Origin: Squalus acanthias
Taxonomy: Eukaryota
Direction of reading: 5' to 3'
Length of the DNA stretch: 64,000 bases
Assembly: GCA_030390025.1 (NCBI GenBank)
Contig: JASTWF010000322.1
Location: forward strand, 310,001-374,000
Both the position numbers and the translations under genes were made by a program. Position 1 is the first letter of the stretch. The number at the start of each line of letters is the position of its first letter. Of the stretch, positions 1-64,000 are shown one piece after another. Below the pieces are notes generated by a model. The model ran no database searches and was not told the origin of the DNA. It saw only the letters and a list, made by a program, of their open reading frames with translations.

Positions 1-2996
1 CAGCCTCTCGAACCTGTCACACAGGAGTAGGCCCATTCAGCCCCCTCGAGCGTGTTACCTAGGAACCGGAGGTGACCCATTCAGCCCACTCGAGCCTGTT
101 ACACAACAACAGGAGGAGGCCAATTCTGCCCCTCGAGCCTGTTACCCAACAACAGGAAGAAGCCCATTCAGCCCCTCGAACCTGTTACACAGGAACAGCA
201 GGAGGCCCATTCAGCCCCTCCAACCTGTTACACAGGAACAGGAGGAGGCCAATTTTGCCCCTTGAGCCTGTTATACAGGAACAGAAGGAGGCCCATTCAG
301 CCCCCTCGAGCCTGTTACACAGGAACAGGAGGAGGCCATTCAGCCCCTCGAGCCTGTTACACTGGAACAGGAGGAGGCCAATTCTGCCCTTTGAGCCTGT
401 TACACAGGAACAGGAGGAGGCCCATTCAGCCTCTCGGGCCTGTTACACAGGAACCGGAGGAGGCCCATTCAGCCCCCTCGAGTCTGTAACACAGGAACAG
501 GAGGAGGCTCATTCAGCCCCTCGAGCCTGTTACACAGGAACAGGAGGAGGCCCATTCAGCCCCCTCGAGCCTGTTACACAGGAACAGGAGGAGGCCCATT
601 CAGCCCCCTCGAGCCTGTTACACAGGAACAGGAGGAGGCCCATTCAGCCCCCTCGAGCCTGTTACACAAGAACAAGAGGAGGCCCATTCAGCCCCCTCGA
701 GTCTGTTACACAGGGACAGGAGGAGGCCAATTCTGCCCTTTGAGCCTGTCACAAAGGAACAGGAGGAGGCCCATTCAGCCTCTCGGGCCTGTTACACAGG
801 AACAGGAGGAGGCCCATTCAGCCTCTCGGGCCTGTTACACAGGAACAGGAGGAGGCCCATTCAGCCCCCTCGAGCCTGTTACAGGGGAACAGGAGTAGGC
901 CCATTCATCCCCTCGGGCCTGTTGCACAGGAACAGGAGGAGGCCCATTCAGCCCCCTCGATCCTGTTACACAGGAACAGGAGGAGGCTCATTTAGCCCCT
1001 CGAGGCTGTTACACAGCAACAGGAGGAGGCCCATTCAGCCCCTCGAGCCTATTACACAGGAACAGGAGGAGGCCCATTCAGCCCCTCGAGCCTGCTGCAC
1101 AGGAACAGGAGGAGGCCAATTCTGCCTCTCGAGCCTGTTGCACAGGAACAGGAGGAGGCTCATCCATTCCCTCGATCCTGTTACACAGGAACCGGAGGAG
1201 GCCCATTCTGCCCCCTCGAGCCTGTTACACAGGAACCGGAGGAGGCCCATTCAGTCCCCCCGAGCCTGTTACACAGGAACAGGAGAAGGCCCATTCAGCT
1301 CCTCGAGCCTGTTACACAGGAACAGGAGGAGGCTCATTCAGCCCCTCGAGCCTGTTACACGGGAACAGGAGTAGGCCCATTCAGCCCCTCGGGCCTGTTG
1401 TACAGGAACAGGAGGAGGCCCATTCAGCCCCCTCGATCCTGTTACACAGGAACCGGAGGAGGCCCATTCAGCCCCTCGAGCCTGTTACACAGGAACCGGA
1501 GGAGGCCCATTCAGCCCCTCGAGCCTGTTACACAGGAACAGGAGGAGGCCCATTCAGTCCCCTCGATCCTGTTACACAGGAACAGGAGGAGGCCCATTCA
1601 GCCCCCTCGAGCCTGTTACACAGGAACCGGAGGAGGCCCATTCAGCCCCCTCGAGCCTGTTACACAGGAACAGGAGGAGGCTCATTTAGCCCCTCGAGGC
1701 TGTTACACAGCAACAGGAGGAGGCCCATTCAGCCCCTCGAGCCTATTACACAGGAACAGGAGGAGGACCATTCAGCCCCTTCGAGCCTGTTACACAGGAA
1801 CAGGAGGAGGCCCATTCAGCCCCTCGAGCCTGCTGCACAGGAACAGGAGGAGGCCAATTCTGCCTCTCGAGCCTGTTGCACAGGAACAGGAGGAGGCTCA
1901 TCCATTCCCTCGATCCTGTTACACAGGAACCGGAGGAGGCCCATTCTGCCCCCTCGAGCCTGTTACACAGGAACCGGAGGAGGCCCATTCAGTCCCCCCG
2001 AGCCTGTTACACAGGAACAGGAGAAGGCCCATTCAGCTCCTCGAGCCTGTTACACAGGAACAGGAGGAGGCTCATTCAGCCCCTCGAGCCTGTTACACGG
2101 GAACAGGAGTAGGCCCATTCAGCCCCTCGGGCCTGTTGTACAGGAACAGGAGGAGGCCCATTCAGCCCCCTCGATCCTGTTACACAGGAACCGGAGGAGG
2201 CCCATTCAGCCCCTCGAGCCTGTTACACAGGAACAGGAGAAGGCCCATTCAGTCCCCTCGATCCTGTTACACAGGAACAGGAGGAGGCCCATTCAGCCCC
2301 CTCGAGCCTGTTACACAGGAACCGGAGGAGGCCCATTCAGCCCCCTCGAGCCTGTTACACAGGAACAGGAGAAGGCCCATTCAGTCCCCTCGATCCTGTT
2401 ACACAGGAACAGGAGGAGGCACCTTCAGCCCCTCGAGCCTGTTACACACGAACAGGAGGAGGCCCATTCAGCCCCTCGAGCCTTTTACACAGGAACAGGA
2501 GGAGGTCCATTTAGCCCCTCGAGCCTGTTACACAGGAACAGGAGGAGGCCCATCCAGCTCCCTCGAGCCTGTTGCACAGGAACAGGAGACCCCCCATTCA
2601 GACCCTCGGGCCTGTTACACAGGAACAGGAGGAGGCCATTCAGCCCCTCGAGCCTGTTACACAGGAACAGGAGGAGGCCATTCAGCCCCTCGAGCCTGTT
2701 ACACAGGAACAGGAGGAGGCACCTTCAGCCCCTCGAGCCTGTTACATAGGATCAGGTCCATTCAGCCCCTCGAGCCTGTTACACAGGAACATGTCCATTC
2801 TGCCCCTCATTCGTGTTACACGGGAACATAGGGAGGCCCGTTCAGCCCCTCGAACCTGTTACACGGGACCTGGAGGAGGCCCATTCAGCCCCTCGAGCCT
2901 GTTACACAGGAACAGGAGGAGGCCCATTCAGCCCCTCGAACCTGTTACACAGGAACAGGAGGAGGCCCATTCAGCCCCTCGAGCCGGTTACACAGG
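1..2996. repeat. 43-bp minisatellite derived from the CR1 LINE 3' terminus (truncated by window start)
   Basis: Tandem ACACAGGAACAGGAGGAGGCCCATTCAGCCCCTCGAGCCTGTT (42-44 bp variants). The unit matches the antisense CR1 3' end seen at about 45100-45137. Confidence 0.95.
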
Positions 2997-3009
2997 TATT
3001 AAATCTTTA

Positions 3010-3305
3010 TTAAACACCTCTATCAAATCTCTTAACCTTCTCTGCTCTAAGGAGACCAACTCCAGCCTCTCCACATCACTTAAGTCCTTCACCCCTCATC
3101 CCATTCTGGTCAATCTCCCCCTTAACCTTCTCTGCTCGAAGGAGAACAACCCCAGCTTCTCCAATCTCTCCACATCACTGAAGTCCCTCATCCCTGGTCC
3201 CATTCTGGTCAATCTCCCCCTTAACCTTCTCTGCTCTAAGGAGAACACCACCAGCTTCTCCAGTCTCTCCACATCACTGAAGTCCCTCACCCCCGGTACC
3301 ATTCT
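3010..3305 (-). repeat. CR1 ORF2 fragment with 98/99-bp tandem duplication
   Basis: Minus strand repeats [29 protein letters not shown]; same unit as 40590-41162. Confidence 0.85.
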
Positions 3306-3486
3306 GAGCATTTACAAATGTTTCTATTCTCCTATCATAAGGATTCACTTTAACTGTAACTATTCCGATCTAAAGAAAAAACCCCAAAGAGGTTCCCTTC
3401 CTAAACGCCAGCCCCTCGGCCCTAGCCTAATAATTGAGAATCTAGATACAAAAGGAAATTAAGAAACCCTCTCGTTTTGGGTAATT

Positions 3487-3835
3487 CATAGAATCACAGA
3501 ATGGTTACAGCACAGAAGGAGGCCATTCGGCCCCTCGAGCCCGTGCCGGCTCTCTGCAAGAGCACTTCAGCTCGTCCCAATTCCCCCTCCCGCCCCGCAC
3601 CCTTTCCCCATAGCCCTGCAAATTATTTTCCTTCAGGTAATGATCCAATTCCCCTTTTGAAAGCCACGTTCGAGTCTGCCTCCACCACCCTCTCAGGCAG
3701 TGCATTCCAGATCCTCACCACTTGCTGCGTAAAAAAGTTTTCCCTAATGTCGCCTTTGGTCCTTTTGCCAATCACCTCGAATCTGTGTCCTCGGGGTCTC
3801 CCCCCTTCCGCCAATGGGACCACTTTCTCCTTATT
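3487..3835 (-). mobile_element. CR1 LINE 3' fragment
   Basis: RGHRFEVIGKRTKGDIRENFFTQQVVRIWNALP followed by a CR1 3' UTR tail. Confidence 0.85.
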
Positions 3836-3914
3836 CCCTCGAAATTTTTGCAGTAAGTTTGAACCCAGACTTGGGAGTTAAATTTGGCAATAACTCTGAC
3901 CTCTCACTCTCTGT

Positions 3915-4400
3915 CTTAAACTCTGCAATCTTCGAACCGTTTAAACTTTACAATTCTGGCCTCGCCCCACACATTTTAAACAATATTCCAATAATTTCAA
4001 ATCACTTTTTTAAAAATACCAATCCCACAATGTGTTAAATTCCACAATCATTCCGAGAAACCCCTCACTCGGTGTCAAACTCTGCAATCTTCGAACAGTT
4101 TAAATTTTACAACTCTAACCTCCCCCCCCCCCCCACACACATTTTAAACAAAATTCCAAATCACTTTTTTGGCAAAAATTTAAAACAGCGTGTTCGGTAT
4201 TTAATCATTCTGGACCCCTGACGTTGTGTTAAAACTTTGCAATCTTCCAACAGTTGAAATTTTTACAACTTTAGCCTCCCCCACACATTTTAAAACAAAT
4301 TGCAATCATTTCTAATCAACCTTTTAAACATTGACACCCCCCCTCCCTCCCTCCCCATTTGTGTTTAAATTCTACAACAATCACTTTCTTTCTTAAATAT
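3915..4400. repeat. Degenerate AT-rich tandem repeat, about 155-160 bp x3
   Basis: AAACTCTGCAATCTTCGAAC...CCCCACACATTTTAAACAA recurs near 3918, 4077 and 4231. Confidence 0.7.
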
Positions 4401-5150
4401 AAAATTTCAGTAATTGTGATCACACCTCCCCCTCCCTACTTTTAATTCTTTTTAAATGTGCACACAATAAATGGGAAGGAGAGGGGGTGAGGGTAGGGTG
4501 GGTGGGGTGGGGGGAGAGAGAAAGCATGTCACTTTTTTGCAAAAGAATGCAATAGACCCAGATTTGGGGCCTTTGCATTGCAATTGTTAAGATAGAGAGA
4601 GATCTGGGCCTTGCAAACTGGGCCCTGCCCCCATTGCTTTGTTCAAATACACCCAAGAAAAAAAAGCAGAAATTCTCAGACACAATTTAAGCCTTTTACC
4701 TCACCTTCAAGGCCTTCAAAACCTTTGGTCCAGGCAGCAGAAGAGGTTTATGTGCACCTTCTCCCTGTTTCTCTTGTCCTTCCCCCCCTCCCTGCCACCC
4801 CAGAATAAAAACACACAGGCAGTTTCCTACCCACCCCCCCTTACTTCCACTCCTCTCTGCAAAAGCTGCACTTGGAGCTGAGAGGCTACACTCCACCCAG
4901 TCCTCCAGAGCCACTCCTCCTGCTTCCCACAATGCAGCTGCCCTGGCAGGGATAGAGCCCTTTCCCAGGCCCAGTGCACTGTGGGCCAGTAGGCCCGCCA
5001 TTGACCCCACTCAAACCTCCCCCCCCTGGCTTGCTCACCATACCCACACACAAGCTGGTAGTAAATCGTTGCATCCCAAAGAAATAAAACCGAATCTGTG
5101 CTGTGACAGCGTCTGTGTTAAATGCATTTTGCATAAAATATTGTCGCCTT

Positions 5151-5456
5151 ATCACAGAATCCCCACAATGCAGATAGAGGCCATTTCGGCCCATCAAGCC
5201 TGCACCGACACATATCCCACCCTATCCCCGTAACCCCACATATTTAATCCCCCTAACACTAAGGGTCAATTTATCATAGCCAAATCAACCTAACCCGCAC
5301 ATCTTTGGACTGTGGGAGGAAACCAGAGCACCCGGAGGAAACCCACACAGGCACAGGGAGAATGTGCAAACTCCACACAGACAGTCACCCGAGGCCGGAT
5401 TCTAACCCGGGTCCCTGGCGCTGTGAGGCAACAGTGCTAACCACTGTGCCACCGTG
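5151..5456 (-). mobile_element. HE1-type V-SINE (tRNA-derived)
   Basis: Reverse complement of the 61693-62005 element: tRNA head, V-domain and CR1-like tail. Confidence 0.9.
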
Positions 5457-6068
5457 TTATCTGAGGAAGGATGTCTTGCTGCAGTTGTACAGGGCCTTGG
5501 TGAGACCACACCTTGAGTATTGTGTGCAGTTTTGGTCGCCTTATCTGAGGAAGGATGTTCTTGCCATGGAGGGAGTGCAGCGAAGATTCACCAGGCTGAT
5601 ACCTGGGATGGCAGGAATGACGTATGAGGAGAGATTGGGTCGATTAGGCTTATACTCGCTAGAGTTTAGAAGAATGAGAGGGGATCTCATTGAAACTTAT
5701 AAAATTCTAACAGGACTAGACAGACTAGATGCAGGAAGGATGTTCCCGATGGTCGGAGAGTCCAGAACCAGGGGTCACAGTCTAAGGATAAGGGGTAAGC
5801 CATTTAGGACTGAGATGAGGAGGAATTTCTTCACCCAGAGAGTGGTGAACCTGTGGAATTCTCTACCACAGAAGGCAGTTGAGGCCAATTCATTAAATAT
5901 ATTCAAGAAGGAGTTGGATATATTTCTTAAGGCTAAAGGGATCAAGGGATATGGGGAGAAGGCAGGGACAGGGTACTGAATTTGGATGATCGGCCATGAT
6001 CGCATCGAATGGCGGAGCAGGCTCGAGGGGCCGAATGGCCTACTCCTGCTCCTATCTTCTATGTTTCT
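5457..6068 (+). mobile_element. CR1 LINE, 5'-truncated young copy
   Basis: [20 protein letters not shown]...RTRGHSLRI...FFTQRVVNLWNSLP in an open frame, followed by the 3' UTR. Confidence 0.95.
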
Positions 6069-6454
6069 AAAACATTCTGCTGGCACTAAGTTGCTTTATG
6101 TTCAAAGCATCAAATGCTGACCAAACAAGTGTCTTGTGTATACCACATTTTAGGTGTTCAGTGTTCATGTAAATATTGTGCGTTAATTATATGTGTGGAA
6201 CATTGGTACAATAAAAGTTTGCTATTGTTCTGTATAAAAAAAGCCCGCACACAAATTCGAGTATTCGGTGTTTCCAAGGGTCTTTGAGAAAGTGGATGGC
6301 TCCTATCCCGTGGAAAAGCTGGAGACCGTGTAGAAGGACTATGATATTGCATGGTTAGATAACACCAAGTAAAAACAAGGAGTCACTAGATTGCCAATAG
6401 GACTGGCGTAAAATTGTTTTTTAATAAGGGTATCTGGCTCTCTACGCGGGAGTC

Positions 6455-6960
6455 CTCCCCTTTTCCATTGGGGACTTGGCCTGGAGGGTGTTGCACGGAG
6501 CAGTCCCGTGCAATTAGCTTTTAAGTAGGTTCACGGACTCCCAGGCCGCCTGCCATTTCTGCGGCCTAGAGGAGTCCGTGTTCCACGTGTATGTGGAGTG
6601 CGAGAGGTTGCAGCCCCTATTCCATTATTTGAAGGGGCTGCTCCTCGCTTTTGGCTGCACTTCAGTCCCACGCTCCTGATCTACGGTCGCCCGGTGCGGA
6701 GGGGAGCGGGCGGGTCGGAGGACCTCCTCGCGGGACTGCTCCTGGGCCTGGCCAAAGCGGCCATTAACAGGTCCAGGCAGCGGGCGGTCGAGGGGGTCGT
6801 TCGGCCCAATTGCCCTGTCTCTCTTCCGCGGCTATGTTCACGCCCGGGTGGCCCTGGAGATGGAGCACGCTCGAGGCCTTCCGAGATCGGTGGGCACCGT
6901 ACGGACTGGAGCGCATCATCACCTCGGACAACGTCATTTTAATTTAATGTGATAAGTTTT
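6455..6960 (+). mobile_element. Tx1-type (L1 clade) LINE, ORF2 C-terminus
   Basis: DLAWRVLHGAVPCN...CHFCGLEESVFHVYVECERLQPLF, a zf-RVT-like motif with frameshifts. Confidence 0.85.
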
Positions 6961-7186
6961 ATTTGAAGTTCTGTTAATTTACAGTACTTTTATGTTTACT
7001 CAAAAGAGTATAAGGGTATCTGTACTGTTAATATTATTGATTTATCTGTAGAATTTACCACTGCATTTATACTGTTAACCCTAGTCAGGCTTTAAAATGT
7101 AGTAGTACTTGTTACAACTCATCAATTACATAGTAAATCCATTACATTCATTGGCCACGATAAAATAAAGCCTTAAGAACAGCTTT

Positions 7187-7920
7187 ACATAGAACATAGA
7201 AGATAGGAGCAGGAGTAGGCCATTTGGCCCCTCGAGCCTGCTCCGCCATTCAGTGCGATCATGGCTGATCATCCAAATTCAGTACCCTGTCCCTGCTTTC
7301 TCCCCATATCCCTTGATCCCTTTAGCTTTAAGAAATATATCTAACTCCTTCTTGAATATATTTAATGACTTGGCCTCAACTGCCTTCTGTGGTAGAGAAT
7401 TCCACAGGTTCACCACTCTCTGGGTGAAGAAATTCTTCCTCATTTCTGTCCTAAATGGCTTACCCCTTATCCTTAGATTATGACCCCTGGTTCTGGACTC
7501 TCCGACCATCGGGAACATTCTTCCTGCATCTAGTTTGTCCAGACCTGTCAGAATTTTATATGTTTCGATGAGATCCCCTCTCATTCTTCTAAACTCCAGC
7601 GAGTATAAGCCCAATCGACCCAATCTCTCCTCATATGTCATTCCTGCCATTCCAGGTATCAGCCTGGTGAATCTTCGTTGAACTCCTTCCATGGCAAGAA
7701 CATTCTTCCTCAGATAAGGCGACCAAAACTGCACACAGTACTCAAGGTGTGGTCTCACCAAGGCCCTGTACAACTGCAGCAAGACATCCCTGTTCCTGTA
7801 CTCAAACCCTTTCGCTATGAAGGCCAACATACCATTTGCCTTCTTCACCGCCTGCTGCACCTGCATGCTTACCTTCAGCGACTGGTGCACAAGGACACCC
7901 AGGTCTCGTTGCACTTCCCC
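7187..7920 (-). mobile_element. CR1 LINE, 5'-truncated
   Basis: ORF 7279-7914 is nearly identical in protein to the 5457 and 9515 copies. Confidence 0.95.
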
Positions 7921-8088
7921 TTCCCCTTTAGGGTTAACAGCATAAATGCACTAATAAATTTTACAGATAAATCAATAATATTAACAATACAGATAGCAAA
8001 ATACTGCGGATGCTGGAAAATTGAAACATCAACAGAAAACGCTGGAAAAACTCAGCAGGCCAGGCAACATCCGTGGAGAGAGAAACAG

Positions 8089-8124
8089 AGTTAACGTTTC
8101 AGGTCGAAACCCTTCATCAGAACT
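8089..8124 (-). ncRNA. Minimal type I hammerhead ribozyme motif in a Penelope-type pLTR fragment (about 7995-8320)
   Basis: Minus strand reads AGUU CUGAUGA A GGGU-UUCG-ACCU GAAA CG UU AACU: intact core, paired stems I and II, palindromic stem III. Confidence 0.8.
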
Positions 8125-8322
8125 GAGAAAAAAGCAGGAAATGAAACAGATAAAAAAAGCAAGGGGGAGGCTGGGGGGAGGAATACAAGAACAAAAGGGG
8201 TGGTCTATGGTAAGTAGAGACATTAAGAGATGCTCAAGGCGAGACGAGATGGTAATAGGACAGGTTAAGAAACAAAAGCTGGCTCAGAAGTGTGAAATGT
8301 GAAATGGTGCCAGAATGAGAGA

Positions 8323-9152
8323 CATAAGAACATAAGAACATAAGAAATAGGAGCAGGTGTAGGCCAATCGGCCCCTCGAGCCTGCTCCGCCATTCAATAA
8401 GATCATGGCTGATCTGATCCTCACCTCAAATGTAAAGAACACAAGAAGTAGGAGCAGGACCCGGCCACTCAGCCCCTGGGCCCGCTCCGCCACCCACAGG
8501 GCCCTGACCGATCCGAACTCAGCCTCATGTCCAATTTTCTGCCCGCTCCCCGTAACCCCTAATTCCCTTTACTTCTAGGAAACTGTCTATTTCTGTTTTA
8601 AATTTATTTAATGATGTAGCTTCCACAGCTTACTGGGGCAGCAAATTCCATAGACCTACTACCCTCTGAGTGAAGAAGTTTCTCCTCATCTCAGTTTTGA
8701 AAGAGCAGCCCCTTATTCTAAGACTATGCCCCCTAGTTCTAGTTTCACCCATCATCGGGAACATCCTTACCGCATCCACCCGATCAAGCCCCTTCACAAT
8801 CTTATATGTTTCAATAAGATCGCCTCTCATTCTTCTGAACTCCAATGAGTAGAGTCCCAATCTACCCAACCTCTCCTCATATGTCCACCCCCTCATCCCG
8901 GGGATTAACCGAGTGAACCTTCTTTGTACTGCCTCGAGAGCAAGTATGTCTTTTCTTAAGTATGGACACCAAAACTGTATGCAGTATTCCAGGTGCGGTC
9001 TCACCAATACCTTATACAACTGCAGCAATACCTCCCTGTTTTTATAATCTATCCCCCTAGCAATAAAAGCCAACATTCCGTTGGCCTTCTTGATCACCTG
9101 CTGCACCTGCATACTAACCTTTTGATTTTCTTGCACCAAGACCCCCAGATCC
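8323..9152 (-). mobile_element. CR1 LINE with duplicated 3' UTR
   Basis: ORF 8630-9190 is CR1 ORF2; two successive tail units lie at 8323-8530. Confidence 0.93.
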
Positions 9153-9514
9153 GTAGGGGGAGAGAGAGAAAAAAAAGGGAAAAAGCACAAATCAAAGGGG
9201 TGGATAAAATGTATATATGGTGGGGGCCGAGGTTATGATCTGAAATTGTTGAACTCGATATTGAGTCTGGAAGGCTGTAAAGTGCCAATACAGATACCCT
9301 CAGATAGTCCCACACAGACTTTGCAGGTTTAAAGTAATACATCTCAAAGTAAATTCTACATGGACACTGTTTAACACCACAGTGTACAAAATCCCATAGC
9401 ACCCTCATAATTCAATGAAATTCTACGAGTAAACTGCTTGCATCCCGAAAAAACAGACGCTACTCCAACAAAACAAATAAAAACCAGTTTTACGCCAGAC
9501 CTATTGGAAATCTA

Positions 9515-10218
9515 GTGCAGCAGGCGCTGAAGGTAAGCATGCAGGTGCAGCAGGCGCTGAAGAAGGCAAATGGTATGTTGGCCTTCATAGCGAGAGGGTT
9601 TGAGTATAGGAACAGGGATGTCTTGCTGCAGTTGTACAGGGCCTTGGTGAGACCACACCTTGAGTACTGTGTGCAGTTTTGGTCGCCTTATCTGAGGAAG
9701 GATGTTCTTGCCATGGAGGGAGTTCAGCGAAGATTCACCAGGCTGATACCTGGGATGGCAGGAATGACATATGAGGAGAGATTGGGTCGATTGGGCTTGT
9801 ATTCGCTCGAGTTTAGAAGAATGAGAGGAGATCTCATTGAAACTTATAAAATTCTAACAGGACTAGACAGACTAGATGCAGGAAGGATCTTCCCGATGGT
9901 CGGAGAGTCCAGAACCAGGGGTCACAGTCTAAGGATAAGGGGTAAGCCATTTAGGACAGAAATGAGGAAGAATTTCTTCACCCAGAGAGTGGTGAACCTG
10001 TGGAATTCTCTACCACAGAAGGCAGTTGAGGCCAAGTCATTAAATATATTCAAGAAGGAGTTAGATATATTTCTTAAGGCTAAAGGTATCAAGGGATATG
10101 GGGAGAAAGCAGGGACAGGGTACTGAGTTTGGATGATCAGCCATGATCTCATCGAATGGCGGAGCAGGCTCGAGGAGCCGAATGGCCTACTCCTGCTCCT
10201 ATCTTCTATGCTTCTATG
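9515..10218 (+). mobile_element. CR1 LINE, 5'-truncated
   Basis: ORF 9515-10126 is the CR1 ORF2 C-terminus, followed by the tail. Confidence 0.95.
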
Positions 10219-10444
10219 AGCCATCCACTTTCTCAATGACCCGTGGAAACACCGAATACTCGAATTATCTTCTACTTACTGTTGTGTTCAACATTCGTTC
10301 GTGGTCAGGCCTTATTGCAAGGGGGGTGGGATAGGAGGGGTTGGGGGGGAAGAGGTCTAACTCTTCCTGTGCACACTTAAAACAAATAAACTGTAACTAA
10401 TGAAACTTTAAATGAACCTTACCAACTTAAATTAACATTGTGTT

Positions 10445-11113
10445 AAGAACAGAAGAAATAGGAGCAGGAGTAGGCCATTCGAGCCTGCTCCGCCATTCAA
10501 TGAGATCATGGCTGATCTTCAGCCTCAACTCCATTCACCGGCCCTATCGCCATATCCCTTGATGCCTTTACTAGTCAGAAATCTATCGACTTCTGTTTTG
10601 AATATACCCAATGACTGAGCCTCCACAGCCCTCTGGGGTAGAGAATTCCAGAGATTCACCGCCCTCTGTGTGAAGAAATTTCTTCTCATCTCAGTCCTGA
10701 ATGGCCTACCCTTTATCCTGAGGCTGTGGCCCCTGGTTCTAGACTCCCCAGCCAAGGGAAACATTCTCCCAGCATCCACCCTATCAAGCCCTGTAATCAT
10801 TTTGTATGCTTCAATGAGATCCCCTCTCATTCTTCTGAATTCAAGAGAATACAGGCCTAGTTTACTCAATCTCTTCTCATATGACAGTCCTGCCATCCCA
10901 GGAATCGTTCTGGTGAACCTTCGTTGCACTCCCTTTATGGCAAGTATATCCTTCCTTAGGTAAGGAGACCAAAATTGTACACAGTACTCCAGGTGTGGTC
11001 TCACAAGGGCCTATATAATTGGAGTAAGACTTCTTTACTCCTGTACTCAAATCCTCTTGTAATGAAGGCCAGCATACCATTTGCCTTCCTGATGGCTTGC
11101 TGCACCTGCACAT
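10445..11113 (-). mobile_element. CR1 LINE, 5'-truncated
   Basis: ORF 10525-11004 carries CR1 ORF2 motifs. Confidence 0.93.
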
Positions 11114-11290
11114 TGGCCGGGGTGATGATGCACTCCAGTCCCCGCGGCGCCCACCGGTCGCGGAAGGCCTCGAACGTGCCGGCGGACACCGCGTGCCCCA
11201 TCTCCAGGGCCACCCGGGGAGCGAACGTGGCCGTGGAAGAGAGGCAGGGCAGTCAGGCCCCAATGACCCCCTCGACCGCCCGCTGCCCAG
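11114..11290 (-). mobile_element. Tx1-type LINE 3' fragment
   Basis: [29 protein letters not shown]; homologous to 6775-6930. Confidence 0.8.
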
Positions 11291-11439
11291 ACCAGGATTT
11301 GAGTACAGGAGTAAAGAAGTCTTACTCCAATTATATAGGGCCTTGGTGAGACCACACCTGGAGTACTGTGTACAATTTTGGTCTCCTTACATAAGGAAGG
11401 ATAAACTTGCCATAGAGGGAGTGCAGCCACCACCTGGCA

Positions 11440-12397
11440 TATACATCTACCTCCGACAGTGCAGCGCTCCCTCAGTACCGGCACCGGGGAGTGTGGGCCT
11501 GGATTATGGAGCTCGAGTCCTAGAGTATATACATCTACCTCTGACAGTGCAGCGCTCCCTCAGTACTGGCACCGGGGAGAGTGGACCTGGATTATGGGGC
11601 TCGAGTCCTAGAGTATATACATCTACCTCCGACAGTGCAGCGCTCCCTCAGTACTGGCACCGGGGAGTGTGGGCCTGGAGTATGGGGTTCGAGTCCTCGA
11701 GTATATACATCTACCTCCGACAGTGCAGCGCTCCCTCAGTACTGGCACCGGGGAGAGTGGACCTGGATTATGGGGCTCGAGTCCTAGAGTATATACATCT
11801 ACCTCCGACAGTGCAGCGCTCCCTCAGTACTGGCACCGGGGAGTGTGGGCCTGGAGTATGGGGTTCGAGTCCTCGAGTATATACATCTACCTCCGACAAT
11901 GCAGCGCTCCCTCAGTACTGGCACCGGGGAGTGTGGGCCTGGATTATGGAGCTCGAGTCCTAGAGTATATACACCTACCTCCGACAGTGCAGCGCTCCCT
12001 CAGTACCGGCACCGGGGAGTGGCGGGCCTGGATTATGGGGCTCGAGTCCTAGAGTATATACATCTACCTCCGACAGTGCAGCACTCCCTCAGTACTGGCA
12101 CCGGGGAGAGTGGACCTGGATTATGGGGCTCGAGTCCTAGAGTATATACATCTACCTCCGACAGTGCAGCGCTCCCTCAGTACTGGCACCGGGGAGTGTG
12201 GGCCTGGAGTATGGGGTTCGAGTCCTCGAGTATATACATCTACCTCCGACAATGCAGCGCTCCCTCAGTACTGGCACCGGGGAGTGTGGGCCTGGATTAT
12301 GGAGCTCGAGTCCTAGAGTATATACACCTACCTCCGACAGTGCAGCGCTCCCTCAGTACCGGCACCGGGGAGTGGCGGGCCTGGATTATGGGGCTCA
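11440..12397 (-). repeat. 88-bp minisatellite derived from a DeuSINE 5' region
   Basis: About 11 copies of an 88-bp unit; reverse complement of the unit inside the SINE at 22090-22600. Confidence 0.95.
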
Positions 12398-12849
12398 AAT
12401 TGGCTGTTGGATTTGTCATTTTTTTTAAAATTAATTTTACAAATAATCAATAATGTTTACAGTACAAATACCCTTAAACAATACCACACAACTTTTTAGA
12501 TTTAAAATAATAAAGCTGGCTGTTGGCTTTGTGAGTGTGTGTGTGTGTGTGTGTGTAGCCAATAGGCCACTTGGACCATTGAGTTGAATAATAGACACTT
12601 AATAAGCTGAGGGAGCATGTGAGAATGAGAGAATGAAGAACCAATTGTGATTTGGATGGATGATCTGCAAACTACCTTCAGGTTAACTGCTCGTTATAAT
12701 AAAAGGGGTTCCCCGTGCTGGTCTAGATCACAGGTTTGAGTAATGAGTGGTGATTGTTAAGTTCAGCTTCTCCTATCCTCCCCCAACCCCATTTCATTCC
12801 TGACTCTCTCAGATTGATCACTGATGTGCATTTGGCCAGCATCTGAGAA

Positions 12850-13491
12850 TCATCTGGGTTGGGGGCGGTTTTGTTCTACTCTCTCTTTCTGTGTCCTGAA
12901 GGCTTTGTTCCTGAAGGATTGAAAAGTTTGGAGATGGGTAACAGGAGCCAGGTCTACCTCCACAGTGCCGAGTATGTGCAAGGGCCTGCTTCTTTCTCCT
13001 CTTGTGGGGCGACATCGCAAGACTCGGCCATCCGCCTCCGAAAGTTGGACTGCTCCACCACCACTAGCGGCCAAGGATCCTCTCTCCCTTCCCAACGCCA
13101 CACTGGAACCAGAGGTATCTCCGTGTGCCTCAGACGCTCGGGCCCCCTCGACTGGTTCTTCCGGGGGCTGTGGTTCCCCTTCGAGATGGCCGCAAGCCAG
13201 GGTCCCGTCGACGTTGAGCATATCGTGGTCTATCAGAAGCGCTGCAAGGTGCCGGACAAGGGCGCCCCGGTCGGGGACGAACTCCCCAGGATCCCGGCCT
13301 ACCCGCAGGGGCTCGAAGGCCCTTCTGACCAGGTTGGCGGTGGTCTGGATCTTGCCAACGAGGCCAGCCTTGAGGGACAGCGGGGCCGCGCCTTGCCAAT
13401 GGCCGACTGACTTGGCATCCTGGATCGGATCTGATCTACACCAGGTTTTCTCTATGACTAGGAACACGTCGATCCCAGGAACAATGGACAT
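12850..13491 (-). other. Unassigned GC-rich open frame (possible exon or TE/viral ORF remnant)
   Basis: 213 open codons, single-copy in the window, with visibly G/C-rich third positions. No recognisable domain. Confidence 0.3.
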
Positions 13492-13810
13492 CGGCTGACA
13501 GGCGACTGCCCTCCGAACGCTGCTTAATTTTCACCCAAGAATGTACTTCTCGATTGATGATGATGGGAATCAATGACAGCAAGGCGACACTTGAATGCAG
13601 GGTCTGTTCCTGCTCCCATGTTGGGTGAAGGTTTCGAGTTGGATTCTTCTGATGTGGGTGAGGGGCAGAATGTGGACATATTTGGGGAGGGGGGCTTCTT
13701 CTAACTTGTATCCACAGGTGTGACCACCCAACTCACTTGGGTCTTGAGAATAATTGTCTTTCTTTAAAATAGTCACCTCCACTGTCTAATTGTGTGTGTG
13801 TGTGTTGAAC

Positions 13811-15170
13811 CTAAGGGGTTAATGAGTTGTGGAGTGAATTGGTTTGGTCTGTGCTCTTAAAACAAGGTTGTCCAAGCTTGTGTGTGTGTGTCTCTCTCTC
13901 TCTGGGCCTTTGTAGACGGATAGGTTTCCCATTTAATGTGTCGCTTTCTCTCTGTTTCACCCACCCTACCAATCTTTTGGGAGTTGAGTTGGGATTTATC
14001 CCAAAGGAATGAGAGGCTCCCCAACGCAGCCAACTAAGTTTATACTTTTCCCATTTCTTGGTCAGTACTATGTCCATTTTATTCAGCTTCCCCTCGCTCC
14101 CCCTCCTTGCTGCACTGGTGAAAGAGGTTGGGGGTGTCCACCTGATTGAAGCTGGATTTAATGCAGCCCTTTTTTTCCACCCCCCCACCCGGGACTTAAC
14201 ATGGTCTCTCTTTGGAGAGAGGTAGGGCAGAGAAGAGCGCTCTCCTCCAAGGCTTCAGGGCATTCTAGCTTTCAATTCTGCTGCCAATTTGACCCCAGAT
14301 GGTTTGTCAATGAGAACTGGTTGCAATATTTTAAGGCTTGCCTGTGGGTGATCATAACTGGGCATATCGAGGATGGTCACTCCATGGTTCTGTTACTTGA
14401 CACCGAGGGAGAGACTCCCAGATCTTAAGTCTCTTTTAAGTAAAAGAACCATTTACTTTTCACCAGCCTGGCTTCTTTAGACCTCTACCACGTTGAATTA
14501 TTGAGAGGCACCCCTCCTAGTCGTCTGGCCTGCGTTTTTAGAGTGTGCACACACACACATCCTCTCTCATCTCCTCCTCCTCCTCCTGCTAAGACTCTTG
14601 CTTGCCTAAGCCTAGAGATCTTGGAAGAGGAGGGGGAGGCGAGGAGGGGGATAAAGATCAGCAAGGGGCAGGGGTGCAGGACTAGCCCAGCACGCGCGAC
14701 TCCTGCTGGAGTTCAACCAGCACAGATCATGGCGAGTTCCCAACTGGGACCACCCTGTCCCGTTCTGATCATGGGCTTGCTCACGGAGCCTGGCTGGACT
14801 CCAAGGGTGGGTGGAGGAGGAGGAGGAGGAGGAGAAGAGTCGTCCCAGGTCGTCTCCAACCCCGTAACAAGTCCACCTTCTCCAGCTCGCCTCCAATGAG
14901 GCAATGCCTAATTCTCCAACCCCTTTGAGGTGCATTTGTAAAATCTGTTTTAAGAATCATGTTTTGAGTCTGTTTTTTCTAAATTTTATATATAATCTCG
15001 CTTGCAATAAAAATTGGGTAGGTATCTTTCAAAAATCTAGTTTGCACGGGGATGGGGGAAGAGTTAATTGTCCCAGTTCTTTGCAAGAGAATGGGATGTT
15101 CGACACTGCTTTGGATAAGGATTTAAGGATGGCTTTGTAGTTGACATTATGTTGAATGTTGGGCGCGACG
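13811..15170 (-). mobile_element. Old degenerate interspersed repeat, possibly L1/Tx1-like ORF2
   Basis: 14600-14890 is homologous in inverted orientation to 16300-16450 and 16760-16920. Frameshifted WRRALFSALPL...CIKSSFNQVDTPNLFHQC resembles zf-RVT. Confidence 0.35.
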
Positions 15171-15346
15171 GGTTGTATTTACTGAACTTTTTTTTTTAAA
15201 TGTCGAGCTGCAAGTATTGATAATAAAAATGAGTTAATGGCAAAACTGCGTTCCGTGGGTACCTTGCTTCAGCCGCAGGGAGAGGCTAATACAGCAGGTG
15301 GGAACAGGTAGAGCATTAATACTGGAAGAATTAACTAAATCCTGCA

Positions 15347-15348
<2 letters not shown>

Positions 15349-15396
<48 letters not shown>
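15349..15396. repeat. (CT)n microsatellite
   Basis: Pure CT dinucleotide run. Confidence 0.95.
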
Positions 15397-15399
<3 letters not shown>

Positions 15400-15416
15400 T
15401 TTTTAAGCCACTACTT

Positions 15417-16135
15417 CAGCCCTACAATTCTCATCCCCCTGTTCAAATCTCTCCATGGCCCCTCACCCCCTCCCTATCTCTGTAACCTCCTCCAGCCCCT
15501 ACAATTCTCATCCTCCTGTTCAAATCCCTCCATGGCCCTCGCCCCCTCCCTATCTCTGTAACCTCCTCCAGCCCCTACAATTCTCATCCTCCTGTTCAAA
15601 TCCCTCCATGGCCCTCACCCCTCCCTATCTCTGTAACCTCCTCCAGCCCTACAACCCTCCGAGATCTCTGCGCTCCTCCAATTCTGGCCTCTTGAGCATC
15701 CCCGATTTCCATCGCTCCACAATTGGCAGCCGTGCCTTCAGCTGCCTGGGCCCTGAGCTCCGCCTCTCTCTCCTCCTTTAACAGGCTCCTTAAAACCGAC
15801 CACTTTGACCAAGCTTTTGGTCACCTGTCCTAATATCTCCTTCCTTTCTCCCTCTCCTCTCCTGTCCTTTCTCTCCAGGCACCTCAGTTGTAGTTGTGGA
15901 TGTGTTGGTGGTGGTCTGCAGTCTGGTTGTTCCTCCTCCTCTCCCTGGTCAAGGAGACCACCACTCTGCTGCTGCTGCTGCTCTCCTCACTCTCCTTCTA
16001 CTGGCTGATGAGGCAGCCAATCTTCTTTCCTAATATCTCCTTATGTGGCTCGCTGTCGAATTGTGTTTGATAATCGCTCCTGTGAAGCGCCTTGGGACGT
16101 TTTACTATGTTAAAGGTGCCGGATAAATGCACGTT
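15417..16135 (+). mobile_element. L2 LINE 3' end with 76-bp tandem unit, interrupted at about 15840-16020
   Basis: FKSLHG..PPYLCNLLQPYNPPRSLRSSNSGLL..GSRAFSCLGP followed by the L2 3' UTR. Confidence 0.85.
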
Positions 16136-17104
16136 GTTCGTGTTTTGAATATTGTAACGAAAGATGAAGCTTAGGAAAGACTTGCATTTATAGATTATCT
16201 CCAAATGCTTTACAGCCGGTGAGGTACTTTGGGCAGAGAGCAATTCGCCTCCCTCACCTACCCTCACCCTACAATCCAGTGGCATAATGAGTCGGGTGGG
16301 CGTTCGAGGTGCCCTGGAGGAGGTGGACTTGTTACTGGGGGGGTTGGGGGAGGCCTGGGACTCTCTCTCTTTCTGCACCCTCCCTTGGCTCCAGCCAAGC
16401 CCATGAGCAAGTCCGTGGTCCGAATGGACAGGGAGGTTCCTTGCTGGAAGCGCTCGGTTTTCTTTTAAGCCTTAAAAACAGCTTCATGATTAACAATATA
16501 AAAAGATTAATAATTTTCAAATAATCAACAAGTTTACAGGACAAATACCCTTAAACAATCTCACACCCAAACTTTGTACATTTAAAACAACAATCTCAAG
16601 GTAAACTCCACATAAGAAAAACAGTTTAACACCACAGTGTACAAATCACCATCATAATTCAATAAACTGCCTTAAATATACCACTACCCGTTTCACGCCA
16701 GTCCTCTTGGCATCGTTCAATCGTTCGTTCATTCAATCGTTCGTTCATTCATTCGAGCGTTCGAACATCCATTATCATTCCGGTGTTCTCCGCTGGCTTA
16801 ACTCCAGCAACAGGACTCCCGCGCCCTTGGCCAGTTCCGATTACCCACCCCTTAATTTTCTTATCGTGCCACCTCTCTCCCCATCTCGCCCCAACCCCAA
16901 AGATTTCTAGGCTTAGGTGAGCGAGGGTTGGGCGGGGGAGAGGAGAGCGATACATAATGGCACTGTATTGTAGGGTTATCCAGAGCACAGATTTTCTTTC
17001 CAGATCTCTCCGCTCCCCCATCCCACCACACCCCCTTGCCTGGCGCACCCTCCCCTCCACTTCCCCCACCCCACCCCTTACCACAGTTCCATTGGAGGAA
17101 CATA

Positions 17105-17240
17105 GAATGGGCCTCCTCCTGTTCCTATGGTAACAGTCTCGAGGGGGCTGAATGGGCCTCCTCCTGTTCCTGTGTAACAGGCTCGAGGGGGCTGAATGGG
17201 CCTCCTCCTGTTCCTGTGTAACAGGCTCGAGGGGCTGAAA
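17105..17240. repeat. Short 43-bp CR1-tail minisatellite in the opposite orientation
   Basis: About 3 units, reverse complement of the 1-2996 unit. Confidence 0.85.
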
Positions 17241-17244
17241 CTTT

Positions 17245-19565
17245 GAAAAATAGGAGCAGGAGTCGGCCATTCGGCCCTTCGAGCCTGCTCCGCCATTCAA
17301 TATGATCATGGCTGATCCTCTATCTCAATACCATATTCCTGCTCTCTCCCCATACCCCTTGATGCCTTTTGTGTCTAGAAATCGATCTATCTCCTCAAAT
17401 ATGTTCAGTGACTTGGCCTCCACAGCCTTCTGGGGTAGAGAATTCCACAGGTTCACCACCCTCCTGAGTGAAGAAATTTCTCCTCATCTCAGTCCTGAAT
17501 GTCCTACCCCGTATCCTGAGACTGTGACCCCCCTGGTTCTAGACCCCCAGCCAGGGGAAACATCCTCCCTGCATCCAGTCTGTCTAGCCCGGTCAGAATT
17601 TTATACGTTTCAATGAGATCCCCTCTCATTCTTCTAAACTCTAGTGAATACAGGCCTAGTCAACCAAATCTCTCCTCATACGACAGTCCTGCCATCCCAG
17701 GAATCAGTCTGGTTGAACCTTCGCTGCACTCCCTCTATGGCAAGTATATCCTTTCTTAGGTAAGGAGACCAAAACTGCACACAGTACTCCAGGTGTGGTC
17801 TCACCAAGGCCCTGTATAACTGTAGTAAAAATTGAGAGGTCGCACAACACCAGGTTATAGTCCAACAGTTTTATTTGAAATCGCAAGCTTTCGGAGTTAC
17901 TACTCCTTCGTCGGGTGAAGTAAAGAGATACAGAATCGCCAAAGCATATATAGATAGAGAACAATGCATGTGTACCTTACAATTGCAGACAACTAAATTA
18001 AATCATCCTGACTGTTTATCTGCCGAGGTATGATAATCAGGTCAGCCAGGAAGGTACCACATCAAAGACATAGCAAGATACAACTGAGACAATGAGGTGG
18101 AGTCGCAGGGGGTCTAACTTGTCAAAAGCTGCTGTCTGTATGTAAAACGATAAGCTTTAAAATTTTTACTTTTTTACTGGGAATCACATCTGTGAACAAG
18201 CCAACGACGACTCGAGTCCAGATCACGTCATGTATCGTGACATAAGCCCAAGATCCCGGTTGAGGCCGTCTTCATGAGTGCGGAACTTGGCTATCAGTTT
18301 CTGCTCGATGATTTTGCGTTGTCGTGTGTGTTCCTAAGGTCGCCTTGGAGAACGCTTACCCGCAGATCCGAGGCTGAATGTCCTTGACTGCTGAAGTGTT
18401 CCCCGACTGGGAGGTAACAATCCTGCCTGGCGATTGTTGCGCGGTGCTCGTTCATACGTTGTCTCAGTGTCTGCATGGTCTCGCCGATGTACCATGCTGT
18501 GGTGCATTCTTTCCTGCAACGATACGTTGCAGGAAAGAATGCACCACAGCATGGTACATCGGCGAGACCATGCAGACACTGAGACAACGTATGAACGAGC
18601 ACCGCGCAACAATCGCCAGGCAGGATTGTTACCTCCCAGTCGGGGAACACTTCAGCAGTCAAGGACATTCAGCCTCGGATCTGCGGGTAAGCGTTCTCCA
18701 AGGCGACCTTAGGAACACACACGACAACGCAAAATCATCGAGCAGAAACTGATAGCCAAGTTCCGCACTCATGAAGACGGCCTCAACCGGGATCTTGGGC
18801 TTATGTCACGATACATGACGTGATCTGGACTCGAGTCGTCGTTGGCTTGTTCACAGATGTGATTCCCAGTAAAAAAGTAAAAATTTTAAAGCTTATCGTT
18901 TTACATACAGACAGCAGCTTTTGACAAGTTAGACCCCCTGCGACTCCACCTCATTGTCTCAGTTGTATCTTGCTATGTCTTTGATGTGGTACCTTCCTGG
19001 CTGACCTGATTATCATACCTCGGCAGATAAACAGTCAGGATGATTTAATTTAGTTGTCTGCAATTGTAAGGTACACATGCATTGTTCTCTATCTATATAT
19101 GCTTTGGCGATTCTGTATCTCTTTACTTCACCCGACGAAGGAGTAGTAACTCCGAAAGCTTGCGATTTCAAATAAAACTGTTGGACTATAACCTGGTGTT
19201 GTGCAACCTCTCAATTTTGTCCACCCCAGTCCAACACCGGCATCTCCGTATCATGATAACTGTAGTAAGACATCCTTGCTCCTGTATTCAAATCCTCTTG
19301 CAATGAAGGCCAACATTCCATTTGCCTTCCTAACTGCTTGCTGCACCAGCATGTTTGCTTTCAGTGACTGGTGTACATCAACATTTCCCAATCTATCGCC
19401 ATTTAAATAATACTCTGCCTTTCTGTTTTTCCCACCGAAGTGGATCACTTCACATTTATCCACGTTATACTGCATCTGCCATGTATTTGCCCACTCACTC
19501 AACTGGTCTAAATCGCCTTGAAGCCTCTTTGCATCCTCCTCACAACTCACAATCCCACCTAGCAC
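17245..19565 (-). mobile_element. CR1 LINE split by the Penelope palindrome (pieces 17245-17828 and 19256-19565)
   Basis: CR1 sequence is contiguous across the insertion once the duplicated ATAACTGTAGTAA is collapsed. Confidence 0.9.
17828..19255. mobile_element. Penelope-like element, inverted (palindromic) 3' ends
   Basis: Arms 17828-18521 and 18525-19218 with spacer ATA. Both arms encode the GIY-YIG C-terminus (CRKECTTAWYIGET). 37-nt right-side extension; 13-bp TSD. Confidence 0.93.
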
Positions 19566-19639
19566 CAAGGCCCTGTATAACTATCAAACGCTGTGCAGAC
19601 TAATTTCTATCGCATCTTTCCAGAGCTGTATCATTCTGA

Positions 19640-19817
19640 ACCGGCGACCTCCGCTGCCCAGAAGGACGAGGGCAGCAGGTGCATGGGAACGCCACCACCT
19701 CCGCGTCGCACACCATCCCGACTTGGTAATAGATCGGCCGTTCCTTCATCGTCGCTGGGTCCAAATCCTGGGACTCCCTCCCGAACGCCACCTTCACCGC
19801 ACGGACTGCAGCAGTTC
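19640..19817 (+). mobile_element. Fragment of a second CR1-group LINE family
   Basis: Homologous to 46675-46870. Confidence 0.75.
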
Positions 19818-20818
19818 AATATTTTAAGGAAGGATGTACTTGCATTGGAGGCAGTTCAGAGATGATTCACTAGGTTAATTCCAGAGATGAGGGGTTTGAC
19901 TTATGAGGAAAGGTTGAGCAGGCTGGGCCTATACTCATTGGAATTTAGAAGAATGAGAGGTGATCTTATTGAAACATATAAGATACTGAGGGGGCCTCGA
20001 CAAGGTAGATGCGGAGAGGATGTTTCCCCTAGTGGGGGTATCTAGAACTAGGGGGCATAGTTTCAGAATAAGGGGTCGCCCATTTAAGACGGAGATGAGG
20101 AGGAATTTCTTCTCTCAGAGGGTCGTGAATCTTTGGAATTCTCTACCCCGGAGAGCTGTGGAGGCGGAGTCATTGAATACAGTCAAGGCGGAGATTAACA
20201 GATTGTTGAACTACAAGGGAGTCGAGGGGGTTGGGGAGAGAGCGGGAAAGTGGTGTTGAGGCCAAGATTGGATCAGCCATGATCTTATTGAATGGCCGAC
20301 TCCTTCATAAGAACATAAGAAATAGGAGCAGGAATAGGCCACTTGGCCCCTCGAGCCTGCTCCGCCATTCAATAAGATCATGGCTGATCTTGGGCTCAAA
20401 GCCACTTCCCCGCCCGCTCCCCGTAACCCTTCACTCCCTTATCTTGCAAAAATCTGTCTATCTCCACCTTAAATGTATTTAATGACCCAGCCTCCACGGG
20501 TCTCTGGGGCAGAGAATTCCACAGATTTACGACCCTCTGAGAGAAGAAATTCCTCCTCATCTCAGTTCTAAAAGGGCGACCCCTTTATTCTGAAACTATG
20601 CCCCCGAGTTCTAGATTTCCCCACGAGGGGAAACATCCTCTCTGCATTTACCTTGTCGAACCCCCTCAGTATCTTATATGTTTCAATAAGATCACCTCTC
20701 ATTCTTCTAAACTCCAATGAGTATAGCCCCAGCCTGCTCAACCTTTCCTCATAAGTCAACCCCCTCATCTCTGGAATTAACCTAGTGAATCGTCTCTGAA
20801 CTGCCTCCAATGCAAGTA
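19818..20818. mobile_element. Two related CR1 copies tail-to-tail (19818-20297 plus, 20305-20818 minus)
   Basis: Both carry LALEAVQR..TRLIPEMRGLTYEERLSRLGLYSLEFRRMRGDL. Confidence 0.9.
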
Positions 20819-21690
20819 TAAGAACATAAGAAGGCCAATCGGCCCCTCGAGCCTGCTCCGCCATTCAATAAGATCATGGCTGATCTGATCCTAACCTCAA
20901 ATCTAAAGAACACAAGAAGTAGGAGCAGGACCCGGCCACTCAGCCCCTGGGCCCGCTCCGCCACCCACAGGGCCTCGACCGATCCGAACTCAGCCTCATG
21001 TCCAATTTCCTGCCCGCTGCTCCCCGTAACCCCTAATTCCCTTTACTTCTAGGAAACTGTCTATTTCTGTTTTAAATTTATTTAATGATGTAGCTTCCAC
21101 AGCTTCCTGGGGCAGCAAATTCTACAGACCCACTACCCTCTGAGTGAAGAAGTTTCTCCTCATCTCAGTTTTGAAAGAGCAGCCCCTTATTCTAAGATTA
21201 TGCCCCTAGTTCTAGTTTCACCCATCATTGGGAACATCCTTACCGCATCCACCCGATCAAGCCCCTTCACAATCTTATATGTTTCAATAAGATCGCCTCT
21301 CACTCTTCTGAACTCCAATGAGTAGAGTCCCAATCTACTCAACCTCTCCTCATATGTCCATCCCCTCATCCCCGGGATTAACTGAGTGAACCTTCTTTGT
21401 ACTGCCTCGAGAGCAAGGATGTCTTTTCTTAAGTATGGACACCAAAACTTTATGCAGTATTCCAGGTGTGGTCTCACCAATACCTTATATAACTGCAGCA
21501 ATACCTCCCTGTTTTTATAATCTATCCCCCTAGCAATAAAAGCCAACATTCCGTTGGCCTTCTTGATCACTTGCTGCACCTGCATACTAACTTTTTGATA
21601 TCCTTCCTTGAAATAAGGAGACCAAAACTGTACGCAGTACTCCAGGTGTGGTCTCACCAGCGCCCAGTACAGTTGTAGCAGGACTTCCTG
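20819..21690 (-). mobile_element. CR1 LINE with duplicated 3' UTR plus an adjacent CR1 fragment
   Basis: ORF 21187-21720; near-identical to 8323-9152. Confidence 0.92.
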
Positions 21691-22010
21691 TTTCTTATGT
21701 AAAAGGTGGGTCACCACCACCTACTCAAGGGGAATTAGGGATGGGCAATAAATGCAGTCATTGCCAGCGACACCCACATCCCAGGAACGAATCAACAAAA
21801 AATATCCAAATCGAAAACTCATTGTGACATTCGGAGAGTTCGCTCAGTATTTGTTTAGCCAGGAGGAAATTTCGCAATAATTTATCAAAAAATGGGCTAT
21901 ACATGAGGGAAGAAAAATCATTGTCTCTCACTTTTTTGAATATTTTAATCCATTCACACCAATATTATTTCCCAAGCGCATTACACAGACATTTTCATCT
22001 AGTCTTCTGT

Positions 22011-22843
22011 GTCAGATGTGGTTCAGTGAGGTCGCACTCTCGCTCCCTGTGCATCAGGAGGTCGTGGGTTCGAGTCCCCACTCCAGAGACTCGAGCCCCA
22101 TAATCCAGGCCCACACTCCCCGGTGCCAGTACTGAGGGAGCGCTGCACTGTCGGAGGTAGATGTCTATACTCTAGGACTCGAGCCCCATAATCCAGGCCC
22201 ACACTCCCCGGTGCCAGTACTGAGGGAGCGCTGCACTGTCGGAGGTAGATGTATATACTCAAGGACTCGAGCCCCATAATCCAGGCCCACACTCCCCGGT
22301 GCCAGTACTGAGGGAGCGCTGCACTGTCGGAGGTAGATGTATATACTCTAGGACTCGAGCCCCATAATCCAGGCCCATACTCCCCGGTGCCAGTACTGAG
22401 GGAGTGCTGCACTGTCGGAGGTAGATGTATATACTCCAGGACTCGTGCCCCATAATCCAGGCCCACACTCCCCGGTGCCAGTACTGAGGGAGCGCTGCAC
22501 TGTCGGAGGTAGATGTATATACTCTAGGACTGGAGCCCCATAATCGAGGCCGACACTCCCCGGTGCCAGTACTGAGGGAGCGCTGCACTGTCGGAGGTGC
22601 CGTCTTTCGGGATGAGACATTAAACCGAGGCCCCGTCTGCCCTCTCAGGTGGACGTAAAAGATCTCACGGCCACTATTGGAAGAAGAGCAGGGGGGGAGT
22701 TCTCCCCGGTGTCCTGGGGCCAATATTTATCCCTCAACCAACATCACTAAAAACAGATGATCTGGTCATCATCGCGTTGCTGATTGTGGGAGCTTGCTGT
22801 GCGCAAATTGGCTGCTGCGTTTCCCACATTACAACAGTGACTA
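22011..22843 (+). mobile_element. DeuSINE (SacSINE1-like) with internal 88-bp tandem expansion
   Basis: tRNA-like head with B box GGTTCGAGTCC, about 6 tandem units, then the Deu domain GTGCCGTCTTTCGGGATGAGACATTAAACCGAGGCCCCGTCTGCCCTCTCAGGTGGACGTAAAAGATC. Confidence 0.88.
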
Positions 22844-23009
22844 CAAGAAGGAGTTAGATATATTTCTTAAGGCTAAAGGGATCAAGGGATATGGGGAGAA
22901 GGCAGGGACAGTGTACTGAATTTGGATGATCAGCCATGATCTCATTGAATGGCGGAGCAGGCTCGAGGGGCTGAATGGCCTACTCCTGCTCCTATCTTCT
23001 ATGTTTCTA

Positions 23010-23540
23010 AAGGGCACGGGGAGGCATTTCCCCCGAGACGGCTCGAGTTGCGCGGCGCCGGTTCCCGAGAGGAGTTTCAGGGCCGCGCGCCGAGGAGGAA
23101 TTCCGTCCGAGCGCTGGGTCAGTTCGGTCGGGATCACCCCGCACGCTCGGGCCACCTCGACCCACCTCGTGGAGTCAGGGGCCCGGCGCCGCTTTTGGCC
23201 ACCCGACGGCTTTGGCCGCCTGCCGGACCGTTGGCCGAGGACGGGCGCCGCGCGCCAGCTCCTCTGGCACCCTCCAACCCGCTCCTCCGCCATCGAGCAG
23301 GTCCCTGATTCCAGTCGCCCTGCCGAGCACAGCCCTCCCCTCCGCCAGCCACCCGAGCCGCGCCGCGGGCCTTTTAGTAAGCTGAGATGTCAGCTGATCT
23401 TTCGACCCCGCCCCCCCCCCACCCCTCCCCCCACCCTGCTGCGCTTGTTGTTTTTCTACTTTGGCCCAGGATGTGATACCTCGGCGTTCCGCTGTCTAAT
23501 CGCCACAGGGTCCTAAAGCCCGTCGGGTGAGATTTGAAAC
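23010..23540. promoter_or_regulatory. Single-copy CpG-rich island (candidate promoter or first exon)
   Basis: Very high GC and CpG density, GC-box-like CCCCGCCC near 23406, no match to other repeats in the window. Confidence 0.4.
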
Positions 23541-24678
23541 ATGACTGATTGCCAACACGTTACCGGGGACGAGGGGGGTGGGGAGGCAGTGGCGGGGGAG
23601 GGGTAGACTTTAGTTACGAGGAGAGTTTGTAATAGTTTTTTTTTCTTAAGAGTTTGGAATAGTTAGAAGTCACACAACACCAGGTTATAGTCCAACAGTT
23701 TTATTTGAAATCACGAGCTTTCTGAGCGCTGCTCCTTCATCAGGTAGAGTGAGGGAATACAAATCGGTTACAAAGTGTATATATATGATGCGGAGATGCC
23801 GGTGTTGGACTGGGGTGGACAAAAATGAGAAGTCGCACAACACCAGGTTATAGTCCCAACAGTTTTATTTAAAATTACGCGCTTTCGGAGCTGTCGCCCC
23901 TTCATCAGGTAAAGGTACAATGAGTGAATCTACAATATTACACAGTATATAAACACAGAAACTGCAGAGATACAATCTTTCAGGGAAGGTGTCCTTACAT
24001 CAATGACACTCCAAGAGCACAGCCAAGACAATGAGATGTGTCCCAGGGGGTCCAACGTGTCAAATCCTGCTGTCTGTAGTTGAGCTTTCTTTTTTGGGTT
24101 TGTTTTCTTTGTGTGTTTTTTTTTTAAAACTGGAAAGACAGACAACGATGTCGAGTCACATTCTGTAGCGTGACATGAACCCGATAGCCCTGTTGAGGCC
24201 GTCCTCATGGGTGCGGAACTTGGCTCTCAGTTTCTGCTCAACGATTTTGCGTTGTCGTGTGTCTCGAAGGCCGCCTTGGAGAACGCTAACCCGCAGATCC
24301 GAGGCTGAATGTCCTTGACTGCTGAGTATATATAGACAGAGAACAATGTGTCTGCAGAGATACAATCCCTCAGGGAGGCTTAACATCAAAGACACAGCAG
24401 AACACAGCCAAGACAATGAGGTGAGCCAAGTGCCGCACCCATGAGGACGGCCTCAACCGGGATCTCGGATTCATGTCACGCTACAGGACGTGACTCGACA
24501 TCGTTGTCTGGTTCACAGATGTGATTTCCAGTTTTTTTAAAAAAGTGAAAAGCTTAACTGCAGACTGCAGCATTTGACACGTTGGACCCCCTGTGACCCC
24601 ACCTCATTGTCTTAGCTGTACTCTGCTGTGTCTTTGATGTTAAGCCTCCCTGAGGGATTGTATCTCTGCAGACACATT

Positions 24679-25429
24679 GGCCCGAAAATTAGACCTAATA
24701 TGGGAGAGTACGCACTGTGTACTCTCGCGTATTAGGTCCCGAATTGCCGGTTTCCTGCATGCACTGCGCAAGCGCGGGAAACCGGCACTTCGGGTATTGC
24801 GAAGGGGGCGGTTCCTAAGTGAACCACGTGCGCGCTACAGGCTGCGCGCACGCAGTGCACTTAGTTTTTTTTTCAGCTTTGAACGCGCAGCTAAGTGGTG
24901 AAGATTTTACACATAAAGAAAGCAGGCGTAGGACCCCCTTTTAACAAGGTAAGTAGTTAATTAAGTGTTATTTAAAAAAAATTTCAACAGGTTTATCTTT
25001 TTTAGAGACTTTAAAGAAAGGTAAGTTTATTTTTATAACTTTTAAAAAGATTTTAAACTTTTTCAAAAATTAAATTTTTTGTTTAAAGTGGTTAATTTAT
25101 TTAACTATACTTATTTTATTAATGTGATGGCTTTTTTTTAAATTTAATTGAGGTTTAGTTGTTCTTTTGGGGGCTTGTAGTATTCATAGTTTTGACAGCC
25201 CTATGAATGAAAGATGGTGTGCTGCCATTGGCTCTAACTGAATCACGTGATCCCAGAGCTCGCACGAACTAATTGCGCCTCTGGGACACGCAAGCACTGC
25301 ACGGTTGCAACAGGGAGAGGCCCTGAAACTGAAGTTCGTGTGGGCCCAAAACAAAAAGGTAGGCGCGGAGTGCGATATCGTGGGGAATCCTTACCCCCGC
25401 GGGAACCATCGATGTTTAATTTCTGGGCC
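24679..25429. mobile_element. MITE, probably PIF/Harbinger-related, copy 1
   Basis: TIRs GGCCCGAAAATT / AATTTCTGGGCC with 3-bp flanks ATT/ATC interrupting Penelope sequence GACACATTGTTCTC. Second copy at 62681. Confidence 0.75.
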
Positions 25430-25478
25430 ATCGTTCTCTGTCTATATATACTGTGTAACCGATTTGTATTCCCTCACT

Positions 25479-25515
25479 GTACCTGATGAAGGAGCAGCGC
25501 TCCGAAAGCTCGTAA
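25479..25515 (+). ncRNA. Minimal hammerhead ribozyme motif
   Basis: UAC CUGAUGA A GGAGC-AGC-GCUCC GAAA GC UC GUA. Confidence 0.75.
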
Positions 25516-25641
25516 TTTCAAATAAAACTGTTGGACTATAACCTGGTGTTGTGCGACTTCTCATTTTTGTCCACCCCAGTCCAACACCGGCATCTCCCGC
25601 ATTATGGAATAGTTAGGACTGTTCTCCTTGCGGCAGAGATG

Positions 25642-26343
25642 CTACGCACGCATGCATTCAGACATACATATCGGAACTTACACTCGATCGAACGAACGAC
25701 CTCGTGGGGTAGTGGTCGAACGCACGATTCGAGCCAACACAAGCACGCACATTGGAACTTACACTCGATCGAACGAACGATCACTTGTGCAGTGATAGAA
25801 CGAACGATTCGAGCGAACGCAAGCATGCACATTGGAACTTACACTCGATCGAACGAACGATCACTTGTGCAGTGATAGAACGAACGATTCGAGCGAACGC
25901 AAGCATGCACATTGGAACTTACGCTCGAATGAACGAACGCTTGATCGAACGAACGAACAATTGAACGAATGATCGAACGAACAATGCCAGTAGGACTGGC
26001 GTAAAACGGGTTTTTTCTTGGTTTATTGGAATAAGTGTTATCTGTAGCATTTAATTGGATTATGATGGTGCTGTGTGTTTGTACACTGTGGTGTTGAAAT
26101 GGTTTTTGTTTTATGTGGAGTTAACTTTGAGATTGATTATTTGAAATCTAAAAAGTTGTGTGGTATTGTTTAAGGGTATTTGTACTGTAAACATTATTAA
26201 TTATTTGTAAAATTAATCATTGCATTTATATTAACTATAAGGCTGTTTTCAAGGCTTTATTTTTTACTGTGATGGATGAATGTCATGGATTTACTGTGTA
26301 ATTGATGAGTTGTATAAGTATTATTGTATTTGAATAAAAAGAT
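25642..26343 (+). mobile_element. Unclassified dispersed element with CpG-rich 80-bp tandem head and AT-rich body
   Basis: Flanked by 20-bp direct repeats TTCTCC(T/A)TGCGGCAGAGATG, with AATAAA near the 3' end. Related pieces at about 6390, 7000-7185, 7930, 9290-9510, 12410 and 16460-16765. Confidence 0.6.
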
Positions 26344-26454
26344 TTCTCCATGCGGCAGAGATGAATGGGGAGCAGTCGGCCCTTCGAGCCTGCTCCGCCA
26401 TTTGAGAATATCACGGCTGATCTTCGAACTCGACTCCAATTCCCCACCGATCCC

Positions 26455-27408
26455 CACATCCCTTGGCTCCCGGTCCGGCAACGCCTCGATTTCAAAATTC
26501 ACATCCTCCTGTCCAAATCCCTCCATGGCCCTCGCCCCCTCCCTATCTCTGTAACCTCCTCCAGCCCTACAATTCTCATCCTCCTGTTCAAATCCCTCCA
26601 TGGCCCCTCGTCCCCTCCCTATCTCTGTAACCTCCTCCAGCCCCTACAATTCTCATCCTCCTGTTCAAATCCCTCCATGGCCCTCGCCCCCTCCCTATCT
26701 CTGTAACCTCCTCCAGCCCTACAATTCTCATCCTCCTGTTCAAATCCCTCCATGGCCCTCGCCCCCTCCCTATCTCTGTAACCTCCTCCAGCCCTACAAT
26801 TCTCATCCTCCTGTTCAAATCCCTCCATGGCCCTCGCCCCCTCCCTATCTCTGTAACCTCCTCCAGCCCCTACAATTCTCATCCTCCTGTTCAAATCCCT
26901 CCATGGCCTCTCGCCCCCTCCCTATCTCTGTAACCTCCACCAGCCCCTACAATTCTCATCCTCCTGTTCAAATCCCTCCATGGCCCCTCGCCCCCTCCCT
27001 ATCTCTGTAACCTCCTCCAGCCCCTACAATTCTCATCCTCCTGTTCAAATCCCTCCATGGCCCTCGCCCCCTCCCTATCTCTGTAACCTCCTCCAGCCCT
27101 ACAACCCTCCGAGATCTCTGCGCTCCTCCAATTCTGGCCTCTTGAGCATCCCCTGATTTCCATCGCTCCACCATTGGCGGCCGTGCCTTCAGCTGCCTGG
27201 GCCCTGAGCTCTGGAATTCCCTCCCTAAACCTCTCCGCCTCTCTCTCCTCCTTTAAGACGCTCCTTAAAACCGACCTCTTTGACCAAGCTTTTGGTCGCC
27301 TGTCCTAATATCTCCTTATGTGGCTCGGGGTCAGATTGTGTTTGATAATCGCTCCTGTGAAGCGCCCTGGGACGTTTTACTATGTTAAAGGCGCCGGATA
27401 AATGCAAT
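26455..27408 (+). mobile_element. L2 LINE 3' end with 75/76-bp VNTR
   Basis: WLPVRQRLDFKI, about 8 tandem units, then the L2 3' UTR. Confidence 0.9.
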
Positions 27409-27494
27409 TGGTTTATTTCAAAGACCCCAAATGAATAGACATAATAACAGATACAACCATCAAACTGCAAAAATTAATAAATATGCCCCATGCA

Positions 27495-28645
27495 AAGGAG
27501 GTTTGAGGGGTGATTTGATAGAGGTGTACAAGATTATGACGGGTTTGGATAGGCTAGACGGGGAAAGGCTGTTCCCATAGTTGATGGTACAAGGACTAGG
27601 GGACACAGATTTAAGATTTTGGGCGAGAGATACGGGGGGGATGTGAGGAAAAACTTTTTTACGCAGCGAGTGGTGAGGACCTGGAACTCGCTTCCGACGG
27701 AAGTGGTGGAAGCGGAGACACTCAATGTTTTCAAGGGGAGACTGGATAGGCACTTGAGGGAAATAAACTTGCAGGGCTACAGGGATAGAGCGAGGGGGGA
27801 ATGTGGACTGACTGGATTGCTCTGCAGAGAGCCGGCACGGACTCGATGGGCTGAATGGCCTCCTTCTGTGCCGTTATGATTCTATGACTATATCTTACCC
27901 AAGAACTCCAAGTCAGTCCTCTTTTGGATCTTTCTGGACTGATAGTGAGAAGATCTGATACATGTAATAGTTTTCAACGGTTTTGATGAGAGTAAACGAG
28001 AGAAACTAATTCTGGGCACCACACTTTAGGAAGGATGTCAAGGCCTTGGAGAGGGTGCAGAGGAGATTGACCAGAATAATACCTGGGGATGAGGGACCTC
28101 AGTGATGTGGAGAGACTGGAGAAGCTGGGGCTGTTCTCCTTAGAGCAGAGAAGGTTAAGGGGGAGATTGACCAGAATGGTACCAGGGATGAGGGACTTCA
28201 GTGATGTGGAGAGACTGGAGAAGCTGGGATTGTTCTCCTTGGAGCAGAGAAGGTTAAGGGGAGCTTTAATGGAGGTGTTCAAAATCATGTGGGGTTTTGA
28301 TGGAGTAAATAAGGAGAAACTGTTTCCAGTGGCAGGAGGGTGGGTAACCAGAGGACACAGATTGAAGATAATCGGCAAAAGAACCAGAGGGGGAGATGAG
28401 GAAACATTTCTTTCCGCAGCGAGTTGTTGTGATCTGGAACGCGCTGCCTGAAAGGGCGGTGGAAGCAGATTCAATAGTAACTTTCAAAAGGGGAATCGGA
28501 GAAATACTTGAGGGGGAAAAATTTGTAGGGCTGTGGGGAAAGAGCGAGGGGGAGAGTGGGGCTAACTGGAGAGCTCGACCAAAGAGCCGGCACAGGCACG
28601 ATGGGCCGAATGGCCTCCTCCTGTGCAGTATCATTCTTTGATTCT
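27495..28645 (+). mobile_element. Two CR1 3' fragments (27495-27890; 28008-28645 with a 98-bp duplication)
   Basis: FFTQRVVRTWNSLP; RRLRGALMEVFKIM...TRGHRLKI. Confidence 0.88.
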
Positions 28646-28721
28646 ATTTTAAATAAGTTTTGTATATATATTTCTAGATCTCTAAAAGCGTTTGCTGGAT
28701 GTAATTATTTTATATTCGTTC

Positions 28722-29410
28722 ATGCGATGATGGCGTCGCTGGCAAGGCCCAGCATTTATTGCCCATCCCTAATTGCCCCTTGAGAAGGTGGTGGTGAGAC
28801 GCCTTCTTGAACCGCTGCAGTCCGTGTAGTGAAGGTGCTCCCACAGTGCTGTTAGGGAGGGAGTTCCAGGATTTGGACCCAGCGACGATGAAGGAACGGC
28901 CGATATACTTCCAAGTCAGGATGGTGTGTGACTCGGAGGGGAACTTGGAGGTGGTGGTGTTCCCATGCGCCTGCTGCCCTTGTCCTTCTAGGTGGAAGAG
29001 GTCGCGGGTTTGGGAGGTGCTGCCGAAGAAGCCTTGGTGAGTTGCTGCAGTGCATCTTGTAGATGGTACACACTGCAGCCACGGTGCGCCGGTGGTGGAG
29101 GGAGTGAATGTTTAAGGTGGTGGATGGGGTGCCAATCAAGCGGGCTGCTTTGTCCTGGATGGTGTCGAGCTTCTTGAGTGTTGTTGGAGCTGCACTCATC
29201 CAGGCAAGTGGAGAGTATTCCATCACACTCCTGACTTGTGCCTTGTAGATGGTGGAAAGGCTTTGGGGAGTCAGGAGGTGAGACAGTCGCCGCAGAATAC
29301 CCAGCCTCTGACCTGCTCTTGTTGCCACAGTATTTATGTGGCTGGTCCAGTTAAGTTTCTGGTCAATGGAGACCCCCCAGGATGTTGATGGTGGGGGATT
29401 CAGCGATGGT
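28722..29410 (-). mobile_element. Second CR1-group LINE family, ORF2 C-terminus and 3' UTR
   Basis: LNWTSHINTVATRAGQRLGILRR...IYKAQVRSVMEYSPLAW...IQDKAARLI. Further pieces at 29612-29850 and 21705-21800. Confidence 0.85.
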
Positions 29411-29849
29411 ACCAGTACAGATGAAATGAGATGATACGTTCTCAAACACTACAATATCCTTTATTCACTTTCGGCAAGTACAGAATTTTTCAATATTCAG
29501 TGAAATCCTCAACTACTTAACATCAAACAGTTTCTCTTTTTAAACATATCCGCCACAGACATTTGTCAACTTTTCTCTCTTCTTGCACAATAATTAATAT
29601 TGTTTTTATTAGTTTATGGGATGTGGGCGTCGCTGGCAAGACCAGCATTTATTGCCCATCCCTAATCGCCCTGAGAAGGTGGTGGTGAGCCGCCTTCTTG
29701 AACCGCTGCAGTCCGTGTGGTGAAGGTGCTCCCACAGTGCTGTTAGGGAGGGAGTTCCAGGATTTGGACCCAGCGACGATGAAGGAACGGCCGATATATT
29801 TCCAAGTCAGGATGGTGTGTGACTCGGAGGGGAACTTGGAGGTGGTGGT

Positions 29850-30295
29850 GTCTGAGTCAGAATGTTGTGGGTTCAAATCCCACTCCAGAGACTCGAGCCC
29901 CATAATCCAGGCCCACACTCCCCGGTGCCAGTACTGAGGGAGCGCTGCACTGTCGGAGGTAGATGTATATACTCTAGGACTCGAGCCCCATAATCCAGGC
30001 CCACACTCCCCGGTGCCAGTACTGAGGGAGCGCTGCACTGTCGGAGGTGCCGTCTTTCGGATGAGACGTTAAACCGAGGCCCCGTCTGCCCTCTCAGGGA
30101 TGTAAAAGATCTCACGGCCACTATTTCGAAGAAGAGCAGGGGGTGAGTTCTCCCCGGTGTCTTGGGGCCCAATATTTATCCCTCAACCAACATCACTAAA
30201 ACAGATGATCTGGTCATTATCACATTGCTGTTTGTGGGAGCTTGCTGTGCGCAAATTGGCTGCCGCGTTTCCCACATTACAACAGTGACTACACT
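29850..30295 (+). mobile_element. DeuSINE with two 88-bp units
   Basis: Same head, linker and Deu domain as 22011-22843. Confidence 0.88.
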
Positions 30296-30299
30296 GGAG

Positions 30300-31730
30300 G
30301 AGGCGATAGCCATGGAGAGATTTGAACAGGAGGATGAGAATTGTAGGGGCTGGAGGAGGTTACAGAGATAGGGAGGGGGCGAGGGCCATGGAGGGATTTG
30401 AACAGGAGAATGGGAATTGTAGGGGCTGGAGGAGGTTACAGAGATAGGGAGGGGGCGAGGGGCCATAGAGGGATTTGAACAGGAGGATGAGAATTGTAGG
30501 GGCTGGAGGAGGTTACAGAGATAGGGAGGGGGCGAGGGGCCATAGAGGGATTTGAACAGGAGGATGAGAATTGTAGGGGCTGGAGGAGGTTACAGAGATA
30601 GGGAGGGGGCGAGGGTCCATGGAGGGATTTGAACAGGAGGATGAGAATTGTAGGGGCTGGAGGACGTTACAGAGATAGGGAGGGGGGCGAGGGCCATGGA
30701 GGGATTTGAACAGGAGGATGAGAATTGTAGGGGCTGGAGGAGGTTACAGATATAGGGAGGGGGCGAGGGCCATGGAGGGATTTGAACAGGAGGATGAGAA
30801 TTGTAGGGGCTGGAGGAGGTTACAGAGATAGGGAGGGGGCGAGGGACCATGGAGGGATTTGAACAGGAGGATGAGAATTGTAGGGGCTTGAGGAGGTTAC
30901 AGATATAGGGAGGGGGGCGAGGGACCATGGAGGGATTTGAACAGGAGGATGAGAATTGTAGGGGCTGGAGGAGGTTACAGAGATAGGGAGGGGGCGAGGG
31001 GCCATGGAGGGATTTGAACAGGAGGATGAGAATTGTCGGGGCTGGAGGAGGTTACAGAGATAGGGAGGGGGCGAGGGCCATGGAGGGATTTGAACAGGAG
31101 GATGAGAATTGTAGGGGCTGGAGGAGGTTACAGAGATAGCGAGGGGGCGAGGGCCATGGAGGGATTTGAACAGGAGGATGAGAATTGTTGGGGCTGGAGG
31201 AGGTTACAGAGATAGGGAGGGGGCGAGGGGCCATGGAGGGATTTGAACAGGAGGATGAGAATTGTCGGGGCTGGAGGAGGTTACAGAGATAGGGAGGGGG
31301 CGAGGGGCCATGGAGGGATTTGAACAGGAGGATGAGAATTGTAGGGCTGGAGGAGGTTACAGAGATAGGGAGGGGGCGAGGGCCATGGAGGGATTTGAAC
31401 AGGAGGATGAGAATTTTGAAATCGAGGCGTTGCTGGACCGGGAGCCAGTGTAGGTCAGCGAGCACAGGGGGTGATCGGTGAACGGGACTCGGTGCGAGTT
31501 AGGACACGGGGGCAGCAGGAAGTTGGATGAGTTGATGGTTACGGAGGGTGGAATGTAGGAGGTCGGGCAGGAGAGCGTCGGAATAGTCGAGTCTGGAGGG
31601 GACAAAGGCAGGGATGAGGGTTTCAGCAGCGGATGAGCTGAGGCAGGGGCGGAGACGGGCGATGTTACGGAGGTGGATATAGGCGATCTTGGCGATGGAG
31701 CGGAGATGGGGTCGAAATCTCATCCCGGGA
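30300..31730 (-). mobile_element. L2 LINE fragment with 76-bp VNTR (about 30310-31415)
   Basis: HLRNIARLRPCLSSSAAETLIPAFVPSRLDYS and LADLHWLPVQQRLDFKILIL. Confidence 0.9.
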
Positions 31731-32104
31731 TCGAATAGGGCGGGAAGTATATTCCACCAGTGTGCGCAGGCCTGTTAAGCATTTGCTTCAGGGCACTAGA
31801 ATTTAAGGGGCTTCGCTCCTGTGAGGTTCCGCTGGTGCCCCTGAACTTGACACTGCACAGTCGCTGAATTCTCGAAGTCCTAGAATGGTTTACAGCACAG
31901 GAGGAGGCCATTCGGCCCCTCGAGCCTGTGCCGGAGGCGGAGCCACTGAGATGGAGCGCTCCTCTATTTACATTATCCAACATTGCTCCCCTCAACTGAC
32001 GTGGCTTTTGGGGAAGGAAAAAAAAAAACCACCCAAATCCATCTCAATGCTGACTGTGGGATCTTGCTGTGCGCCGATTGGGGGGTTGCCGTGTTTGCAC
32101 GAAT

Positions 32105-33070
32105 TCGGAGCAGGAGTCGGCCCCTCGAGCCTGCTCTGCCATTCAATAAGATCGCGGCTGATCTTCGACCTCAACTCCACTTTCCCGCCCGATCTCCATA
32201 TCCCTTGATTCCCCGAGAGTCCAAAAATCTATCCATCTCAGCCTTGAAAAGACTCAACGACTGAGCCTCCACAGCCCTCTGGGGCAGAGAATTCCAAAGA
32301 TTCACCACCCTCTGAGTGAAGACATTCCTCCTCATCTCAGTCCTAAATGGCCCAACCCCTTATCCTGAGACTGTGACCCCTGGTTCACAGAATGTGAGAA
32401 TATAATCACAGAATCCCCACAGTGCAGATAGAGGCCATTTCGGCCCATCGAGCCTGCACCAACACATATCCCACCCTATCCCCGCGTATTTAATCCCCCC
32501 TAGCACTAAGGGTCAATTTATCATAGCCAAATCAACCTAACCCGCACATCTTTGGACTGTGGGAGGAAACCGGAGCACCCGGAGGAAACTCACGCAGACA
32601 CGGGGAGAATGTGCAAACTCCACACAGACAGTCGCCCGAGGCCGGATTCGAACCCGGGTCCCTGGCGCTGTGAGGCAACAGTGCTAACCACTATGCCACC
32701 GTGTTCCCCCTTCTAGACTCTCCAGCCCAGGGGCAAACAGCCTCTCAGCATCTACCCGGTCAATCCCCCTCAGAATCTTATACGTTTCAATGAGATCACC
32801 TCTCATTCTTCTAAACTCCAGAGAGTGTAGACCCAATCTACTCAATCTCTACCCATAGGACAGCCCTCTCATCCCAGGAATCAATCTAGTGAACCTTCGT
32901 TGCACCGCCTCCAAGGCAAGTATGTCCTTCCTTAGATCAGGAGACCAAAACTGTGCACAGTACTTCAGGTGTGGTCTCACCAAGACCCTGTACAACTGTA
33001 GCAAGACTTCCTTACTCTTGTTCTCCAACCCTCTTGCAATAAAGGCCAACATGCCATTTGCCTTCCTTAT
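32105..33070 (-). mobile_element. CR1 LINE interrupted by an HE1-type SINE
   Basis: CR1 pieces 32105-32390 and 32710-33070 are contiguous in ORF2. Confidence 0.88.
32404..32704 (-). mobile_element. HE1-type V-SINE
   Basis: Near-identical to 5151-5456 and 61693-62005. Confidence 0.9.
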
Positions 33071-33086
33071 TGAGGGGAGAATATAA

Positions 33087-33880
33087 AACAGAAGAACATA
33101 AGAAGTAGGAGCAGGAGTGGGCCATATGGCCCCTCGGGCCTGCTCCGCCATTCAATAGGATCATGGCTGATCCGAACCTAGACTCTCGTCCACTTCCCTG
33201 CCCGCTCCCCATAACCCTTCATTCCCTTATCAGCGAGGAAACTGTCTCTCTCCGTTTTAAATTTATTTAATGTTGCAGCTTCCACAGCTCTCTGAGGTAG
33301 CAAATTCCCTAGATTTACTACCCTCTGAGTGAAGAAGTTTCTCCTCATCTCAGTTTTGAAACGGCAGCCCCTTATTCTCAGATTATGCCCCCTAGTTCTA
33401 GTCTCACCCATCAGTGGAAACATCCTCCCCGCCTCCACCCGATCAAGCCCCCTCACAATCTTATATGTTTCGATAAGATCGCCTCTCATTCTTCTGAATT
33501 CCAATGAGTAGAGGCCCAACCTACTCAACCTTTCCTCATAAGTCAACCCCCTCATCTCCGGAATCAACCGAGTGAACCTTCTCTGAACTGCCTCGAGAGC
33601 AAGTATATCTTTTCTTAAATATGGAAACCAAAACTGTACGCAGTATTCCAGGTGTGGCCTCACCAGTACCTTGTATAGCTGAAGCAAGACTTCCCTGCTT
33701 TTATACTCCATCCCCCTTGCAATAAAAGCCAAGATTCCATTGGCCTTCCTGATCACCTGCTGTACCTGCATACTAACCTTCTGTGTTTCATGCACCAGGA
33801 CCCCCAGATCCCTTTGTACTGTAGCACTTTGCAGTATCTTTCCATTTAGATAATAACTTGCTCTTTGATTTTTTCTGCTA
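33087..33880 (-). mobile_element. CR1 LINE, 5'-truncated
   Basis: YYLNGKILQSATVQRDLGVLVHETQKVSMQVQQ... open to the stop codon, followed by the tail. Confidence 0.95.
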
Positions 33881-34230
33881 TTAGATGTATACGTGGATGG
33901 GTCCAGGTTTGTGGAGAAGGTGGGGGGATGTAAACCGGGGCGGGTGGAATTTATCACCCACAAACAGGGGCGGGAGTGGCGATTAAGTCTCTTTGCGCTC
34001 AACAGGCAGAATTGGCAGCCGTAACCTATGTATACCCGCATGCCACGAGGAGTCCCGTGGGACCCGTCTCGACCGGGAACGGTGGCAACCGTGACCCCGG
34101 TGGCCGATACCGTCTCGCTCCCTCCTTCCTCTTGTTCATCCAACGCCCCTTGCGATAAAGGCCATTCGCCTTCCCAATCGCTCGCTGCACCTGCGCGCCG
34201 GGAAGGCGACGGCCAGGGCGCGAGCCCGCC

Positions 34231-35418
34231 CTATTTCTCCGCGTGCACGCGCTCGTGGGCCACCAGGTAGCGCTTCTGCGCGAAGCTCTTGCCGCAGCGG
34301 GCGCAGCGGAAAGGCGCGGCGCCCGAGTGGCCCCGGCGGTGCCGGAGCAGGTTGCCGGCCTGGGCGAACTCCTTGCCGCAGTCGGGGCAGGGGAACGGCC
34401 GCTCGCCCGTGTGGGTGCGCTGGTGGCGGCGCAGGCTGCCCGTGTCGGCGAAGCTCTGGCCGCAGGCCGGGCACGGGTAGGGCCGCTCGCCGGTGTGGGT
34501 CCTCTGGTGGGCCAGCAGGTGGCTTCTGTCGGCGAATCGCTTGGGGCAGGCCGGGCAGCGGAAGGGGCGCTCCCCGGTGTGGGCCCGCTGGTGGGTCAGC
34601 AGGCGGCTAGTGTCGGCGAACCGCTTGCCGCAGACGCCGCACTCGAAGGGCCGCGCCCCCGCGTGCGCCCGCTGGTGCTTCCAGAGGTGGGAGCGCTGGG
34701 CGAAGGCCTTGGGGCAGTCGGCGCACCGGAAGGGGCGCTCGCCCGAGTGGGTGCGGCCGTGGTTGAGCAGCTGGCTGGCGTCGGCGAAGCCCTTGCCGCA
34801 GACGCCGCACGCGAAGGGCCGCGCCCCCGCGTGCGCTCGCTGGTGCCGTTGGAGGCTGCCCGCCTGGGTGAAGGAGCGGCCGCAGTCGGAGCAGCGGAAG
34901 GGGCGCTCCCCGGTGTGGGTGCGCTGGTGGCTCAGCAGCTGGCTGGTGCTGGCGAAGCGCTTGGCGCAGCCGGCGCACTCGAAGGGCCGCGCCCCCGTGT
35001 GGCTGCGCCGGTGCCGGGCCAGGTTGGACCGGTGGTTGAAGCCCTTGCCGCAGGACTCGCAGGCGAACAGCGCCTCCCCCGTGTGCATGCGCTGGTGCAG
35101 CCGCAGGCCGGCCGGCCTCCGGAAGGCCCGGCCACAGTCCCGGCAGGCAAAGGCCGGCTCGCCTGCCGCGTGCGTCTGCTGGTGCCGCCGCAGGTTGGAG
35201 GTGTGGTTGAACTCCCGGCCGCAGACCCCGCACTTGAACTGCTTCTCCCCCGTGTGGGTGACTCGATGGAGCAGGAGGTTGGTGGAGAGCTTGAAGGCCT
35301 TGCCGCAATCGGAACACTTGAACCGTCTCTCCTCCACTGCGGGAATGGGCGACTCCTGCCCAGGATCGGATTCGGGGCCGCCCGTGCTCGCACTGGCCTC
35401 CGGCGGCGCGCCAGCCAT
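34231..35418 (-). CDS. Tandem C2H2 zinc-finger protein, 13 fingers (ZNF-A); may be a terminal exon
   Basis: 395-aa intact ORF with 13 CxxC-x12-HxxxH repeats and TGERP-type linkers; short N-terminal leader. Confidence 0.92.
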   Translation of the reverse strand: MAGAPPEASASTGGPESDPGQESPIPAVEERRFKCSDCGKAFKLSTNLLLHRVTHTGEKQFKCGVCGREFNHTSNLRRHQQTHAAGEPAFACRDCGRAFRRPAGLRLHQRMHTGEALFACESCGKGFNHRSNLARHRRSHTGARPFECAGCAKRFASTSQLLSHQRTHTGERPFRCSDCGRSFTQAGSLQRHQRAHAGARPFACGVCGKGFADASQLLNHGRTHSGERPFRCADCPKAFAQRSHLWKHQRAHAGARPFECGVCGKRFADTSRLLTHQRAHTGERPFRCPACPKRFADRSHLLAHQRTHTGERPYPCPACGQSFADTGSLRRHQRTHTGERPFPCPDCGKEFAQAGNLLRHRRGHSGAAPFRCARCGKSFAQKRYLVAHERVHAEK

Positions 35419-35429
35419 CTCCCCTCGAT

Positions 35430-36165
35430 GGGTCTCTCTCTCGCCTCTCAGTCAGAAGGTTGTGGGTTTGAGTCCCCGGTCCAGGTAGTCGAGCTCAAAA
35501 ATCCAGGCCCACACTCCCCGGGGCCAGTACCGAGGGAACGCTGCACTGTCTGTGGTAGATGTATATACTCTAGGACTCGAGCCCCATAATCCAGGCCCAC
35601 ACTCCCCGGTGCCAGTACTGAGGGAGCGCTGCACTGTCGGAGGTAGATGTATATACTCTAGGACTCGAGCCCCATAATCCAGGCCCACACTCCCCGGTGC
35701 CAGTACTGAGGGAGCGCTGCACTGTCGGAGGTAGATGTATATACTCTAGGACTCGAGCTCCATAATCCAGGCCCACACTCCCCGGTGCCAGTACTGAGGG
35801 AGTGCTGCACTGTCGGAGGTAGATGTATATACTCTAGGACTCAAGCCCCATAATCCAGGCCCACACTCCCCGGTGCCAGTACTGAGGGAGTGCTGCACTG
35901 TCGGAGGTAGATGTATATACTCTAGGACTCAAGCCCCATAATCCAGGCCCACACTCCCCGGTGCCAGTACTGAGGGAGTGCTGCCCTGTCGGAGATGCCG
36001 TCTTTCGGGATGAGATGTTAAACCGAGGCCCCGTCTGCCCTCTCAGGTGGACGTAAAAGATCCCAGGGGGTCCACTGTTTCGAAGAAGAGCAGGTGGGGG
36101 GGGAGTTCTCCCCGGTGTCCTGGGGCCGATATCTATCCCTCAATCAGCGTCACGAAAGCAGATGA
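35430..36165 (+). mobile_element. DeuSINE with about six 88-bp units, head-to-head with ZNF-A
   Basis: CTCTCGCCTCTCAGTCAGAAGGTTGTGGGTTTGAGTCCC head, tandem units, Deu domain. Confidence 0.87.
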
Positions 36166-36589
36166 TAATCGAAGTGCCTTGCTCCTTTTCAAGCTGATTC
36201 TTGGGCCTTGCTCAGTCTCCGATCTTGCACTGACTCAAGCTCTCGGAAGAGAGAAGCTCTCGGTTTCTTGTGTTGACTCGATGTGCAGTTCCACCCACAC
36301 ATAACTCGGCTCTGCCTTCAGATCTCCCCGGAACGCCCGTGACGCTGGGCAATCCTTTCCCCTGAACCCTGACCTCTGTCATCCGAGCACGAGCTGACCT
36401 CTGTGAAGCCGACCGGGCCTTTTTTTTTCCTCTCTTCACACTTTGCCCCAGGAAGTATTCAGCCTGCGCTATTCCTGGTTCCCTCCAGGGTCTTAAAGCC
36501 AGCTGGAGTTCAGCATCGGCCTGGCTTTAAAGAAACATCGAAAAATAGGAGCAAGGAGTCGGCCCTTTGAGCCTGCTCCGCCATTCTCG

Positions 36590-37075
36590 ATAGAACCATA
36601 GAATGATACAGCACAGAAAGAGGCCCTTCGGCCCATCGATCCTGTGCAGGCTCTTTGGTCGAGCTCTCCAATTAGTCCCACTCTCCCCTCGCTCTTTCCC
36701 CACAGCCCTGCAAATTTTTCCCCTTCAAGTATTTCTCCAATTCCCCTTTTGAAAGTTACTATTGAATCTGCTTCCACCGCCCTTTCAGGCAGCGCGTTCC
36801 AGATCACAACAACTCGCTGCGTAAAGAAATGTTTCCTCATCTCCCCCTCTGGTTCTTTTGCCGATTATCTTCAATCTGTGTCCTCTGGTTACCCACCCTC
36901 CTGCCACTGGAAACAGTTTCTCCTTATTTACTCTCTCAAAACCCCTCGTGATTTTGAACACCTCTATTTAATCTCCCCTTAACCTTCTCTGCTCTAAGGA
37001 GAACAATCCCAGCTTCTCCAGTCTCTCCACGTAACTGAAGTCCCTCATCCCTGGTCCCATTCTCATCAATCTCCT
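36590..37075 (-). mobile_element. CR1 3' fragment
   Basis: RKHFFTQRVVVIWNALPERAVEADS; same subfamily as 28008-28645 and 60027-60790. Confidence 0.88.
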
Positions 37076-37720
37076 AGAGTATATACATCTACCTCCGACA
37101 CTGCAGCGCTCCCTCAGTACTGGCACCAGGGAGTGTGGGCCTGGATTATGGAGCTTGAGTCCTAGAGTATATACATCTACCTCCGACAGTGCAGCGCTCC
37201 CTCAGTACTGGCACCGGGGAGTGTGGGCCTGGATTATGGAGCTCAAGTCCTAGAGTATATACATCTGCCTCCGACAGTGCAGCGCTCCCTCAGTACTGGC
37301 ACCGGGGAGTGTGGGCCTGGATTATGGAGCTCAAGTCCTAGAGTATATACATCTGCCTCCGACAGTGCAGCGCTCCCTCAGTACTGGCACCGGGGAGTGT
37401 GGGCCTGGATTATGGAGCTCAAGTCCTAGAGTATATACATCTGCCTCCGACAGTGCAGCGCTCCCTCAGTACTGGCACCGGGGAGTGTGGGCCTGGATTA
37501 TGGGGCTTGTGTCCTAGAGTATATACATCTACCTCCGACAGTGCAGCACTCCCTCAGTACTGGCACCGGGGAGTGTGGGCCTGGATTATGGAGCTCGAGT
37601 CCTAGAGTATATACATCTACCTCCGACAGTGCAGCACTCCCTCAGTACTGGCACCAGGGAGTGTGGGCCTGGATTATGGAGCTCGAGTCCTAGAGTATAT
37701 ACATCTACCTCCGATAGTGC
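37075..37720 (-). repeat. 88-bp DeuSINE-derived minisatellite without SINE head or body
   Basis: About 7 units with 88-bp periodicity. Confidence 0.93.
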
Positions 37721-37854
37721 ACCATTCCCAAGTTGTTGTTGCTGGGCAGTATTCCTAATCCCATGTGCCGACTCTGTCCCCGATCCCTTTATTCGCTGCG
37801 TCTTCCGTGACCTATCTGTCCAATCTTAAAAGCTGACATGCTCTCTGCTAGCGC

Positions 37855-39215
37855 ATCTCCAATTCTGGCCTCTCGCGCATCCCTGATTTCCATCGCTCCA
37901 CCATTGGCGGCCGTGCCTTCAGCTGCCTGGGGCCCTGAGCTCTGGAATTCCCTCCCTAAACCTCTCCGCCTCTCTCTCCTCCTTTAAGACGCTCCTTAAA
38001 ACCGCCCTCTTTGACCAAGCTTTTGGTCGCCTGTCCTAATATCTCCTTATGTGGCTCGGTGTCAAATTTTCATAGAATCGTAGAGATTTACGGCCCATTG
38101 TGTCTGTGCCGGCCGACAAAGAGCCATCCGGCCTAATCCCACTTCCCAGCTCTTGGTCCGTAGCCCTGTAGGTTACGGCACTTCAAGCGCATATCCAAGT
38201 ACTGTTTAAATGCGATGAGGGTTTCTGCCTCTACCACCCTCTCAGGCAGTGAGTTCCAGACCCCCACCACCCTCTGGGTGAAGAAAGTTCTCCTCAACTC
38301 CCCTCTAAACCTTCTCCCAATTATTTTCAATCTGTGCCCCCTGGTTATTGACCTCTCCGCTAAGAAACATAGAAACATAGAAGATAGGAGCAGGAGTAGG
38401 CCATTCGGCCCCTCGAGCCTGCTCCGCCATTTGATGAGATCATGGCTGATCATCCAAACTCAGTACCCTGTCCCTGCTTTCTCCCCATATCCTTTGATCC
38501 CTTTAGCTTTAAGAAATATATCTAACTCATTCTTGAATATATTTAATGACTTGGCCTCAACTACCTTCTGTGGTAGAGAATTCCACAGGTTCACCACTCT
38601 CTGGGTGAAGAAATTCCTCCTAATTTCTGTCCTAAATGGCTTACCCCTTATCCTTAGATTATGATCCCTGGTTCTGGACTCTCCGACCATCGGGAACATT
38701 CTTCCTGCATCTAGTTTGTCCAGACCTGTCAGAATTTTATATGTTTCGATGAGATCCCCTCATATAAATAGGGAAATAGGTCCTTCCTATCTCGGCCCCT
38801 CATAATTTTACACACCTCAATTAAATCTCCCCTCAGCCTCCTCTGTTCCAAAGAAAACAACCCCAGCCTCTCCAATCTTTCTTCATCGCTAAAATTCTCC
38901 AGTCCTGGCAACATCCTGGTAAATCTCCTCTGTACCCCCTCGAGTGCGATCACATCCTTCCTGTAAGGTGGTGACCAGAACTGCACGCAGTATTCTAGCT
39001 GTGGCCTAACTAGTGTTTTATACAGTTCTAGTATAACCTCTTTCTTTCAATTCCTTTCCATATCCTTCTATTCCTTTCTCCCTCATGTGTTTATCCAGCC
39101 TCCCCTTAAATGCATCGACGCTATTCGCCTCAACCACTCCCTGTGGGAGCGAGTTCCACATTCTCACCACTCTCTGGGGAAAGAAGTTTCTCCTGAATTC
39201 CCGATTGGATTTATT
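37855..39215. mobile_element. Cluster of an L2 3' end (plus, 37855-38070) and nested CR1 fragments (minus)
   Basis: L2 3' UTR; CR1 ORFs 38133-38453, 38460-38699 and 38729-38986. Confidence 0.85.
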
Positions 39216-39394
39216 CGCGACTATTTTGGAACGCTTCAAGCCACACACAACCACTGCAGTCCCAATTGACAGGAACACGACAGGAGGCGTTTCTGATATC
39301 GGGCGGAACATTTCTTTCCACCAAGGCCGCACAACACATTGGGAGACCAAAAGGCGGACCGGAGAGCAATGTGGGAAGGGTTGTCCACATGTGA

Positions 39395-40168
39395 GCAATT
39401 CGTCGATGACTAAGTCCAACATCGCCTTCAGTGTGCCAGTGCAGCCTTCGGTCACCTGAGGAAGAGAGTGTTTGAAGACCAGGACCTCAAACCCAGCACC
39501 AAGCTCATGGTCTACAGAGCAGCAGTGATACCCGCCCTGCTGTATGCCTCAGAGACATGGACCATGTAGAGCAGGCACCTCAAAGCACTGGAGAGGTACC
39601 ACCAACGCTGCCTCCGCAAGTTCCTGCAAATCCCTTGGCAGGATAGGCGCACCAACGTCAATGTTCTCGCTCAGGCCAACATCCCCAGCATCGAAGCTTT
39701 GACCACGCTCGATCAGCTCCGATGGACGGGCCACATCGTCCGCACGCCCGATACGAGACTCCCAAAACAAGCGCTCTACTCGGAGCTCCGACACGGCAAG
39801 AGAGCCCCAGGTGGGCAGAGGAAACGCTTCAAGGACACCCTCAATGCCTCCTTGATAGAGTGCAACATCCCCACCGACACCTGGGAATCCCTGGCCCAAG
39901 ACCGGAGCACAAAGTGGAGGAGAAGCATCCGGGAAGGCACCGAACACCTCGAGTCTCTTCGCTGGGAGCAAGCGGAAGCCAAGCGCAAACAGCGGAAGGA
40001 GCGCACGTCAACCCAAGCACCCCCACCCACCCGCCCCCTTCAACCACCGTCTGCCCCACCTGTGGCAGAGACTGTCGGTCCCGCATTGGACTCATCAGTC
40101 ACCTGAGAACTCATTTTTAATGTGGAAGCAAGTCATCCTCGGTTCCGAGGGACTGCCTAAGAAAAAGA
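39395..40168 (+). mobile_element. RTE-clade LINE 3' portion
   Basis: AFGHLRKRVFEDQDLKPSTKLMVYRAAVIPALLYASETW..., LRWTGHIVR..DTRLPKQALYSELRHGKRAPGGQRKRFKDTL and a C-terminal CPTCGRDCRSRIGLISHLRTH. Confidence 0.9.
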
Positions 40169-40239
40169 ATTCCGGTACATCTTCGGTTGGGGCAGGACTG
40201 AGGGTCTCGAGCCCGGCTGCTATTCCATGGGCAGGGTCA

Positions 40240-41162
40240 ATGAATCATTGAATCACAGGAGGAGGTCAGTCGGCCCGTTGTGCCTGTATCGGCTCTAAGA
40301 CAGAGCTGTGCAATTTCGACCCACTCCCCAACTTGTTCCCCACGGCTCTAGAAATCTGTCCTCGTCGACGACACGTCCAATTGTCGGTTAGGTTCCCATG
40401 GAATCTGATTCCATCAACCTATCAGGCAGTGCGTTCCAGATCGTAACAACCCTCTCTGTGTGAAGAAATTTCTCCTCATTTCTCCCTCGAGTTCTTATTT
40501 TAAATCTGTGTCCTCTGGTTACCGAGCCACTTGCCAGAGCAAACAGTTTCTCCCTATCTGTTCTATCGAAGCTCCCTCATAATTTTGACCTCTATTAGGT
40601 CTCCCCTTAACCTTCTCTGCTCTAAGGAGAACAATCCCAGCTTCTCCAGTCTTCTCACATCACTGAAGTCCCTCATCCCTGGTACCATTCTGGTCAATCT
40701 CCCCTTAACCTTCTCTGCTCCAAGGAGAACAACCCCAGCTTCTCCAGTCTCTCCACATCACTGAAGTCCCTCATCCCTGGAACCATTCTGGTCAATCACC
40801 CCTTAACCTTCTCTGCTCCAAGGAGAACAACCCCAGCTTCTCCAGTCTCTCCACATCACTGAAGTCCCTCATCCCTGGAACCATTCTGGTCAATCACCCC
40901 TTAACCTTCTCTGCTCCAAGGAGAACAACCCCAGCTTCTCCAGTCTCTCCACATCACTGAAGTCCCTCATCCCTGGAACCATTCTGGTCAATCACCCCTT
41001 AACCTTCTCTGCTCCAAGGAGAACAACCCCAGCTTCTCCAGTCTCTCCACATCACTGAAGTCCCTCATCCCTGGTACCATTCTGGTCAATCACCCCTTAA
41101 CCTTCTCTGCTCCAAGGAGAACAATCCCAGCTTCTCCAGTCTCTCCACATCACTGAAGTCCC
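40240..41162 (-). repeat. Degenerate CR1 3' end with a 98-bp VNTR (about 40590-41162)
   Basis: About 6 near-identical 98-bp units of CR1 ORF2. Confidence 0.9.
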
Positions 41163-41237
41163 TTGGGTTTGTTAAGTGGGCTGCCTCGCCTCTGTTGGGA
41201 CCTATTACAATTTCAAAATTGGCACTGTGATCAGTCG

Positions 41238-41582
41238 CATAGATGCTGAGAGGCTGTTTCCCCCTGGCTGGAGAGTCTCGAACCAGGGGTCACAGTCTCC
41301 GGATAAGGGGTCGGCCATTTAGGACTGAGATGAGGAGGAATTTCTTCACTCAGAGGGAGGTGAATCTTTGGAATTCTCTGCCCCAGAGGGCTGTGGAGGC
41401 TCAGTCGTTGAGTATATTCAAGGCTGAGATCGAGAGATTTCTGGACTCTCGGGGAATCGAGGGATATGGAGATCGGGCGGGAAAGTGGAGTTGAGGTCGA
41501 AGATCAGCCACGATCTTATTGAATGGCGGAGCAGGCTCGAGGGGCCGAATGGCCGACTCCTGCTCCTAGTTCTTATGTTCTT
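41238..41582 (+). mobile_element. CR1 3' fragment
   Basis: FPLAGESRTRGHSLRIRGRPFRTEMRRNFF followed by the tail. Confidence 0.9.
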
Positions 41583-41748
41583 ACGGCCTTTGTGACCCAT
41601 TAAAATGGAAAACCCCCCCTCTGCCTCCTCAAAGCAATGCTGGATGCCAGGGTCCCCCGTAGAATGACAGAGCACAGAAAGAGGCCATTCGGCCCATCGT
41701 GCCTGTGCCGGCTCTTTGAAAGTGCTGTCCAATTAGTCCCACTGCCCC

Positions 41749-43184
41749 TGTGGAAGTGCATTTTTTGTCTCGGACACACAATGGCTTCCTAGAGACAAAG
41801 GGGGAGAAATTCAGTATCGCCCCGTTTGGGGCGCAATTATCGGCCGGGCGCAAAGATTAGCGCCTGGCACTAATTATCGCCTCTGACTGCAAACTTGACT
41901 TTTATCGCCCCTGGAGGTGATTGGAGCGCTAAATCAGGCGCTACACATCTGTCTTAAGGCGCAAAGGCCGAGGAGCGAGGCGCTACCTCAGAGCGCTGGT
42001 GAAGCTCGTGTGATGTCAGTCAGCAATGGAACACAGACACAATGGCACGGGCCAGTTCTTAAAGGGGATGGTTAATCTTGCTTTCCATCCACATCCTGCT
42101 CATTGCAGCCTTGAATCTCGGCCTGGAGAGACCTGCACATCAAATCTGCTGGAAAGAACAATGGAGAGGACCAGGGAAAGAGCTCAGAGTGCAGCCCCCA
42201 CAGTCTCTGCTAAATCGATACAAGGAAGGGCAAATCAAAATGAACCTGCAAAGTGCTGCTCAGTACCCAAAACTCCTTCACACAACGTTGAATCTCTCCA
42301 GAAGTCTCTCCCTCTCTCTCTCAGAATGCGTAGTTCAAAAATGGCACCAACAATAAAAGGCAGGAAGCGGTCACCTTTAAATAGCGCTCTCCCTTTCCCT
42401 TCATGACTGCAGAACGCTCCCCTCAACCTGTCGTTGCTAGCGTCAGGCGGTAAGGCAGGGGGCGCCACTCAATATCTACTCCGGGGCGTTACCGGGGCGT
42501 TGCGCACTCGACTGATGTCACGATCTGCCGGCGCAGGAGATCGTGGCAGTAGTATTTAGCGCCGCCGCAAAATGTCTAGTTAATTTCGCGAACGGCGCAA
42601 ACTTCGCCGCGCCCAGGCGCTAGATGCTTTGCGCCCCATTAGCGCCCTCTTAAGGCGCTAACGGGAGGCGCAACCAACTGAATTTTTCCCCCAAAGAGTG
42701 ATACAAAATGGCCGACTCTGACTTGTTTGGGAAAAGATAAAGTTGTTATGTTTCTCATGGAGATGAATTTAAACTTGCAGACTATGCTGTCTGCAAAGTC
42801 TTCTAGTACAGAGAAAAAAAAGGCTTCTTCTATTCAACTTGAGATAACCAAGGACTAGTGAAGTAAACAACCAGATGCCTTGGCCTTGGTAGAAGAAGAA
42901 GAACAGATAGATAGACTCCATTTTGTAGAGATTAGCTAGTCTCATCGTAAGGCATTTCTTATGTTTTTTCTTAACTTTTAACTTAGCTTACCTTAAACAA
43001 CATGTCATGTGATATGTAAAGCTTGTATTATCAGTGTATAAGAATGTTCCATTTTCTGTGATTTTTCAGTGTGTCATCGTAGCTATTTGACTACGGTTGC
43101 ATTCTCCTTGCAAGCAAGTAAATAATAAAGCCTTCTTTGACGATACTGTTTCAAAAGTCTTACTCGGATGTCGAAACTTCGACA
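41749..43184 (+). mobile_element. Possible solo LTR interrupted by a MITE
   Basis: TG...CA ends, flanks GCCCC/ACCCC, TATA-like motif near 43037 and AATAAA near 43125. Confidence 0.4.
41800..42692. mobile_element. Non-autonomous DNA transposon, PIF/Harbinger-like
   Basis: TIRs GGGGGAGAAATTCAG / CTGAATTTTTCCCCC, 3-bp TSD AAA, GGCGC-rich subtermini. Confidence 0.75.
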
Positions 43185-43514
43185 ACCCCCCACTGCTCCT
43201 TCCTGAAATATTGCAAGGTCGACAAGGTTGACTGCAACGGGACCGAATCTCAGGCGCCGCGTATAACGGCCGGCCGATCCGATACCGCCCATTTTGCGCC
43301 CCCGCCCGGGACGAATTTCTAGACCGCTGTCTTTTGAAGTGGGGAACGAGTTAAAAAACCATCGCTGGTCGCTCACAGAATGCTGTAAGAGAGACAGTTG
43401 CGAACGTAACAAGCCACACGTCCCTAATGTGTGGTCAAGATAACTGACCTTTGAAGACTAAAAGCAACTCAGTTGAGACATGTTTACCACTTCCGCTGCC
43501 CTTAGGGGTTTGTT

Positions 43515-44240
43515 ATAGAACATAAGAGCATAAGAAATAGGAGCAGGAGTAGGCCAATTGGCCCCTCGAGCCTGCTCCGCCATTCAATAAGATCATGGCT
43601 GGTCTGATCCTAACCGCCAATCTACTATCACAGAACCATCTCCTGCACCTAACAGAATTGGACACACGAAATAGGAGCAGAATCAGGCTACACGGCCCCT
43701 GGGCCCGCTCCGCTACCCACAGGGCCATGACCAATCCGAACCTAGACTCGTGTCCAAATTCCTGCCCGCTCCCCGTAACCCTTAATGCCCTTTACTTCTA
43801 GGAAACTGTCTATTTCTGTTTTAAATTTATTTAATGATGTAGCTTCTACAGCTTTTTGTGGCAGCATATTCCATGGACCTACCACCCTCTGAGTGAAGTA
43901 GTTCCTTCTCATCTCAGTTTTGAAAGAGCAGCCCCTTATTCTAAGACTATGCCCCCTAGTTCTAGTTTCACCCATCATCGGGAACATCCTCCCCGCATCC
44001 ACCCGATCCAACCCCTTCACAATCTTATATGTTTCAATAAGATTGCCTCTCATTCTTCTGAACTCCAATGAGTAGAGTCCCAATCTACCCAACCTCTCCT
44101 CATATGTCCATCCCCTCATCCCCGGGATTAACTGAGTGAACCTTCTTTGTACTGACTCGAGAGCAAGTATGTCTTTTCTTAAGTATGGACACCAAAACTG
44201 CATGCAGTATTCCAGGTGCGGTCTCACCAATACCTTGTAC
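43515..44240 (-). mobile_element. CR1 LINE with duplicated 3' UTR
   Basis: ORF 43742-44251 and a double tail at 43515-43750. Confidence 0.92.
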
Positions 44241-44254
44241 ATCTGGGTCACAAT

Positions 44255-44575
44255 GCTTCCAAGTTATCTTTTAATCAGCGTTCAGCAGTTTGGGCGAATA
44301 TATTGAGTATGTAGCTTACACATGTTTACCTTAGGACATGTAACCCAATCCGTGAAGGTGCATGCGGGCCAAGGTCCAATCAGGTTGCAGGAATGAATTG
44401 TGCATGAGCCTGTCATGTGTATTTTAATGTATAAAAATGTAGTGTTTGCTGTAACAATTTGGAGAAGTCTCCTAGCACGCCAGTAGAGATTGTCTCCCCA
44501 CGGGTGTAATAAAGACAGCTTGACTATCGATCTGAAAACCTTGTGTCGAGTGTTAGTTTAAAATACTCCACAACA
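44255..44575 (+). mobile_element. Possible LTR 3' half
   Basis: CCAAT, TATAAAA (about 44430), AATAAA (about 44508) and a terminal ...CAACA in LTR-like order. Confidence 0.35.
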
Positions 44576-44588
44576 CTTTTGACACGTT

Positions 44589-45085
44589 GGCCCGGAATTT
44601 GCGGTCAGCGGCGCTGCGACGGCGCTCAAAGATCTGGCGCCCTCTGTGCCGCGGATTCCAGCTCTCCCGACCTTGGTTCGAACCTGGCCCCGAATCAAAA
44701 GCGAATCTCCAGCGCCCCAGCGACAGCGACATCGTCAAGCGAGGCCGAGCAGCCCATCACGTTGAAGAATTCTCACGGAGCGCAAACCAGGAAGTAAAAA
44801 GCAGGGACGGTAATTTACATTTTAATCATGTTACAGAGAGCGAAATAAAGATTGGTGCATACACGTAGGATGAAGGTAGAGGCTGAAATATCAGAAACAA
44901 ACTTTTAAAAAAACATTATTTTGAAAACAATGTCATTCTTAGTCATATTAATGGAAAAACTTAAATATAAAATTAGTTTCTCAGGGCCAGAGTGGTTGTT
45001 CAGCAGTCAGTACGCCGATCCGAACCCAGTTACACCTCTTTCAACAAGGGTCAACTTTTTCGGAGGGGTTTAACAGCAATATTCC
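44589..45085. mobile_element. MITE-like fragment
   Basis: Begins GGCCCGGAATTT, similar to the TIR of the 24679 MITE; GC-rich hairpin-prone start followed by an AT-rich core. Confidence 0.45.
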
Positions 45086-45087
45086 AT

Positions 45088-46170
45088 CTAGGAACATAGA
45101 AACAGGAGGAGGCCATTCAGCCCCTCGAGCCTGTTCCGCCATTCAATGAGATCATGGCTGATCTGTGACCTAACTCCATCTACCCGCCTTTGGCCCATAT
45201 CCCCTAATACCTTTGGTTAAAAAGAATCTACCAATCTCCGATTTAAAATTAACAATTGATCTAGCATCGATTGCCTTTTGCGGAAGAGAGTTCCAAACTC
45301 CTACCACCCTTTGTGTGTAGAAGTGTTTCCTAACTTCACTCCTGAAAGGTCTGGCTCTAATTTCCAGACTATGCCCCCTAGTCCTAGAATCCCCAACCAG
45401 CGGAAATAGTTTCTCTCTCTCTCTCTACCCTATCTGTTCCCCTTAATATCTTGAAAACTTCGATCAGATCAACTCTTAACCTTCTAAATTCCAGGGAACA
45501 CGACCCTAGTTTGTGGAATCTCTCCTCGTAACTTAACCCCTAGAGTCCGGGGGTATCATGTTGGTAAACCTACGCTGCACTCCCTCCAAGGCCAATATAT
45601 CCTTCCTAAGGTGTGGGGCCCAGAACTGCTCCCGGTGCTCCAGGTGTGGTCTAACCAGGGCTTTGTACAGCTGCAGCAGAACTTCTACCCCCTTGTATTC
45701 TAGTCCTCTAGATATAAAGGCCAGCATCCTATTAGCCTTTTTGACTATTTTCTGTACCTGTCCATGACATTTTAATGATCGACGTACCTGGACCCCCCAA
45801 GTCTCTTTGGACCGCCATTTTTTTTAGATTTTCACCATTTAGAAAGTGCCCTGTTCTGTCCTTTATAGGTCCAAAGTGGATGACCTCACAATGGACTGCA
45901 TTGCAATCCATTGGCCACAGTTTTGCCCATTCACTTAATCTGTCAATATCCCTTTGTCATTTTATTCTTTCATCTACACTGCCTGCAATGCCGCCTATCT
46001 TTGTGTCATCGGCAAATTTGGATATATGACTTTCTATGCCACCATCCAAGTCGTTAATAAATACTGAGAATAGTTGAGGCCCCAACACAGATCCCTGCGG
46101 GACACCACTAGTCACATCCTGCCAATTAGAGAGTACCAACCCATTATCCCAACTGCCTGCCTCCTGCCAT
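45088..46170 (-). mobile_element. CR1 LINE including RT core motifs
   Basis: [22 protein letters not shown]...SKFADDTK through to the 3' tail. Confidence 0.93.
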
Positions 46171-46244
46171 GTAATAGTGGGCGTTGATGTGAGTTTACAA
46201 TTAGTGTTCCCTCTAATTTATTTTATGGGCCACGCAAGATTCTA

Positions 46245-46962
46245 ACCAGCTCCCTTTGACATTCAACGGCATTACCATCGCCGAATCCCCCACCATCAAC
46301 ATCCTGGGGGGTCACCATTGACCAGAAACTTAACTGGACCAGCCACATAAACACTGTGGCAACAAGAGCAGGTCAGAGGCTAGGTATTCTGCGGCGAGTG
46401 TCTCACCTCCTGACTCCCCAAAGCCTTTCCACCATCTACAAGGCACAAGTCAGGAGTGTGATGGAATACTCTCCACTTGCCTGGATGAGTGCAGCTCCAA
46501 CAACACTCGAGAAACTCGACACCATCCAGGACAAAGCAGCCCCGCTTGATCGGCACCGCATCCACCACCTTAAACATTCACTCCCTCCACCACCGGCGCA
46601 CCGTGGCTGCAGTGTGTACCATCTACAAGATGCACTGCAGCAACTCGCCAAGGCTTCTTCGGCAGCACCTCCCAAACCCACGACCTCTTCCACCTAGAAG
46701 GACAAGGGCAGCAGGCGCACGGGGGAACACCACCACCTCCAAGTCACACACCATCCTGACTTGGAAATATATCGGCCGTTCCTTCATCGTCGTTGGGTCA
46801 AAATCCTGGAACTCCCTCCCTAACAGCACTGTGGGAGCACCTTCACCACACGGACTGCAGCGGTTCAAGAAGGAGGCTCAGCACCACCTTCTCAAGGGGC
46901 AATTAGGGATGGGCAATAAATGCTGGGCCTTGCCAGCGACGCCCACATCGCAGGAACGAATA
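46245..46962 (+). mobile_element. Second CR1-group LINE family, 3' portion
   Basis: Near-identical to the reverse complement of 28722-29410. Confidence 0.87.
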
Positions 46963-46964
46963 TA

Positions 46965-47260
46965 TTTTAACGGGCCGCGTGGCTCGTTCACATTTGCGCG
47001 CGCGTGCCGGGAGCAACCGCTCGAAAGCTGGGGAGCCGACTGCGTGGGCAGAGGGGGAACGTCGGGAGTGCATCGGCGTGGCAGGGAATGAATGAGCGCA
47101 GCGTCAAGATGTGCGCGTTCCTCTACCGCGCCAGTGAAATCCCGGAAGCTGCTGTCAGCTTCGGAGGGGGATTGACATCACTGCCACCGCACAATCCGGG
47201 CCATTGTTGCCAGCTCGATGTGTGTTTGCTAATTGATCGCTTACTCCACCCTGGTGGTGT
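46965..47260. promoter_or_regulatory. Single-copy CpG-rich segment, candidate promoter
   Basis: GCGCGCGCG, CCGGAAG (ETS-like) and TGACATCA (CRE-like) motifs; upstream of ZNF-A on the minus strand. Confidence 0.35.
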
Positions 47261-47361
47261 CTGTCGCTCCCAGCCCAATATCAGTGCTGTGGTATCAGAG
47301 GTACTAAATCTATCGGCCAGCGAGGACAATTGGAAGAGATTCCCTTCTGTGTGTCCAGGGA

Positions 47362-48186
47362 ATATAGCGCCCTTTAACGTAGTAAAACGTCCCAGGGCAC
47401 TTCACAGGAGCGATTATCAAACACAATTTGACCTCGAGCCACATGAGATATTAGGACAGGCGACCAAAAGCTTGGTCAAAGAGGTCGGTTTTAAGGAGCG
47501 TCTTAAAGGAGGAGGGAGAGGCGGAGAGGTTTAGGGAGGGAATTCCAGAGCTCAGGGCCCCAGACAGCTGAAGGCACGGCCGCCAATGGTGGAGCGATGG
47601 AAATCGGGGATGCTCAAGAGGCCAGAATTGGAGGAGTGCAGAGATCTGGGAGGGTTGTAGGGCTGGAGGGGGTTACAGAAATAGGGAGGGGGCGAGGGCC
47701 ATGGAGGGATTTGAACAGGAGGATGAGAATTGTAGGGGCTGGAGGAAGTTACAGAGATAGGGAGGGGGCGAGGGGCCATGGAGGGATTTGAACAGGAGGA
47801 TGAGAATTGCAGGGGCTGGAGGAGGTTACAGAGATAGGGAGGGTTGTAGGGGCTGGAGGAAGTTACAGAGATAGGGAGGGGGCGAGGGCCATGGAGGGAT
47901 TTGAACAGGAGGATGAGAATTGCAGGGGCTGGAGGAGGTTACAGAGATAGGGAGGGGGCGAGGGCCATGGAGGGATTTGAACAGGAGGATGAGAATTGTA
48001 GGGCTGGAGGAGGTTACAGAGATAGGGAGGGGCGAGGGGCCATGGAGAGATTTGAACAGGAGGATGAGAATTCTAGGGGCTGGAGGAGGTTACAGAGATA
48101 GGGAGGAGGGGGCGAGCACAGGGGGTGATGGGCGAACGGGACTCGGTGTGAGTCGGGACACGGGGGCAGCAGGATGACCTCAAGTT
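47362..48186 (-). mobile_element. L2 LINE 3' end with 76-bp VNTR
   Basis: L2 ORF2 end, tandem units and 3' UTR; begins about 10 nt after the ZNF-B stop codon. Confidence 0.88.
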
Positions 48187-48194
48187 GAGGGAAG

Positions 48195-49211
48195 TCAGTG
48201 ATCAGTTGAAGGCCGGTCTTCGAGACGCTGTTGCCCGCAGGGCTCTGCCCGAGCGGGCATCTGGTCTTGGGCGTGGATGCGCTGGTGCCTCCGGAGGCAC
48301 CAGGCCTCGTTGAAGCCCTTCCCGCACTCGGGACACTTGAAGGCCCGGTCCCCGCTGTGGGTGCGCCGATGGCTAACGAGGCTGGAGCGCTTGGTGAAGG
48401 TCTTGCCGCATTCCTCGCAGCGGAAGGGCTTCTCGCCCGTGTGGGTCCTCTGGTGGATCAGCAGGCAGGAGGACTGGATGAAGGCCTTGCCGCAGTCCGG
48501 GCACTTGAAGGGCCTCTGATCAGTGTGCGTGCGCTGGTGAACGGTCAGGCTGTCGGCTCGGGCGAACCCTTTGCCGCACTCCGGGCACTTGTAGGGCCTT
48601 TCGCCCGTGTGGGTGCGGAGGTGCTTGACCAGGCCCGACTTGGCGGTGAACCTCTTACCGCACTCCCCGCACTTGAAGGGGCTCTGGCCCGTCCGAGCGC
48701 ACCGGTGCCTCAGTAGGCTAGGCCTGAGGATGAACTGCTTGCCGCAGCCTGAGCAGTTGAAGGTCTTCTCGGCCCGTCGGATGCACTGGTGGGACGCCAG
48801 GCAGGAGACCTGGGTGAAGCCCTTCCCGCAGGCCCCGCACTTGAAGGGCCTCTCGCCGGCGTGGATGTGCTGGTGGACCATCAGGTTGTAGGACTGGGAG
48901 AACTCCTTGCCACACTGGCAACACCGGAAGGGCCGCTCGCCGGTGTGGATCCGCTGGTGGCGCTGGAGGCTGGACTGGTCGGTGAACTCCTTGCCGCAGT
49001 CCCGGCACTTGAAGGGCCTCTCGCCCGTGTGGACCCGCCGGTGCCTCTGGAGGACCGACCGGTAGCTGAATCCCTTCCCGCAATCGGGGCACCGGAAGGG
49101 CCTCGCCGCCAGGGGTGTCTGCGGGCCCGGGGAGTCCTGGCGGGCCGGGTCCGCGCCGCCAACGCCGTCGCCAGACCCCCGCGACATCCCGTCGCCCGCG
49201 GGGAGGCTCAT
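48195..49211 (-). CDS. Tandem C2H2 zinc-finger protein, 10 fingers (ZNF-B); frame open to 49304
   Basis: Ten CxxC repeats with TGERP/TGEKP linkers. Fingers 4 and 5 lack the last His (HQCIR, HRCAR). First ATG at 49211. Confidence 0.9.
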
Positions 49212-49299
49212 GCCCACTCTTCGAGCGAGGAGAACAGTCCGCCCCCGGCTGGCGATACTGGGCGGAGGCAGAGGTGGAGAAGATCGGCCTCGGCCCTGG

Positions 49300-49810
49300 C
49301 TCACTCTCTCATTCTTGAGTCAGAAGGTCGTGAGTTCGAGTCTCCCCACTCCTGAGGCCTGAGCACAAAAATCCAGGCCCACACTCCCCGGTGCCAGTAC
49401 TGAGGGAGCGCTGCACTGTCGGAGGTAGATGTATATACTCTAGGACTCGAGCCCCATAATCCAGGCCCACACTCCCCGGTGCCAGTACTGAGGGAGCGCT
49501 GCACTGTCGGAGGTAGATGTATATACTCTAGGACTCGAGGCCCATAATCCAGGCCCACACTCGCCGGTGCCAGTACTGAGGGAGTGCCGCACTGTCGGAG
49601 GTGCCGTCTTTCGGGACGAGACGTTAAACTGAGGCCCCCGTCGGCCCTCTCAGGTGGATGTAAAAGATCCCACAGTCACTATTGGAAGAAGAGCAGGGGG
49701 GAGTTCTCCCCGGTGTCCTGGGGCCGAGATCTATCCCTCGACCGACATCACAACCAAGCAGGCGATCTGGTCATTATCTCGTAAGTTTGCGGGAGCTTGC
49801 TGTGCGCACC
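49300..49810 (+). mobile_element. DeuSINE with three 88-bp units, head-to-head with ZNF-B
   Basis: GAGTCAGAAGGTCGTGAGTTCGAGTC head, tandem units, Deu domain. Confidence 0.87.
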
Positions 49811-50664
49811 TCAACGAGTCCTTCGCCGGCTGTGATGCTGAGTTGGTGAAAGGCTTGGAGCGGCGCGAGTCCTTTATTTTCCTTCTGTCGACCAAAGGTG
49901 AAAATGTTTCACTTGCCTGAGGCAGCTGAGGTCTGGCTCTTCCCCATCGTATTTCACAGTCCCTGAAACCCACCCAGTCCCGGCGACGTTAAGGCCGAAC
50001 AAAGTCGAAGCCTTCGCACTCAGTAATCGGGAGAGGCAGCGATAAGGATCCCGCAGTCCAGCTCCGAGAATCGCGAGGGTCTTGGCGCTAAAGTCTCCGT
50101 TTCGAGCGCGGGAGCTCGGTCTCGAATTTCTCAACGCTGTCCCATTTGTGAACAGCCTGCGGGGTTTTTTTTCAACTGTGACACCCCCGCTCTTTGTCCT
50201 TCGACAAGCTTTGTCCAATCCCGCCCTCTCTCTGTTCGATTGCCTCCTGTTCCTTTGATTCGAACTTCCTGCTCCTGTGCGAGCTGATCTTCAAATGGGT
50301 TGTTCTTCACTCTTGGAGCTGGGTGTCCCAAGGGCGTTCGATTCCACCCCCCACTCGAATAAAGAGAGTACGCTCTCAGAGAGGCCCCAGTCCGCCCCCT
50401 CCTTCCCCCGCTGCGAGCAGGAGAAACCCTTCACTCCTGCTGTGGTTTTTTTTCTCTCTCTCGCTGGGATTATTTTCAACTGACCTCCAAATCATTGGCT
50501 TCTCGGCCCTGCCCCCGGATGTATACGATCAGTCCCCTCGCCTCCTCCTCCTCCTGCCTGCTGCTTCCTGCTCTCCGCTGGGTCCGAGAGTCTGTCGAGA
50601 CAGATTGCAATCTCATAACAAGGCTGTCGTTCATCGGGTCACATTCCTAGTCCAAAAATCATGC

Positions 50665-53600
50665 ATCTCTCAGGGCGCTTCACAGGAGCGATTATAAACA
50701 CAAATTCGACCCGAGCCACAGAAGGAGATATTAGGGACAGGCGACCAAAAGCTTGGTCAAAGAGGTCGGTTTTAACAAGCGTCTTAAAGGAGGAGAGAGA
50801 GGCGAAGAGGTTTAGGGAGGGAATTCCAGAGCTCAGGGCCCAGGCAGCTGAAGGCATGGCCGCCAATGGTGGAGCGATGGAAATCGGGGGATGCGCAAGA
50901 GGCCAGAATTGGAGGAGCGCAGAGATCTCGGAGGGTTGTACGGACTGGAGCAGGTTAGAGAGATAGGGAGGGGGTGAGGACCATGGAGGGATTTGAACAG
51001 GAGGATGAGAATTGTAGGGCTGTAGGAGGTTACAGAGATAGGGAGGGGGTGAGGACCATGGAGGGATTTGAACAGGAGGATGAGAATTGTAGGGCTGGAG
51101 GAGGTTACAGAGATAGGGAGGGGGCGAGGGGCCATGGAGGGATTTGAACAGGAGGATGAGAATTGTAGGAGCTGGAGGAGGTTACAGAGATAGGGAGGGG
51201 GGCGAGGGCCATGGAGGGATTTGAACAGGAGGATGAGAATTGTAGGGGCTGGAGGAGGTTACAGAGATAGGGAGGGGGTGAGGGGCCATGGAGGGATTTG
51301 AACAGGAGGATGAGAATTGTAGGGGCTGGAGGAGGTTACAGAGATAGGGAGGGGGCGAGGGCCCTGGAGGGATTTGAACAGGAGGATGAGAATTGTAGGG
51401 GCTGGAGGAGGTTACAGAGATAGGGAGGGGGCGAGGGCCATGGAGGGATATGAACAGGAGAATGAGAATGTAGGGCTGGAGGAGGTTATAGAGATAGGGA
51501 GTGGGCGAGGGCCATGGAGGGATTTGAACAGGAGGATGAGATTTGTAGGGCTGGAGGAGGTTAAAGAGATAGGGAGGGGGGCGAGGGCCATGGAGGGATT
51601 TGAACAGGAGGATGAGAATTGTAGGGCTGGAGGAGGTTACAGAGATAGGGAGGGGGCGAGGGCCATGGAGGGATTTGAACAGGAGGATGAGAATTGTAGG
51701 GGCTGGAGGAGATTACAGAGATAGGGAGGGGGCGAGGGTCATGGAGGGATTTGAACAGGAGGATGAGAATTGTAGGGCTGGATGAGGTTACAGAGATAGG
51801 GAGGGGGCGAGGGCCATGGAATGATTTGAACAGTAGAATGAGAATTGTAGGGCTGGAGGAGGTTACAGAGATAGGGAGTGGGCAAGGGCCATGGAGGGAT
51901 TTGAACATGATGCTGAGAATTGTAGCGCTAGAGGAGTTTACAGAGATAGGGAGGGGGCGAGGGCGATGGAGGGATTTGAACAGGAGGATGAGAATTGGAG
52001 GGGCTGGAGGAGGTTACAGAGATAGGGAGGGGGCGAGGGCCATGGAGGGATTTGAACAGGAGGATAAGAATTGTAGGGGCTGGAGGAGGTTACAGAGATA
52101 GGGAGGGGGCGAGGGCCATGGAGGGATTTGAACAGGAGGATGAGAATTGTAGGGGCTGGAGGAGGTTACAGAGATAGGGAGGGGGCGAGGGCCATGGAGG
52201 GATTTGAACAGGAGGATGAGAATTGTAGGGGCTGGAGGAGGTTACAGAGATAGGGAGGGGGCGAGGGCCATGGAGGGATTTGAACAGGAGGATGAGAATT
52301 GTAGGGGCTGGAGGAGGTTACAGAGATAGGGAGGGGGCGAGGGCCATGGAGGGATTTGAACAGGAGGATGAGAATTGTAGGGCTGGAGGAGGTTAAAGAG
52401 ATAGGGAGGGGGTGAGGGCCATGGAGGGATTTGAACAGGAGGATGAGAATTGTAGGGGCTGGAGGAGGTTTCAGAGATAGCGAGGGGGGCGAGGGTCATG
52501 GAGGGATTTGAACAGGAGGATGAGAAGTGTAGAGGCTGGAGGAGGTTACAGAGATAGGGAGGGGGCGAGGGCCATGGAGGGATTGGAACAGGAGGATGAG
52601 AATTGTAGGGGCTGGAGGAGATTACAGAGATAGGGAGGGGGCGAGGGTCATGGAGGGATTTGAACAGGAGGATGAGAATTGTAGGGCTGGAGGAGGTTAC
52701 AGAGATAGGGAGGGGGCGAGGGCCATGGAATGATTTGAACAGTAGAATGAGAATTGTAGGGCTGGAGGAGGTTACAGAGATAGGGAGTGGGCAAGGGCCA
52801 TGGAGGGATTTGAACATGATGCTGAGAATTGTAGGGGCTGGAGGAGGTTACAGAGATAGGGAGGGGCGAGGGCCATGGAGGGATTTGAACAGGAGGATGA
52901 GAATTGTAGGGGCTGGAGGAGGTTACAGAGATAGGGAGGGGGTGAGGGGCCATGGAGGGATTGGAACAGGAGGATGAGAATTGTAGGGGCTGGGGGAGGT
53001 TACAGAGGTAGGGAGGGGGCGAGGGCCATGGAATGATTTGAACTGTAGAATGAGAATTGTAGGGCTGGAGGAGGTTACAGAGATAGGGAGTGGGCAAGGG
53101 CCATGGAGGGATTTGAACATGATGCTAAGAATTGCAGCGCTAGAGGAGTTTACAGAGATAGGGAGGGGGCGAGGGCGATGGAGGGATTTGAACAGGAGGA
53201 TGAGAATTGGAGGGGCTGGAGGAGGTTACAGAGATAGGGAGGGGGCGAGGGCCATGGAGGGATTTGAACAGGAGGATAAGAATTGTAGGGGCTGGAGGAG
53301 GTTACAGAGATAGGGAGGGGGCGAGGGCCATGGAGGGATTTGAACAGGAGGATGAGAATTGTAGGGGCTGGAGGAGGTTACAGAGATAGGGAGGGGGCGA
53401 GGGCCATGGAGGGATTTGAACAGGAGGATGAGAATTGTAGGGGCTGGAGGAGGTTACAGAGACAGGGAGGGGGCGAGGGCCATGGAGGGATTTGAACAGG
53501 AGGATGAGAATTGTAGGGGCTGGAGGAGGTTACAGAGACAGGGAGGGGGCGAGGGCCATGGAGGGATTTGAACAGGCGGATGTGAATTGTAGGGGCTGGA

Positions 53601-54035
53601 GGAGGTTACAGAGATAGGGAGGGGCGAGGGGCCATGGAGGGATTTGAACAGGCGGATGTGAATTGTAGGGGCTGGAGGAGGTTACAGAGATAGGGAGGGT
53701 CGAGGGGCCATGGAGGGATTTGAACAGGCAGATGTGAATTGTAGGGCTGGAGAATGTTACAGAGATAGGGAGGGTCGAGGGGCCATGGAGGGATTTGAAC
53801 AGGAGGATGAGAATTGTAGGGGCTGGAGAAGGTTACAGAGATAGGGAGGGGGCGAGGGGCCATGGAGGGATTTGAACAGGAGGATGAGAATTGTAGGGGC
53901 TGGAGGAGGTTACAGAGGTAGGGAGGGGGCGAGGGGCCATGGAGGGATTTGTACAGGAGGATGAGAATTTTAAAATCGGGGCGTTGCCGGACCGGGAGCC
54001 AGCGTAGGTCAGCGAGCACAGGGGGTGATGGGTGA
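50665..54035 (-). repeat. L2 3' end containing an approximately 3-kb 75-77-bp VNTR
   Basis: About 39 units of GGGATTTGAACAGGAGGATGAGAATTGTAGGGGCTGGAGGAGGTTACAGAGATAGGGAGGGGGCGAGGGCCATGGA, flanked by collinear L2 sequence. Confidence 0.93.
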
Positions 54036-54269
54036 AGGGCAGTAAATCCTAGTTTTTCTTCCCCCAAGAGGCTGGATAAATGCAAATCGCTGCTGTCATT
54101 GTTCTCCGAGATGACCTGTAACCCGATATCTATGCTGACCTCCACTGCTTGCCTTTCAACCTCTGCCCCAGGAAGTGTTTCGTCCTTGGCCTCCTCCTGC
54201 TGTTTTGAGACAAGTGGCCGTTACAGATTGTAACCTGATACAGAATGCCATGTAATCTAAATGCTACAA

Positions 54270-56590
54270 TCCTAGAGGGGGTGCAGGAACAGAGAGGCCT
54301 GGGGGTGTATGTACACAAGTCTTTGAATGTGATGGGACAGGTTGAGAAGGCTGTTAAAAAGGCATACGGGAACCTTGGCTTTATAAATAGAGAGGTCGCA
54401 CAACACCAGGTTATAGTCCAACAGTTTTATTTGAAATCACAAGCTTTCGGAGCTTACTACTCCTTCGTCGGGTGAAGTAAAAAGATACAGAATCGCCAAA
54501 GCATATATAGATAGAGAACAATGCATGTGTACCTTACAATTGCAGACAACTAAATTAAATCATCCTGACTATCTGCCGAGGTGTGATAAAGTTAATCAGG
54601 TCAGCCAGGAAGGTACCACATCAAAGACATAGCAAGATACAACTGAGACAATGAGGTGGCGTCGCAGGGGGTCTAACGTGTCAAAAGCTGCCGTCTGTAT
54701 GTAAAATGATAAGCTTTAAAATTTTTACTTTTTTACTGGGAAAATGTTTACTTTTTTACTGGGAATCACATCTGTGAACAAGCCAACGACGACTCGAGTC
54801 CGGATCACGTCATGTATCGTGACATAAACCCAAGATCCCGGTTGAGACCGTCTTCATGAGTGCGGAACTTGGCTATCAGTTTCTGCTCGATGATTTTGCG
54901 TTGTCGTGTGTTCCTAAGGTTGCCTTGGAGAACGCTTACCCGCAGATCCGAGGCTGAATGTCCTTGACTGCTGAAGTGTTCCCCGACTGGGAGGTAACAA
55001 TCCTGCCTGGCGATTGTTGCGCGGTACTCGTTCATACGTTGTCTCAGTGTCTGCATGGTCTCACCGATGTACCATGCCGCGGTGCATTCTTTCCTGCAAC
55101 GTATGAGGTAGACAACGTTGGCCGAGTCACATGAGTATGTACCATGTACCTGGTGGGTAGTGTCCTCACGTGTGATGGTGGTATCTGTGTTGATGATCTG
55201 GCATGTCTTGCAGAGTTTGCCGTGGCAGGGTTGTGTGGTGTCGTGGTCGCTGTTATCCTGAAAGCTGGGTAATTTGCTGCGAACGATGGTACTTCTGAGG
55301 TTAGGCGGCTGTTTGAAGGCAAGTAGTGGAAGCGTGGGGATGGCCTTAGCGAGGTGTTTGTCGTCATCGATGACATGTTGAAGGCTGCGAAGAACATGGC
55401 GTTGTTTCTCCGCTCCGGGGAAGTACTGAACGACGTAGGGTACCCTGTTGGTTGTGTCCCGTGTTTGCCTTCTGAGGAGGTCTATGCGATTTTTCGCTGT
55501 GGCCCGTCGGAACTGTCGATCGATGAGTCGAGCGTCATATCCCGTTCTTACGAGGGCGTTTTTCAGCGTCCGTAGGTGTCCATCGCGTTCCTCCTCGTCT
55601 GAGCAGATCCTGTGTATTCGCAGGGCTTGTCCATAGGGGATGGCTTCTTTAACGTGGTTAGGGTGGAAGCTGGAGAAGTGGAGCATCGTGAGGTTGTCCG
55701 TGGGCTTGCGGTAGAGTGAAGTGCTGAGGTGTCCGTCTTTGATGGAGATTCGTGTGTCCAGGAATGAAACCGATTCTGAGGAGTAGTCCATGGTGAGTTT
55801 GATGGTGGGATGGAACTTGTTTATGTTATCGTGTAGTCTTTTCAGTGATCCTTCGCCATGGGTCCAAAGGAAGAAAATTTCGTCGATGTATCTAGTGTAC
55901 AGCGTTGGCTGGCGGTCCTGTGCAGCGAAGAAGTCTTGCTCGAACTTGTGCATGAAGATGTTGGCGTATTGGGGTGCGAATTTGGTCCCCATGGCTGTTC
56001 CGTGTGTTTGGGTAAAAAAATGGTTGTCGAAGGTGAAGACATTGTGGTCAAGGATGAAGCGGATGAGTTGTAGGATGGCGTCTGGAGATTGGCTGTTGTT
56101 GGTGTTGAGTACTGAGGCTGTCGCAGCGATGCCGTCATCGTGGGGGATACTGGTGTAGAGTGCCGATATGTCCATAAATATAGGCATAGAGTACAAAAGC
56201 AAGGAAGCTATGCTAAACTCGTTATAAAGCACTGGTTAGGCCCCAGCTGGAGTATGGTGTCCAATTCTGGGCACCGCACTTTCGGAAGGATGTCAAGGCC
56301 TTGGAGAGGGTGCAGAGGAGATTGACCAGAATGATTCCAGGGATGAGGGACTTCAGTAATGTGGAGGGACTGGAGAAGCTGGGGTTGTTGATGAGGACTT
56401 CAGTGATGTGGAGAGACTGGAGAAGCTGGGGTTGTTCTCCTTGGAGCAGAGAAGGTTAAGGGGGAGATTGACCAGAATGGTACCAGGGATGAGGGACTTC
56501 AGTGATGTGGAGAGACTGGAGAAGCTGGGATTGTTCTCCTTAGAGCAGAGAAGGTTAAGAGGGAGATTGACCAGAATGGTACCAGGGATG
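54270..56590 (+). mobile_element. CR1 LINE split by a Penelope element (54270-54392 and 56174-56590)
   Basis: GGCTTTATAAATAGAG|GCATAGAGTACAAAAGC continuity across the insertion; 98-bp repeats at the 3' side. Confidence 0.85.
54390..56176 (-). mobile_element. Penelope-like element, 5'-truncated, RT plus GIY-YIG endonuclease
   Basis: MDISALYTSI, GTAMG, RYIDEIF, FLD, LYRKPT and VVYLIRC...YIGET in one open frame (54805-56176). 3' UTR with hammerhead-like motif; TSD ATAAATA(G/T)AG. Confidence 0.95.
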
Positions 56591-56591
56591 A

Positions 56592-56823
56592 GATGAGTCT
56601 AGGTTCGGATCAGTCATGGCCCTGTGGGTAGCGGAGTGGGCCCAGGGGCCGTGTAGCCTGATCCTGCTCCTATTTCGTATGTTCAATTCTGTTAGGTTCA
56701 GGAGATGGTTCTGTGATAGTAGATTGGCGATTAGGATCAGATCAGCCATGATCTTATTGAATGGCGGAGCAGGCTCGAGGGGCCAATTGGCCTACTCCTG
56801 CTCCTATTTCTTATGTTCTTATG
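56592..56823 (+). mobile_element. CR1 duplicated 3' UTR fragment
   Basis: Reverse complement of 43515-43750. Confidence 0.85.
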
Positions 56824-59608
56824 TAGGAGGAAGCCCATTCAGACCCTCGAGCCTGTTACACAGGAACAGGAGGAGGCCCATTCAGCTCCTCGAGCCTGTT
56901 ACACAGGAACAGGAGGAGGCCTATTCAGCCCCTCGAGCCTGTTACACAGGAACAGGAGGAAGCCCATTCAGCCCCTCGAGCCTGTTACACAGGAACAGGA
57001 GGAGGCCCATTCAGCCCCCTCGAGCCTGTTACACAGGAACAGGAGGAGGCCCATTCAAACCCTCGAGCCAGTAACACAGGAACAGGAGGAGGCCCATTCT
57101 GTTAATCGAGCCTATTACACAGGAACAGGAGGAAACCCATTCAACCCCTCAAGCCTGTTACACAGGAACTGGAGGAGGCCCATTCAGCTCCTCGAGCCTA
57201 TTACACAGGAACAGGAGGAGGCCCATTCAGCCCCTCGAGCCTATTACACAGGAACAGGAGGAGGCCCATTCAGACCCTCGAGCCTATTACACAGGAACAG
57301 GAGGAGGCCCATTCAGCCCCTCGAGCCTATTACACAGGAACAGGAGGAGGCCCATTCAGCTCCTCGAGCCTGTTACACAGGAACAGGAGGAGGCCCATTC
57401 AGACCCTCGAGCCTATTACACAGGAACAGGAGGAGGCCCATTCAGCCCCTCGAGCCTGTTACACAGGAACAGGAGGAGGCCCATTCAAACCCTCGAGCCA
57501 GTAACACAGGAACAGGAGGAGGCCCATTCTGTTAATCGAGCCTATTACACAGGAACAGGAGGAAACCCATTCAACCCCTCAAGCCTGTTACACAGGAACT
57601 GGAGGAGGCCATTCAGCCCCTCGAGCCTGTTACAGATGAACAGGAGGAGGCCCATTCAGCCCCTCGAGCCTGTTACACAGGAACAGGAGGAGGCCCATTC
57701 AGCCCCTCGAGCCTGTTACATCGGAACAGGAGGAATCCATTCCGCCCCTCGAGCCTGTTACACAGGAACAGGAGGAGGCCATTCAGCCCCTCGAGCCTGT
57801 TACTATAGGAATAGGAGGTGGCCATTCAGCCCCTCGAGCCCATTACATAGGAACAGGAGGAGGCCATTCAGCCCCTTGAGCCAGTTACACAGGAACAGGA
57901 GGAGGCCATTCAGCCCCTCGAGCCTGTTACACAGGAACAGGAGGAGGCCCATTCAGCCCCTCGAGCCTGTTACACAGGAACAGGAGGAGGCCCATTCAAA
58001 CCCTCGAGCCAGTAACACAGGAACAGGAGGAGGCCCATTCTGTTAATCGAGCCTATTACACAGGAACAGGAGGAAACCCATTCAACCCCTCAAGCCTGTT
58101 ACACAGGAACTGGAGGAGGCCATTCAGCCCCTCGAGCCTGTTACAGATGAACAGGAGGAGGCCCATTCAACCCCTCGAGCCTGTTACACAGGAACAGGAG
58201 GAGGCCCATTCAGCCCCTCGAGCCTGTTACACATGAACAGGAGGAGGCCCATTCAGCCCCTCGAGCCCATTACACAGGAACAGGAGGAGGCCATTTAGCC
58301 CCTCGAGCCTGTTACTATAGGAACAGGAGGAGGCCATTCAGCCCCTTGAGCCCATTACATAGGATCAGGAGGAGGCCATTCAGCCCCTCGAGCCTGTTAC
58401 ACAGGAACAGGAGGAGGCCCTTTCAACCCCTCGAGCCAGTTACACAGGAAAAGGAGGAGGCCCATTCAGCCCCTCGAGCCTGTTACACAGGAACAGGAGG
58501 AGACCCATTCAGCTGCTCAAGCCTGTTACACAGGAACAGGAGGAGGCCCATTCAGACCCTCGAGCCTATTACACAGGAACAGGAGGAGGCCCATTCAGAC
58601 CCTCGAGCCTATTACACAGGAACAGGAGGAGGCCCATTCAGCCCCTCGAGCCTGTTACACAGGAACAGGAGGAGGCCCATTCAGCCTCTCGAGCCTGTTA
58701 CACAGGAACAGGAGGAGGCCCATTCAGCCCCCTCGAGCTTGTTACACAGGAACAGGAGGAGCCCCATTCAGCCCCTCGAGCTTGTTACATAAGAACAGGA
58801 GGAGGCCCATTCAGCCCCCTCGAGCCTGTTACACAGGAACAGGAGGAGGTCCATTCAGCCCCCTCGAGCCTGTTACACAGGAACAGGAGGAGGCCCATTC
58901 AGCCCCTCGATCCTGTTACATAGGAACAGGAGGAGGCCCATTCAGCCCCCTCGAGCCTGTTACACAGGAACAGGAGGAGGCCCATTCAGCCCCTCGAGCC
59001 TGTTACACAGGAACAGGAGGAGGCCCATTCAGCCCCTCGAGCCTGTTACACAGGAACAGGAGGAGGCCCATTCAGCCCCTCGAGCCTGTTACACAGGAAC
59101 AGGTGGAGGCCCATTCAGCCCCTCGAGCCTGTTACATTGGAACAGGAGGGGGCCATTCAGCCCCTTGAGCCCATTACACAGGAAAAGGAGGAGGCCATTC
59201 AGCCCCTCGAGCATGTTACTATAGGAATAGGAGGTGGCCATTCAGCCCCTCGAGCCCATTACATAGGAACAGGAGGAGGCCATTCAGCCCCTTGAGCCCA
59301 TTACATAGGAACAGGAGGAGGCCATTCAGCCCCCTCGAGCCTGTTACACAGGAACAGGAGGAGGCCCATTCAGCCCCTCGAGCCTGTTACACAGGAACAG
59401 GAGGAGGCCCATGCAGCCCCTCGAGCCTGTTACACAGGAACAGGAGGAGGCCCATTCAGCCCCTCGAGGCTGTTACACAGGAACAGGAGGAGGCCCATTC
59501 AGCCCCTCGAGCCTGTTACACAGGAACAGGAGGAGGCCCATTCAGCCCCCTCGAGCCTGTTACACAGGAACAGGAGGAGGCCCATTCAGCCCCTCGAGCC
59601 TGTTACAC
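56824..59608. repeat. 43-bp CR1-tail minisatellite, about 65 units
   Basis: Same unit as 1-2996; runs directly into a minus-strand CR1 3' UTR (59608-59925). Confidence 0.95.
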
Positions 59609-60026
59609 CATTTAATTAGATCCCGGCTGATCTGTATCTTAACTCCATTTACCCGCATTGGTTACGTAACCCTTAATACCCTTACCCAACAAAAATCTAC
59701 CGATCTCAGTTTTGACCTTTTCAATTGACCCCCAGCCTTCACAACTTTTTGGGGGAGAGAGTTCCAGATTTCCACCACCCTTTGTGTGAAGAAGTGCTTC
59801 CTGACATCACCCCTGAACGGCCTGGCTCTAATTTTAAGGTTCTGCCCCCCTTGTTCTGGACTCCCCCCACCAGAGGAAATAGTTTCTCTCTCTCTCTACC
59901 CTATCGAATCCTTTAATAATCCTCGTCTCGATTAATGATACCATAGATAACATATCGGTGTCAGATAGATTTTTATTTAACTTTTCAAACAAAATATTGT
60001 ACATTTAAAATCAACTTCAGTTAACT

Positions 60027-60790
60027 AGAATCACAGAATGATAGAACACAGGAGGAGTCCATTCGGCCCATCGATCCTGTGCGGGCTCTTTGGTCGAGCT
60101 CTCCAATTAGTCCCACTCTCCCCCCCCTCGCTCTTTCCCCACAGCCCTGCAAATTTTTCCCCTTCAAGTATTTCTCCAATTCCCCTTTTGAAAGTTACTA
60201 TTGAATCTGCTTCCACCGCCCTTTCAGGCAGCGCGTTCCAGATCACAACAACTCGCTGCGTAAAGAAATGTTTCCTCATCTCCCCCTCTGGTTCTTTTGC
60301 TGATTATCTTCAATCTGTGTCCTCTGGTTACCCACCCTCCTGCCACTGGAAACACTTTCTCCTTATTTACTCCATCAAAACCCCTCATGATTTTGAACAC
60401 CTCTATTAAATCTCCTCTTAACCTTCTCTGCTCTAAGGAGAACAACCCCAGCTTCTCCAGTCTCTCCACATCACTGAAGTCCCTTATCCCTGGTCCCATT
60501 CTGGTCAATCTCCCCTTAACCTTCTCTGCTCTAAGGAGAACAACCCCAGCTTCTCCAGTCTCCACATCACTGAAGTCCCTCATCCCTGGTACCATTCTGG
60601 TCAATCTCCCCTTAACCTTCTCTGCTCTAAGGAGAACAATCCCAGCATCTCCAGTCTCTCCACATCACTGAAGTCCCTCATCCCTGGAACCATTCTGGTC
60701 AATCTCCCCTTAACCTTCTCTGCTCTAAGGAGAACAACCCCAACTTCTCCAGTCTCTCCACATCTCTGAAGTCCCTCAATCCCTGGAACC
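60027..60790 (-). mobile_element. CR1 3' end with 98-bp VNTR
   Basis: ORFs 60031-60279 and 60224-60604; starts about 20 nt after the ZNF-C stop codon. Confidence 0.9.
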
Positions 60791-60809
60791 GTCCCAGTTC
60801 CTCGTCCGT

Positions 60810-61550
60810 CTAACGGCTCTCCTGCCCCGCGTGGGTCCGCTGGTGTTTGAGCCTGGTGGCCAGCTGGCCGAACCTCCGCCCGCACTGGCTGCACTCGAAG
60901 GGCCTCTCTCCGGTGTGGGTGCGGGCGTGGGCGGCCAGCGTGCCGGCCAGGGCGAACCGGCGCCCGCAGTCAGGGCAGGCGTAGGGCCGCTCCCCGCTGT
61001 GTGTGCGGCGGTGCCGCAGCAGATTGGAGAGCTGGCCGAACCGCCGGCCGCACTCGCCGCAGCCGAAGGGCCTCTCATCGGCGTGGGTGCGCTCGTGGGC
61101 GGCCAGCGTGCCGGCCAGGGCGAACCGGCGCCCGCAGTCGGGGCAGGCGTAGGGCCGCTCCCCGCTGTGGGTGCGACGGTGCCGCAGGTAGCTGGTCCTC
61201 TCCACGAACTCCCGGCCGCAGTCGGCGCACTTGTAGGGCCGCTCCCCCGTGTGGGCCCGTCGGTGCCGGAGCAGGTTGAAGCCCTGGGCGAACTCCTTGC
61301 CGCAGTCCTGGCACCGGAAGAGCTTCTCCCCGCTGTGGGTAAGCTGGTGCAGCAGGAGGTTGGTCGACACCTTGAAGTCCTTGCCGCATTGGCCGCACTT
61401 GAAGGGCCTGGGGTCCCGGCCACGGTCGGCCGGGCCGGATCTCCCCGCCGGAGCCTTCCCGCGTCCCGCGCGCCCCGAGCGACTCTCCTCCCCGTCCGTA
61501 GCCCCGGAAGGGGTCGGGGCGGCTGCGACCTGCTCGGGGTCCGATTCCAT
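60810..61550 (-). CDS. Tandem C2H2 zinc-finger protein, 7 fingers (ZNF-C)
   Basis: Seven intact fingers, first ATG at 61550 (MESDPEQ), in-frame candidate splice acceptor at 61607/61606. Confidence 0.9.
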   Translation of the reverse strand: MESDPEQVAAAPTPSGATDGEESRSGRAGRGKAPAGRSGPADRGRDPRPFKCGQCGKDFKVSTNLLLHQLTHSGEKLFRCQDCGKEFAQGFNLLRHRRAHTGERPYKCADCGREFVERTSYLRHRRTHSGERPYACPDCGRRFALAGTLAAHERTHADERPFGCGECGRRFGQLSNLLRHRRTHSGERPYACPDCGRRFALAGTLAAHARTHTGERPFECSQCGRRFGQLATRLKHQRTHAGQESR

Positions 61551-61692
61551 GCTCACTTGTTTCTGGATTTCAATACCGGCAATGTGTGAGGTCAGCCACT
61601 CAGGACCTGAAAGGGATAAAACAGGACACTTTCTAAATGGTGAATAGCTAGAAACAGCGGAGATCGTTCGAACATAAGAAACAGGAGCAGGA

Positions 61693-62005
61693 GGCAACAC
61701 GGTGGCATAGTGGTTAGCAATGTTGCCTCACAGCGCCAGGGACCCGGGTTCGAATCCGGCCTCGGGTGACTGTCTGTGTGGAGTTTGCACATTCTCCCCG
61801 TGTCTGCGTGGGTTTCCTCCGGGTGCTCCGGTTTCCTCCCACAGTCCAAAGATGTGCGGGTTAGGTTGATTTGGCTATGATAAATTGACCCTTAGTGTTC
61901 GGGGGATTAAATACGTGGGGTTACGGGGATAGGGTGGGATATGTGTCGGTGCAGGCTCGATGGGCCGAAATGGCCTCTATCTGCACTGTGGGGATTCTGT
62001 GATTC
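61693..62005 (+). mobile_element. HE1-type V-SINE, head-to-head with ZNF-C
   Basis: A box TGGCATAGTGG, B box GGTTCGAATCC, V-domain GTGTGGAGTTTGCACATTCTCCCCGTGTCTGCGTGGGTTTCCTCCGGGTGCTCCGG. Confidence 0.92.
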
Positions 62006-62106
62006 TGAGTCGGCCATTCGGCCCCTCGAGCCTGCTCTGCCATTCAATGAGATCATAATGAGAAGTCGCACAACACCAGGTTATAGTCCAACAGATTTAT
62101 TTACAA

Positions 62107-62143
62107 TTACAAGCTTTCGGAGCGCTGCTCCTTCGTCAGGTAA
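62107..62143 (-). ncRNA. Minimal hammerhead ribozyme motif
   Basis: UUAC CUGACGA A GGAGC-AGC-GCUCC GAAA GC UU GUAA. Confidence 0.78.
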
Positions 62144-62680
62144 AGGTACAATGAGGGAATCTACAGTATTACACAGTATATAAACACAAAAAGCAATTTG
62201 TCTGCAGAGATACAATCTTTCAGGGAGTCCTTACATCAAAGACACACCAGAGCACAGCCAAGACAATGAGGTGGGGTCACAGGGGGTCCAACGTGTCAAA
62301 TCCTGCCGTCTGCAGTTGAGCTTCTAACCTTTTTTTTTGTGTTTTTTTTATTTTTTAAAAACTGGAAAGACAGACAACGATGTCGAGTCACGTTCTGTAG
62401 CGTGACATAAATTCCCTCATTGTACCTTTACCTGAGGAAGGGGCGACAGCTCCGAAAGCTGGTAATTTTAAATAGATCTGTTGGACTATAACCTGGTGTT
62501 GTGCGACTTCTCATTCAGGTTATAGTCCAACAGTTTTATTTGAAATTACGAGCTTTCGGAGCGCTGCTCCTTCATCAGGTACAGTGAGGGAATACAAATC
62601 GGTTACACAGTATATATAGACAGAACAATGTGTCTGCAGAGATACAATCCGTCAGGGAGGCATTACATCAAGGACACATT

Positions 62681-63445
62681 GGCCCAAAAATTAGACCTAA
62701 TACGCGAGAGTACGCACTGTGTACTCACCCATATTCGGTCCCGAAGTGCCGGTTTCCTGCATGCACTGCGCAAGCGCGGGAAACCGGCACTTCGGGTATT
62801 GCGAAGGGGGCGGTTCCTAAGTGAACCGCGTGCGCGCTACAGGTTGCGCGCACGCAGTGCAGTTAGTTTTTTTTCAGGTTTGAACGCGAGGGTAAGTGTT
62901 GAAGATTTTACACACAAAGAAAGCAGGCGTAAGACCCCCTTTTAACAAGGTAAGTAGTTAATTAAGTATTATTTTAAAATTTTTTCAACAGGTTTATCTT
63001 TTTTAGAGACTTTAAAGAAAGGTAAGTTTATTTTTATAACTTTTAAAAAGAATTAAAACTTTTTCAAAAATTTAAATTTTTGTTTAAAGTGGTTAATTTA
63101 TTTAACTATATCTATTTTATTAATGTGATGGCTTTTTTTTTCCATTTAATTGAGGTTTAGCTGTTCTTTTGGGGGCTTGTTGTATTCATAGCTTTGACAG
63201 CTCTTGCTGTCAAAACTATGAATGAAAGATGGTGTGCTGCCATTGGCTCTAACTGGCCCACGTGATCCCAGAGGTCGCATCGCACTAACTGCGCCTCTGG
63301 GACACGCACACACTGCGCGCCGGTACCAGGGAGAGGCCCAGGAACTGAAGTTCGTGTGGGCCAAAACCATAAAGGCAGGCGCGGAGTGCGATATCGCGGG
63401 GGATCCTTACCCCCGTGGCAAGCCTCCGAGTCAAATTTCTGGGCC
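62681..63445. mobile_element. MITE copy 2
   Basis: TIRs GGCCCAAAAATT / AATTTCTGGGCC; collinear with 24679-25429. Confidence 0.75.
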
Positions 63446-63686
63446 AATGTCTTCCTGACTGACCTGGTTGGATTTGATTGCCGAGATTATCTCTCTGCCG
63501 AGGTGTGATAAAGGGCAGTCAGAAAGATTAACTGTAGTCACCTGGCAGTGTTCTCTGACTATATAGGCTGTGCCCATTTGTATTTCTTCACTTCACCTGA
63601 CAAATAAAGCTGTTGGACTATAACCTGGTGTTGTGCGACTTCTCACTTTTGTCCAACCCCAGTCCAACACTGGCATCTCCGCATCA

Positions 63687-64000
63687 TTGAATATACTCAA
63701 CGACTGAGCCTCCACAGCCCTCTGGGGCAGAGAATTCCAAAGATTCACCGCCCTCTGAGTGAAGAAATTCCTCCTCATCTCAGTCCTAAATGGCCGACCC
63801 CTTATCCTGAGACTGTGACCCCTGGTTCTAGACTCTCCAGCCAGGGGGAAACAGCCTCTCAGCATCTCCCCTGTCAATCCCCCTCAGAATCTTGTATGTT
63901 TCAATGAGATCACCTCTCATTCTTCTAAACTCCAGAGAGTATCAGCCCAATCTACTCAATCTCTCCTCATAGGACAACCCTCACATCCCAGGGATCAATC
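63687..64000 (-). mobile_element. CR1 fragment (runs off the window)
   Basis: FPLAGESRTRGHSLRIRGRPFRTEMRRNFFTQRAVNLWNSLP. Confidence 0.9.

Follow-up and report, generated by a model that had tools for sequence, protein, structure and literature searches.

Results

The three co-oriented zinc-finger genes Z1, Z2 and Z3, located within the stretch of DNA analysed here (64,000 nucleotides, referred to as the window), are probably transcription-factor genes of the zinc-finger-only type that diverged long ago and belong to the extensive set of C2H2 genes in a cartilaginous fish. By their appearance they are ordinary representatives of a gene class that is very large and has already been counted.

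Layout and integrity of the zinc-finger ORFs

The ORFs were obtained by six-frame translation and all are stop-free (Table 1), with ATG-to-ATG distances of 13,793 bases (Z1-Z2) and 12,339 bases (Z2-Z3). The first-pass annotation had described three intact, co-oriented, GC-rich ORFs with 13, 10 and 7 fingers at a spacing of about 13 kb; this layout stands, and so do the counts when taken as finger units, but two of the ten Z2 units lack the last His. Each single ORF carries at least 5 tandem units of the Kruppel-type form C-x2-C-x12-H-x3-H with TGERP-type linkers, and only finger-type Pfam families were matched, the zf-C2H2 stretches numbering 13, 8 and 7 in Z1, Z2 and Z3, respectively. All four zinc ligands were retained in 28 of the 30 units, in a 28-residue register, and the composition-matched probability of a stop-free frame alone was 0.004, 0.0008 and 0.025 (Z1, Z2 and Z3, respectively); the arrays are therefore not a product of chance. 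The leaders (32, 38 and 49 aa) are, as previously described, short and of low complexity, being G/P/A/S-rich with 2-5 hydrophobic residues, and all three pairwise alignments between them were no better than those of shuffled sequences. A single exon can encode each protein, with the short low-complexity leader preceding the tandem array.

Table 1. Positions in the window of the zinc-finger ORFs and of the neighbouring features
Feature	Position	Strand	Description
Z1 ORF	34231..35418	-	ATG 35418, stop 34231; 395 aa; 32-aa low-complexity leader and 13 canonical C2H2 fingers
Z1 finger 1	35239..35322	-	Hydrophobic recognition helix, atypical linker; common to Z3 finger 1
tRNA-headed SINE-like element, copy 1	35429..36161	+	Antisense to Z1, with its head 10 bases from ATG; contains an 88-bp tandem array of 5.8 copies
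CpG-rich single-copy segment	46965..47370		CpG o/e 0.97; may be the promoter or a first exon of Z1
Z2 ORF	48195..49211	-	ATG 49211, stop 48195; 338 aa; 38-aa leader and 10 finger units, 8 canonical
Z2 fingers 4 and 5 (adjacent)	48678..48845	-	Second zinc-binding His lost
Candidate splice acceptor of Z2	49258..49280	-	46 bases before ATG; 14/17 pyrimidines, phase 2; non-repeat sequence
tRNA-headed SINE-like element, copy 2	49297..49808	+	Antisense to Z2, with its head 85 bases from ATG; contains an 88-bp array of 2.6 copies
CpG-rich single-copy segment	49809..50667	-	CpG o/e 0.83; GC-type donor-like site at 49916; candidate Z2 upstream exon
Z3 ORF	60810..61550	-	ATG 61550, stop 60810; 246 aa; 49-aa leader and 7 canonical fingers
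Z3 finger 1	61320..61403	-	Paralogue of Z1 finger 1 (6/7 helix residues identical, 77% identity in nucleotides)
LINE fragment	61564..61654	+	Antisense to Z3, starts 13 bases before ATG; 80% to copy at 45821-45910

The ORFs have a GC content of 0.68-0.73 (GC3 0.90-0.94 vs GC1 0.59-0.68 and GC2 0.55-0.60), and such extreme GC makes stops rare, so that the frames of decaying or non-functional paralogues could partly stay open for this reason. Consistent with decay are the two adjacent Z2 fingers without a zinc ligand, the repeats that come within 10-20 bases of the starts and stops of the ORFs, and the lack of an acceptor-like site before the Z1 ATG by the rule used for Z2 and Z3. However, zero stops and zero frameshifts were found across 979 codons, in which the fingers are mostly ligand-complete; no repeat is inserted inside any of the ORFs, although 73% of the window is present in it at least twice; and CpG is undepleted (o/e 0.77-0.91, vs 0.33-0.43 in two old LINE fragments). 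The substitution counts point both ways, with pN 0.17 and pS 0.42 for finger 1 (Z1 vs Z3) against pN 0.16 and pS 0.17 (small counts, all sites) for an internal duplication of Z3, which by this measure shows little constraint. Decay is accordingly regarded as improbable.

Divergence of the paralogues and of their fingers

The arrays are about 65-70% identical in nucleotides between paralogues, so by sequence the three genes look old and mutually divergent, with no young radiation. The arrays grew via internal finger duplication and their differences fall mainly at the base-contacting residues, with pN of 0.58 at contact positions vs 0.27 in the framework (144 within-gene finger pairs; silent sites saturated and GC-biased). 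The internal duplication of Z3 covers two fingers (168 bp, 91% matches), and its fingers 4 and 6, the youngest duplicate pair, show 0 changes in the helix. The recognition helices, which had been called divergent, are mostly so, the exceptions being this identical pair and finger 1 of Z1 relative to that of Z3. The surrounding region is GC-rich and saturated with repeats, and tandem duplication together with birth-and-death turnover would have given rise to the cluster there.

Upstream regions

No match to KRAB (PF01352), SCAN, BTB, ZAD or SET was obtained in the ORFs, in the three leaders or in 185 of the 242 upstream minus-strand frames of at least 30 aa; the other 57 frames lie wholly in tandem arrays, and Pfam is blind to undescribed effectors. 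The earlier description of the genes as KRAB-less thus held as far as the window shows. Nor was any non-TE segment common to the upstream regions of Z1, Z2 and Z3 found within the window. Since repeat sequence begins 10 bases before the Z1 ATG and 13 bases before the Z3 ATG, and neither an upstream effector nor a common exon was found, Z1, Z2 and Z3 are probably zinc-finger-only proteins. Any upstream exons would then be non-coding. Z3 lies only 2.4 kb from the window end, and its upstream exons may therefore be outside.

The annotation had suggested that the effector might be on an unseen exon, and the same observations speak against this. In its most specific form, the ORFs would be last exons of longer genes with an undescribed short domain encoded upstream, as in the FiNZ layout, where the domain is just 28 aa with no similarity to known domains. 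The frames do stay open 5' of the Z2 and Z3 ATGs, phase-2 acceptor-like sites precede both, and the donor-like site at 49916 is of phase 2 and ends an open frame. However, this in-frame reading has neither a Met nor a Pfam match, the acceptor-like sites before Z3 (61607 of phase 1, 61633 and 61648 of phase 2) are all inside the antisense LINE fragment, and Z1 has none; such sites occur at a background of 1.8 per kb. A short N-terminal domain kept across the paralogues was likewise not found, judged by the shuffle-like leaders and the lack of a common upstream segment (no FiNZ profile was scored). An effector of this kind is thus very unlikely. Four sequencing runs of one study (the run kind being guessed) contain 0.63-0.70 of the words of 48110-50930, where a two-exon Z2 model predicts 0.66, which is a lead but no evidence on expression; no RNA run containing the locus was among the matches listed.

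The shared first finger and TE recognition

Between Z1 and Z3, the finger-1 helices differ by one amino-acid and three silent changes, a 6/7 likeness reached by 0.16% of random background finger pairs, and their positions -1, 5 and 6 are all hydrophobic, as in 1.7% of 1281 background fingers. This finger is, judged from its residues, a possible protein-contact finger. The suggestion that the first finger itself is the effector was therefore right in singling it out, while the effector role is that of a candidate. Sharing of the finger is also expected from plain duplication with later turnover of the distal fingers, and Z2 is without a first finger of this type. In zinc-finger-only genes the central fingers would recognise a DNA site as such fingers usually do and, with no separate effector, regulation would proceed by occupancy or by cofactors bound on finger surfaces, for which finger 1 of Z1 and Z3 is the best candidate.

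The cluster had been proposed as a TE-recognition system. For such a system independent of KRAB, the variable fingers would read LINE, SINE or Penelope elements and the hydrophobic first finger would recruit a repressor. The rarity of the first-finger likeness and of its hydrophobic positions agrees with this, as do the failure to find an outside orthologue, the absence of KRAB-box families from cartilaginous fishes (PMC8455134) and the correlation across metazoans between the numbers of zinc-finger ORFs and of retroelements, whatever the accessory domain (PMC10547256). Against it stand the alternative origin of the shared finger, its lack in Z2, the age of the paralogues and the unchanged helix of the youngest pair, and nothing local points to an arms race. 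None of 16 crude four-finger motifs was significant when scanned in the 64-kb window, a weak test with a crude recognition code; better predictors, too, retrieve no more than 5% of known motifs. Fifteen were not enriched, and the 16th owed its hits to one 43-bp minisatellite and was matched by 21 of 500 controls in hits and by 72 of 500 in distinct sites. The TE-dense setting was rejected as support: it equals the regional background and does not discriminate, since a random point of the window has self-repeated sequence at most 90 bases away in 80% of cases.

TE recognition by these genes is consequently considered unlikely, and nothing local indicates a dedicated TE-silencing role. By analogy with the metazoan-wide trend, some binding to TE-derived sites is a fair deal easier to accept, if still short of what would be expected on balance. 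The wider scheme, in which cartilaginous fishes without KRAB would tame or silence TEs by zinc-finger-only proteins (a conserved, hydrophobic finger 1 as cofactor-binding effector, variable distal fingers as readers, antisense SINE and LINE fragments as 5' ends), is more doubtful than recognition itself.

Relatives and known systems

No orthologue of Z1 was found with the whole protein (8000 candidates scored, word-limited), the 162 matches being generic with 32-53% identity among the 120 listed, or with residues 1-120 (9 matches among 219 candidates). Residues 1-105 of Z3, in a likewise word-limited search, gave 21 matches among 248 candidates and no orthologue (best, 59% over two fingers, generic), and its leader gave a single match by HMMER among 1.84 billion representatives, to an unrelated repeat protein. 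Exact look-up of protein forms gave 0/4, and the ESM Atlas returned generic chordate zinc-finger clusters. In layout, the nearest named match is a stingray protein, 'zinc finger protein 497-like' (XP_059813593.1), but its helices differ and its identity is 49%, so that it is not an orthologue. The genes may thus be lineage-specific, which would fit turnover under conflict as well. This lack of Z1 and Z3 orthologues and the two broken fingers of Z2 count against the zinc-finger-only transcription-factor reading preferred here. Zinc-finger-only polydactyl vertebrate genes have, like Z1-Z3, a short low-complexity leader and tandem fingers with no KRAB, SCAN or BTB, but many human members are deeply conserved, 136 of 212 at least as far back as tetrapods (PMC3971581, Table 4).

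The KRAB-ZFP/TRIM28 system of sarcopterygians is likewise clustered, with the array on one exon, canonical linkers and occasional degenerate fingers, whereas for Z1-Z3 no KRAB was matched, either in the ORFs or in the upstream frames scanned. FiNZ-ZNFs of cyprinids and KRAB-like ZNFs of ray-finned fish also form clustered non-KRAB arrays in repeat-dense regions (PMC10547256, PMC11603059), but in these an upstream exon encodes a conserved N-terminal domain, while the leaders of Z1-Z3 are unrelated and no common upstream exon lies in the window.

The general notion that zinc-finger expansions track TEs independently of the effector is already published, with sharks in the data table (PMC10547256); compared with lineage-specific metazoan C2H2 expansions, Z1-Z3 look old and mutually divergent. 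The supplement of Wells 2023 (PMC10547256) counts 305-3586 such ORFs per assembly in 11 cartilaginous-fish assemblies, 444 of them on one white-shark scaffold. Like Z1-Z3, these have at least 5 tandem fingers, clustering and variable contact residues in retroelement-rich genomes; the sharks appear in the supplement only, with 0 main-text mentions and no function or accessory domain given. In agreement with the earlier statement that no characterised equivalent is known in cartilaginous fish, literature searches listed no functional work on zinc-finger clusters of sharks.

Z1-Z3 do not answer how sharks and rays, whose uncharacterised zinc-finger ORFs number from hundreds to thousands, control a very large retroelement load without KRAB proteins; young, high-copy subfamilies would be a better entry point. 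The first finger shared by Z1 and Z3 is their one useful lead, bearing on the possible replacement of an effector domain by a finger.

Repeat elements beside the ORFs

Rfam and ARAGORN gave no matches and no tRNAs, respectively, in the window. The copy at 45821-45910 of the LINE fragment, which we take to be CR1-like, lies beside an RVT_1 match. The tails of the two SINE-like copies, presumably of the Deu type, are 77% identical, with 8 private changes each and 3 shared ones against two other copies.

Zinc-finger ORFs and their relatives

Six-frame translation of the window gave three C2H2 zinc-finger ORFs, Z1, Z2 and Z3, whose arrays were all on the minus strand and without stops. Arrays and coordinates agreed with the first-pass annotation, with the amendments that some helices are shared and that units 4 and 5 of Z2 were degenerate, the second histidine being absent, which is why Pfam counted 8 fingers there. 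GC3 of the ORFs was 0.90-0.94 versus 0.55-0.68 at codon positions one and two, and CpG o/e was 0.77-0.91, whereas two LINE fragments had 0.33 and 0.43 and the window as a whole 0.54. High CpG is not peculiar to zinc-finger genes, since a reverse-transcriptase ORF, presumptively of Penelope type, reached 0.97. Z1, Z2 and Z3 are real genes, probably for zinc-finger-only transcription factors.

Coordinates of the features in the window
Feature	Position	Strand	Remarks
Z1	35418 (ATG) to 34231	minus	395 aa, 13 fingers
Z2	49211 (ATG) to 48195	minus	338 aa, 10 units
Z3	61550 (ATG) to 60810	minus	246 aa, 7 fingers
RVT_1 match	45960-46217		Pfam
Reverse-transcriptase ORF	54808-56235	minus	476 aa, stop-free, RVT_1 match, nuclease-like C-terminal part; CpG o/e 0.97
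43 bp minisatellite arrays	21-2996, 56825-59608		
76 bp minisatellite arrays	26496-27104, 30309-31415, 50936-53969		
88-bp unit arrays	11439-12396, 22080-22598, 29882-30048, 35489-35994, 37072-37721, 49370-49602		
98 bp minisatellite arrays	40603-41163, 60409-60790		
SINE-like copy near Z1	35429-36161	antisense	head 10 bases from Z1 ATG
SINE-like copy near Z2	49297-49808	antisense	same orientation as Z1 copy; head 85 bases from Z2 ATG
3' part of LINE	39203-40241	plus	terminates in single C2H2-like motif
Single-copy CpG-rich segments	41749-43513, 44246-45088		short inverted repeats; minus strand without Pfam match
Single-copy GC- and CpG-rich segment	23012-23657		GC 0.65, CpG o/e 0.91; 10.5 kb downstream of Z1

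In homology searches, the entire Z1 protein matched generic zinc-finger proteins (32-53% identity, 8000 candidates scored), and its residues 1-120 gave 9 matches, all generic. Residues 1-105 of Z3 gave 21 matches, the best being a stingray protein of the same layout, but with only 49% identity and different helices. A search of 1.84 billion representative sequences brought up no genuine relative of the low-complexity leader ahead of the Z3 fingers. No orthologue was found with these four queries.

The three ORFs belong to an already known kind of gene. Table 4 of Liu et al. 2014 (PMC3971581) gives 136 of 212 human zinc-finger-only genes as conserved to tetrapods or earlier. ORFs with at least 5 fingers were counted per assembly by Wells et al. 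2023 (PMC10547256), and the 11 chondrichthyan rows located by name in the supplements (two further genera having no row) read 305, 315, 475, 703, 1106, 1165, 1179, 1223, 1635, 1851 and 3586, the human count being 697. Elsewhere in the literature, KRAB is enriched among families absent from cartilaginous fishes (Tan et al. 2021, PMC8455134), KRAB-like and FiNZ proteins and TRIM33 of ray-finned fish are treated (Carotti et al. 2024, PMC11603059; a review, PMC10380595), and shark SINE families are named (Nishihara et al. 2016, PMC4824008). As had been proposed, the literature searched, mostly outside subscription titles, yielded no work on the function of zinc-finger clusters in sharks.

Search for an effector domain

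Among the best 25 Pfam matches per ORF only finger-type families occurred, and none of the three leaders had a match. Minus-strand frames of at least 30 aa upstream of the ORFs numbered 242, of which 185 (86 + 99) were scanned against Pfam, the other 57 lying entirely inside tandem arrays; no match to KRAB, SCAN, BTB, ZAD or SET was found in the 185. Since Pfam is blind to an undescribed domain, the three upstream regions were also compared, and within the window no non-TE-like segment was common to them. Leader alignments were no better than shuffles in all three pairs, as protein or DNA. The earlier proposal of an effector on an unseen exon was thus not borne out.

The nearest upstream repeat was 10, 85 and 13 bases from the ATG of Z1, Z2 and Z3, respectively. 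Acceptor-like sites, with a background frequency of 1.8 per kb, were found ahead of Z2 (one, phase 2) and Z3 (one of phase 1 and two of phase 2, all within an antisense LINE fragment), and none ahead of Z1; a donor-like site at 49916 would link an open frame that lacks a Met codon to Z2. Most simply, the start ATG would lie on the finger exon and the upstream exons would be non-coding; for Z3, which begins 2.4 kb short of the end of the window, they may fall outside it.

The first fingers of Z1 and Z3 were 77% identical in DNA, with 6 of 7 helix residues in common. For comparison, 1281 fingers of 148 proteins were taken from the matches of the homology searches; 0.16% of random pairs had at least 6 helix residues in common, no finger of the set matched the hydrophobic Z1/Z3 helix at 6 of 7, and 1.7% were hydrophobic at -1, 5 and 6 simultaneously. 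The helix carried one amino-acid and three silent changes, and the entire finger gave pN 0.17 and pS 0.42 (amino-acid and silent differences per site, respectively). Therefore Z1 and Z3 are paralogues in which finger 1 was kept and the other fingers turned over, from one pair and hence a small sample; Z2 had no first finger of this type. The suggestion that the first finger is itself the effector holds in so far as a retained finger fits a candidate protein-contact finger; the retention would also fit a DNA anchor common to both genes, or a relic of the duplication.

TE recognition

The TE-dense setting was confirmed in that 73% of the window recurs elsewhere inside it, yet none of the three ORFs was interrupted by a repeat. 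It is a regional background, because 80% of positions had self-repeated sequence at most 90 bases away.

Recognition of TEs by the fingers was not supported by the local evidence. The pN at contact positions (helix -1, 2, 3 and 6) versus framework was 0.58 versus 0.27 for within-gene finger pairs (n=144) and 0.63 versus 0.30 for between-gene pairs (n=291), an excess typical of any C2H2 array and no test of positive selection, because silent sites were saturated and GC-biased. Fingers 4 and 6 of Z3, the most recent duplicate, had no helix changes, and arrays of different genes were only about 65-70% identical. Under a crude recognition code, the window showed no enrichment for 15 of 16 four-finger motifs; for the 16th, one word from the 43-bp minisatellite accounted for 64 of the 147 hits, and 21 of 500 permutations of the motif scored equally well. 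This test is weak, since in Wells et al. 2023 (PMC10547256) more refined predictors retrieved 11 of 236 known motifs. The same source gives a correlation of finger ORF number with retroelements, irrespective of accessory domain, and this general trend and one conserved finger stand behind the idea of KRAB-free TE silencing. A TE-silencing role with an effector finger is unlikely, and the complete reading, in which cartilaginous fishes at large control TEs in this way and antisense SINE and LINE fragments provide the 5' ends of the genes, is more doubtful still.

Repeats of the window

Outside the genes, the window consisted of retroelement fragments and minisatellites. The labels CR1, L2, RTE, Penelope and Deu-type SINE rest on resemblance and are presumptive, as is RTE-like for the LINE part that ends in a C2H2-like motif. 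Together with the stingray match, itself a weak pointer, these resemblances suggest that the window comes from a cartilaginous fish. The reverse-transcriptase ORF is probably young and 5'-truncated, and the single-copy segments with inverted repeats are possibly non-autonomous DNA elements. Unit lengths of the tandem arrays were 43, 76, 88 and 98-99 bases; the large minisatellites (43, 76 and 98 bp) recur at several places and may derive from short pieces of LINE 3' regions, which they appear to resemble.

A tRNA-headed SINE-like element had four copies in the window, two of them antisense near the starts of Z1 and Z2, which by a post hoc hand estimate is unlikely to be chance under uniform placement. 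The tails of these two copies showed 77% identity; 3 changes were common to both and each had 8 of its own, so that they may reflect one old insertion or two. The copies might also act as 5' ends of the two genes. Full-length 88-bp units were 94-100% identical between places, more alike than the SINE-like tails surrounding four of the six arrays (77-96%), which suggests that this minisatellite spreads or is homogenised within older SINE copies.
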